This document shows positions 1 to 64,000 of a stretch of DNA of 64,000 bases, piece by piece; positions within the stretch are counted from its first letter, which is position 1, and every line of letters begins with the position of its first letter. The notes under the pieces are model-generated. The model saw only the letters and a program-made list of their open reading frames with translations, did no database searches and was not told the DNA's origin. The stretch spans positions 98,107,604-98,171,603 of the forward strand of contig NC_092383.1 in assembly GCF_030028105.1 (NCBI RefSeq). Reading direction: 5' to 3'. A program made the position numbers and the translations under genes. This DNA comes from Mobula birostris (taxonomy: Eukaryota).

Positions 1-238
1 CTCCGTAGATCATGGATTTCCAGACTGAAGTTCCCAGGATGAAAGGTTATCCGTCGCTTGTACTCGTCAGGACCGAAGTAGCTAACGTTACCCTTCGAGT
101 ACTTCACTATCATGTTTCTGGGTGATACCCGTCTCCACACAACATCAGCAACGTCCGGTCCGACTGGGATCCCAGGATGTAAGGAGACCGAGTGTCCCCG
201 AGCTCTGTTCACGGTGGTCGGGGGAGCCCCAGTCCCAG
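1..238 (-). CDS. IgV-domain exon of a CD2/SLAM-family receptor (gene 1), running off the window start
   Basis: Acceptor ctgtctcctcttgtctcctcAG at 240-239. Phase-1 translation (S)GTGAPPTTVNRARGHSVSLHPGIPVGPDVADVVWRRVSPRNMIVKYSKGNVSYFGPDEYKRRITFHPGNFSLEIHDLR has no stops. It shows the SVSL B strand without Cys, the C-strand Trp, and the YKxRI/NFSLxIxxL motifs typical of CD2/SLAM V domains. N-glycosylation sequons NVS and NFS are present. Confidence 0.85.
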
Positions 239-1367
239 CTGAGGAGACAAGAGGAGACAGTCAGCAGATCAGCTCAGTGACTGGTGGAGGAATCAGAGCT
301 GTGAGAATCATAGATATAGCAACAGGCCGTACGGCCCATCGTCTGTCTCCCAGCCCTGTGAGAGAGCTGGCCCACAGATCCTCCATCACACAGTGAGCCC
401 ATGGGGGGGGTGGGGGAACAGAATGAAGACTCTCTGTACCCCGCCCTGAGGAAGAAATCGCAGCCTGCAGGCGGGGGGGGGGGGGATGTGCTCAGACATA
501 TCCTGGGAAGTTTGGGGGGCTGACACTGGGACACACCTCACTGTGGGTGTGCAGGGGTCAGGGGTCAGGAGATAGAGTGATTAGACTCGAGGTGACCACC
601 ACTCAGCTGGAATTGTCACTGGACCCGGGTCCCCAAACCCTCCTCCAGAGGTGGCTCATCACACCCTGAACCATCCTCGGGAAATGTCCCACCGGGTGCA
701 CCACCCCTCCCCAGTCTGCACTGTCTGAATCTCTCTGGCGTCTGGACCACTCGTGACAGGTGATGAGGAGGGTCCCGGTGAGTCTCTGTCTGTGAGGAGC
801 CCTCCCCGTCTACCTCAGGACCCCGCGTGGACAGTCCGGTGCTACAGGCTTTGGGCAGATTACTGTGGTCCTGGGGGAGGGGGGGGTGGCATGGTCAGAT
901 TTCCCTACGAAGTTCAAGAGGTTGCAGCTCCTTGTGAGTATCTGAAGGGCTGTTCTTCAGCCCCACTGTCCCCGGTGGGGAGGGGAGGAGGTGAGTACAA
1001 TAAAATAATACTAACACCAAACCCCCCCCCCCAACGCAATGGGGTCTAGAAAGAAAGGTCAGAACAACCTGGACTGGATCCAGCTGTTCCCCGTGTGAAG
1101 GGGAGCTGCATCTGTCATCAGCTGGAGACGGTGGTGCTTAGTGGGGCAGGAGGACTCCGGGGGACCCCTCACCATCTGTGCTGGTGTGGGAGAGAGGACA
1201 GGACCGACTTTCCCAGACAGGAGGGGAACCAAGCTGGGTTCCTCACAGCATGGGAATGTGTGGGGACAAGAGACACAAGTGACTGAAGATGCTGGAATAT
1301 GGAGCAATTTTTCAGCAGTTCTTTTGATTTTTGTCATTTTTCTGCCTGAGTTTCAAACCATCAACCA

Positions 1368-1560
1368 CCAGTCTGCCCATCATCCCTTCCTCAGCTGGCT
1401 CCACCAATCATGTGTCAGTCCCTTTCTCACCCCTCCCCCCCATCAATGCCCATCATCCCTTCCTCAGCTGGCTCCACCAATCACATGTCAGTCCCTTTCT
1501 CACCCCTCCCCATGCACATCATCACATCCTCCACTGGCTCCACCAATCAGGTGTCAGCCC
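1368..1560. repeat. Three imperfect copies of a ~65-70 bp pyrimidine-rich unit
   Basis: catcatcccttcctcagctggctccaccaatca...gtcagtccctttctcacccctcccc recurs three times. Confidence 0.8.
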
Positions 1561-2271
1561 CTGCCTCACCCCTCCCTCTTGCCCTTTTCCCTTGGCCCCC
1601 TCCCCTCGATGCCCTCAGTTCAGTTGCCGAGTCCTGATCTGAAATGTCGAACATCCTTCTGCCTCCTCAGATGTTGCTCAGCCAGCTGAGTTCCTCCAGC
1701 AGTTTGTTTTTTTTGCTGGTATGGGAGAGACTGAGGGTGGGGCTGCCCAGTGTTACAGAGAGGCTGGGGTCCTCTCACCCTGTGTACAGGAACCCCCTTC
1801 CCCACCTGTCTTCGGCCCAGGACCCCTGGAGTGTGCAGACTGTTCCTGTGTTACCCCAGAGTGGGACGAGCTCAGGTTGTTACCTCGGAGACAATATCCT
1901 CTTCCCTCATGACTGAGAGTTGGAAAGACGAGGTGTTTGAAGGCACTCCGGAAAATCCACTTCAGCTCAGCTCAGCTCAGAGTCCAAGCCATTTCTAGTG
2001 TCTCTTTCCTACTCGATCCTCCCCTCCTCTCCCCACCCTGAGCGGATCCCACATCGGACTCCACACTATATCCTTCCCCACTCAGGGAATCTGCCCACAC
2101 CCCTTTGTAGTCTCCTGACATCCTTTTCACAACTAACTCTGGAGCTGTGTGTGTGATCAGCACACTTACCAACCGCGCCCTGCTCCCCTGTGTCAGCTGA
2201 GCTGCCAGCCCCCACCCTGGAACACACCAGCCCAACCAAGAAAGGACAGGCTTTTGCCCGCTGACCCCAAT

Positions 2272-2930
2272 CAAAGTTCAAAGGTTCCAAGTACATTTAT
2301 TATCAACTTTTGTGTGCAGTCTACAACCCTGAGACTTGTCTTCTCACAGACAGCCACGAAGCAAAGAAACACCATGGAACCCGTTCAAAGAGAGCATCAA
2401 ACACCCAATGCACCAAAAGAAAGAACAAATCCTGCAAACGGCAAAAAATGAGCGAATAACACAGAGAACATAAAACGTCAAACCACAGGGTCCTTGAAAC
2501 AGTCCAGGACTGTTCAGTTCAGTTCAGTTCAGTTCAATTTAGCACTGTGTTGTTCATTGACTGCAGGCTGCAGAGCCAGACCACCCCAAACAAAATCACA
2601 CAAAATAGCAATAAAAAGAGTAACCAGAAACAAATATACCATGAACTACAGAGTCCAACCCACAAACTGTGTCGATTAAACCTTGCCCAAGGTCTAAGCC
2701 TCTGGCAGTCACCAGTGAGAGAGAGAGAGAGAGAAAGTCCAGTCACAGCCACACACAGGCAAACAGCACTGATCACCTGCTCGCCTTCCGCTCTCGCTCT
2801 CCTTGATTTGAACCTTGCTCGACGCTTTAATCAATGAGTTGGTTGAGAACTGGAACCGATCATGGGTTGGTGCTCTGCCATTAGACCGCATATTCTATTC
2901 TCAACCGCGCCAAATTTCCTCAGAGACAGC
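2272..2930 (-). mobile_element. Non-autonomous LINE-derived interspersed repeat containing (CAGTT)n and (GA)n tracts
   Basis: Begins tcaaagttcaaagg..tacatttattatcaa. The same terminus recurs near 47105 and 48920 in this window. No coding capacity. Confidence 0.5.
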
Positions 2931-3344
2931 AAAAGCACCAGATCACTCAGTCGGCCCAAAACACATTATCATAATATAAATTACAGGCTTCAATCACACA
3001 CAGATTAGTGGTGGAAGCATATTTAAAATAAGCAGTAGACGATCTTCCACCCCTCACACCCGGAATCTGACTCCCCCTCCTCGGACCACTGGTCTATCTC
3101 TTGACTTTACTTCCTTTCAACAAGGGAATGCTTTCAACATGTGAATCACATGAACCTTCTCTGGTCTCTGTTCACGTTTGGATTTGGGACATACCGCAGT
3201 CAGTGGCCCTGTTCTGAAATATGTTCCTATCTTCACATATTTCTCATTACAAAGAAGGAGGCCATTTGGTCCATCAAGTCTGTATGATCTTATCAATCCC
3301 ATTCCCTGTTGCTTCCCTCTAATATAACCTCTTGCACAGACCCA

Positions 3345-3700
3345 GTAACATCCCCCAGTGAAATAGGCCAATGTCAGCATGGTTTCCTTGAAGGAAAGTC
3401 TTGCCTGATGAATCGCTACTAAACAGGACAGATTTCCATGGTAGTAGCATGGATAAAAGACAAGGAGTGGGGAATAAAGGGGGGCTTTACTGGCTGCCGT
3501 GACTACTGGTGTTACGCAGAGTCGGCGTTGGGTTCATTACTTATCCAGTTATGTGTTCACGATCTGAATGATAGAATTGACGGCTTTCTGGCCAAGGTTG
3601 TAAATGATGTCTCAAGATAGCAATGAGCTGGGATTTATGTGGACGTCATGGCTTGTTTTGGGTTTTAGGAACGGGGATGCAGGGGAATTAGGGGGCTTGG
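3345..3700 (+). mobile_element. Degraded CR1 RT fragments
   Basis: ggtttccttgaaggaaagtcttgcctg (GFLxGKSCL) and aatgatctgaatgatagaattgacggc match the CR1 ORF2 copies elsewhere in the window. Confidence 0.6.
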
Positions 3701-4039
3701 AGGAGAGGCCAGAATCTTAAGTCTCCCGCTGTACGATTGAAGGACGGTGACACAGACAGGGGACAACTGCAGGCCAGGCTGACTGTCAGACCAGCAGACC
3801 AACGTGGATGACGGCTGATAGCTCTCTCAAGGTCACCAAGTGGTTGGCAGGTTCCAGGGACAGAGTTCTGTCTGAGCAGGAGAAATGGCATCCAATGATC
3901 CCTAGCTTTACAAATCAGTAAGACCAGAGTGCAAGGCCTAGTATTCAGGGTCCTGTCCTCGTCGAGCCCAGAGTTCGGTGAACAGTGGGTCTTGTGGTCA
4001 ATGCTGAGGATCGAGGCCTAACAGTCAAATTTCAGGAGT

Positions 4040-4345
4040 AGGGGCCTGTCGGCTGGAGCTCCAGATCTACGGATCTCTGCAAGTCCACTGGGGTAATCTG
4101 CATGTCCAGATCCAGATCAGATCTGAGTCTGCTGGGATAATCTAAGGACCAATGTCTGCAAGTCTGGATCCAGATTGAGTCCACCAGGGTAACCTGCATG
4201 TCTGGATCTGAGTCTGCTGGGATAATCAAAGGACCAATGTCTGCATGTCCAAATCCAGATCGAGTCCATGGGGTAATCTGCAAGTCTGGATCCGGATCGA
4301 GTCCATGGGGTAATCTGCAAGTCTGGATCCGGATCGAGTCCACTG
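4040..4345. repeat. Composite tandem repeat (37-bp unit alternating with a longer variant)
   Basis: gagtccatggggtaatctgcaagtctggatccggatc at 4262 and 4299, with variants upstream. Confidence 0.8.
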
Positions 4346-4377
4346 TAGGATGGAGGCTGAAGAACATGGACTGCCTT

Positions 4378-4990
4378 GATCAGAATCAGATTCAGGTTTA
4401 ATATCATCAGCATATGTTGTGAAATTTGTTGTTTTGCAGCAGCTGTACATTGCAAGACATACTGTAATTTTAAAAAAGACAAATTACAATAAGAAATATA
4501 TTTAAAATTAACTTACAGTAAATAAGTAGTGCAAAAAGACAACAGAGAAGAGAAAAAAATACTGAGGTGGTGTTCACGAGGTATTCAGAAATCTGATGGT
4601 GGAGGGGATGAAGCTGTTCCTGAAGTGTTGAGTGTGTGTCTTCAGGCTCCTGTACCTCCTTCCTGAAGTCAATGAGAAGAGCCATGTCCTGGGTGACGGG
4701 GGTCCCAATGGAGAAGATATCCTGGGTGACGGGGGGTCCAAATGGAGGAGTCCGGTATCCAGTTGCAGAGGGAGATACAGAAGCCCAGGTTGATTAGTAC
4801 CAAGGGTTTGATTGTGTTGAACGCTGAGCTGTAATCGATAGGCAGCAACATGACGTAGCTGCTGCTATTATCCAGCTGATTCAAGACCAAGTGGAGAGCC
4901 AGTGAAATTGCATCCTCTGTCGACCTATTATGGCACAGGCAAATAGCAGGGGGTCCACGTCCTTGCTTAGAAAAGAGTTAGAAGACTATG
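4378..4990 (-). mobile_element. Rex1/L2-type LINE remnant (RT piece plus 3' end, internally deleted)
   Basis: Minus ORF 4669-4890 reads ..LLPIDYSSAFNTI..LCNWI, an RT motif. An atcagaatcagattcag tail is at the left end. Confidence 0.7.
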
Positions 4991-5199
4991 TATGTGTGTA
5001 GGTGAGACAGAGAAACTGGGTTTGTTTTGCTTGCTGTGTTCTGTGTTCTGTCGAGCACTGCGGGCATGCTATGTTGATGCAGGAATATGTGGCGACCCTT
5101 GCGGGCTGCCCTCTACATACTCTCGCTGTGTTGGTTGTTGATCCAAATGAGACATTTTACTGTATGTTTCGATGTACTTGTGACAAATCATCTGGAATC

Positions 5200-6025
5200 T
5201 TGATACGTACCGTAGGTAGGTGGAGGGGCAGGTAGCAGGGAGTTTGCAAAAGTGTAGGGAAGGGAATGGCCATACACTTTGGTGGAAGAAATAAAGCCAG
5301 AGACTACTTTCTACACAGGCAATGAATTCAGAAACCGGAGGTGCACAATGACTTGGGACTCTTTGTGCTGGATTCTCTAAAGGGTAACTTGCAGGTGGAG
5401 TCAGAAGCAAGGAAGGCAAATGCAATGTTAGCATTCGGTTTGACAGGACTACAATATAAAAGGAATTCATTGCGCTGACCATATTTGGATTATGGTCAGT
5501 AGTTTTGGCCCACATGTCTAAGAAAGCTGTGCTGGCATTGGAGAGGGTCAGGAGGAGGTTTATGAGAAGGATCCCAGGAATGAAAAGGTTTGCATATTGA
5601 AGATGACTCTGGCACTGTACTTGCTGGAGTTTAGAAGAAGGATGTGGGATCTCATTGAAACCTATTGAATAGGTCTAGATAGAGTAGATTTGGAGAGCAT
5701 GTTTCCATTTTTAGGGAGTCTAGGACCAGAGGACACAGCCTCAGAATACAAGGATGTCCCCTTAGAACAGTGATGAGGAGGAACTTCTTTAGCCAAAGGA
5801 TAGTGAATCTGTGGAATTCATTGCTGTAGACGATTGTGGAGGGCAAATCCTTGGGTATATTTAAAGTGGAGATTGACATGTTCTTAGTTAGTAAGGGTGC
5901 CAGAGTTTACAGGGAGAAGGCAGGAGAATGGGGTTGGGAGGGAAAGTAAATCAGCCGTGGGGGAATGGTACAGCAACTTGAGAGGCCGAATGACCTAATT
6001 CTGTTCCTATGTCTTATGGTCGAAT
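5200..6025 (+). mobile_element. CR1 3' fragment
   Basis: Degenerate ORF2 C-terminus (gtagttttggcc, cagcctcagaatacaaggatgtcccttagaacag) and a CR1 3' UTR ending cctatgtcttatggt. Confidence 0.8.
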
Positions 6026-6124
6026 GCATCCTTTTGCTCCTTTGATAAGAAACACCACACGGGCAAACAGGAAATGGCAGCCAGTGGTTGGAAATAAGTG
6101 AGGAGGCCTCCTAGGGCATCCAAC

Positions 6125-6650
6125 AGTACAGCACAGGAACAGGTACCACAGCCCACCATATCTGTGCCAATTTTAATTCATCCCATCTGCATGCACATGG
6201 GTATCGGCCTCTACCCCATTGATTCATGTGTCTGTCTAAATGTCCCTTCAATGTTATTACAGTGTCTGCTTCCCCCACATCACCTGGCTGCACGTCCCTG
6301 CAGCCCACCACACTTGCCTTGTAACTTCTGTTTAAGCTTTCTCCCTGTTACCTGAAAGCCCTGCCATCAGGTATTTGACATTTCCACCATGGGTAAAGGA
6401 CGGTCCACTCTCTCATAATATTAAATACTATTCTCTCAGCCTCAGTCACTTGAGAGAAAGCAGCCCAGCTTTCTCCAAACTCTTTTCATTGCTCATATTT
6501 TCTAATCCAGGCAACAGCCTTACAAACCTTTTCCACCCCCTCTCCAGAGCCTCCACCTCCTTCCTGTAATGCAGCAACCAGAACTGCACTCAATGTGGCT
6601 CAAACAAAGTTTTATACAGCTGCATCATGACTTCCCGGTTTTCACACCCA
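6125..6650 (-). mobile_element. Degraded CR1 3' fragments
   Basis: Reverse complement of the CR1 C-terminus and 3' UTR (cagtacagcacaggaacagg..., tttctaatccaggcaac...cagaactgcac). Confidence 0.6.
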
Positions 6651-6709
6651 GCAGCTGAACACAGAAGATGAGCACTGAGTTGTTCAGAGGAGATTATGAA
6701 TATAACTGG

Positions 6710-9700
6710 GGCCTCTTCTGGGCGAGGTACAACCTGTACAGAAAGGACGGGTTACATCTGAACCCAAAGGGGTCCAATATCCCAGCGGGCTCATTTAGTA
6801 GAGCTGTTGGGGAGGGTTTAATCTAATTTGACAGGTGGATGGGAACCAGAGTGATAGGGCTTAGGAAAGGAAAAACAGAAATAAATCAAAAGGTAGTGTG
6901 CAACAGAGATGATAGAAGAACGGACAGGAGATGAGGCATAATCACAGCCAGTGGGATGAGTTACAGGGCAATAGAGTCAGGGTGCAGTTAAAACAGAAAG
7001 CGACAAATAATGGACTGAGAGTGTTGTATTTGAATGCAGGCAGCATAAGAAATAAAATGGATGATCTTGAAATTCAGCTACACATTGACAATTATGACAT
7101 TGTGGCCGTCTCTGAAACTTGGCTAAAGGATGGCTGCCATTGGGAGCTGAACGTCCAAGGATATACGTTGTATTAGAAAGATAGGTTAGTAGGGGGTGGT
7201 GTGGCTCTGTGTATGAAAAGTAATATTAAATCATTAGAAAGGGATGACATAGTATCAGAAGGTGTAGAGTCTCTATGGGTTGAGTTAAGAAATGGCAAGG
7301 GTAAAAGGATCCTAATGACAGTTGTATACAGGCCTCCAAACAGCAGCTGGGATGTGGATTACAAATTACAGCAGGAGATAGAAAAGGTGTGTCAGAAAAA
7401 CAATATCATGGTAATCGTTGAGTATTTTAACATGAAAGTGGATTAAGAAATCTAGGCCAGTACTGGACCTCAAGAGAGGAAATTTGTAGAATGCCTAAGG
7501 GATGGCTTTTTAGAACAGCTTGTTGTTGAGCCCACTAGGGGATTGGCTGTGTTGGATTGGGTGTTGTGCAATGATCCAGAGGTGATAAGAGAGCTTAAGG
7601 TTAAGGAACCCTTGGTGACCAGTGATCACAAGATGATCAAGTTCAATTTGAAATTTGAGAAGGAGAAACTAAATTCCAATGCGTCGATATTTCAGTGGAA
7701 TAAAGGAAATTACAATGACATGAGAGGGAAATTGGCCAAGGTTGACAGGAAAGGGACACAAGCAGGAAGGACATCAGAGCAGCAATGGCTGGAGTTTCTG
7801 CAGAAAAATGAGGGAAGTGCAAGATAGATATATTCCAAATAAGCAGACATTTTCGAATGGAAGAAGGACACTACCATGGCTGACAAGTGAAGTCAGAGCC
7901 AAAGTAAAAGCAAAAGAAAAGGCATACAAGGAAGCCAAAGCTAGTGGGAAGACAGAGGATTGGGAAGCTTTTAAAAACTTGCAGAAGGAAATTAAGAAGG
8001 TTGTTAGGAAGGAAAAGATGAATTATGAAAGGAAGCTGGTGACCAATAGCAAAGAAGATACTAAAAGTATATAAAGTATTTTAAGTACATAAGGGGTAAA
8101 AGAGAGTTGAGGGTAGATACAGGACGAGTAGAAAATGACACTGGAGAGGAACTGAATGCGTATTTTGCATCAGTCTTCACAGTCGAAGACATCTGCAGTA
8201 TACCAGACATTCAAGTGTGTCAGGGAAGTGAAGTATGTGTAGTGAAAATTATGACTGAGAAAGTGCTCAGGAAGCTTAATGGTCTGAGGGTGGATAAATC
8301 TCCTGGACCTGATGGAATGCACCCTCGGGTTCTGCAGGAAGTAGCTGGAGAGATTGCGGAGGCACTAACAATGATCTTTCAAGAATTGATAGATTCTGGT
8401 ATTGTACTGGATGACTGGAAAATTGCAACTATCACTTTGCTATTTAAGACGGGTGGGAGGCAGCAGAAGGAAAATGATAGACCTGTTAGCCTGACATCGG
8501 TGGTTGGGAAGTTGTGGGAATTGATTGTTAGGGATAAGATTATGGTGTACCTGGAGGCACATGACAAGATAGGCCAAAGCCAGCACGGTTTCCTGAAAGG
8601 AAAATCCTGCCTGACAAACCTACTTCAATTTTTTGAGGAAATAACAAGCAGGGTAGAAAAGGGAGATGCAGTGGATGTGGTGTACTTGGATTTTCAGAAG
8701 GCCTTTGACAAGGTGCCACACATGAAGCTGCTTAGAAAGATAAGAGCCCATGGAATTACAGGGGAGTTACCAGCAGAGAGTGGGAATGCAGGTATTCTTT
8801 TCTGGCTGGTTGCTGGTTACCAGTGGAGTTCCACAGGGGTCGGTGTTGGGACCGCTGCTCTTTACGATGTCTGTCAATGATTTGGACTATTGGATTAATG
8901 GATTTGTGGCTAAATGTGCCGATGATACAAAGATAGGTGGATGAGCGGGTAGTATAAAGGAAACAGAGAGCTTGCAGAGAGACTTAGATAGTTTAGGGGA
9001 ATGGGCAAAGAAGTGGCAAATGAAAAACAATGTTGGAAAGTGTATGGTCATGCACTTTGGTGGAAGAAATAAATGGGCAGACTATTATCTAAATGGGGAG
9101 AGAATTCAAAATGCAGAGATGCAAAGGGACTTGGGAGTCCTTGTGCAAGATACCCGAAAGGTTAACCTCCAGGTTGAGTCGGTGGTGAGGAAGGCAAATG
9201 CAGTGTTAGCATTCATTTCTAGAGGTATAGAATATAAGAGCAGGAATGTGATGTTGAAGCTCTATAAGGCACTCATGAGACCACACTTGGAATACTGTGT
9301 GCAGTTTTGGGCTCCTTATTTCAGAAAGGATACACTGACATTGGAGAGGCTTCAGAGAAGATTCACGAGCATGATTTCAGGAATGAAAGGGTTACTGTAT
9401 GAGGAACATCTGGCAGCTCTTAGGCTGTATTCCCTGGAGTTCAGGAGAATGAGGGGGATCTCATAGAAGCATTCCGAATGTTAAAAGGCCTGAACAGATT
9501 AGATACGTCAAAGTTATTTCCCATGGTAGGGGAGTCTAGGACAAGGGGGCACAACTTCAGGATTGAAGGACGTCCATTTAGAACAGAGATGTGGGAAATT
9601 ACTTTAGTCAGAGGGTGGTAAATCTGTGGAATTTGCTGCCACGAGCGGCTGTGGTGGCCAAGTTGTTAGGTGCATTTAATGCAGACATAGATAGGTTCTT

Positions 9701-9846
9701 AATTAGCCTGGGCATCAAAGGGTATGGGGAGAAGGCAGAGGAGTGGGGAAGACTGGAAGAATTGGATCAGCCATGACTGAAATGGTGAAGCAGACTCGAT
9801 GGGCCAAATGGCCTACTTCTGCTCCTATATCTAATGATCTTATGGT
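6710..9846 (+). mobile_element. CR1 LINE: ORF1 tail plus complete but frameshifted ORF2 (APE endonuclease + RT)
   Basis: ORF pieces contain LYLNAGSI..ETWL, VVYRPP, PGPDGMHPRVL, QHGFLKGKSCLTNL, DFQKAFDKVPH, GVPQGSVLGPLLF, CADD and RPHLEYC. The 3' tail ends cttatggt. Confidence 0.9.
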
Positions 9847-11296
9847 GTAGCTGATGAAGGTAGGGCAGTGGATATTGTTTACATGGACCATGGAAAAGAA
9901 TTTGAAAAGTTTCTCACGGCCAGCTGCTCAAGGCAGTCACACCACAGAGACAAAGGGCCAGTGCCAGGGTGCCTGACTAACGTTGCCTGCTAACTCATTT
10001 CTGCCCCCTGTCTTCCCCCCGTGCCTCTTCCAACCATCCCTCCAATCCACCCAACATCCTTGTCATGTTCCTTTCCCACAAAACGTCTCCGCACCTGGTC
10101 CCAGTTCCTGGCCCACTCTCCCTTACTGCTGCATCCCTTCCAAACAGATGAGCTGCCTGTCCAGTATTAGCAACAGGTTGGCTCTGTAGTTATTCAATGT
10201 GGATGGGAAATGCAAAAAATGGTTAGATGAATCCCATGAAAAGAGCAGAGAAATGTGTCTCAAACTTAAGGGAGCACAAAACATAGAAAGAACAGGCAAA
10301 GGATAATAGTGACTACCTCTGTGTTTCAAAAAAAATTGGTACCAGGATTCGCTAAAGGTTAATTTTCAGGCAGAGTCAGTAGTGAGGAAGACAAAAGTAA
10401 TGTTAGAATTCATTTCTAGAGGACTAGACTAGAAAAGCAAGGATGTAATACTGCAGCTTTATAAGGAACTGGTGAGGCCTCACTAGGAGAACTGTGAACA
10501 GCTTCAAGATGGTGCTGCATACAGTGGCCATGTTGCAAGCTCTGATCCCACTGTACAGTATACTGCTAAGTTCTGCAATTTCCTTCACATTTCTTGTTCA
10601 AGTACCCAATAGTCACATCAGATATGATAGACTGATTCTCCTGAACATTGGGAAGATGGCACTTACCCACGATGTGCCGCCTTTCCTACACTGGAAACCC
10701 CTGCTTGCGCGATCCATGTGAAACTCACCTACTGCACCGCCGTTACCTCGGAAGCAGCATCGGAGGTGAGGGAGAAGGCCCAGTGTCCTGGTGAGACTGA
10801 GAAGGCGTGCAAATCGTCCATCACTCGCTAACATACTCCTGGCTAGCATTAAGTCGCTAGAGAACAAGCGGTGCAAACTGAGAGCCAGAATCTCCTATCA
10901 ACGGGAAACAAAGGTGTGCAACGTTTGGTGCTTTGTGGAGACCTGGCTGATGGAGGAGATACCGGATCATGCCATTGGGCCCTCTGGTCTCTCCCTGTTC
11001 CGGGTGAACAGATCGAGAAACCTCTCTGGGAAGAGTAAGGGAGTTAGGATATGCTTCATGGTCAACAATCCTTTTTTTCCCCAGACCTGGAATACCTGGT
11101 GCTACTGTGCAGACCTTTCTGGCTGCCTGAAGAGTTCACAACTGTTATCATCACAGCGGTGTATATTCTGCTGCAAGCTGATACTGACCTGGCTCTCAAG
11201 GAACGGCACGAGACCATCAGCACCCTGGAGATCGCACACCCAGAGGCTGCCTTCATTGTCACCGGTGACTTTAATTGAGTATGGCTGACTAAAGTC

Positions 11297-12063
11297 TGTT
11301 ATGTACCAGCAACAATAGATCACAAAATGAGTCAGATTTTATTGTTAAAACCACTATATTTATTAGTCTCTACTCAAAAATTTAGAAAATTAAATGAAAT
11401 ATACAGAAGTTAACAGTGTTATGTGTTTGTGTGGCTCCCAAACTGTCAAGCTTAGGAACAGTTCTTAAAGTCTTTAGATGGCAACTACAAAAGGTCCAAT
11501 AATCCACAGATTAGGTGAGGGGAGAAACTTGTAAATCCACATTAAAATGTAGGGAGGAGGTGATTACAAAGAATTCCACAGGTTCCACACTGGGAAAACA
11601 AAGTAACAGTCGCTGAAGATCTTATCCGTCGAGTCGTCCCAAAATCCACATAGAAATATCACAAGGTGACAGTCACGGAATATTCCTTAGTATAAGTGGT
11701 TACCACATAAAATACCTGAAACCATGTAAGGGTTAACAAAGGTTGTCGCCACAGGGTACTCCAACAAAATCCACGTATGGATCATACGAAGTGACAGTCA
11801 CACATCCAATGTGCGCGGGGTGCTGTTGATCAACCCAAATCTCAGGGCAAGGGGAAGTATCAGACTTTACTCATTGTTGCAGCAAGCTACTGCCAGCTTG
11901 CGGTCCAAAGCGCACGCGCTCTCTCTCTCTCTCTCTCTCCTTTTCTTTCTTTCTGAAAATCCCAACTGTCTGTCTGCAGCTTGTTATACTGACATCATAG
12001 TTCCCCTTCATTTAGGTATTTTAAAGTGACACCCACAGTAAATGAAACCGTGGTCACGTAACA
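11297..12063 (-). repeat. 3' LTR of the minus-strand Gmr1 element
   Basis: Preceded on the element strand by the polypurine tract GGGGGAGG (12071-12064). Confidence 0.9.
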
Positions 12064-13494
12064 CCTCCCCCAAAAAGAGAAAATTCTGATCTGTAAGAGT
12101 AAAATTTTAACTGCAGACTTCAATATGTGAAACAATACATTTGCAGTTACCATATAGCATACTACAGACTAATATATCATACTGCAGAAGTGTGTACAAA
12201 TAGTCAATCTCACTCCACTGTTAAAAGTGCATTGCAAGCTTAACATCTAGAAAGACAGTCGGCAATTATATTATCCTTGCCTTTAATGTGAGTTATCATG
12301 AGATCATACTCCTGCAAAATCAAAATCCAATTCAACAACCGTCTGTTCTTTTTTTTTAACTTACTCAAGAACACCAATGGATTATGATCTGTATAAACCA
12401 CAAGTACGTTTGAGCTGGGCAAGCATACACATCAAAATGCTACAAAGCCAAAATAAGTGATAATAATTCCTTCTCGATGGTGGAATAAATTCTTTGATGC
12501 CTGTTCAATTTCTTTGAAAAGTTAGCCACAGGATGGTCAACACTGCTCCTGCAGCTTCATCACTGGCATCCACAGCTATGGAGAATGGCTTTGCAAAGTC
12601 AGGTGACTTGAGCATAGGTTGGTGACAGAAGATGGCTTTCAATTTATCAAACGCCTCCTGACAAGGCTCCGTCCAAACAAACTTTCCACGCTTCTTCAAG
12701 AAGTTAGTCAATGGGAGAGCAATATCATCAATGTTTTTACAGAACTTGCGATAATATCCGACCATTGCCAGGAATCTCTTAAGAGCTTTTATACCGGTTG
12801 GAATGAGAACCTCAGAAATTGTCTGAACTTCTGCCTGAACAGGAGCCACCCTGCCCTGACCTCCAACATAACCGAGATAGGTCACAGTGGCATGGCCAAA
12901 TTCACTCTTAGCTAAGTTAACTGTAAGATTGGCCTTTGAGAGCCTGTCAAACAGCTCTTCCACTGCAGAGATATGGCCTTCCCATGTGTCATTCCCTGTG
13001 ATCAAATCATCAATATAGGCATTTGTGTGTTCTAACTCCTGAATTACAGAATTAACCATTCTCTGGAATGTTCTTGGAGCATTTTTCATTCCAAATGGCA
13101 GAACATTGTATTCATACAATCCTGAAGGTGTTACAAATGCAGAAATTTCTCTACCTCTATCCGTTAATGGAACACACCAATACCCTTTTAACAGATCGAT
13201 TTTTGTAAGAAACTTAGCTTTTCCAACCTTGTCTACACAATCATCCACTCTAGGGATGGGATAATCATTTGTTTTTGTTATAGCATTCACCTTTCTGTAA
13301 TCAGTGCAAAACCTGATACTACCATCTGCTTTAGGTACCATAACACAAGGTGAGATTCAATTTGAAGTAGAATGCTTAATAATACCATTTTCTTACATAT
13401 ACTCAATTTCTTGTTCAGCAAGTCTACATTTTTCAATACTCCTGTGATGCGGATGCTGTTTTATAGGTTTTGGCATCACCGACATCTACATCAT

Positions 13495-14236
13495 TAGGAA
13501 AAGGGGAGGTGCAGCGAGACCTGGGTGTCATTATACACCAGTCATTGAAAGTGGGCATGCTGGTACAGCAGGTGGTGAAAAAGGCGAATGGTATGCTGGC
13601 ACTCATAGCAAGAGGATTCGAGTACAGGAGCAGGCAGGTACTACTGCAGTTGTACAAGGCCTTGGTGAGACCACACCTGGAGTATTGTGTGCAGTTTTGG
13701 TCCCCTAATCTGAGGAAAGACATCCTTGCCATAGAGGGAGTACAAAGAAGGTTCACCAGATTGATTCCTGGGATGGCAGGACTTTCATATGATGAAAGAT
13801 TGGATTGACTCAGCTTATACTCTCTGGAATTTAGAAGATGGAGGGGGGATCTTATTGAAACGTATAAAATTCTAAACAGATTAGACAGGCTAGATGCAGG
13901 AAGATTGTTCCCGATGTTGGGGAAGTCCAGAACGGGGGGTCAAAGTTTAAGGATAAAGGGGAAGCCTTTTAGGACCGAGATGAGGAAAATCTTCTCCACA
14001 CAGAGAGTGGTGAATCTGTGGAATTCTCTGCCACAGGAAACAGTTGAGGCCAGTTCATTGGCTATATTTAAGAGGGAGTTAGATATGGCCCTTGTGGCTA
14101 AAGGGATCAGGGGGTATGGAGAGAAGGCAGGTACAGGGTTCTGAGTTGGATGATCAGCCATGATCGTACTGAATGGCGGTGCAGGCTCAAAGGGCCGAAT
14201 GGCCTACTCCTGCACCTATTTTCTATGTTTCTATGT
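13495..14236 (+). mobile_element. 5'-truncated CR1 inserted antisense into the Gmr1 pol
   Basis: RPHLEYCVQFWSP..., tail (TTCTATGT)2, and ATCAT duplicated at 13490-13494 and 14237-14241. Confidence 0.9.
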
Positions 14237-17200
14237 ATCATGTGATGCTACTGTGGTTCTTTTTGAAATATCAGGGTATAAATCGCTAAATTTCATGATC
14301 AACAGCTTCATCTGCTGCCGCTGCTGTGGCTGTCAATGAGCCAATTTCTCATCAAGACCTTCCAAAACAGTCGAATTTGTCAATCTGGCTGAAATAATGT
14401 TTGATTTAAAATAGGCCTCAGATGGAAGCGCTGGTGAATTTCCAGAGAGTTCAGATTCAGTGTTATTGACAACAACCATCACAGCTGCTATTTGTTTCTC
14501 ATGATACAGTTTAAGCATGTTTACGTGACAAAGCTACTTGGCCTTCGTCTATCTGGTATTTTGATGACATAATCCACATCATTGACTTTAGACACAATTT
14601 TTTAGGGACCATGAAACTTAGCTTGCAGAGGGTTCATTTGCACAGGGAAAAGAACCAATACCTTATCTCCTGGCTTGAATGACCTCATTCTGGCTTCCTT
14701 ATCATAACAAGTTTTCATTCTTTCCTGGGCTAATTTTAAATTTTCCCTTGCTAAGTTGCAAGTCCTTTGCAATCTGTCTTTGAATTTTAAAAGATAGTCC
14801 AACAAATTAATATGCAGGTCATTATTAACCCACTGCTCTTTTAATAATGCCAAAGGTCCTCGGACCTGGTGTCCAAACACAAGTTCAAAGGGGCTAAAGC
14901 CTAGGGACTCTTGCACTGACTCCCTTACTGCAAATAGAAGCAAGTGAACTCCCTCATCCCAATCCTTCTCATTTTCAATACAAAATGTCCTCATCTGGTT
15001 TTGAGGCTAGAATGAAATTTTTTTAAGGCCCCTTGGGATTCTGGGTGGTATGCAGATGATGTAATTTGTTTGGTTCCCAGTTTGTAAACTATTTGCTGGA
15101 ATAATTCTGACATAAAAATTACTTCCTTGATCAGACTGGAGTTCTTTAGGCAAAACAAATAGGGTGAAAAACTTTCTGAGAGCCTTTGACATGGTTGGAG
15201 ATTTTATATTCCTGAGAGGTATTGCTTCCAGGAATCTAGATGCTGTACACATAATGATTAGCAAATACTGATGGCCGGCTTTAATCTTGGACAATGGGCC
15301 AACACAATCCACAATAACTTTTGCAAAGGCTTCACCAAATGCAGGAATAGGGTGCAGTGGGGCCACTGGGGTGAGCTGATTAGGTTTACCCACAACCTGC
15401 CAAGTGTGACAAGCCCAGCAAAATGTCGCAACATCTTTCCTCAAACTAGGCCAGAAGAATTGTTTCAAAACCCTGTCCACAGTTTTGTTCACACCCAGAT
15501 GGCCACCCAAGGGCATACTATGGGCCAAAGTTAAAATCTCATTCCTATAGACTCTAGGAACCACAACCTGGTGAACAATTTCCTATTTCTCGCTTGCAGG
15601 AATATCAGATGGTCTCCACTTCCTCACTAACACCCCATCCTTAAAATAATACGAAACTGGTACTTTCTCAATCTCATCACCTGGGAGATCTTTTTCTCTC
15701 AATGCAACAATCCCAGGGTCTCTGGTCTGTTCTGCCATGAACTCCGTCCTGGAAAAAGACAAATCTTTATTGTCAGTCCTAACACAAGGATCATGGTCCA
15801 ATAATGAAAGAAGGAAAGTGACTGCAAGTCATCAAAACCTGGGTAGCGGAACTATGCTGCACAGAACTATCTGCGTTTGCAAGCTTCTCAGCCATAGCTC
15901 GAGTTATTGCACAGGATGGATACATGTTACAAACCATCTTTGGATCATCAGTGGTTGGCTTAGTTATCAGCTGCACAGCAGGGACAACTTTGCCACCTGC
16001 TAGGTCATTCCCTAACAACAAAGAAACACCTTACACCAGTAAACTGGGTCGTAGTCCTATCTTAACAGGTCCTGAAACTAACTCTGACTTCAAAATTACC
16101 TTGTGCAGAGGTACAGAAACAATATCATCCCCAATGCCTTGAATAAGATTTACCTCACCAATGGCAGTTTCATCACTAAACTTTAGAACACTGTCTAACA
16201 AGAGTGATTGAGAAGCCCCAGTATCTTGAAGAATTTTCACTGGTACCGGTGATGACCCTTCATTCACTGAAACAAGCCCCTCTGACACAAAAGGCATGAA
16301 CTCTTTCCTGACCAGGTCAGGCGTCTCAGCCTTTGACAGAGCTTCATCAGAAGGTCCGGAACCCTATGGGTTTATAGTTGTTTCAACATATTGAACACAG
16401 GCATCTGGAACTGCCTCCTTTTCCTTCCTCTTCTTTAGGAGGAAACAGTTAGCTATAACATGTCCAGCTTTCCTGCAATAGTGACAAATAGGACCAGAAT
16501 GCCTCCCTTCATCTTTACCTTTGTCACTAGTCCCAGTTTTAATTTCTGGTTTACCCTGACTATCCATACTACTCTTTTGGAAAGTCTTACTCAGGGTAAA
16601 CTTAAACTTGTGGGTTAAGGCAAACTCATCTGCTAATTTAGCAGATTTTTGCCAAGTGGCCGCATCCTTCTCATCTAAATATGTCTTTATGTCATTATGG
16701 ATGCACCTTTGAAATTCTTCAATTAAAACCAACTCTTTCAATTTGCTGAAATCATCGTTCACATTTTTAGATGTGCACCATTGTTCAAAACACATAGACT
16801 TCTCATAAGCAAATTCCACAAGTCTGGTTCACAGATTTCCTCAAATTCCTAAACCTTTGCCTATCAGCTTTAGAACCAGTTCATAGGCTTTAAGCACAGC
16901 TTGTTTTACTGTCTCATAGCTAGCTGCATCATCAACTGGTAGGGAAGAATAAGCTTGCTGAGCTTTACCTTTAATTACACTTTGCAACAGGAGAGCCCAA
17001 CACCCCCTTGGCCACTGTAGGCTCTGAGCAACTTTCTCAAAATGCTGAAAATATTTGTCAGCCTCAGCCTCATCAAATGGAGGGACCAATTTAACTTCCC
17101 GACTGGCAACAAACTTATCCCTAGATCCAGAACTCCCTTTGACTCTCGAGCCTTAACTTCTCTATCTCAAACCGCCTTTGTCCTCTAATTTAACTTTCTC

Positions 17201-17551
17201 CTGCTCAAACTTTAAATGTTCCAGCCATAACTGGAGCTCAGGGTTATCTGGTTTATTTTCAGGAAACAATTCTAACACCGTCTCTTCAAACACCTTTGTA
17301 GATACATAAATCTCAGCTACTCTCCTCTGAATCTCTGCCTTTCTCATAGCCAACTTTACCGCAGTAAGTTCCAGCTTTTCAGCAATGAGCAGCAAGTCTT
17401 TCTTTTTGGCTTCCACTAATGCCTCAGAGGTTGGTGATATCATAAATGTATCAATATCCATTGCTGCTGGTTTCCAAACACAAGTCAATCAAAAGGGAAG
17501 TAACCAATCAAATTGATAATCAATCAATCAATAAGCTCCAATTTTGTTCAA

Positions 17552-17569
17552 ATCCCGGATGAGCCCCCA
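17552..17569 (-). promoter_or_regulatory. Primer-binding site, tRNA-Pro
   Basis: TGGGGGCTCATCCGGGAT lies 5 nt inside the 5' LTR, one mismatch from the canonical tRNA-Pro PBS TGGGGGCTCGTCCGGGAT. Confidence 0.85.
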
Positions 17570-17574
17570 ATTTA

Positions 17575-18192
17575 TGTTACGTACCAGCAGCAATAGTTGA
17601 CAAAATGAGTCAGATTTTAATGTTAAAATCACTATATTTATTAGTATCTACTCAAAAATATAGAAAATTAAATGAAGTAAACAGAAGTTAACAGTGTTAT
17701 GTGTGTGTGTGGCTCACAAACTGTCAAACTTAGAAACAGTTCTTAAAGTCTTAAGATGGCAAACTACAAAAGGTCCAGTAATCCACAGAGTAAGTGAGGG
17801 GAGAAGCTTGTAAATCCACATTAAAATGTAGAGAGGAGGTGACTAGGAAGAATTCCACAGGTTCCACACTGGGAAAACAAAGTAACGGTCACCGAAGATC
17901 TTATCCATCGAGTCATTCCGAAATCCACATAGAAATATCACAAGGTAACAGTCACGAAATATTCCTTAGCATAAGTGGTTGCCACATAACATACCCAAAA
18001 CATGTAAGGGTTAACAAAGGCGGTCGCCACAGGGTACTCCAACAAAATCCACGTGTGGATCATACGAAGTGACAGTCACAGGTTCACTCTGCACTGGGTG
18101 CTGTTGATCAACCCAATTCTCAGGGCAAGGGGAAGTATCAGACTTTATCCATTGCTGCAGCAAGCTACTGCCAGCAGTGTGCAATCCAAAGC

Positions 18193-18232
<40 letters not shown>

Positions 18233-18381
18233 CCTCCCTCCCTCCTTCCTCCACCCCCCCACCTTTCTTTCTGAAAATCCCAGTGGCCTGCATGTAGCTT
18301 GTTATACTGAGGTCATAGTTCCGCCTCATTTAGGTGTTTTAAAGTGACACCCACAGTAAACGAAACCGTGGTCACGTAACA
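17575..18381 (-). repeat. 5' LTR of the minus-strand Gmr1 element
   Basis: Direct repeat of 11297-12063 with TGTTAC/GTAACA termini. Confidence 0.9.
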
Positions 18382-20605
18382 AGTCTCTACGAAGTTTTGC
18401 CAACACATCCAGGTGAGCACACGGTGGGGGGGGGGGGGGTCGGGGAAGCATACACCACCATGGATACTCTCCCTCCCACCATGCTTACAAAGCAATTCTT
18501 TGCTCTGCCCATTTGGAAAATTGGATCACTCCTCCATCTTCCTGCTGCCAAAGTCTAGGCTGAAGCTGAAACAAGGGCAATCGTAGTTAAAACCATCCAC
18601 TGTTGGTCAGATCAATCAGACTCCATGCTACAGGACTGCTTTGATAGCATCAACTGGAATGTCTTCCATGATGAGGACGTGTTCGAGTTCACAGAAGCGG
18701 TCACAAGCTTCGTCCGGAAATGCATCGAGGACGTTGACCCCCAAAACTCGGTCAGGGTCTCTCCAAACTGGAAACCTTGGATCAACATTTCCGTACGGGC
18801 AGCACTTACCGCACGACGCAGAGCTTACGTTGCCAGCAATCAGCAGGAGCTCAAGAAATGATCTGCGCAAAGTCATCAAGGCAGCGAAACAACAAAATAA
18901 GGACAAGATCCAGACACAATTTTCCACCAGCAACACACGCAGTTTATGGTAAGATCTGCACACCATCGCAGACTTCAAAGCTAAACTCAGTGGGGTTTCT
19001 AACATCGCTGCCCCTCTCCCAGATGAGCTAAATCTTTTTTCGCGTGATTCAATGTTGCCAATACTGAGCCCCTGGGGAGACACGCAGATGACACAACCAG
19101 CAGCTTGGTCATCTCTGAGGCTAAAGTACACAGGTGTTTCCAACGGGTGGACAGTCGCACGGCTGCGGAACCAGACAGCTTCCCAGGGGAGATACTCAGG
19201 ATGTGCACACCACAACTGTCAGGTGTGTTTACAGACACTTTTAATCTCTCCCTCTCCCAGTGTAGAGTGCCCTCCTGCCTCAAACCATCCATCATTGTCC
19301 CTGTACCTAAAAAGACCAAGGTTACATGTCTTAATGACAGGTGTCCTGTCGCTCTCACCTCAATAATGAGCACCTCAAATGCTTTGAGAGGCTGGTCAAG
19401 GACTACATCTGCGGCAAGCTACCACCCAAACTGGACCTCCTACATTTGGCCATCCAACACAACTGATGGACAGATGACGCAATAGCCACAGTTCTAACCA
19501 TTGTCCTTACACATCTGGAGAATGATGCTTCTGTGAGAATGCTGTCCTTCGGCTACAGTTCAGCATTCAACACCATAATTCCCTCCAGGCTCAACAAGAA
19601 GCTCAGAGACCTCTGCCTTCACCCTGCCTTCTGTAGCTGGATCTTGGACTTCCTATCTGATCACTGGCAGGTTGTAAGAGTGGGCTCCCTCACCTCCATC
19701 CCTCTGACTCTGAACACAGGTGCCCCTCAGGGCTGTGTACTAAGCCCCCTCCTTTACTCTCTGTATACCCATGACCATGTTGCCACCCACAGCTCCAATC
19801 TGCTAATTAAATTTGCTGATGACATTACACTGCTTGGCCTAATCTCAAATAATAATGAGGCAGCCTGCAGAGAAGTCATCACCCTGACACAGTGGAGTCA
19901 AGAAAACAAACTCTCCCTCAATATTGCAAAAACAGAGGAACTAGTTGTGGATTCCAGGAGAAATGGAGACAGGCTAACCCCTATTGACATCAACGGATCT
20001 GGGACTGAGAGTGTGAACAGCTTTAAGTGCCTCAGTATCCACGGCACCAAGCATCTCACGTGGTCTGTACACACTGCTGTGTAGTGAAAAAGGTACAACA
20101 GTGCCTCTTTCACCTCAGACAGTTGAAGAAGTTTGGTATGGACCTCTAAATCCTAAGAATTTTCGACAGGGGCACAATTGAGAGCATCCTGACTGGCTGC
20201 ATCACTGCCTGGTACAGGTACCATACTTCCCGCAACCACAGGACTCTGCAGAGAGTGGTGTGGACAGCCCAGCTTGTGAACTTCCCACTATTCAGGACAT
20301 TTACAAAGACAGGTGTGTGAAAAGGGCCCGAAAGATCATTGGGGACTCAAGTCACCCCAACCACAAACTGTTCCAGCTGCTACCATCTAGGAAACAGTAC
20401 CACAGCATAAAAGCCAGGACCAACAGGCTCCGGGACAGCTTCTTCCACCAGGCCATCAGACTGATTAACTCATGCTGCTACAATTGTATTTCTATGTTAT
20501 ATTGACTATCCAGTTGTCCGTACTATTTATTGTAAATTACTATAAATTGCACATTGCACATTAAATGTAAAGAACTTTACTCCTCATGTAGATGAAGGAT
20601 GTAAG

Positions 20606-21145
20606 TAATAAAGTCAATTCAATTCGACAGTTTTGGGCCCTCATTTAAGGAAGGATGGGCTCACATTGGAGAAGGTTCAGAGGAGGTTCGCAAGAATGAT
20701 TCTGGGAATGAAGGAGTTCTCATATTAGGAGCAATTGTTGGCTTTGGGCCTGTATTCGCTGGAAATTAAAAGAATGAGTGGGGAATCTCATTGAAATGTA
20801 TCAAATATTGAAAGGCCTAGAGAGAGAGTAGATGTGGAGAGGATGTTTCCTGTGCTGGGGGAAGTCTAGGAGCAAAGGGCACAACCTCAAATAGAGGGGT
20901 GTTCCTTGAGAACAGAGATGAGGAGGATTTTCTTTAGCCAGAGAGTGGTGAATCTGTGGAATTCATTGCCACAGTTGGCTGTGGAGGCCAAGTCATTGAG
21001 TGTATTTAAGGTGAAGTTTGATAGTTTCTTGATTAGTCAGGGCATGAAGAAATACGGGGAGGAGAATGGGATTGAGGGGGAAATATATCAGCCATGTTGA
21101 AATGGCAGACAAAATTCGATGGGCTGAATGGCCCAATTCTATTCA
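20606..21145 (+). mobile_element. CR1 3' fragment
   Basis: MRTEMRRIFFSQRVVNLWNSLP plus a 3' UTR ending catatggtcttatgg. Confidence 0.8.
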
Positions 21146-23194
21146 TATGGTCTTATGGAGTCTCAGGATGAACAAGATGATTATTACCTGCTCCACCCCT
21201 GCCTTCCTCAGGCACGGTTTCAACAATGCCCATGCCAAATGGCGTCTCCTGGGTACTCGCTGAGGTCAAAATCAGCCAGTGCCTTGCCACAGATGGAAGC
21301 TCTCAGTAGCACCATGGGAGACGGAAGGTGGGCTGACGCAGAGGGGATCAGAAAAAAATTGATGTAAAAGTACCTTGAATTGAACTAGCAGAAGGTCTAA
21401 GAAAACATCTCGCTCACTCTGTTATTGGTGTAATATACACAGTGTTGTACAAAAGACAATGAGATTAATGAACATGTAGAATAAAGATGTAGAACACATC
21501 TGTAACGTTTACAAGAATTTTCTGCGTTCACTCTGAAAGCAGGGACTCCGTTTTGATAAATGTTATTGCAAATCTGTTGGAATCTTTTTTAAAGGAAATG
21601 TATACTGTTATTTTTGTGAGATGAGAAGTGTTTGATAAAATTGTGAGTGTTTTGCAATATTGCTTCGGGCAATTACAACATCAAAAGATTGAAACTGTTA
21701 AGGGGAATGAGGACAATACTTGTGTGAGGAATCGTCACTCCCCAGACAACCCGTTTGTTCAACCTTTGTTTATGCCTTCTGTTTTCTAATCCAGGCAACA
21801 GTCTGGTGAACCTGTACTGCACCCTCTCCAAAGGCTCCACATCTTTCTGTAAAGCAGTGAACAGCACTGCACAAATCTTCCAAATGGGGCTCAAACTAAG
21901 TTTTATACAGCTGCAACATGATTTCCCAGTTTTCACAACCAGAATCTTGATTTCAACATTGAAGTGAAGTTTGAACAGTAGAGTTTTGGAGGGCTATGGT
22001 CAATGGGAGTAGGCAGTTTAAATGGGTCAGCATGGACTAGAAGGGCCAAAGGGCCTGTTTCTATGCTGTACTTCTGTATGACTCTAAGGCTCAAACAGAG
22101 AAGACAAGCATTGAGTGTTCAGAGGGGATTATGAAGATAACTGGTGATGGTGGGGCAGTGAATACTGTTTACATGGATCATGATAAACCATTTGATAAGG
22201 TTCTCATGCCTCACCACAGAAACAGAGAGAGCCAGATCCAAGGTGCCCAACTAATGTTGCCTGGTAATTCATCGCTATCCCCTTTCTTCCCTCTTGTCCT
22301 TCCTCCAACTCAGCATCCTCGTCAACTTCCTTCCTTCCTTCCCCACAAAACAGCCCTGGACCTGATCCCAGTTGCTGGCTCTGGAAGGGTCCTGGGCCAC
22401 ACACTTCCAAACAGTTGAACAGCTGGACTGCTCCATTTCCAGAATTAGCAACAGGTTGACTCTGCGGTTACAGCCTGAGCAACTTCCTCTTCCCTCGTAG
22501 TCACTGATAAGCAGGCTTCTGTTTTTCTGTGTCTAACCCCTACCCTGACAGCACAGAGGGAGCTGCACTTTGGATCTAACCCGTGCCCTCGGAATGTGAT
22601 AGTGTGACTGTTGTGGCAAGGTGAGGGTTAAGCAGATGTGTGCAAACAGCCCAGGCAAGAAAGATCATTGAAGGTCATAGCTTCCCTTTGCATACAGGGA
22701 GCTAGAGCCACTTAGGCACAAGGATTCAAGGCACACACATCAACTAGGGGACGACGACTTAACTAACATCAAGGTCTCATCAGTTTCTCGGTTGTAGTTC
22801 TCATTAACTTTTAGCATCTGCATTGTGGATGGTGATTGATCCTGCAGATAAGGAGCTTGACCAGACACAGTTTACCAAATGGTCAATATCTGTAACTGCT
22901 TGTTGATTCATTATAAATTGAATTGATAAGGTTTAGTGACGGACCCGTGTTGTTCTCCAAGAGGCACAGTGTGATTGAAGAACGACTGAATCTTCAGTGT
23001 CCAGTTAATCGGCAACAACAATGGGATATTGTCTACATTGTGTGAAGTAGACATTGTACAGGGGTTTCACTCTCCATTTACCCCGCTCTGTCTCTCCCTG
23101 GGAATTTGTGATGCAGAAATACCCAGCCAACAAGTAACACAGACCCTGGAGAGAAGGAAATGAAACACAAAGACATGTTATGAATAAAACTCAC

Positions 23195-23255
23195 ATGTGA
23201 AGACGGAGATGGAGAGAGTCAGGCAGGAACAGATCAGCAGTGGCCCAGTGATCAT
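23195..23255 (-). CDS. Signal-peptide exon (probable exon 1 of SLAM-family gene 1)
   Basis: aagATG start gives MITGPLLICSCLTLSISVFT plus 1 nt, followed by donor GTGAGT at 23194. Phase 1 matches the IgV exon (T|CT = Ser). I found no better hydrophobic leader exon between 238 and 23195. Confidence 0.65.
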
Positions 23256-23975
23256 CTTTCTCAGGGAAGGGTCAGCGGCTGGTGGGCGACCGCAGGAATA
23301 TTCTTCTCGCTGTGGGTCCCTGGTGGTGTGCAGCTCGCTTGTGTGGCAAGAACGTAGAGGCACAGTGTGAGGCAGAGAAGTGAGCTGGAGGAGGTGTGTT
23401 CATAAGTAGAAAGCCACAGTATTGGATGTCAAGAGCAAACTATCTGACGACAGTGTTTCTGAGAGAGGAACTAATTATTCTTCCCCACCCCACTCAGAAA
23501 TAAAATTCTACAGTATCTTAGGGAGATAATTCCAAGTCAACCCTCCACCATCCCGGGTGTAAAAAGAAACGCTCCCTATCTCTGTCCTGAACGGCCAACC
23601 CCTCATTCTGAGTGTGACCACTAGTCTAGACAACCCTGCCAGGAAAAACATTCCCTCTAGACACACCGTCTCAAGGCCTAGAGATTGGATGCTTCAGTGA
23701 GATTACCTCTCGGGTTTCAAAATTACAGAGAGGACAGTCACCTCCTGCTTCATCTCTCTCCATGGGACAGAATGTATTAGCACAATGCTGTTTGTGGGAT
23801 CTCACTGTGCTCATCGCCTGCTGTGTTTCTCTGGATGTTAAAAGATTTTAGATCAACTGAGGCAGGGGATGTAATCATATCCCCTGAGAGCCATTACTGC
23901 CAGGACAAGAAGGCAGCAGGGATCACAGTGAGATGGGGTCAACAGGCAGGACACACTGGAATAACATGGCCTCAC

Positions 23976-24565
23976 AGGGACAGGTGTGTGACAGTGTACC
24001 CAAGTAACTGGGCGTGGGGGGGACAGTGTACTCAGTGACTGGGTGTGGGGACAGTGCACACCAGTGACTGTGTGTGGGGGGACAGTGTGCCCCAGTGACT
24101 GGGTGTGTGGGGGTGACAGTGTATCCCAGTGACTGGGTGTGTGGGGGGGGACAGTGTACCCAGTGACTCGGTGTGGGGACAGTGCACACCAGTGACTGTG
24201 TGTGTGGGGACAGTGCACACCAGTGACTGGGTGTGTGGGGGTGACAGTGTATCCCAGTGACTGGGTGTGGGGGAAACGTGTGCCCAAGTGACTGGGTGTG
24301 TGGTGACAGTTCACACCAATGACTAAGTGTGGGGGTCAGTGTACTCAAGTGACAGGGTGTGTGGGGAACAGTGTACCCCAGTGACTGTGGGTGTGGGGGG
24401 GACAGTGTATCCCAGTGACTGTGTGAGGGGACAGTGTATCCCAGTAACTGGTTGTGTGGGTTCAATGTACCTTTGTGACTCGGTGTCTGTGGGTTAGTGG
24501 CCCAAATGACTGTGTGTGGAGGGAGGGACAGTTTACCCCAGTGACTGGTTGTGTGGGGACAGTCC
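23976..24565. repeat. ~30-bp GC-rich minisatellite (GGGACAGTGTACCCCAGTGACTGGGTGTGG), short array
   Basis: About 19 imperfect units; same unit as 55445-57900. Confidence 0.9.
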
Positions 24566-24579
24566 CCCCAGATCAACTT

Positions 24580-26265
24580 CAGGAGTGTTTCCCAAGAGCT
24601 GGTGATATTAGAGCGGAGGGGAAGGCTGGAGTGTTCAGGGAAGGTAGGGTGGGAGGGAGGTAGATGTTCTGAGGACCCAAGAGTTGACAGTGAGGTTTGA
24701 GGGATACGGGGTTGCAGAGTTGTGGTGGGGGAAGGGGCTCTAGACGTCTAGTGGCAGCATGTAAAGTCTCGACCTGGAGGTACTGGTGGTCAAAGTCCAA
24801 GCTGGAACTGGAGCTAGGGGGTCACACAATTAGCAGTTTGAAGGAGCCCGGGGTTGTAGGAATGGCATTGATAGTGGTGTAAGGCCAAATTTGGAGTATT
24901 GTGTACAGTTCTGGTCACCGAATTATAGGAAGGATGTCAGGAAAATTGAGAGAGTCCAGAGAAGATTTACCAGAATGTTACCTGGGTTTCATCTCCTAAG
25001 TTACAGAGAAAGGTTGAACAAGTTGGGTCTTTATTCTTTGGGGTGTAGAAGGTTGGCGGAGGGAACTTGATAGAGGTGTTTAAAATTATGAGAGGGATAG
25101 ATAAAGTTGACGTGGATAGGCTTTTTCCATTGAGAGTGGGGACATGAGAGTTAAAGGGCAAACGTTTAGGGGTAACATGAGGGGGAACTTCTTTACTCAG
25201 AGAGTGGTAGCTGTGTGGAACGAGCTTCCAGCAGAAGTGGTTGAGGCAGGTTCGATGTTGTCATTTAAAGTTAAATTGGATAGATATATGGACAGGAAAG
25301 GAATGGAGGGTTCTGGGCTGAGTGCCAGTCGGTGGGGCTAGGTGAGAGTAAGAGTTTGGCACGGACTAGAAGGGCCGCGAGGGCCTGTTTCCCTGCTGTA
25401 ACTGTAACATGGTCACGTGGTTATATGGAATCCTGGTTCTAAATCTGTTCAGGTTCATTGGAACTAGTGTTGGTGATGGTAGTGTCGTGCTCCAGAGGTG
25501 CCCAGAGCCGTCAGAGCAAGCAGTGGAGTCTGAGAGATTCATCATCTGGGGACGTCGGATGGAACTGAGCTCTGACTGGGAGTCAGCAGTGATCGTGATC
25601 TGGGGGGGGGGAGGGGTGTTCCAGGGCCGTCGGAATCGCAGATGGTGGGATCTGAGATCTAGGGACGGGTGACCATCCGATCCTTGCTGGATGCGAGGGG
25701 CGAAAAGAACCGGCGGTTGAAGGCATGGATCTGGTAGAGGATAAAATATTGGAGAGGTCTATGGCAGGCGGAGGAAAAAGAGGCCCAGAGTTGCGTAAGA
25801 GACTAAGATAGGACCACCAGATATCTCCAAATAGCAGAAAGGGTGGCAGAAAGGGAGAAGCAGTCAATTGAATGTGAGTGACTGGGGTCCTCGGTGGATC
25901 AGAACAGAGAAGGCCGAAAGCAGATCTGGAAGTCATGTGGCACAAGATGGCGACGAAGGCGAGCTCCCAGGAAGGATAAATGGCTGTGGTAGCCGGTCTG
26001 GGTGAGCATGTGGTCGAAGAGTTGGAGGGCAGCAGAGACCACAGAGCAGAACCAGTGAGAGAGGGTTTCACTGAACTCTCATTGAAGGGAAGATTTAAAT
26101 TTCTTCAGGGTAGGCATCCCTCAGAGAGACTTTGCAGTGGAGTAAGCATGAGAAAATCTGTAGATCTGGAAATCCAGAGCAACACACACAAAATGCTGGA
26201 GGAACTCAACAGGTCAGGCAGCATTAATGGAAAAGAAAAAATCAGTTGACATTTTGGGCACTTCG
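24580..26265 (-). mobile_element. Penelope-like element fragment (terminal repeat plus N-terminal ORF region), interrupted by CR1
   Basis: Minus frame VVSAALQLFDHMLTQTGYHSHLSFLGARLRRHLVPHDFQICF, and the terminal motif acacacaaaatgctggaggaactcaacaggtcaggcagca (a similar copy is at 55300-55435). Family assignment is from recall. Confidence 0.5.
24878..25410 (+). mobile_element. CR1 3' fragment nested in the Penelope-like element
   Basis: ttggagtattgtgtacagttctggtc; RGNFFTQRVVAVWNELP; 3' UTR ending ctgtaactgtaac. Confidence 0.85.
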
Positions 26266-27191
26266 CCTCTTCACCCAGGTCAACCATTCTAGATGTTGAA
26301 TACATTTTTCTCACTCAGACAGCCCCAGCTGACCTGCGCTGAGCAATTGGGATGGGGACGGAGTTCACTGATGTGAGTAAAAGAACAATCCTAGTCATTG
26401 ATTCCTTTAGGTCCACAACTCTATTCTAGCTCTACTGTTACATGCTCAAGGAGGTCTGTTTTTTTTTGTGAGAATGATGTAATGGTCTTTTGGAGGTCAC
26501 CTGATGTGATTTTCCCGCCGATGTGAGGTCACATGATGACATGTACCCCCCCCCCCCCCGTTCCATTGACGGATAGAGGTAGAGAGATTTCAGCATTTGT
26601 AACCCCATCTGGGTTATATGAATATAATGTTCTTCCATTTGGGATGAAGAATGCACCAGGTACTTTTCAGAGGATGATTAATAGCGTGATTCAGGGATTA
26701 AAAGATACAGATGCCTATATTGATGATTTGGTTACAGGAAATAACATGTAGAAAGCACATATTATGGTGGTGGAGAAATTATTTGAGAGACTTTCAAAAG
26801 CTAACTTAACTATTAACTTAGCTGAAAGTGAATTTGGTCATGCCACTGTGACAGTTAAGGAAAAAGGTTAGGGAAATTAGACTCCAATTTAATACCACAG
26901 TTTAATGTTACAGGAGTACAATATTTTGATCACTCTTATTAAGGGTAAAGACAATGTTTGTCAATCAATGATTGTTTGTCTAGATGTTAAATGTACAATG
27001 AAAATTTGTTTTTTTGGAGCAATATTTTAACATTTGTAACACTCCTACTGTACATTAGTTTGTAAAGGGCTGAAAGATAAGATTGTATGTATTGTGTATT
27101 TTGTAAATTTTATACATTTGTATTTTTTTTTGTATAAACTGTTAAAATTTTGTTCTTCAAGAGACCAACATTTTTTTTTTCTGGAGGGAGT

Positions 27192-28078
27192 TGTTACATG
27201 CTCAAGGAGATCTGTTTTTTTTTTGTGAGAATAATGTAATGGTCTTTTGGAGGTCACCTGGTGTGATTTTCCGGCCGATGTGAGGTCACGTGATGACATG
27301 TGACCCATGACTATATAAGGGTCAACTCAGGTGACGCAGTTGGTTTTTGAGTTTGTAGATTCCAGGTAGAATGTGCTGTATCTCCGTTTCTGTTGCGTGT
27401 TTGTTTTTGTGATACAGTTTCATTTTTTAAAACGGTTGTGCGTTCTGTTGCAAGATACCATTATTATTTGGACTGGAAATTTTTGCTAGATGTATTGATT
27501 TACTCAATTCCAACATTAGAAGGGAGAGTGAAGAATTTATCGAAGTTACAGGATCAAAGGATCGAGAGGAGTCGGCATTGTTTGGCAGTTTAATAAAGGA
27601 TCGACCTTATTGAGTCTTCGTTGGAGTAGCAACCTGCATCGAGATAACTCTTGCCAGAAAGAGCAAGGAGTTCACGCAAAAAGGTGCTCTCTCTCTCTAA
27701 AGGAATTTAAGGTCAGTTGATTTAAACTGTTTATTTTCGGCATCGTGAATCCTGTGGACAGAACCAGCAGTAAAGTTGCGTTTCTGAAGAAATCCTTCTC
27801 CAGAGAAGTCTCTCCCAATTGAACGTGTAAATCTGTTGGACTTTCGAAGTTATCGCTTTAAGAACTATATCTGACTGTATCGCTTTAAGAACTGTTTTTG
27901 CATTTAACACTTTAAGAACCAGAGCTGAGTGGCGAGTTGGTGAACAGCTGCATGTCTGTTAACTTCTGGTTAAAGTTTTTGGTTTTTTTTCCTTATCGTT
28001 TATCCATGTTTAATAAATGTTTGGTTATTTTTATACAACCTGTCTTGATTGATATTCATTGTTGCCACTTATGTAACA
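27192..28078 (+). repeat. Central LTR (probably chimeric 3'/5')
   Basis: TGTTACA..TGTAACA termini; PPT on the left and PBS on the right. Confidence 0.9.
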
Positions 28079-31000
28079 TAAATGTTGGGGCTCATGGGAT
28101 ATGTTCTGATTTTGAGTTTAAGTGCTGGTAATTGCCATTTTGATTTGGATAAGGGGAATACCCGATTTTTTTTTGGTTTGATTGCTGTGTGTGTTGTATT
28201 CAGCAACAATGGATATTGACAGGTTTTTGAAGACGCCTGACTCGGGATTTTTAGAGAATGCGAGAAAACCTGAGGTATTGGAGATTGCTAAAAAGTTGGA
28301 TATTAAAGGAATTACGAGAAATTCTACCAAGGCTTTCATACAAAGAAAAATTGCTGAACATTATATTACATTGAATTTATTTGATGAGGAGGTGTTAGAT
28401 AAGTTTCCAATGAGTAATCTGGAAATGCATTTACATCTTGAACAAATAAAGTTAAAGCAATTAGAAGCTGATTTGGAAAAGAGTCGGTTAGAAGCTGTAA
28501 ATAAACAGAAGGAATTCGAGGCTATGGAGGCTATTAAAAAAAGGGAATTCGAAGAAAGAGAAGCCCTTAAAAAAAGAGAATTTGAAGAAAGAGAAGCTCT
28601 TAAAAAAAGTGAGTTTGCAGAAAGAGAAGCTGAAAACCAGAGGAATTCCGAGTTAGAGATACAGAAATTAAAGTTCGAGAGTCAGTCTTCTGGTTCTATG
28701 AAACAGTTTATTGCTAGTCGTGAGGTTATTTTGGCTCCTCCATTTAATGAAGGTGCTGTGGACACATTTTTCCAACATTTCGAAACAGTTGCTCTGAGTT
28801 TAAAGTGGCCGAAAGAGCAATGGCCAGTGGTGTTACAAAGTGTAATTAAAGGCAGGGCACAACAAGTTTATACAGCTTTAAATGCTGAACAAACACTGGA
28901 TTATGATATTGTTAAACGGCACATATTAAAGGCACATGAGATGGTTCCAGAAGCGTATAGAGAAAGATTTAGAAGTTTGAAGAAATCGGTGGAAAAAACT
29001 TACGTGGAATTTGCCTATGAGAAATCTATGTGTTTTGAGAGATGAGTTTCCTCTAAAAATGTGAATGGGGAGTATAATTAATTAAAAGAGTTGATTTTGC
29101 AGAAGGAATATAAAAGAAGCATTCCCGTTGAAGTGAGAACATACTTAAATGAATGGGACACTGCTACATTGCAGGAGACTGCTAAGTTGGCTGACGAGTA
29201 TGTTTTAATTCACAAGAATAAATTTTCTCCAGGTAAAATTTTTAAAAGGAAAACTAGCACAGAGAGTCAAAGTAAATCAGACATTAAATCTGAAGTTAGT
29301 GAGAAAAGTAAGGATGAAGGGAGACATGAAGGAAAGACATTTTGGTCTTATTTGTAATTATTGTAAGAAACCTGGACATGTAGTAGCTAATTGCTTCCGA
29401 TTGAAACGGAAAGAGAAACAAGTGGCCCCAGATGCTTGTGTGCAGCATATTGAAAAACCTGTAAAATCACAGGGTTTAGAAAATATTGATGAAGGTGTGT
29501 CAGAGTCTGACCAAGTTGAGAAGGAATATGAGGTTTTTATAACAGAAGGATTTGTATCCTTGAAAGAAGGATCCAATGCAGTACTGATAGGGATACTTAG
29601 AGATACTGGAGCTTCACAATCACTAATATTAGAGAGTGTGCTAAGGTCTAGTGATGAGTCTGACATTTGTGAGGTAAACTAAATAAGAGGGGTAGGGAGT
29701 GCCCTTATGCCAGTACATTTACATAGAGTAAATTTAAGGTCAGGATTAGTTACAGGGGTTGTTAAAGTAGGGCTACAATCCAGTTTACCTGTGAATGATG
29801 TTTCTCTTTTGTTAGGGAATGATTTAGCAGATGGACAAGTTTTTCCTGAAGTGCATTTGACAATAAATTCAAATTCTGAGGAACCACAGAGGGATTCTAA
29901 CACAGATTCGTCCTGTGTTGTAACAAGAGCTATGGCTAAAAAGACTGATGTAAAGGATGAGGTTGTTACCCATGACAGTTCCAATCAGGATTCAAGTATT
30001 GAGGATGTATCAGAAACTTTCTTACCTACATTATTTGATCAGGATTTTGGGGGTAAGCCTGACCAGGAAGATTTGTCTTTATCTCGGAAGGAGATGATAG
30101 CAGAGCAGGGTAGAGATCCTGAGATAGTTAAATTAAAAGAACAAGCTCTTCCAGATAGTGAAATTGAAAAAGTACCGGTTGGATATTATTTTGAAAAGGG
30201 GGTATTAATGAGAAAGTGGAGATCGCCTACAATTCCTGCTTGTGAGGAATGGGAAGTTAATAATCAGGTAGTAGTTCCTAAAATTTACCGAAATGAGATT
30301 TTAACTATGACTCATAGTATTCCTTTGGGTGGCCATTTAGGTGTAAAGAAAACTATGCACAAAGTTTCTAAACATTTTTATTGGCCTAGTTTAAGACAAG
30401 ATGTGGTGACATTTTGTAAAATGTGTCATACGTGTCAAATTGTTGGTAAACCTAATCAGGTTACTCCAGTGGCCCCACTGCAACCAATTCCAGTATTTGG
30501 TGAGCCGTTTTCAAAAATCATTGTAGACTGTGTAGGCCCTTTGCCAAAAACTAAAACTGGACATCAATATTTATTAACTATTATGTGTACAGTGTCTAGG
30601 TATCCAGAAGCCGTACCTCTTAGGAATATAACAGGCGAAACTGGGACAAAGGTTCTTATAAAATTCTTCACTTATTTTGGGTTGCCTAAGGAAATACAAT
30701 CAAATCAAGGTAGTAATTTTATGTCTGGGTTGTTTCAGCAGATAGTTTATAAACTGGGACCAAAGCAGATTATTTCCTCAGCCTATCATCCAGAATCACA
30801 AGGAGCCTTGGAGAGAGTTCATTCTACACTAAAAACTATGATTAGGACATATCGTGTGGAAAATGAAAAGGACTGAGATGAAGGTATACATATACTACTT
30901 TTTGCAGTAAGGGAGGCAGTACAGGAATCATTAGGTTTTAGTCCTTTTGAACTTGTGTTTGGACATAGAGTTCGAGGACCTTCAGCTTAGTTGAAGGAAC

Positions 31001-32542
31001 AGTGGATTAATAAAGAAGTGCACACTAGTTTGTTAGATTATGTTTTGAAATTTAAAGACAGATTGTACAAAGCTTGTAGCTTGGCCAAGGAAAATTTAAA
31101 GTTAGCTCAAGAGAAGATGAAGACGTGGTATGATAAGGAAGCTAGGATGAAGTCATTTAAGTCTGGAGGTAAGGTGTTGGTTCACTTCCCAGTGCAAACA
31201 AATGCATTGCAAGCCAAATTCCATGGTCCTTATGAGATTAAATCTAAGGTAAATGATGTGGATTATGTGGTAAAAATCCCAGATTGGAGAAAGACAATAC
31301 AGCTGTGTCATATAAATATGATAAAACCGTATTATGAGAGAGAAGTTGCTACTATGACTGTGGTGATCGATAATGAGTCTGATCTTGATGAAAACTTACT
31401 GGAGGATTCATCCGAAACTCATGTTAAACCCAACATTATTTCAGCCAGGTTACCAAATTCAAAAATTCTGGAAAATATTGATGAGAAATTAGCTCATTTA
31501 CAGCCAGAGCAGAGAGAACAGATGAAACAGTTAATTTTTAAGTATAGAGATTTATTTCCAGACATCCCTAGAAGAACCACCGTAGCTACACATGATGTAG
31601 ATGTTGGAGATGCAAAACCCATAAAACAACATCCATATCGAATGAACAGGGAAAAATGTGAACTTGCTGAACAAGAAATTAAGTATATGTTAGAGAATGA
31701 TATTATTAGACATTCTAATTTGAATTGGAGTTCACCATATGTTATGGTGCCTAAGCCAGACAATAGTATTAGGTTTTGTACGGATCACAGGAAGGTGAAT
31801 GCTGTGACAAAGACTGATGCATATCCAATCCCTAGGGTAGATGATTGTGTGGATAAAGTTGGACAGGCCAAATTCGTTACAAAAATTGATATATTAAAAG
31901 GTTATTGGTGTGTTCCATTGACGGATAGAGGTAGAGAGATTTCAGCATTTGTAACCCCATTTGGGTTATATGAATATAATGTTCTTCCATTTGGGATGAA
32001 GAATGCACCAGGTACTTTTCAGAGGATGATTAATAGCATGATTCAGGGATTAAAAGATACAGATGCCTATATTGATGATTTGGTTACAGGAAATAACATG
32101 TAGAAAGCACATATTATGGTGGTGGAGAAATTATTTGAGAGACTTTCAAAAGCTAACTTAACTATTAACTTAGCTGAAAGTGAATTTGGTCATGCCACTG
32201 TGACAGTTAAGGAAAAAGGTTAGGGAAATTAGACTCCAATTTAATACCACAGTTTAATGTTACAGGAGTACAATATTTTGATCACTCTTATTAAGGGTAA
32301 AGACAATGTTTGTCAATCAATGATTGTTTGTCTAGATGTTAAATGTACAATGAAAATTTGTTTTTTTGGAGCAATATTTTAACATTTGTAACACTCCTAC
32401 TGTACATTAGTTTGTAAAGGGCTGAAAGATAAGATTGTATGTATTGTGTATTTTGTAAATTTTATACATTTGTATTTTTTTTTGTATAAACTGTTAAAAT
32501 TTTGTTCTTCAAGAGACCAACATTTTTTTTTCTGGAGGGAGT

Positions 32543-33436
32543 TGTTACATGCTCAAGGAGATCTGTTTTTTTTTTGTGAGAATGATGTAATGGTCTTTTG
32601 GAGGTCACCTGGTGTGATTTTCCGGCCGATGTGAGGTCACGTGATGACATGTGACCCATGACTATATAAGGGTCAACTCAGGTGACGCAGTTGGTTTTTG
32701 AGTTTGTAGATTCCAGGTAGAATGTGCTGTATCTCCGTTTCTGTTGCGTGTTTGTTTTTGTGACACAGTTTCATTTTTTAAAACGGTTGTGCGTTCTGTT
32801 GCAAGATACCATTATTATTTGGACTGGAAATTTTTGCTAGATGTATTGATTTACTCAATTCCAACATTAGAAGGGAGAGTGAAGAATTTATCGAAGTTAC
32901 AGGATCAAAGGATCGAGAGGAGTCGGCATCGTTTGGCAATTTAATAAAGGATCGACCTTATTGAGTCTTCGTTGGAGTAGCAACCTGCATCGAGATAACT
33001 CTTGCCAGAAAGAGAAAGGAGCTCATGCAAAAAGGTGCTCTCTCTCTCTCTAAAGGAATTTAAGGTCAGTTGATTTAAACTGTTTATTTTCGGCATCGTG
33101 AATCCTGTGGACAGAACCAGCAGTAAAGTTGCGTCTGTGAAGAAATCCTTCTCCAGAGAAGTCTCTCCCAATTGAACGTGTAAATCTGTTGGACTTTCGA
33201 AGTTATGGCTTTAAGAATTGTTTTCGTATTTAACGCTTTAAGAACCGTTTTCGCATTTAACGCTTTCAGAACTAGAGCTGAGTGGCAAGTTGGTGAACGG
33301 CTGCATGTCTGTTAACTTCTGGTTAAAGTTTTCATTTGTTTTTTTTTACCTTATCGTTTATCCGTGTTTAATAAATGTTTGGTTATTTTTATATAACCTG
33401 TCTCGATTGATATTCATTATTGCTGTTTACGTAACA
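32543..33436 (+). repeat. 3' LTR of the plus-strand Gmr1 element
   Basis: TGTTACA..CGTAACA termini; direct repeat of 27192-28078. Confidence 0.9.
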
Positions 33437-34059
33437 CTATTCTCAACTTCCGCTTCTCTGCATGAACATCAGGCTGCAGAAGATGACACAATGGAAGCTG
33501 TCATCTCAAAGACCAAGGATTAGGCTGATGCCCAACACCTACCCCAGAAGATGTTGGTGGAGCACGGGGGGGGGGGGTAGACATATAGGCTCCCTGTACA
33601 TTTGTGATGTGTAACAATGGCAGAAGGGCCGACAACCTTGACCACTGTCTCCTACAGGCCTCAGTATTCATGTTGGGATGCGTATACTGTAGCTCTTCAC
33701 CCCACGGATTGTCAATGTTTTGAACATTGACGGGACTTTAGGAGTGGCTAGAGTCACTACAGCTATGCAACTAAGAGCCCCACCACAGGAGATATCAGAG
33801 ACACAGATCACTCCTGCACAGACTATTACACAATTAAAGTGAAGCAAAACTATGCTCAAAAATAACAAGTGCACAGGAGATGGAGATGCATTTGGGTGGG
33901 AGTGGAAAAGAAGACCTTGAATGGGGACTCTGCTGGCTTGTCCCCTCTTCAACCCCTCACTGGTGCAGACGGAGTTTCCCACATTGCTCTGTTCTCTCTC
34001 CTCTCGTGAGTGTGTGACTGTGCACAGCTCAAACCACATCTATAAATTGCCAGTGGCAC

Positions 34060-34846
34060 AGCTATTGTTGGCAGAATCTCAGATGGCGATTACAGGAGTG
34101 AAGTAGATCAGCTGTTTGAGTGGTCTTGCAATCACAACCATCTACTCAACATCAGAAAGACCAAGGAACTGATTGTGGACTTCAGGAAGGAGAAGTGGGA
34201 GAACACAGTCCAGTCCTCACTGAGGGATCAGCAGTGAAAAGTGTGGGCAGCTTCACGTTCCTGGCTGTCAACATCTCAGAGGATTTGTCTGCCCCAGGCC
34301 CACCATATTGATGCAATCAGGATGAAAGTGTGCCAGTGGCTGTACTTTATAAGGAAGTTATGTCACCAAACCAAACACTCCAGCAGATTTCTGCAGTTGT
34401 ACCATGGAGAGCATGCTGACTGGTTGTGTCACCGTCTAGTATGGAGGTTACTGTGCACAGGGGTGTAAAAGGGTTCAGAAGGTTGTAGACCCAGTAGAGC
34501 ACAACCCCTCTCCATCATCCCGGATGTTTTCCAAAGGCAGTGCTTCAAGGAGGTGGCATCCATCATTAAGGACCCTCCTCATCTGGAACTTGACCCTTCT
34601 CATTATTACTGTACAGGAGCCTGAAGACCCACACTCAACGTTCCAGGAACAGCCTAGAAGTTCCTCTTCTATCATCTGCTGTCTGAGTTCTGAACTGTCA
34701 TAACGCATCAAAACTACCCCATCATTCCTCTTTTGCACTCATTGTGATTGTAACCTATAGTAATTTGTCATGCCTGCACTCCACTGCTGACATAATGCAA
34801 CACATTTCCTGACTTGTGGTAGTGATGATAAACCTGATTCTGATTC
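34060..34846 (+). mobile_element. Rex1/L2-type LINE 3' fragment
   Basis: caacatcagaaagaccaaggaactgattgtggacttcagg (NIxKTKELIVDFR); tail gataaacctgattctgattc. Confidence 0.75.
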
Positions 34847-34959
34847 CAAAATGGGCCATCTTCTCTTGGTTAAGAGAGAAAAAAGTAACCTCCTAGGACC
34901 AGTGGATATTGTTCTGAATGGCCTGGCCTGGGAAGATGGAGAGATGGAGCTGAATTCTG

Positions 34960-37900
34960 AAGGAAGGCAGTTTTTTTTAAAAACTTCTTTGAGCGCAAGA
35001 AGTATGAGACTGTGCAGGCGTGTGATGTAACAGGACAGCGCGGCGAGTTTAAAAAGGAGACCACCCTATACAACGGGCAGCTGTCAGAGCGGGCAACGGA
35101 GTGAGTGGTAGCAGAGTGTAGGGCTTTGGCTTCAACTGGCTTTGGCAGTAACAGGAAGAGGTGAGAGCGAGGCACCAACTCTTTTTTTTTGCCCCTTGGC
35201 GAATCGGCCTATGCTTTGTTCAGGGTGTCAGGTGTGGGAATCCTGGGAGACCTCCAGCCTCCCTGATGGCCACATCTGCGCCAGGTGCACTGAGATGCAG
35301 CTCCTCAGAGACCGTGTTAGGGATCTGGAGCTGCAGCTTGATGACCTACTGCTTATCAGGGAAAGTGAAGAGGTGATCGACAGGAGCTACAGGGAGGTAG
35401 TTATCCCCAGGCTACAGGGGTCAGAAAATTGGGTGACTGCCAGGAGAGGGAAGGAAAATGCCCGGATAGTGGAGAGCACACCTGTGGCAACAAATATCTT
35501 GTTCTGGATGCTGTTGGGGGGGATGACCTGACAGGGGACGCTCACGGTGACCAGGTCACTGGGACTGAGCCTGGTGCTGTTGTGCAGGAGAGAAGGAGGG
35601 AGAGAGGAATGTGATAGTCATAGGGGATTCCATAGTCAGGGGAATGGACAGGAGATTCTGTCAGCCTGATAGAGATACCCGCATGGTGTGTTGCCTCCCA
35701 GGTGCCAGGGTACGGGGTGTCTCGGATCGGGTCCAGAATATTCTGAAGGGGGAGGGTGAGCAGCCAGTTATCTTGGTACATGTTGGTACCAATGACATAG
35801 ATAGGACAGGGAAGGAGGTCCTGAAGAGAGATTTCTGGGAGTTAGGAAGGAAGCTGAGAAGCAGGACCTCCAGGGTAGTAATCTCGGGATTGCTACCTGT
35901 GTCACGTGCTAGCGAGGGCAAGAATAGTAGGATCAGGCAGATGAATGCATGGCTGAGAGACTGGTGCAGGGGGCAGGGCTTCAGATTCTTGGATAATTGG
36001 GATCTCTTCTGGGGGAAGTATGACCTGTTCAAAATGGACAGGTTACACCTGAACCCGAAGGGGACCAATATCCTGGCGGGAAGGTTTAATAGAGCTGTTA
36101 GGGAGTGTTTAAACTAATTTGGCAGGGGGATGAGAACCGGAATGATAGAATGGAGGAAGAGGAAAACAGAAATAAATCTGAGATAGTGAGAAGTAAAGAT
36201 GTCAGGAAAGACAGGCAGGTGATGGTGCAAATTTGTAGCCATTGCGATGAGTTGCAGTGCAATAAAGTTACAGTGAAATCAAAGTGAAAAGTACCAAATA
36301 CTGGTCTTAAGGTGTTATACTTAAATGCACGCAACATAAGGAATAAGGTGGATGATCTTGTCGTACAGTTACAGATTGGCAGGTATGATATCGTGGCCAT
36401 CACTGAGACGTGGCTAAAGGATGCATGTCTCTGGGAGCTGAACGTCCAAGGATATACAGTGTATCGGAAGGATAGGAAGGTAGGCAGAGGGGGAGGTGTG
36501 GCTTTATTGGTAAGAAATGATATTAAATCATTAGAAAGAGGAGACATAGGATCGGAAGGTGCAGAATCTTTATGGGTTGAGCTACGAAATCGCAGGGGTA
36601 AAAGGACCCTGATGACAGTTATATATAGGCCTCCAAACAGCTGCAATGATGTGGACTACAGGAAATAGAAAAGGCTTGTCAGAAGGGCAGTGTTATGATA
36701 ATTGTGGAGGATTTTAATATGCGAGTGGATTCGGAAAATCAGGTCGGCACTGGATCTCAAGAGAGAGAATTTGTAGAATGTCTGCGAGATGGCTTTTTAG
36801 CACAGCTTATTGTTGATCCCAATAGGGGATCGGCTGTACTGGATTGGGTGTTGTGTAATGAACCGGAGGTGATTAGAGAGATTGAGGTGAAGGAACCCTT
36901 AGGAGGCAGTGATCATAACATGATTGAGTTCACTGTGAAATTTGAAAAAGAGAAGCCGAAATCCGATGTGTTGGTATTTCAGTGGAGTAAAGGAAATTAC
37001 AGTGGCATGAGAGAGGAACTGGCCAAAGTTGACTGGAAAGGGACACTGGCAGGAAAGAGGGCAGAGCAGCAGTGGCTGGAGTTTATGCGAGAAGTGAGGA
37101 AGGTGCAAGATAGGTATATTCCAAAAAAGAAGAAATTTTCGAATGGAAAAAGGATGCAACCGTGGCTGACAAGAGAAGTCAAAGTCAAAGTTAAAGCAAA
37201 GGAGAAGGCATATAAGGAAGCAAAACTTAGTGGGAAGACAGAGGATTGGGAAGTTTTTAAAAGCTTACAAAAGGAAACTAAGAAGGTCATTAAGAGGGAA
37301 AATATTAACTATGAAAGGAAGCTAGCAAATAATATCGAAGAGGTTACTAAAAGCTTTTTCAAGTATATAAAGAGTAAAAGACAGGTGAGAGTAGATATAG
37401 GACCGATAGAAAATGATGCTGGAGAAATTGTAATGGGAGATAAGGAGATGGCAGAGGAACTGAACAAGTATTTTGCATCAGTCTTCACTGAGGAAGACAT
37501 CAGCAGTATACCGGACACTCAAGGGTGGCAGGGAAGAGAAGTGTGTGCAGTCAAAATTACGACAGAGAAAGTACTCAGGAAACTGAATAGTCTAAAGGTA
37601 GATAAATCTCCCGGACCAGATGGAATGCACCCTTGTGTTCTGAAGGAAGTAGCTGTGGAGATTGCGGAAGCATTAGCGATGATCTTTCAAAAGTCGATAG
37701 ATTCTGGCATGGTTCTGGAGGACTGGAAGATTGCAAATGTCACTCCGCTATTTAAGAAGGGGGCAAGGAAGCAAAAAGGAAATTATAGACCTGTTAGCTT
37801 GACATCAGTGGTTGGGAAGTTGTTGGAGTCGATTGTCAAGGATGAGGTTACGGAGTACCTGGAGGCATATGACAAGATAGGCAGAACTCAGCATGGATTC

Positions 37901-39182
37901 CTGAAAAGAAAATCCTGCCTGACAAACCTATTACAATTTTTTGAGGAAATTACCAGTAGGCTAGACAAGGGAGATGCAGTGGATGTTGTATATTTGGATT
38001 TTCAGAAGGCCTTTGACAAGGTGCCACACATGAGGCTACTTAACAAGATAAGAGCCCATAGAATTACGGGAAAGTTACATACATGGATAGAGCGTTGACT
38101 GATTGGCAGGAAACAGAGAGTGGGAATAAAGGGATCCTATTCTGGTTGGCTGCCGGTTACCAGTGGTGTTCCACAGGGGTCCGTGTTGGGGCCGCTTCTT
38201 TTTACATGGTACATCAATGATTTGGATTATGGAATAGGTGGCTTTGTGGCTAAGTTTGCTGATGATACGAAGATAGGTGGAGGGGCCGGTAGTGCTGAGG
38301 AAACAGAGTCTGCAGAGAGACTTGGATAGATTGGAAGAGTGGGCAAAGAAGTGGCAAATGAAATACAATGTTGGAAAGTGTATGGTTATGCACTTTGACA
38401 GAAGAAATAAACAGGCAGACTATTATTTAAATGGGGAGAGAATTCAAAGTTCTGAGATGCACTGGGACTTGGGAGTCCTCGTACAGGATACCCTTAAGGT
38501 TAACCTCCAGGTTGAGTTGGTGGTGAAGAAGGCGAATGCAATGTTGGCATTCATTTCTAGAGGAATAGAGTATAGGAGCAGGGATATGACGTTGAGGCTC
38601 TATAAGGTGCTGGTGAGACCTCACTTGGAGTACTGTGGGCAGTTTGGGCTCCTTATTTAAGAAAGGATGTGCTGACGTTGGAGAGGTTACAGAGAAGATA
38701 CACCAGAATGATTCCGGGAATGAGAGGATTAACATATGAGGAACGTTTGTCCGCTCTTGGACTGCATTCCTTGGAGCTTAGAAGAATGAGGGGACACCTC
38801 ATAGAAACATTTCGAATGTTGAAAGGCATGGACAGAGTGGATGTGGCAAAGTTGTTTCCCATGATGGGGGAGTCTAGTACGAGAGGGCGTGACCTAAGGA
38901 TTGAAGGGCACCCTTTCAGAACAGAGATGCGAAGAAATTTCTTTAGCCAAAGGGTGGTGAATCTATGGAATTTGTTGCCATGAGTGGCAGTGGAGGCCAA
39001 GTCATTGGGTGTACTTAAGGCAGAGATTGATAGGTATCTGAGTAGTCAGGGCATCAAAGCTTATGGTGAGAAGGCGGGGGAGTGGGACTAAATGGGAGAA
39101 TGGATCAGCTCATGATAAAAAGGCGGAGCAGACTCGATGGACCGAATTGCCGACTTCTGCTCCTTTGTCTTACGGTCTAAAT
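34960..39182 (+). mobile_element. Near full-length CR1 LINE: 5' UTR, ORF1 (Cys motif/coiled coil + SGNH esterase), ORF2 (EN + RT), frameshifted
   Basis: ORF1: CSGC..CARC..LELQLDDL and VIGDSIVRG..VHVGTND..DRLHLN. ORF2 pieces at 36312-39000 carry full EN/RT motifs (FADD). Tail cttacggtctaaatggtc. Closely similar to the CR1 at 6710-9846. Confidence 0.92.
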
Positions 39183-39189
39183 GGTCAGA

Positions 39190-39500
39190 GTGGATCATTT
39201 GGGTCAGAATGGAGCCCAGTCGACTGGCCATCACCTGGACAGAGAACCTATATTCTACACTGAGTGGAGTCTGGGTGCCAGTTTCTCAAACAGTGGAGCC
39301 CTTCACCATGAGAAGGGCATCACCCTTCTCACCAGGCTTTCTCCTAACACCCTGGTGTAGTCACATCCCAGGATATCCTGAAAGAACCGGAGGCCTTTTG
39401 AGAGTCAGCCCGTAAAGCCCCAGGGATTTGCCTCTCTGGAGCTGGTTGAGGGCACTGGTCAGTTACTCCAGCATCAGGGGAGCATCTGGTCATTGGTGTG
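39190..39500 (-). mobile_element. Tx1/L1-clade RT fragment, degraded
   Basis: Minus reading LTSALNQLQRGKSLGLYGL..FRIxWD..KNWxP..VEYR..MASRLGSILTQMIH. Confidence 0.7.
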
Positions 39501-40429
39501 CTCTCCCACAAAACTCCATCCATCCTCGATGGATGGGTCAGGTGAGAACAGTCTTGTTAATAGAGCGGACTGTCATAACAATTCTCAACAGATCTGTGAC
39601 ACTGCACGGAGAGACTGCAAATCACTCTGTTCGGTAGCCTGTGTTCTGTAGGACCATCCACCATTTGGGATGTACGCCTTGAGCATGTGGCATTGACCAG
39701 GGCTCCTGTTTATCACCACGCCCGTGGTCTGGTCAGGGACACATCTCACTCAGACTGCAGGATAAACAATATTCCTATATATCATAGAAGCTGTGATAAT
39801 GCCTACTTTACAACCCACAGCCTCAGACACTGCCAAAAAACTGCCTCCCATTCCAATACACAGGTGCACATAACTTTTCACAACTTTTTTCACACCTGTT
39901 GCAGAAAAGCTGCCACATCTTCAGGAACTGGACCACCCGGGAAGGACCAAGGTCTCACTGACATGGTCAGCACTACAGAGTCAGAAAATAAAAACACATG
40001 AAAAGTTATAAAATAGCAAGCAACCAGCAAGATTCACAGCTGATTAGGACAGTTCAGAGGAGAGGAAAGGCAGGAATATTCGCCAGATGTGCAGGAATGT
40101 CCTGTGTGATGTGATGGATCTTCAGTGCCGTCCCTCGTGCTTTGCAGAAAAGCATCTTTCTCCAGGCCCAGGCTGCACAGAATTCAAGAGTGACAATGGA
40201 AAAAAAGTTCACCCAGTTAAACAAGCTGAGCAATCAGTGCTCTGAAACACAGTAAAAACCTTGAAAATCAAAATCCTTTCAAGAAGAACCCACTGCCAAA
40301 GATGAAATCCAAACTGTTGAGTTTTCCTTCAGTTGTTCTTCAGAACTTTCATTCTTTAACCCCTAGCATGACAAACAGAGTTCCTTTCTGTGACTAACAC
40401 TAAGAATGTGAGATGGAACATGATAATGA

Positions 40430-41190
40430 GAGCTTCACTCTGTCTAACCCGTGTCCTGGGAGTGTGTGGTGGGACAGTGTAGAGGGAGTTTCACTCTGTG
40501 TCTAACCCGTGCCCTTGGAGTGTGTGATGGGACAGTGTAGAGGGAGTTTCACTCTGTGTCTAACCCGTGTCCTGGGAGTGTGTGATGGGACAGTGTAGAG
40601 GGAGCTTCACTCTGTGTCTGACCCGTGTCCTGGGAGTGTGTGGTGGGACAGTGTAGAGGGAGTTTCACTCTGTGTCTGACCCGTGCCCTTGGAGTGTGTG
40701 ATGGGACAGTGTAGAGGGAGCTTCACTCTGTCTAACCTGTGTCCTGAGAGTGTGTGATGGGACAGGGTAGAGGGAGTTTTATTCTGTGTCTAACCTGTTC
40801 CCTGGGAGTGTGTGATGGGACAATGTAGTGGGAGCTTCACTCTGTGTCTGACCCATGCCCTGGGAGTGTGTGATGGGACAGTGTAGAGGGAGTTTCACTC
40901 TGTGTCTAACCCGTGTCCTGGGAGTGTGTGATGGGACAGTGCAGAGGGAGTTTCACTCTGTGTCTGACCCGTGTCCTGGGAGTGTGTGATGAGACAGGGT
41001 AGAGGGAGCTTCACTCTGTGTCTGACCCTGGGAGTGTGTGATGGGACAGTGTAGAGGGAGCTTCAATCTGTGTCTGACCCGTGCCCTGGGAGTGTGTGGT
41101 GGGACAGTGTAGAGGGAGCTTCACTCTGTGTCTGACCCGTGCCCTGAGAGTGTGTTGGAACAGTGTAGAGGGAGTTTCACTCTGTGTCTG
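40430..41190. repeat. 58-bp tandem repeat, about 13 copies
   Basis: gggacagtgtagagggag(c/t)ttcactctgtgtct(a/g)acccgtg(t/c)cctgggagtgtgtgat; period 58 (40471, 40529...). Confidence 0.92.
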
Positions 41191-41493
41191 GATTCTAGTT
41201 CACCTGGTGTTTCTGGACTATCCCCATAAAAGCTTGAACCACTTCCTAAATTAATCTGGTTTGTTTTTGCCACTTGGTGACTTCAGACACACATGAGATA
41301 TTTTTACAGATACCCTTTAACACAAGTGGTCTGAAAGCTTCTGGAGACAGGGTTCCCACTTTCTCACTGGTAATGGCTGTGAAGCTAATTCCCAGAGCAA
41401 ACAAACCTTCCAATCTATTAATAAATAACTATTAAATTTGCTAAGTGATTGTCTGCAAGCTGTGTTAAGTAAACAACTTAGCCAGTGTGGTCT

Positions 41494-41600
41494 GTTTCAA
41501 ATCATCATCATCATCATGTGCCTTGTCATATGACATGGGTGACCATGGTCTCACGATCAATAGTCTTGGCAATATTTTCCACGGAAGTGGTTTACCATTG
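41494..41600 (-). mobile_element. RTE-type 3' tail/SINE remnant
   Basis: (ATC)n tail joined to gtgccttgtcatatgac..aagtggtttaccattgctttcttctgggcag. Family assignment is from recall. Confidence 0.4.
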
Positions 41601-43557
41601 CTTTCTTCTGGGCAGTTTAACTTCCACAAAAACAACTGCTTGACCCTTAAAAGTGTCATCTGCTGTATTCAGGAAGCTTTCTTGGCAAAAACAAGGCCCT
41701 GTTTCCCAGGAACTGTGAATATCCATCACAAGGGAGACCCACCTTTTCCCAGCTACCTGCTTGCTCCAAAGATACTTTAGAGAATTACTCTGCAGTCTCA
41801 GTCTTACTGGCACCGATCAAGGAACATCTTCCAACTTCAACCAACCCCTTTGTTCTACCAGACCCTCCATGTTCCTCAATCGTGTCAGTCACTTCTGTTA
41901 TTGAGTCAAGTCACCTGCTTTGTTTTCTTCTAAGTCAAACCTTCAATAGTATTTGGCATCCAATGTGTCAGAAGGAAGACGGCAGAAGTTTAAGATGATA
42001 GGAAGAAGCTGTAAAGGTGGAATTGTTTTTTTGTTTCCACAAGGGTTGGTTGAGATCTGGAGCTTGTGGCTGGAGGAGGTATTCGAGGCCGAGACAGAAG
42101 CTGCACGGAAGTGACATTCTCCCTGCCTTGAAGGAAATGAAGGTCATCATCAGTTAAGTGTCAGTGTTGGTCCAGAACATACTGCATCCTTTCAGCCAAA
42201 GACACATTCCATCCTCACACTCCCAGTGACACAGAATTCAGCTTCCTCACGTTGTCTTTTGGTAACCCCTCTCCCTCAGCATCTTGTGTCACTGACTGTA
42301 GCCCCACAGTTGTTATTTCAGAGTGCTGAGCAGGTTCACTGGGTGCAAAATATCCTTAGATGGGTTAGATACTGAATGAAGTTCCTCAACGCTCTCTCCT
42401 TGCACAATCGCAGAACTTGGGTTAGACACTGAGAGTAGTTTCCTCTACATTGAGCCATTGTACACCCCTCTAAAATTCTCACCCTCTCTAAAGCCCAGTC
42501 CCTCAGTCTGACACTTACCAGAGTTTCACTCAGTAGCCGTCTGCAGGTCCTCCTGATGTTCAGAACTGTGATGTGTGCTCCTGACACTCTTACTGAGTTT
42601 GGGATGGACAGGTGAAAGATGAGTAAAGGAGATCCTTGCAGACACCACGATCCCCAACTCCCCTGTCACATCCCTAACTTTAAGTTGATCCCAGCTCATA
42701 TCCACCCACCAGTTTAACCCTTCCCTCACCCCTCAGTTCAGCCAGTTACTGCCGGAGAAAGTTCCATGTGTGCTGTGCCCTCTTCCCAACACTGACCATG
42801 CTCGTCTTCAAACACCCTATTGTATCCTTTTTATGCTCTAAATCCCAGGAATTCTTTCCAGTTCCACATCATTTGTCAGTGCTGTGAGTGTTTCCAGTCT
42901 CCCTTCTACACCTGAGTGTGTGTGGTATTCCAGAGTGGAACCCGGCGATGCATATCTTGAGTCACACCCTCACTTCCCCACAGAGACATTCACCGGTTCA
43001 CAGAACGCGGCTGTCGTCAGGAAGCTCATTCCAAACTGATGATGTGGCACATCCTGAAAGGGAAAACAGTGATTCAGAATGGAGAGTAAGTTACAGGGAC
43101 AGAGGAGGGATGTAGGTTGACATATTTACCCTCACTGAAAGCGGAGGCAGACACTATCAAGGCTGTCGACAGCATCTACTCACTAGAGTCATCTCCAGAC
43201 AAGTTAAGAGAAAGAAGTTTCATTTGGTATGAAACCTTTGTTGGACCATAGTGGAGCACCATGCACATTCCTGGTCTCCATATCCCTGGGTTAGGGCACA
43301 CTAGACAGAAACATTTCAGAGAAGAGGTGCTTGAATTTTCCAGTAACAGGAGTGGCCTGGGGAATTTTCCAGTAACAGGAATGGCCTGAAGGCCTGGAAC
43401 TTTGAGGCTTTGGCTCGAGAGGCTTCGACGAGAAGAGGCGGAGGACAAGCTTGCTCGCAGTTAGTCTTTACAATGCCTCCTGAGACGGTGATGTGCCTCT
43501 CATGTGAGATGTGGCAGCCTTGGGGGAACTCCCCTCTCCCGCAGAGTCACATCAGCA

Positions 43558-45675
43558 TACCATACCATAGAAACCATAGAAACTACAACACAGAAACAGG
43601 CCTTTTGGCCCTTCTTGGCTGTGCCAAACCATTTTCTGCCTAGTCCCACTGACCTGCACACGGACCGTATCCCTCCATACGCCTCCCATCCATGTATCTG
43701 TCCAATTTATTCTTAAATGTTAAAAAAGAACCCGCATTTACCACCTCATTTGGCAGCTCATTCCATTCTCCCACCACTCTCTGTGTGAAGAAGCCCCCCC
43801 TAATGTTCCCTTTAAACTTTTCCCCCCTCACCCTTAACCCATGTCCTCTGGTTTGCCATTTTTCAGCCCACTTTTCCAGCTGGTCCAAGTCCTTCTGCAG
43901 GCTCTCAAAACCTTCCTCACTGTCTACTACACCTCCAATCTTTGTATCATCAGCAAATTTGCTGATCCAATTTACCACATTATCATCCAGATCATTGATA
44001 TAGATGACAAATAACAATGGACCCAGCACTGATCCCTGTGCCACACCACTAGTCACAGGCCTCCACTCTGAGAAGCAATCCTCTACTACCACTCTTTGGC
44101 TTCTTCCATTGAGCCAATGCCTAATCCAATTTACCACCTCTCCATGTATACCTAGCGACAGAATTTTCCTAACTAACCTCCCATGCGGGACCTTGTCAAA
44201 GGCCTTACTGAAATCCATGTAGACAATATCCACTGCCTTCCCTTCATCCACTTTCCTGGTAACCTCCTCGAAAAACTCCAATAGGTTGGTCAAACATGAC
44301 CTACCACGCACAAAGCCATGTTGACTCTCCCTAATAAGCCCCTGTCTATCCAAATGCTTGTAGATTCTGTCTCTTAGTACTCCCTCCAATAACTTACCTA
44401 CTACCGACGTTAAACTCACCGGCCTATAATTTCCCGGATTACTTTTCGATCCTTTTTTAAACAATGGAATAACATGAGCCACTCTCCAATCCTCCGGCAC
44501 TTCACCCATAGACAGCAACATTTTAAATATTTCTGCCAGGGCCCCCACAATTTCAACACTAGTCTCCTTCAAGGACCGAGGGAACATTCTGTCAGGTCCC
44601 GGGGATTTAACCACTTTAATTTTCCTCAAGACAGCAAGCACCTCCTCCTTTTCAATTTGTACAGTTTCCATGATCTCACTACTTGATTCCCTCAATTCCA
44701 TAGACTTCATGCCAGTCTCCTTAGTAAATACAGACGCAAAAAACCTATTTAAGATCTCCCCCATTTCCTTTGGTTCTGCACATACCCGACCACTCTGATC
44801 TTCAAGAGGACCAATTTTGTCCCTTACAATCCTTTTGCTCTTAATATACTTGTAAAAGCTCTTTGGATTATCCTTCACTTTGACTGCCAAGGCAACCTCA
44901 TGTCTTCTTTTAGCCCCCCTGATTACTTTCTTAAGTATTTTCTTGCACTTCTTATACTCCTCAAGCACCTGATTTACTCCTTGTTTCCTATACATTTCAT
45001 ACAACTCCCTCTTCTTCTTTATCAGAGTTGCAATATCCCTTGAGAACCAAGGTTCCTTATTCCTATTCAATTTGGCTTTAATCCTGACAGGAACATACAA
45101 ACTCTGCACTCTCAAAATTTCCCCTTTGAAGGCTTCCCACCTACTAATCACATCTTTGCCAGAGAACAACCTGTCCCAATCCACGCTTTTTAGATCCTTT
45201 CTCATTTCTTCAAATTTGGCCTTCTTCCAGTTCAGAACCTCAACCTTAGGACCAGATCTATCCTTGTCCATGATCAAATTGAAAATAATGGTTTTACGAT
45301 CACTGGAACCAAAGCGCTCCCCTACACAGACTTCCGTCACTTGCCCTAACTCGTTTCCTAACAGGAGATCCAATATTGCATCCCCTCCAGTTGGTCCCTC
45401 TATATATTGATTTAGAAAACTTTCCTGAACACATTTTACAAACTCTAAACCATCTAGACTCCTAACAATATGGGAGTCCCAATCAATGTATGGAAAATTA
45501 AAATCCCCTACCACCACAACTTTATGTTTCCTGCCGTTGCCTGCTATCTCTCTGCAGATTTGCTCTTCCAAGTCTTGTTGACTATTAGGTGGTTTGTAAT
45601 ACAATCCCACTAATGTGGCCATACCTTTCCTGTTTCTTAGCTCCACCCATAAGGACTCAGTAGACAAGCCCTCTT
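43558..45675 (-). mobile_element. 5'-truncated CR1 with a 675-codon open ORF2 and an internal deletion of the RT C-terminal region
   Basis: ORF 43640-45667: GDFN, SDR, PGPD, QHGF..SCLTNL, FADD, then a jump KWQ|TRGHG. Tail (TTTCTATGG)n. Confidence 0.92.
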
Positions 45676-46987
45676 AGAGATAGGATCTATAGGCATTTAG
45701 AGAATCATGGTCTGATCAGGGACAGTCAGCATGGCTTTGTGAAGGGCAGATCATGATTAACAAGCCTGAGAGAGTTCTTTGAGGAGATGACCAGGCATAT
45801 AGATAAGGGTAGTGCAGTGGATGTGATCTATATGGATTTTAGGAAGGCATTTGACAAAGTTCCACATGGTAGACTTATTCAGAAAGTCAGAAGGCATGGG
45901 ATCCAGGGAAGTTTGGCCAGGTGGATTCAGAATTGGCTTGCCTGCAGAAGGCAGAGGGTCATGGTGGAGGGAGTACATTCAGATTGGAGGATTGTGACTA
46001 GTGGTGTCCCACAAAGATCTGTTCTGGGACCTCTACTTTTCATGATGTTTAGTAACGACCTGGATGTAGGGGTAGAAGGGTGTGTTGGCAAGTTTGCAGA
46101 TGACATAAAGGTTGGTGGTGTTGTAGATAGTGTAGAGGATAGTCGAAGATTGCAGAGAGACATTGATAGGATGCAGAAGTGGGCTGAGAAGTGGCAGATG
46201 GAGTTCAACCCAGAGAAGTGTGAGATGGTACACTTTGGAAGGACAAATTCCAAGGCAGGGTACAAAGTAAATGGCAGGATACTTGGTAGTGTGGAGGAGC
46301 AGAGGGATCTGGGGGTACCAGTCCACAGATCCCTGAAAGTTGCCTCACAGGTGGATAGGGTAGTTAAGAAAGTTTATGGTGTGTTAGCTTTCATAAGTCG
46401 AGGGATAGAGTTTAGGAGTCGTGATGTAATGATGCAGCTCTATAAAACTCTGGTTAGGCCACACTTGGAGTACTGTGTCCAGTTCTGGTCACCTCACTAT
46501 AGGAAGGATGTGGAAGCATTGGAAAGGGTACAGAGGAGATTTACCAGGATGCTGCCTGGTTTAGAGAGTATGCATTATGATCAGAGATTAAGGGAGCTAG
46601 GGCTTTACTCTTTGGAGAGAAGGAGGATGAGAGGAGACATGATAGAGGTGTACAAGATACTAGGAGGAATAGATAGAGTGGATAGCCAGCACCTCTTTCC
46701 CAGTGCACCACTGCTCAATACAAGAGGACATGGCTTAAAGGTAAGGGGTGGGAAGTTCAAGGGGGATATTAGAGGAAGGTTTTTTTACTCAGAGAGTGGT
46801 TGGTGTGTGGAAAGCACTGCCTGAGTCAGTAGTGGAGGCAGATACACTAGTGAAGTTTAAGAGACTACTAGACAGGTATATGGAGGAATTTACGGTGGGG
46901 GCTTATATGGGAGGCAGGGTTTGAGGGTCGGCACAACATTGTGGGCCAAAGGGCCTGTACTGTGCTGTACTTTTCTTTGTTCTATGA
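45676..46987 (+). mobile_element. 5'-truncated CR1 (different subfamily) abutting the previous one head-to-head
   Basis: ORF 45787-46824 with DFRKAFDKVPH, FADD and RPHLEYC; tail ctttgttctatg. Confidence 0.92.
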
Positions 46988-47099
46988 TCACCGGCATATC
47001 ACACCTCAACAAAAGAAATCGAAGGTTTTGAAAAATAAAGACAACAAGGAACCTGAGACTAAACAGGCAAGGAATTAAAACAGACTATATGACTTAAAC

Positions 47100-47580
47100 G
47101 TTCATAGTTCAAAATAAATTTATCAGCAAAGTACATATATGCCACCATAGTAACCCTGAAATTCATTGTCCTGTAGCCATACTCAATAAATCTATAGAAC
47201 AATAACCACAACAGAATAAATGAAAGATTGCCCAACTAGAACTTTTAACCAGAGTACAGAAGACAACAAACTGTGCAAATACAAAATAAATAAATAAATA
47301 ATAATAACAATAAATAAGCAGTATATTGGGAGAATATGAGACGAAAAGTCCTTGGAGGTGAGTCGATTGGTTGTGGGGTCATTTTAATGATGGGGCGAGT
47401 GAAGTTGTCCCCTTTGGTTCAGGAGCCTGATGGTTGAGGGGTAATAACTGTTCCTGAACCTGGTGGTGTGGGTCCTGAGGCTGCTGTACCTTCTTCCTGA
47501 TGGCAGCAGTGAGAAGAGAGCCTGGCCTTGGTGGCGGGGATCCCTGATGATAGATGCTGCTTTCCTGTGACAAGTAGATG
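47100..47580 (-). mobile_element. Rex1/L2-type LINE 3' end
   Basis: Minus ORF ..ASIIRDPRHQGQALFSLLPSGRRYSSLRTHTTRFRNSYYPSTIRLLN, the typical C-terminus. Confidence 0.8.
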
Positions 47581-47999
47581 TGCTCAATGGTGAGAATATA
47601 AAAAGAAAAAATAAACAATGAGGACAAATAAGGGTCTCCTACGGTCTGAGAATACAGGACGTGGAGTGGAGAAATCCCTCTGTTGAGGAATTGAACGATC
47701 GCTTTGCACCCATTGTCATCGAAAAATGTATTAAAATTTGCCAGAAATTTCAGAGAACCATGGGTCAAACAGAAACGAGGAACTGGTGGAAATAAATATG
47801 ATTAATCAACAATTTTACTGCAGAAGTTGATCTGACATTGCCAATAAATCCCAAGGACCTGATGAAGTACTCTCCAGCATTTCGGAACAGTTAGAGCCTG
47901 CTCGAGCTATCAATCACTATCTATTACTATCAATTACCCACTGTCTAAGTTTGGCTCTTGCAGATTAGAGGGGAGCCAAGTGTGATCCAACTATTTAGT

Positions 48000-48450
48000 T
48001 TGAAAGGGAGAGAAACAGAGATGGGGAGAGAGGGGCAGAGTGCAAGTGAAGAGAAAGGGGGAGAGAGAGAGGGGAGAGAGAGGGGGGAGAGAGAGAGAGG
48101 GGGGAGAGAGGGGGGAGAGAGGGGGGGGAGAGAGAGGAGGAGAGAGTGGAAGGCGAAAAGGAGATAGGGCAGCAGAGGAGAGAGAGAGAAAGAGAGGACA
48201 GAGAGGGGGAAGAGAAAGAGAGAGGTAGAGGGAGAGAGAGAGAAAGGAAAGAGAAAGAGAGGATAAGGAAAAAGAGAGGGGGGAGCAAAGCAGAGATGTG
48301 GGAGCAGAGGAGAGACGGGGAGGAGGAGGAGAGACAGAGAAAGAGAGAGGAAGAGAGAGCGAGGGGGAGAAAGAGAGAGGGGGAGGAGAGAGAGAGAGAC
48401 AGACAGAAAGAGAGGAGGAGGGGATAGAGAGGGGGGAGTGGGAGGGAGAG
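48000..48450. repeat. Purine-rich (GA) low-complexity tract
   Basis: About 450 nt almost entirely G/A on the plus strand. Confidence 0.9.
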
Positions 48451-49369
48451 ACTCTTGACGTGCATACAGTTTGAGGATGAAAGAGATTTGTAGACTAATT
48501 TCTGACCTGTGGAAAAGGAAAAAGGCTGGGATGATTTTCCTGAGAAATTTCCATTTCTAAATATTAACTATAGTACATATTGTGTGAAAAGTGCAGAGAA
48601 TGGAATTGCCAGTTCCGTTCAGGAGAAGGGTTGTAATCTGGTTTGGAGGACGGAGGCAATTCTGGGCATTCGTTGGGAGTGAATCTGGGTAGGTCAGACG
48701 AGGATCTGTGCAGAGCGCTTTGGTGGTAGTGATCAGTAACTCAATCGAGGTAGTACAGAAATAGAATGGCTGAATGGCTGTTCTGAGAATAAAACAGATC
48801 TTAGAAGAGGAGATTCAAGGAACTTAGGGTAAATATAATCCCAAAAGAGACACAAATCTAGTCCTCTTGATTGATAGGGTAAATAGAAAACAGGGGAAGA
48901 CAATAAGAAAGGAACCACATGTCAAAGTACATTTATTATCAAAGTATGTACACAGAATACAAATCTGAGATTTGTCCCCCTGCAGGCAGCCAGGAAACAA
49001 AGAAACACCATGGAACCTGTTCAGGACAAGATCAAACACAAGTGTGGAAAAAGATAATGATTTTATGGGAGATAATTCAAACGGGGAATTAGGAATGATG
49101 AGGGGTCCAGACACAAAAGCAAACTCCTTGAGCAGTAGGGGCAAAAAGTCAGAGGAAATGAGGCAAGCGGTAGAAAGGAGAGAAGTTTGAGGGTCTGGAA
49201 CTCATTGCCTCACAGTGGGGGTGCGAGGGAGGGGGAGACTCTGTCCCCATTTAAAAGCCCTCAGGAATAGACTTGAATACTTTGATCTGCAGTGGTATGG
49301 GCCAGATAGCATATACAGAACGGGGCCAGTGGCCTCCTGTGTTGTAAAACAGCTGTGAATTTATGTTCC

Positions 49370-49630
49370 CTTTCCTCTCTCCTCCCACTTCATCCCTCTA
49401 TCCTCTCTCTATCCATGTTTCCTCTCTGTTCACCTCTCCCAAATCCACCCTTTCCTTGCTGTCTGCCCACCCTTCCACTCCACTATCTCCTTCCTCCCTT
49501 TCTATCCCTCTTCCTCTCTCTCATCTCTCATTCTCCCCTCTCTCTGCTCCTTTGCTCTCTCTCATCCACCCACAGCTCCTCAGCCCCCACCCTCATCTCT
49601 ATGTGTCCATCCCCATCCCCGCACTCTCTC
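49370..49630. repeat. Pyrimidine-rich (CT) low-complexity tract
   Basis: About 260 nt mostly C/T on the plus strand. Confidence 0.8.
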
Positions 49631-49994
49631 TGCCGATTGTGAAACTAGCTGATGGAAGTTAACAGTTGTTGCTACCACTGTGGGAGGTTTGTGTTTGCAA
49701 CAGCAGTTTGAAGACTGAACCCACTAGAACCACAAATTCCGCTAACCTATACTTAGCTCCGCTACCCTCAGCCATTTCCCAGCTCTGTCCAACCACAGAG
49801 ACGGAGCAGGCGAGGACTGCCCTGGGGTGTGTGTACTTTCCTCAAGTCTTTTGATCAGCTGAGAATGTGACTGGGGCTTCTGGAATGTCACTGTAACCCT
49901 GACAAGAGCAGAGCCACTCTGATTGAAAAGCAGTGTGTTGGGGGCCATCTATGTAAAACAGAGGTCACTGGTCACTGGTCTGGAACAATGGTTG

Positions 49995-50283
49995 CAGGAT
50001 CCATTGATTTTGAGTTACAGTGCAGAGTAGGCCTCTCTGGGCCTTCGAGCCACACTGCCCCAGCAACCCCTGACTGACCCTAACCCAATTACAGGGCAAT
50101 TTACAATGACCAATTAACCGTCTTTGGCCAGTGGGAGGAAACGGGAGGACTGGCAGGAAACCCATGTATTCCACGGGGAGGACATACAGAGAGTCCTTCC
50201 CGAACGGCACTGGAATTGAGCTCCGAGCTCTGGAATGGCCCGGGGTGTAATAATGTCGCACTGACCACTACACTACCATGGCC
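49995..50283 (-). mobile_element. tRNA-derived SINE of HE1/V-SINE type
   Basis: Minus head with A-box TAGTGTAGTGG and B-box-like GAGCTCAATTCC; V-core-like aattaacc..tctttgg..gtgggaggaaac..ggaaaccc; CR1-like tail. Confidence 0.7.
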
Positions 50284-51153
50284 ATGGTATAACAGTTAGC
50301 AACAGTGCATCACATTGATTCACAGTAACAGATCTGGGTCACGGATCATAGGGTTTCTTTACTTAGTCAGTGACAGGTCATAGGATTACTTCACTTGCCT
50401 GGGTGAGTGCAGCTTCAACAACCGTCCAGAAACATCTGCTCGACTGACTCCCCGTCCACCCTCCCTCCACACCAGTACACAGTGCCTGCATTGTGAACCG
50501 TATACAAAAAGTACTCAGTTACTAACGCAGACGAGTTTGACGGAGCCTCCCACCCTGTAGTGTATCTGACATATTCCACACAAATGCAACAGTACACAGT
50601 CATGAACTGACCTAGAATTTGCTGGCCCGGTCCTGCTATGTGCGATGAAGGAGCTTCTCTCCGTGCCAGACCTGTGCCTTCCAAAGGAAGTTTGGTGGAT
50701 GATTATATCACCTATTTTACATGACATTACAACGTTATCCTTAATTCATGCAGATTACAATCAAACAAACTTCAAAGTGAAACGTGGCCATCCTCAGCCT
50801 CGATGCACTCAGGGCCCTGTGGAGCTCACTGATCCCAGAATTCCTCTGAGACAGCAGTGGACACTGTGTGTTTACTCTCCAGGGAGAGCCAAAGATGGAC
50901 ACAATCCTGGAAAAGGAGCAGGCAGTCAGCTTTAACCCTGGATCCCTCAACTACCCACCGCCTGGATCTGAGAGTGCCCACAGAATTGTAATTGGATTAT
51001 TATTTTCATTTGTACTGAGGTACAGTGGAAAGCTGGTGGTGCACACTGTTCAGACAGATGAATTCGTTACACGCTGCACTGAGGTAGAACAAGCTAAAAA
51101 CAATAACAATGCAGAATAAAGAGTAACAGCTTCATAGACAGTAGGATGTCAAG

Positions 51154-51233
51154 CAGGGGATCCCAACCTTCTTCATGCCATGGACCAATACCATTACGGA
51201 AGGGGTCCATGGACCCTGGGTTGGGAACCCCTG
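51154..51233. mobile_element. 80-bp hAT/Charlie-like MITE
   Basis: TIRs CAGGGGATCCCAACC / GGTTGGGAACCCCTG, flanked by near-duplicate 8-mers ATGTCAAG and ATGTCGAC. Confidence 0.7.
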
Positions 51234-51699
51234 ATGTCGACAGAACATAGGCAAGTGGTACATGGATCTGGTTCAGGTCAAATATCCCATTTCAGAAGGT
51301 GTTCCACTGGCGGACAGTGTTAGTTCTGATGGTCACATGTCCAGTAAGAATCATTAATGGGATTTGGAGGATCACCAGTCAATAAACGAATTTCACATAT
51401 CATTACCCAAGCCTCATCCCATCTCTTTGTGCTTACAGTAGGGGACTTCACCCGAATCCTCATGAAGCAGCTTCCGAGATGGGGGTTTATGCAGGAAGGT
51501 TGATTACATCTTTCAAAACAGTTGATTGGCGGGTGTCATTCCTATGGGCAGTGCCGTTGCATGCTCCCTTCACAGCTCCAGTCTCATTATCAAAGTATCA
51601 AACTCTCTTTGGTTCAGGGCTATAGGCTGCACTAGCAGACCAGCTTCCCCTGTAGCACATCCAACAACCCATCAGATTAGTTTGTACGTGACACATATT

Positions 51700-52060
51700 A
51701 GTCATAGTCATAGTCATACTTTATTGATCTTGAGGGAAATTTGTTTTCGTTACAGTCGCACCAACCAAGAACAGAGTATAAATATAGCCATATAAAACCA
51801 TAAATAATTAAATAATAATATGTAAATTATGCCAGGAAATAAATCCAGGTCCAGTCTATTGGCTCAGGGTGTCTGACCCTCCAGGGGAGGAGTTGTAAAG
51901 TTTGATGGCCACAGGCAGGAATGACTTCCTATGGCGCTCAGTGTTGCATCTCGGTGGAATGAGTCTCTGGCTGAATGTACTCCTGTGCCCAACCAGTACA
52001 TTGTGTAGTGGATGGGAGACACTGACCAAGATGGCATGCAACTTGGACAGCATCCAAGTA
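51700..52060 (-). mobile_element. Rex1/L2-type LINE 3' end
   Basis: Minus ORF ..SHPLHNVLV..FSQRLIPPRCNTERHRKSFLPVAIKLYN; (TAGTCA)n tail. Confidence 0.75.
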
Positions 52061-52149
52061 ACTAAGATAAGATGTTAGGAGTGTCAGTGTCGTTCTGTAA
52101 TTGAAACTTGTCCAAGTATGCCCCAAGGTATTGTGGGAGGCCAGGGAAG

Positions 52150-52720
52150 TGAGGGCCTTTGGAATGATATTGGTGCTGTCATTAGCAGAGATGAGGATCT
52201 GAAATACTGGAGGGAGGCTAATTTTGTGCTTTTTTCTCAAAAAGACTGCAGGGACGCACTTGGGAACTGCTAAGTCAGATGGCAGTGCAGGGAATGAAAC
52301 TGGAAGGGATTGTTAGACTTGTGCAAGGTGAGGACTGATTAGGTGTGGTCAGCATGGCTTTGTGCCCGAGAAACCATGGCTCATAATTCTGATTGAAGTT
52401 TTTGAAGATGTCACCAGATGATTAACGAGGCTATTGAGATAGATGTTGTCTGCATGGACCTTAGCAATTGATGGCAAAGTGGACAGTGAAAACAATTATT
52501 GAGCTTGATCAGCTGGGGAAGTGGGCTGAAGGATCACGGATGGAGGTTAGTTTAGGTAAGTATGAAGTATTGCTTATTGGTAAGTCACACAGAGGCAGGA
52601 CATACACATCAAATGGTCGGCTCTGGAGTGTGTTATGGAACTGAGCGAGCAAGGGACACAGGTCCATAGTTCCCATAATTCCCTGAAAGTGACAACACAG
52701 GTAGACAGGATGATGAACAT
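52150..52720 (+). mobile_element. Highly degraded CR1 RT fragments
   Basis: cagcatggctttgtg, tagatgttgtctgcatggaccttagcaa, gatcagctggggaagtgggctga. Confidence 0.6.
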
Positions 52721-53011
52721 TGAATCAGATGGAAATTGAGATTTATTTGTTATTAATCGCGTTTATTGAAACATGCAGTGAAATGCATCATTTAGATTAA
52801 CAACCAACACAACGTGAGGATGTGCTGAGGGCAGCCCGCAAGTGTCGCCACAAGTTCTGGCGACAATATTGCATGCCCATAATGTCTTGTAGAACAACAT
52901 GTAACCAACATAGAACTGGGAAAAACAGCAAAAAAAAACCCTTTCCCAACCCCCACTCCCACACACAGACAGGTTTCCCTCCCCAGGGCAGACCACCTCG
53001 TGGCCTCCGAC

Positions 53012-53360
53012 AGCCAGACTGTGTTCCCAGACTCTCAGACATGGGAATTATGACGTCCAGACTGTGTCCCCAGACTCTCAGACATGGGAATTATGACGTC
53101 CAGACTGTGTCCCCAGACTCTCAGACATGGGAATTCTGACCTCCAGACTGTCCCCAGACTCTCAGACATGGGAACTCTGACCTCCAGACTATGTCCCCAG
53201 TCTCTCAGACATGGAAACTCTGATCTCCAGACTGTGTGCCCAGACTCTCAGACATGGGAATTCTGACCTCCAGACTGTGTCCCCAGACTCTCAGACATAG
53301 GAATTCTGACCTCCAGACTGTATCCCCAGATTCTCAGACATGGAAACTCTGATCTCTGGG
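53012..53360. repeat. 43-bp tandem repeat, about 8 copies
   Basis: cagactgtgtccccagactctcagacatgggaatt(a/c)tgac(g/c)tc at 53015, 53058, 53101... Confidence 0.92.
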
Positions 53361-53904
53361 CTTCAACACCAGGACTCACCAATCAACAGCCACTGACCTC
53401 AGGGCTTGCTGAATGACCTTGGACCTCCAATCCTGGGACTCACTGACCTCGGGAATCACTGGCCCTTGTTCTTGGGGATCACTAGCCTCTAACCTCAGAG
53501 CAGCCCAAACTGATTGTCCAGTTCCTTCCCCTAACTCCTCGCTTTCTGCCCTTGACCTCTCACTCCCCTCACCAGGTCACTACTGCTAACCTAGCCTGAA
53601 ACTTCCCACCCTGTCACCATTAACTGTCCCTGCGAACCTAAACCACAAAGTGACAGGAACATCACAACTCGGTGCCACCTTGTAAAAAATAATGAGAGCA
53701 GTCGTGATGTCATTTTACACCTGGACAAGTCATAGATGAGACCTTTTCCGGCCATTACGCCACATCCTGGCTGTGAACCAGTGTTGAGGGTTGATTGCCT
53801 GAGGTGGGGTAGCAGTGAGAAAATGGACGCTGGGCACAAACTCAATTTTTCAATTAATAATAAACTACTGGATAAGTGGGTGTCAACAGGCCAATTTTGG
53901 ACAG

Positions 53905-54190
53905 GGTAAGTTACAGACAAGGGAGATTATGGACTGGGGAAGTGGGTACAGACGGTTCGATTACTGATGGGGTTGTGGCTGCAGACGGGTCAATTGCGGA
54001 TGGGGGAGTGGGTGCACACAGGTCGATTACTGATGGGGTTGTGGGTGCAGACGGGTCTATTATGGATGGGGTTGTGGGTGCAGACAGGTTAATTACAAAC
54101 GGGGGTTGTGGGTGCAGACAGGTTGATTATGGACAGAGGTGTGGGTACACATGGAATGATTACGGACAGGGGAGTTTGTACAGACGGAGC
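53905..54190. repeat. 33-bp degenerate tandem repeat
   Basis: gggtgcagacgggtcgattactgatggggttgt variants, about 8 copies. Confidence 0.8.
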
Positions 54191-54379
54191 TCACAAACAA
54201 AGTCGATTAGCTAATATCCAACACTTACAAAGTCCAGCAGGAATGTGCAGCCACATTGTTGTCCCATTAGTCCCACCACAACCTTCAACTTCCCGACTCA
54301 AATCCCACAAACCTTTCCACAACTTGAAAAACCTCGATTCCTATGATGAACACACACAATAGCACCAATACTAGCACAC

Positions 54380-54720
54380 CAACGTTCCTGCCAGTGGTGG
54401 TCTGATCGAGGACCCCACCTCACTCCTCACGGGCTTTACTACAGCTATCAGAAAATACTGGACAGCCGCAAATAGACTCAGAAGTCGACATGCCAAAACA
54501 GCGCAAATTCTGCACCCATGGGGCATTCGACAAACCCCAGCTTTCCCCTGTGGTGCCACGTCCCAGGACACACTCCACCTGGTCCCAACATGCCCTCTCA
54601 ACAAGGTCCAAGACGGCTTTGCCGTGGTCCATTGAGTTGGAGGACTGGCTTGACAGAAACCAATTAGACGTGTGAAGAGAAAAACAGCTGCCATACGAAA
54701 CAACATCAACAGCCACAACC
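54380..54720 (+). mobile_element. RTE-X-like LINE 3' end, antisense in the presumptive 3' UTR of gene 2
   Basis: Plus frame YWTAANRLRSRHAKTAQILHPWGIRQTPAFPCGATSQDTLHLVPTCP, followed by ccatacgaaacaacatcaac tail. Confidence 0.65.
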
Positions 54721-54835
54721 ACGGGACACAGTGGATCTCCGATATCTCCCCACCCACCCTCGGCTCCCCTTGAGGGTCAGTGCCATCCTTGTGCCGGAGC
54801 GAAGGGAGGGAGGGTCCGTCCTAGACTGCGGGACG

Positions 54836-54943
54836 TTATCTATGGGCTGCTTCCCCAGCCGATCCAGGGGGTGGTCTGGCACGGAACGTGACTGCAGCGT
54901 ACACTGTGTGGGGAGTCTCAGGGTGAACCTCAGGATCAACAAA
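54836..54943 (-). CDS. Terminal cytoplasmic exon of gene 2 with ITSM TVYAAV
   Basis: Acceptor cttttcttctgttgcAG. Phase 0: FVDPEVHPETPHTVYAAVTFRARPPPGSAGEAAHR-stop (TAA at 54838-54836). TxYxxV motif at 54907-54890. Phase matches the preceding exon. Confidence 0.8.
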   Translation of the reverse strand, partial: FVDPEVHPETPHTVYAAVTFRARPPPGSAGEAAHR

Positions 54944-55444
54944 CTGCAACAGAAGAAAAGCCTGTCAGTCTCACACCAGTTCAGGGTTACACAGAGAAGG
55001 ACATGGAGACAGGGACAAAGCGAGAGAGGACTTCAAGGAGATGGAACACCCAGAGTTAGGAGACACGGGACTGGACATACGGAGAGATGGACAGGGCACA
55101 TCGGGAGAAAAACAAATGCAGAGAAACACACAATGGGACACAGACTCAATAGTTCCAGTCACCCCCACATCACCAATCACAAAGTCCAAACACCGACACT
55201 GACCCAACATCAACACAACTTTCAATCTGAACAAACTGCTGACCAGTACAAACATTACATCCCGGTCTGATCATCAGAAATTACACAGAACTGGACATTA
55301 ATGCAGAAGATTGTGCAGATGCTGGAAATGCACATAGCCGGACACAAACTGCTGGACGATCTCTGCAGGTCAGGCAACATCCATAGAAATGAAAAAACAG
55401 TTGATGTTTCAGTCTGAGACCCTTCATCAGGACTGAGCCATATA

Positions 55445-57900
55445 TGGGGTGGACGATAGTGCACCCCAGTGACTGGGTGTGTGGGGGATAGTGTATCCCA
55501 GTGACTGTGTGTGTGAGGGACAATGTATCCCACTGAGTGGGTGTGTGAAGGGACAGTGTACCCCAGTGACTGGGTGTCTAGGGACAGTGTACGCCAGTCA
55601 CTGGGTGTGTGTGGGACTGTGTACCCCAGTGACTGGGTGTGGGGGGACAGTGTACCCCAGTGACTGGGTGTCTGGGGACAGTGTACCCCAGTGACTGGGT
55701 GTCTGGGGGATAGTGTATCCCAGTGACTGTGTGTGTGAGGGACAATGTATCCCACTGAGTGGGTGTGTGAAGGGACAGTGTACCCCAGTGACTGGGTGTC
55801 TAGGGACAGTGTACGCCAGTCACTGGGTGTGTGTGGGACTGTGTACCCCAGTGACTGGGTGTGGGGGGACAGTGAACCCCAGTAACTGGGTGTGGGGGGA
55901 CAGTGAACCCCTGTGACTGGGTGTGGGGGGCAGTGTACCCCAGTGACTGGGTGTGGGGAGACAGTGTACCCCAGTGACTGGGTGTGTGGGAAGACAGTGT
56001 ACCCCAGTGACTGAGTATGTGGGGGGACAGTGTACCCCAGTGACTGGATGTGTGAAGGGACAGTGACTGGCTGTGGCAGACAGTGTGCCTCAGTGACTGG
56101 GTGTGTGGGGGGGAACAGTGCACCCCCTGGTGACAGGGTGTGTGTGGGACAATTTCCCACAGTGACTGGATGTGTGGGGACAGTGTACCCCAGTGACTGA
56201 GTGTGGGGGGACAGTGAACCCCAGTGACTGGGTGTGGGGGGACAGTGTACTCCAGTGACTGAGTATGTGGAGGATAGTGTATCCCACTGACTGGGTGTGT
56301 ATGGGACAGTGTACCCCAGTGACTGGGTGTGAGGGGGACAGTGCACCCCGGTGACAGGGTGTGAGGGGGACAGGTTCCCACAGTGACTGGATATGTGGGG
56401 GACAGTGTACCTCAGTGACTGGGCATGTGTGGAGGACAGTGTACCCCAGTGACTGGGTGTGGGGGGACAGTGAACCCCAGTGACTGGGTGTGGGGGGACA
56501 GTGTACCCCAGTGACTGGGTGTGGGGGGGGACAGTGTATCTCAGTGACTGGGCCTGTGGGGGACAGTGTACCTCAGTGACTGGGTGTGTGTGGGACAATG
56601 TACCCCAGAGACTGGGCCTGTGGGGGACAGTGTAACCCAGTGGCTGGGTGTGGGGGGGGGACAGTGTATCTCAGTGACTGGGTGTGTGGGGGACAGTGCC
56701 CACTGCTGACTGGGTGTGGGGGGGACAGTGCACCCCAGTGACTGGGTGTGGGGTGGGACATTGCACCTCGGTGACAGGTTGTGTGTGGGACAGTTTCCCC
56801 ACAGTGACTGGATGTGTGGGGGACAGTGTACCCCAGTGACTGGGTGTGGGGGGACAGTGTACCCCAGTGACTGGGTGTGGGGGGGGGCAGTGTATCTCAG
56901 TGACTGGGCCTGTGGGGGACAGTGTACCTCAGTGACTGGGTGTGTGGGGGACAATGTACCCCAGTGACTGGGCCTGTGGGGGACAGTGTAACCCAGTGGC
57001 TAGGTGTGGGGGGACACAGTGTATCTCAGTGACTGGGTGTGTGGGGGACAGTGCCCACTGCTGGCTGGGTGTGTGGGGGACAGTTCACCCCAGTGACTGG
57101 GCCTGTGGGGACAGTGCACCCCAGTGACTGGGTGTGGGGTGGGACATTGCACCTCAGTGACAGGTTGTGTGTGGGACAGTTTCCCCACAGTGACTGGATG
57201 TGTGAGGGGCAGTGTACCCCAGTGACTGGGTGTGGGGGGGACAATGTATTCCAGTGACTGGGTGTGTGGGAGTCAGAGCAGCCCAGTGTATATGGGGTGA
57301 CAGTGTACCTCGGTGACTGGGTGAGTGGGGACAGTGTACTCCAGTAACTGGGTGTGGGGGGAACAGTGCATCCCGATGACAGGGTGCATGTGGGACAGTT
57401 TCCCACAGTGACTGGATGTATGAGGGACAGTGTACCTCAGTGACTGGGTGTGTGGGGGGATAGTGCACCCCAGTGACTGGGTGTGTGGGGGGATAGTGCA
57501 CCCCAGTGACTGGGTGTGTGGGAAGACAGTGCCCGCTGCTGACTGGGTGTTTGGGGGACAGTGCACCCCAGTGACTGGGTGTGTGAGGGGACAGTGTATG
57601 CCATTTACTGTGTGGGAGGGGACAGTGTACCTCAGTGACTGGCTGTGGCAGACAGTGTGCCCCAGTGACTGGGTGTGGGGGGGACAGTGCACCCCCTGGT
57701 GACAGGGTGTGTGTGGGACAGTTTCCCACAGTGACTGGATGGGTGGGGACAGTGTATTCCAGTGACTGTGTGTGCGTGGGAGACAGTGCACCCCAATGTA
57801 TATGGGGGAGACAGTGTACCCCAGTGACTGGGTGTGTGGGGGACAATTCAGCCCAGTTACTGGGTGTGGGGTGTGGGGTACAGTGTATGCAAGTGACTGG
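55445..57900. repeat. ~2.45-kb array of the ~30-bp minisatellite in the last intron of gene 2
   Basis: GGGACAGTGTACCCCAGTGACTGGGTGTGG variants, roughly 80 units, with higher-order duplications. Confidence 0.95.
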
Positions 57901-58089
57901 GCGCATGAGGGGGTTGATGTGCCCTGACAACTGGGCACGTGGGGGTGGGGTGGGGGTGGTGTTGGGCATGTGGAGTGATTGGTTGGTATGGCACAGTGAT
58001 GGGTGATGGTGATGCTGATGGTGGTGTCAGTGGCCTGAGTGATTCAGGCTGCCTGTTCCCTGTCTCTGGCTTATCGTGTCTGCCATTAC

Positions 58090-58178
58090 CCTCTCGTTCC
58101 CCTTGGGGGGCTGCCGGCCAGTACGACTCTTTGCATTCCACCGAATATTTGCGTAAACAGTGTTCTCCACTGCCGGGT
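58090..58178 (-). CDS. Cytoplasmic exon 1 of gene 2 with ITSM TVYANI
   Basis: Acceptor ctctactttctgtcccacAG, donor AGG|GTAATG. 89 nt, phase 1-0: (D)PAVENTVYANIRWNAKSRTGRQPPKGNER. TxYxxI motif at 58161-58144. Confidence 0.8.
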
Positions 58179-58343
58179 CTGTGGGACAGAAAGTAGAGGT
58201 GAGAGGGTCCATACGGAAACCCTTCCCCACTGTACCTTATCTCACCCCTCCCTCCAATGTCATCATTTTCCTCGACCTACCCTGCCCCACCCATTCTCCC
58301 TCCCTCCCCCCAACCACCAGCCTCACGGATTGGATCCACTTGC

Positions 58344-58487
58344 CTTCAGTGCCTGAAGACGTTTCTTTTCCAGCAGCTCTTCTCCTCCATGTGACCAAGA
58401 GAATCACAATGAGAGTGGAGACCAGGAGGGCCCCCAGTACGGACAGTCCGATTACCAGGGTCGGGCTCAAGGACACAGGATCTGCAT
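58344..58487 (-). CDS. Transmembrane exon of SLAM-family gene 2
   Basis: Acceptor cctctccgctttccAG. 144 nt, phase 1-1: ADPVSLSPTLVIGLSVLGALLVSTLIVILLVTWRRRAAGKETSSGTE, a hydrophobic helix followed by an RRR stop-transfer. Ends at AAG|GCAAGT (GC donor). Confidence 0.85.
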
Positions 58488-58807
58488 CTGGAAAGCGGAG
58501 AGGATTCTGCAATTAATCCCAACCTCACACTCCCAGAGACGCAGAACCAATGGATTCATTCCATCCCATCTCAGGTCCAATAATATTCCTTTTTTCCCCA
58601 AACACCATACATTAATCGCCTCTAATCACCCCATCTCATTCCCCTCTCCTATCTTCTCAGTCCCCCTCTATTCCCCTCGCATCACTCCCCTCCAACCCCT
58701 CCTACACTATGGTGCTCCCATGATACACAAAGGGAGATTTTTGACTAATTTGGCAGAGTTTGTGATGGTGATTAAGGAAATGGCCGGGGAATTACACAAA
58801 TACTTAC

Positions 58808-58891
58808 TTGTCTGCATTCCCAAACAAAAGCACAAACTATCCCGGACACACTGGAGACCCAGTGGCCTATTGATGGTATTTGTAGTGGAAA
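58808..58891 (-). CDS. Candidate 84-nt membrane-proximal exon of gene 2
   Basis: Acceptor ggtgtatttcAG and donor CAA|GTAAGT. Symmetric 84 nt, open in phase 1 (STTNTINRPLGLQCVRDSLCFCLGMQT), 320 nt upstream of the TM exon. No recognisable homology. Confidence 0.3.
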
Positions 58892-59515
58892 CTGAAATAC
58901 ACCAATGCAGCTGTTCTGACCACATGGACAGTTATCTTGTCAGACACACCCTCCGATCAATCCGATAATAATGTTCCAAAAAGTCGAAGAAATGTATTTG
59001 ATCTTTTATTAACAACTCACAAAACATATAATCTTGGAGCAATGTAATTAAATGCAGTCCCCAGCTATAAACTGCTGATAACAAAGTATGAACACATATC
59101 TAAACCCTTCATTTTTACCACAACCCTCCCACGTGAATAGCTACCATAACAAACATAATAACCGTGCAACACGGGCTACAATGCTGATTAAAACAGATGC
59201 CTGGCGTCTACAGTATTAATACAGATGGATAAATACCAGGGTCACAACAATCTAATCACAGAGCTTGGGTGAGGGATCTGCTGAGGTACTGAATGACTTA
59301 GCTATCATCTTCCAAACATTTACAGGTTCTGGAATGGTTCCGCTAACTGGAAAGAATTCGATGCCAATGTTTCTGAAAGGAGACAGACAGAGAGAGAACA
59401 AACAGGGAACAACTGACCTGTCCGATCGACAATGTGAGTTGATTCTTTGAAGGAATCTGTGACAATGAATGTGATATCAAGATATTTAGAAAATATTTCC
59501 ATGACTGGACAAACA

Positions 59516-59708
59516 TACTACGTTTTGTTACTTTAAAACATTAAATGAATTCTAAGAAACTCATGGGAGTCAGAAAGTACGGCTATAACTTTATGTTTAC
59601 TTTAAGTGAGGCACGCACGTATCACGTGGTAGTGCGATGATGTATGCAATTTATGTTTTTGCATATAATCTGTAATTATTTAAGTGAACAAGAATGCTTA
59701 ATCAAACT

Positions 59709-59746
<38 letters not shown>

Positions 59747-60200
59747 TACAGAAGATTACTCAAATATTACTGAAATATTAAATACACAACACTCCTGCCT
59801 GTTTAGCTATGAACTTCAACTCAAAAGAGAAGGCATTCCAACAATATTCTCAGTATATTATATAATACAACTACTATATGCAGACATTAGCAGAGTAAAG
59901 TTTAAATTCTCTTATTCGGGCTTAAAGATTTACTGTGGAGGATTCATTATTCTTCTGGGATAGTGTTTTTCCTGACGGGGGTCACTCTGCTTAACAGGTG
60001 AGACTTGTGGCTGTGAAACAATCTCAGGCTCTGGGGCTCTGTCAGTGCTCATTGTAGGAGTGGACTCTGGGACTGCAGGGAGTGGTTCTGATAGCGGTAG
60101 CCAACTTTCTTCTCCAACTATTGACTCTGCTCTTCTCAAATGATCAATACGACATCTCCAGATGATATCAGACTCAATTTCCATTTGTGTAGGAGAGTGA
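59516..60200 (-). mobile_element. 3' end of a separate Gypsy element (integrase C-terminal tail, PPT, short LTR)
   Basis: Minus ORF ..WRCRIDHLRR..P-rich..HYPRRIMNPP; PPT aaacaggcaggag then an LTR starting TGTTGTGTATTTAATATT at 59791. Truncated by a CR1. Confidence 0.7.
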
Positions 60201-61250
60201 AACATAGAAACATAGAAAACCTACAGCACAATACAGGCCCTTTGGCCCACAATGCTGGGCCGAACATATTCTTACTTTAGATATTACCTAGGGTTACCCA
60301 CAGCCCTCTATTTTTCTAAGCTGCATATACCTATCCATGAGTCTCTTAAAAGACCCTATCGTATCCGCCTCCACCACCATCACTGGCAGCCCATTCTGCA
60401 CACTCACCACCTTCTGCCAAAAATCTTACCCCTGACAACTCCTTTGTATCTGCTTCCAAGCACCTTAAAACTGTGCCCTCTTGTGTTAGCCATTTCAGCC
60501 CTGAGAAAAAGCCTTTGATTATCCACACGATCAATGCCTCTCATCACCTTATGCACCTCTTTCAGGTCAACTCCCATCCTCCATTGCTCCAAGGAGAAAA
60601 GGCCAAGTTCACTCAACCTACTCTCATAAGGCATGTTACCCAATGCAAGCAACGCCCTTTCTATAGTTTCCACATCCTTCCTGTAGTGAGGTGACCAGAA
60701 CTGAGCACAGTACTCCAAGTGGGGTCAGACCAGGGTCCTCTATAGTGGCAACATCACCTCTTGGCTCTTGAACTCAGTCCCACAGTTGATGAAGGCCAAT
60801 GCACCGTATGCCTTCTTAACCACGGAGTCAACCTGCGCAGCAGCTTTGAGTGTCCTATGGACTTGGACCCCAAGATCCCTCTGATCCTCCACACTGCCAA
60901 GAGTCTTACCATTAATACTATATTCTGCCATCATATTTGACCTACCAAAATGAACCACCTTGCACTTGGTTGAACTCCAAATGCCCCTTCTCAGCCCAGT
61001 TTTGCATCCTATCAATGTCCCTCTGTAACCTGACTGCCCTCCACACTATCTACAACACCCCCAAACATTTGTGTCACCAGCAAAATTACTAACCCATCCC
61101 TCCACTTCCTCATCCAAGTCATTTATAAAAATCACGAAGAGAAAGGGTCCCAGAACAGATCCCCGAGGCAAACCACTGGTCACCGACCACCATGCAGAAT
61201 ATGACCCATCTACAACCACCATGCAGAATACGACCATTCTACAACCAAGT
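60201..61250 (-). mobile_element. CR1 3' portion with internal deletions
   Basis: SGLPRGSVLGP, EYCAQFWSPHYRKD; tail reads (AAACATAG)2 on plus. Confidence 0.85.
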
Positions 61251-61261
61251 TCTGGAGTGGC

Positions 61262-64000
61262 CTAGTTCTTTTCTATCTTTTTCAATCTTCTTATTAATTT
61301 CAACATCATAAACATTACAGAAAATAGATACAGGCAATCGGGATTACATTATTGATAATTAGTTTATACAAGTATAAACTCAATTGATACGTAATTAATG
61401 AGCCTCCCAAAATCTCACAAAGTACAAATATAATATAGGAAAAATATAAAGTGAAAGTACAAAAATATCATGCAAAAAGAAAAAAATATATTTATATACC
61501 CCAAAAGAAAAAAATTTTTAACCAACTAGAAACTAAACTAAAGAAAAAGAATGGGCTATTATGATACCTCAGGTAAAACCATTGGCGTCATTAACTCTGC
61601 TCCTCTCCCGGTATATTGAAGTAACAAAATAGAATTGGAAAGGGGCAAATTACATCATGTGAAAGTATTGAATAAATGGTCTCCAAATCTCTTCAGATGA
61701 TGTTGTTCCATCATTGGTAAACCAAAGATTGCAGTAATAGGATGAGGTTGTAGATCAATATTAGATTATGAAGACACGTAGTCCTCTTTTATTGTCATTT
61801 AGTAATGCATGCATTAAGAAATGATACAATATTTCCTCCGGTGTGATATCACAAAACACAGGACAGACCAAGACTGAAAAAACTAACAAAACCACATAAT
61901 TATAACATATAGTTACAACAGTGCAACAATACCATAACTTGATGAAGAAGTCCATGAGCACAGTAAAAGTTCAAAGTCTCTCAAATGTCCCACATCCCAC
62001 GCAGATGGGAGAAGGAAGAAAAACTCTCCCTGCCATGCCGACCACAGTCCGTCTCTGAGTCATCCGAAAACTTCGAGCCTCCGATCAGCTCTCCGACACC
62101 AAGTACCGAGCACCATCTCTATCCGAACGATTCGACCTCAACCTCGGTCGCCAACAGCAGGCAAAGCCGGGGATTTTGAAGCCTTCTCTCCGAAAGATTC
62201 CTGACCACGCAGTAATGACAGCAGCGAACGAGCGTTTCAGAAATTTCTCCAGATGTTCCTCCGTGCTTTCACGTCCATTCTCCATCAAATCAGAATTGTC
62301 CACGGCCCCAATTTAACAGATACGATATCATTTTTCACCGGAGGGCTGCGTACGCACAGGTGTGCTGCTCTCTCTCTTCCTGCCTTTTCAATATTCAAAA
62401 TAGTTGAAATAATATCAAAGATGTCATCCCAATATTTCTTCAGCAAAGGGCAAGACCAAAACATATGACTTAATGAAGCTGTCTCAGAGTGACATCTATC
62501 ACATACAGGGTTTAAATGAGAGCAGTAACGAGCTAATTTATCCTTGGACGTATCAGCCCTGTGTACTACTTTAAACTGTATCACCACATGTTTAGCACAT
62601 ATAGAGGAAGATTTAAATAATCGAAAAATTTTTTGCCATTTCTCTGTAGGTAAAGTAAGTTTAAGTTCCCATTCCCAGTCGGTTTTAATTGTATTTGATA
62701 CACCTGGATTTATTTTCATAATCATATTATAAATAACTGCTATTGAACCTTCCTGAAAAGGATTTAAATCTAGAATTTTTTCCATTACATCCACTGAATA
62801 TGAAATCAGAAAGGTAATAAGAACAGTATTTAAAAAGTTTCTAATCTGTAAATATCTAAAGAAATGAGATCTAGGTAAATTATATTTATTAGATAATTGT
62901 TCAAAAGACATGAAACAATTATCCAAAAATAAATCAGAAAATCGTATTATACCTTTTGTTTTCCAGACTTGATCCAAAAAAGAGGTTGAAAAAGAAAATT
63001 GGTTAGAATAGGGCTTACTAAAATAAATTGATTCAATTCAAAAATTTTTGAAACTGAAACCATATTCCAAGAGTATATTTAACTATTGGGTTATCCATTT
63101 GCTTATTCAATTTAGAAAAATCAAAGGGGAGTGGGGTCCCTCAAGTAGAGCCCAATGAAAACCCTGAAACAGATTTACATTCAAGATTAACCCATTGTGG
63201 ACTTGAAACTGTGTCCAAATTCCATGTCCAGAATTTTAAATAACGAATATTAATTGCCCAGTAATAAAATCTAAAGTTCGGCAATGCTAAACTACCCTCC
63301 TTCTTGGGCTTCTGTAAGTATCTTTTACCTAGTCTAGGATTTTTATTGTGCTGTATGTATGAAGAAATCTTTGAATCAACATTATCAAAAAAGGATTTCA
63401 GGATAAAAACTGGCAATGCTTGAAATAAATATAGAAACTTAGGTAAAATAATCACCCTGACAGCTTTGATCCGAGCAATTAAAGACAAAAACATTGGTGA
63501 CCATTTAATCTGATCAAATAAAGGTAAAAAAAATAGCCTTTAATAAATCATTCTGCTTCTCAGTAATTTTTACTCCTAAGTAAGTAAAGTAATCAGTAAC
63601 TAATCTAAATGGTAAGCATTTATAATTTGGAACCTGCATATTTAACGAAAAAAGTTCACTCTTGTTAAGATTCATTTTGTAGCCAGAAAATTTACTAAAC
63701 TTAGCCAACAAAGATAAAATTGCTGCAGGAATGGATTTCTCTGGGTCAGAAATATATAATAATAAATTATCTGTGTATAATGATAATTTATGCATCTCAT
63801 TTCCGAATAATACCAAAAATATTTGGTGAATCTCGGATAGCAATTGCTAAAGGTTCTAAAGCGATGTCAAATAATAAAGGACTTAGAGGACAACCCTGTC
63901 TAGTACCATGAAATAATCGAGAAAAGGGACTCTTTGATTATTAGTAAAAACCAAAGCTAAAGGAGTATGCTATATCAGTTTAATCCAGGATATAAATATC
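61262..64000 (-). mobile_element. L1-clade LINE ORF2 (RT end plus C-terminal Cys-rich domain), A-rich 3' end, runs beyond the window
   Basis: LYTDNLLLYISDP, SGYKMNLNKSE, LPKFLYLFQ, GSLALPNFRFYYWA, CDRC..HMFWSCP. Confidence 0.9.
61763..62387 (-). mobile_element. 625-bp non-coding retroposed element with 8-bp TSD, inserted in the L1
   Basis: TCAATATT duplicated at 61755-61762 and 62388-62395. Removing the insert restores the L1 reading TILNIDLQPHP. Confidence 0.8.

Follow-up and report, generated by a model that had tools for sequence, protein, structure and literature searches.

Mammalian SLAM receptors tune the interactions of T, B, and NK cells. Among proteins of the CD2/SLAM type, CD48 is GPI-anchored, the long, proline-rich tail of CD2 contains no ITSMs, and mammalian SLAMF8 and SLAMF9 carry short tails that are likewise devoid of ITSMs. 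A C2 domain with four cysteines is the CD2-family pattern, the C2 domains of CEACAMs having two. Little has been published on the SLAM receptors of cartilaginous fish, and the literature searched contains passing mentions only: slamf genes have been placed on elasmobranch MHC maps (PMC10751288), and Slamf6 marks Tfh-like cells of the nurse shark (PMC10529500). Literature searches for a teleost SLAM family with ITSMs and for SH2D1A in elasmobranchs returned nothing.

The window analyzed here, a stretch of 64,000 nucleotides from Mobula birostris (giant manta ray), is very probably the junction of two head-to-tail minus-strand genes for SLAM/CD2-type receptors. It carries the 3′ end of the one, termed gene A, and the 5′ start of the other, gene B. 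The two genes add new members to a family already known; both had been predicted computationally in the public annotation, and their architecture offers nothing unusual for this family. With them, two family members are documented at exon resolution—one being V-only with two switch motifs—which is useful background for the early evolution of lymphocyte co-receptors.

Layout of the two genes and the intervening DNA

Six coding exons lie in the window, all of them open, on the minus strand, and bounded by phase-compatible splice sites. Their translations agree exactly or nearly exactly with RefSeq protein models of Mobula birostris (P0056 for gene A and P0008 for gene B), and their splicing is predicted from these models and from the conservation of junctions.

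Gene A bears the RefSeq name "SLAM family member 8-like" and has the isoforms X1–X3. Its model describes a type I membrane protein consisting of a leader, a disulfide-less IgV, a four-cysteine IgC2, a short stalk, a TM helix, and a tail, of which only the stalk, the TM, and two tail exons are inside the window. The stalk is encoded by a mini-exon of 39 nt (59418..59456, entered and left in phase 1 through the acceptor tcacag and the donor G|gtcagt) that reads (D)SFKESTHIVDRT and matches residues 237–249 of P0056 exactly; comparison of the isoforms shows it to be included in X1 and X2 and skipped in X3. The transmembrane exon (58344..58487), reading (D)ADPVSLSPTLVIGLSVLGALLVSTLIVILLVTWRRRAAGKETSSGTE, again matches P0056 exactly. 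It is entered in phase 1 through the acceptor ccag and left in phase 1 through the GC donor G|GCAAGT, forming a GC-AG intron, and the resulting junction ...SSGTE|DPA... recurs in P0061, P0113, and P0115, which are models of orthologues, and is conserved in the models of four species. Cytoplasmic exon 1 (58090..58178, acceptor cacag, donor AGG|gtaatg) contains the motif TVYANI at 58161–58144 and is identical to P0056. The last coding exon, cytoplasmic exon 2 (54836..54943, acceptor ttgcag), contains TVYAAV at 54907–54890 and ends with the stop codon TAA at 54838–54836, matching the C terminus of P0056 exactly. Most of the intron separating the two cytoplasmic exons is filled by a satellite of about 77 copies of a 32-bp unit (55458..57901), which was delimited with Tandem Repeats Finder and the ORF list and is the source of long repetitive pseudo-ORFs. 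Since tblastn with 118 family proteins found neither the IgV nor the IgC2 of gene A in 59.5–64 kb, these exons are placed beyond the window. The same search of the whole window returned no extra receptor exon besides the stalk mini-exon.

An exon-like segment upstream of the transmembrane exon (58856..58891, minus strand) follows an acceptor tttcag, reads (x)STTNTINRPL, and precedes a weak donor G|GTCTCC. It was rejected as an exon, being absent from every gene model compared and matched by no family protein in tblastn. Judged by eye, it vaguely resembles the Ser/Thr stalk of gene B (DSTTVPTSRVNPT).

From the stop of gene A to the start of gene B (54836 to 23255), the distance is 31.6 kb. Pfam on ORFs and tandem-repeat detection show this spacer (23256..54835) to be composed of LINE and Ty3/gypsy remnants and satellites, and tblastn of the 118 family proteins found no further receptor exon in it. 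Among the contents of the intervening DNA are LINE reverse transcriptases, Ty3/gypsy pol, and satellites with units of 32, 43, and 58 bp. An Rfam scan of the window gave zero matches. The motifs TVYEAV/TLYSAL at 51142–51107 were rejected; they lie immediately behind a stop codon and have neither a splice context nor a protein match.

Gene B opens with a leader exon (23195..23255) that encodes MITGPLLICSCLTLSISVFT, extends from the ATG to a phase-1 donor T|gtgagt, and matches residues 1–20 of P0008 exactly. The splice implied by P0008 then spans an intron of about 23 kb (239..23194) holding a Ty3/gypsy element (about 12.2–17.5 kb) and LINE fragments. The IgV exon (1..238, acceptor cctcag, phase 1) is cut at the window start, so that its first 79 codons are present, 99% identical to residues 21–99 of P0008 and with a Pfam V-set match. 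Its B strand (GHSVSLHPGI) has no cysteine, and the conserved tryptophan is kept (VVWRR); in the F strand, beyond the window edge and read from P0008, YEV replaces YxC (...DSGDYEVMF...). The entire gene spans 57 kb. Its model of 255 aa consists of the IgV, a Ser/Thr stalk, a TM helix, and the same tail as in gene A, and has no IgC2. V-only orthologues with the same stalk, TM, and tail are predicted in two stingrays, Hemitrygon akajei and Hypanus sabinus; of the ray genera sampled, three (Mobula, Hemitrygon, and Hypanus) have a predicted V-only two-ITSM receptor of this type.

An earlier sequence-only reading of this DNA is partly supported by these results. The five minus-strand exons with matching phases that it had described were confirmed, with coordinates re-derived and matched to P0056 or P0008, but a sixth, the stalk exon at 59456–59418, lay outside its span and was missed, and the coordinate 58891, at which this span ended, delimits an exon of no model compared. 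Its estimate of about 31.5 kb between the genes agrees with the measured separation, as does its description of the intervening DNA as mostly transposable elements and satellites. The "Cys-less" IgV holds within the window for the B strand and, from P0008, for the F strand. An ectodomain of IgV plus IgC2 applies to the model of gene A, and not to that of gene B or its stingray orthologues, which have the IgV only. The cluster had also been called hidden, which is wrong because gene A and gene B are both annotated as RefSeq models.

Family affinity of the V and C2 domains

As predicted from sequence profiles and modeled folds, the ray IgV is of the CD2/SLAM type. In an alignment of 29 relatives, the V domain has no cysteine at the B- and F-strand positions—scattered cysteines occur in a few sequences—and G15, W35, L73, and D82 are invariant. 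Taken alone, the 79-residue piece in the window scores weakly (Pfam V-set 0.006, PDB CD2 0.44). A phmmer search with it listed 41 proteins, and the ten whose sources were checked all come from rays; hence, profiles or structures are required to connect the family with mammalian SLAM. Among solved structures (PDB), the V profile matches CD48 over the full domain with 5e-17 and 9e-17, and SLAMF6 (2e-11), CD84 (2.5e-11), CD2 (4e-11), and then 2B4 and CD58 come next. A single V sequence gives full-domain matches to CD48 (2.4e-4), SLAMF6, CD84, and CD2. With the N-terminal half of the profile, the ten best matches are all CD2, CD48, SLAMF6, or CD84, herein CD2 ranking top with 1.4e-5. In addition, Pfam Receptor_2B4 exceeds its gathering score in relative P0025. 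When the V model (pLDDT 86) was compared with Swiss-Prot by Foldseek, the first 12 matches were SLAMF8, 2B4, CD48, Ly-9, CD2, SLAMF9, and CD84, and the complete model of gene A gave CD84, SLAM, CD2, SLAMF8, SLAMF6, and SLAMF7 as its leading fold matches.

The C2 exon lies outside the window. In gene A and its relatives, this domain has four conserved cysteines, of which C150 and C218 are invariant and C144 and C199 are present in at least 90%. The C2 profile of the relatives matches the C2 domains of CEA and CEACAM1 (with a best E of 0.0026 for a single domain and, for CEACAM1, about 1e-11 when its domains are summed), and SLAMF6 (4e-4) is ranked below them.

The manta family is large and tandemly arrayed. 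At least 15 family protein clusters were assigned to the same chromosome of 99.8 Mb, and gene A and its neighbors carry consecutive RefSeq accession numbers. Dozens of elasmobranch relatives are automatically named SLAM family member 5/8/9-like, Ly-9-like, or CD48-like and a few CEACAM5-like or HEPACAM2-like; protein searches returned only elasmobranch relatives and two fish proteins. A tree of the V domains of ray genes is poorly resolved, the manta paralogues grouping together by species with weak support, so orthology of A-type and B-type genes is not settled by it.

That the genes belong or stand closest to the CEACAM family, their SLAM-like names being annotation artefacts, is quite unlikely. 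CEACAMs likewise combine a disulfide-less N-terminal IgV with NPVS-bearing C2 domains and ITIM/ITSM tails, and there is a published claim of CEACAM homologues among skate ESTs (PMC3628338). Besides the lead of CEA and CEACAM1 over SLAMF6 in the C2 profile, CEA is the fourth match of the V profile (9.5e-15 summed over seven domains), one relative is itself named CEACAM5-like, and a pipefish CEACAM5-like protein is the first non-elasmobranch match of the family profile (2e-13). By language-model features, a CEACAM19 cluster ranks third, and CEACAM19 is V-only plus TM, as is gene B. However, CEACAM entries limited to the N domain are absent from the best 60 matches of the V profile, of the single V sequence, and of the N-half profile; the last is led by CD2, CD48, SLAMF6, and CD84 and contains no CEACAM at all in the best 60 of its 71 matches. 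Neither of the two Swiss-Prot fold searches, with the V model or with the whole gene A model, lists a CEACAM among its first 30 matches. The ray C2 has four conserved cysteines, as is the pattern in the CD2 family, two more than in CEACAMs, and the ray tail has two ITSMs, as opposed to an ITIM plus an ITSM or an ITAM. A CEACAM-like best match of the IgV had been named beforehand as the result that would speak against a CD2/SLAM identity, and neither the PDB profiles nor the fold searches returned it for the V domain. It is unlikely, too, that the ray family goes beyond an expansion of SLAM genes and sits near the common root of CD2/SLAM and CEACAM, as could be read from its CD2/SLAM-type V and ITSM tail, its CEACAM-like C2 sequence, and a V-only two-ITSM type without mammalian SLAM counterpart. 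If this placement were true, elasmobranch genes could show how two families of receptors with a disulfide-less V diverged.

Highly unlikely is a loss of function in one or both copies, with gene B as a decaying duplicate minus its C2 exon or with the GC donor of gene A unused and a competing GT donor shifting the frame. Both genes are swamped by transposons—the 23-kb first intron and the 57-kb span of gene B are to be seen in this light—and a strong GT donor is located 18 nt downstream of the GC donor of gene A. Against this stand the six open exons with phase-compatible sites, the predicted V-only orthologues of the stingrays Hemitrygon akajei and Hypanus sabinus, and the conservation of the SSGTE|DPA junction across models of four species; functional GC donors, moreover, usually take the form G|GCAAGT. 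The reading as two CD2/SLAM-family genes of a cartilaginous fish, already proposed from the sequence, is borne out by the V profiles, the folds, and the head-to-tail arrangement.

Tail motifs and a possible switch

In gene A, the tyrosines of TVYANI and TVYAAV are 36 residues apart, and each motif is encoded by its own exon. The tail of P0008 contains the same two motifs at the same distance, and pairs spaced by 36 residues recur in the relatives P0022, P0023, P0025, and P0028. Both motifs match the ITSM consensus TxYxxV/I/L (PMC3958483), in agreement with the two TxYxxI/V motifs that had been noticed from the sequence.

If the ray receptors work in analogy to the SLAM receptors of mammals, their IgV may bind, on a second leukocyte, a copy of the same receptor or a related member of the family. 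The tail tyrosines, once phosphorylated, would recruit SH2-domain proteins, namely adaptors of the SAP/EAT-2 type or SHP/SHIP phosphatases. The receptor could therefore toggle between activating and inhibiting signals. For the products of gene A and gene B, we infer the ligand, the binding of adaptors, the cell type, and the expression.

Comparison with known receptors

The ITSM-bearing SLAM receptors of mammals (SLAMF1/CD150, CD84, Ly-9, 2B4/CD244, NTB-A/SLAMF6, and CRACC) share with the ray proteins the type I topology, the leader, the disulfide-less IgV, and one TM helix, as well as the four-cysteine IgC2 in the case of gene A and two TxYxxV/I motifs on separate exons. They are also clustered in tandem and are the best fold matches of the ray proteins. 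Identity in structural alignments is, however, only about 17–27%, and one-to-one orthology is not evident, as the sequence-only reading had anticipated in assigning no specific orthologue. Gene B differs further by having no IgC2, although canonical SLAM receptors are defined by this domain. In sequence, the ray C2 is nearer to CEACAM and I-set domains, and rays have a much larger family, Mobula birostris alone accounting for at least 19 protein clusters.

In sequence profiles, the V domain matches CD48 (full domain) and CD2 (N-terminal half) best, with the values given above, whereas the products of the ray genes have a TM helix and carry ITSMs in their tails. The fold search ranks SLAMF8 first for the V domain, and the overall size of SLAMF8/SLAMF9 is similar. 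In contrast to these, the tail of gene A has two ITSMs; hence, its automatic name is no sign of orthology. With CEACAM1 and other CEACAMs, the ray proteins share the disulfide-less N-terminal IgV, the C2 motif ...C(E/Q)xxNPVS, tyrosine motifs in the tail, and a C2 profile that matches CEACAM C2 domains. They are set apart from CEACAMs by a V domain without preference for CEACAM N domains, by the four cysteines of their C2, and by fold searches whose top 30 consist of other proteins, with CD2/SLAM-family members ranking first.

Exons and gene models of the two receptors

On its minus strand, the window covers the 3' portion of gene A together with the 5' portion of gene B, since the exons match the models P0056 and P0008. 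P0056 ("SLAM family member 8-like isoform X2", M. birostris) contains the transmembrane (TM) and tail peptides of the window letter for letter. P0008—a RefSeq/UniRef model of 255 residues on the same chromosome, with a gene span of 57 kb—was found at 99% identity by phmmer with 79 codons of the IgV piece against 1.84 billion representative proteins. The leader at 23255 is identical to its N terminus, and its TM and tail differ little from the ones encoded at 58–54 kb. Genes A and B are additional members of the SLAM/CD2-type family that are already annotated in RefSeq. The sequence-only reading, which proposed a "hidden" CD2/SLAM-family cluster at 1–58891, was largely right, but wrong in calling the cluster hidden.

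All five exons of that reading were recovered on the minus strand by a six-frame scan for TxYxx[IVL] and direct sequence reading. For gene A, these are the TM exon (58487–58344, sequence reading), followed by an exon with the motif TVYANI (58178–58090) and the last exon with TVYAAV and the TAA stop (54943–54836), both detected by motif scan and sequence reading. The leader exon of gene B (23255–23195) lies 31.6 kb beyond the last exon of gene A and is followed, after a 23-kb intron, by the IgV exon, which runs from 238 off the window start; both were identified by sequence reading. The phases are compatible in all exons, being 1-1, 1-0, and 0 in the tail and 1-1 from leader to IgV. The TM exon ends in a GC donor (G/GCAAGT, 58344), and a strong GT donor (TCC/GTGAGG) is located 18 nt downstream at 58326. 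Use of the latter would cause a frame shift and the loss of both ITSMs of gene A; in RefSeq, models from four ray species retain the junction corresponding to the GC site.

The overall observation holds with one exon added and one boundary corrected. The added one is a sixth, overlooked exon: a 39-nt stalk mini-exon of gene A (59456–59418, minus strand) that is revealed by P0056 and skipped in isoform X3. The correction concerns the end at 58891, where an exon-like segment (58856–58891) follows a good acceptor, translates as (x)STTNTINRPL, and is used by none of the fetched gene models. Possibly it is a relic, or else an alternative exon with which gene A would produce a V-only isoform. There is a loose resemblance to the Ser/Thr stalk found in place of C2 in gene B. 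With all 118 fetched relatives as tblastn queries, the window yielded no further receptor exons.

Gene A has the order IgV–IgC2–stalk–TM–tail, with leader, IgV, and IgC2 located beyond position 64000. In the model P0008, gene B consists of IgV, Ser/Thr stalk, TM, and tail without an IgC2. Predicted proteins of Hemitrygon akajei and Hypanus sabinus are likewise V-only and share this stalk, TM, and tail; hence, the V-only form of gene B is not a one-off artefact.

Repeats and retroelements around the exons

The 64-kb window is transposon-rich vertebrate DNA, with ORFs containing Pfam reverse-transcriptase, endonuclease, integrase, and RNase H domains on both strands. Two Ty3/gypsy-type LTR retroelements (gag-like, integrase, RT, RNase H) with interrupted frames lie in opposite orientation, one in the first intron of gene B (12200–17500, minus strand) and the other in the intergenic spacer (28180–32100, plus strand). 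In two manta "CD48 antigen-like" RefSeq models, P0096 and P0101, the N-terminal residues correspond with 37–44% identity to the gag-like region of the retroelements (17240–17461, minus strand; 28209–28424, plus strand) and not to a receptor exon, which suggests that both gene models start in transposon sequence.

Among several satellites, the largest has a G-rich 32-bp unit of about AGTGTACCCCAGTGACTGGGTGTGTGGGGGAC in ~77 copies (55458–57901, last intron of gene A). A second block of it (23988–24563) lies 0.7 kb upstream of the gene B leader. This satellite creates long repetitive minus-strand open frames (…HTQSLGYTVP…) that can be mistaken for genes.

Assignment of the V domain, the C2 domain, and the tail

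An alignment of 29 family V domains has no cysteine at either the B- or the F-strand position and shows an invariant tryptophan and the usual DxGxY motif. As a profile against all solved structures, it matched CD48 best over the whole domain (5e-17 and 9e-17), followed by SLAMF6, CD84, CD2, 2B4, and CD58. CEA reached 9.5e-15, but this value is summed over its seven domains. Full-domain matches of a single-sequence search were CD48, SLAMF6, CD84, and CD2. When the profile was restricted to the N-terminal 68 positions, leaving out the generic C-terminal half, which draws in I-set domains, the ten top matches were all CD2, CD48, SLAMF6, or CD84, and CEACAM was absent among the best 60 of 71 matches listed. 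When the V domain was modelled with AlphaFold (mean pLDDT 86), its top twelve matches among Swiss-Prot models were SLAMF8, 2B4, CD48, Ly-9, CD2, SLAMF9, and CD84; among solved structures, 2B4, CD48, and CD84 came intermixed with nectin-1 and CD166. With the whole gene A model, the fold search was topped by CD84, SLAM, CD2, SLAMF8, SLAMF6, and SLAMF7, with CEACAM absent from the top 30. Pfam Receptor_2B4 scores above the gathering threshold in a relative but not in P0008 itself.

The one result discordant with a SLAM/CD2 assignment is the sequence of the family C2 domain (present in gene A, outside the window), which is closer to the C2 of CEA and CEACAM1 and to other I-set domains than to SLAMF6. 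Automatic naming also labels a few relatives CEACAM5-like or HEPACAM2-like, and a language-model search listed a CEACAM19 cluster beside CD2. However, four cysteines are conserved in the ray C2, the pattern of the CD2 family. Because these cysteines are set against the C2 sequence match, a CEACAM-type identity of the ray receptor family is regarded as unlikely. A hybrid of a SLAM-type V with a CEACAM-like C2 is also considered unlikely, if slightly less so.

Consistent with the SLAM/CD2 assignment, the tail motifs of the ray receptors match the ITSM consensus TxYxxV/I/L (PMC3958483), and pairs of motifs fitting this consensus, spaced 36 residues apart, recur in relatives. In architecture this is a type I receptor that combines a V domain of the CD2/SLAM type with one TM helix and carries two conserved tyrosine motifs of the switch type. 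By analogy, the V domain would bind in trans between leukocytes, upon which the tail tyrosines would be phosphorylated and could recruit SAP/EAT-2-type adaptors or SHP/SHIP phosphatases.

Family size and domain arrangements

A family profile search of a clustered protein collection yielded 96 proteins—nearly all from rays, skates, sawfish, and sharks—most of which are auto-named SLAM family member 5/8/9-like, Ly-9-like, CD48-like, or SLAM-like. The chromosome of the window (99.8 Mb) harbors at least 15 family protein clusters, and two other manta chromosomes add four more; accession numbers are consecutive for gene A and its neighbors. The V-domain tree is poorly resolved, and manta paralogues group together, which would fit either recent duplication or gene conversion.

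The description of the family as little characterised agrees with the literature searched, in which elasmobranch SLAM genes receive passing mentions only. A slamf gene is drawn on the MHC maps of white shark and sawfish (PMC10751288), and Slamf6 serves to mark Tfh-like cells of the nurse shark (PMC10529500). For CEACAM, homologues have been claimed on the basis of skate ESTs (PMC3628338).

Some stingray relatives outside the window (predicted proteins P0001, P0003, P0016, and P0047) contain two or three tandem disulfide-less V copies or up to four C2 domains each, and these gene models are possibly fused. Such arrangements are far from the V–C2 build of mammalian SLAM receptors, among which Ly-9 has V–C2–V–C2.
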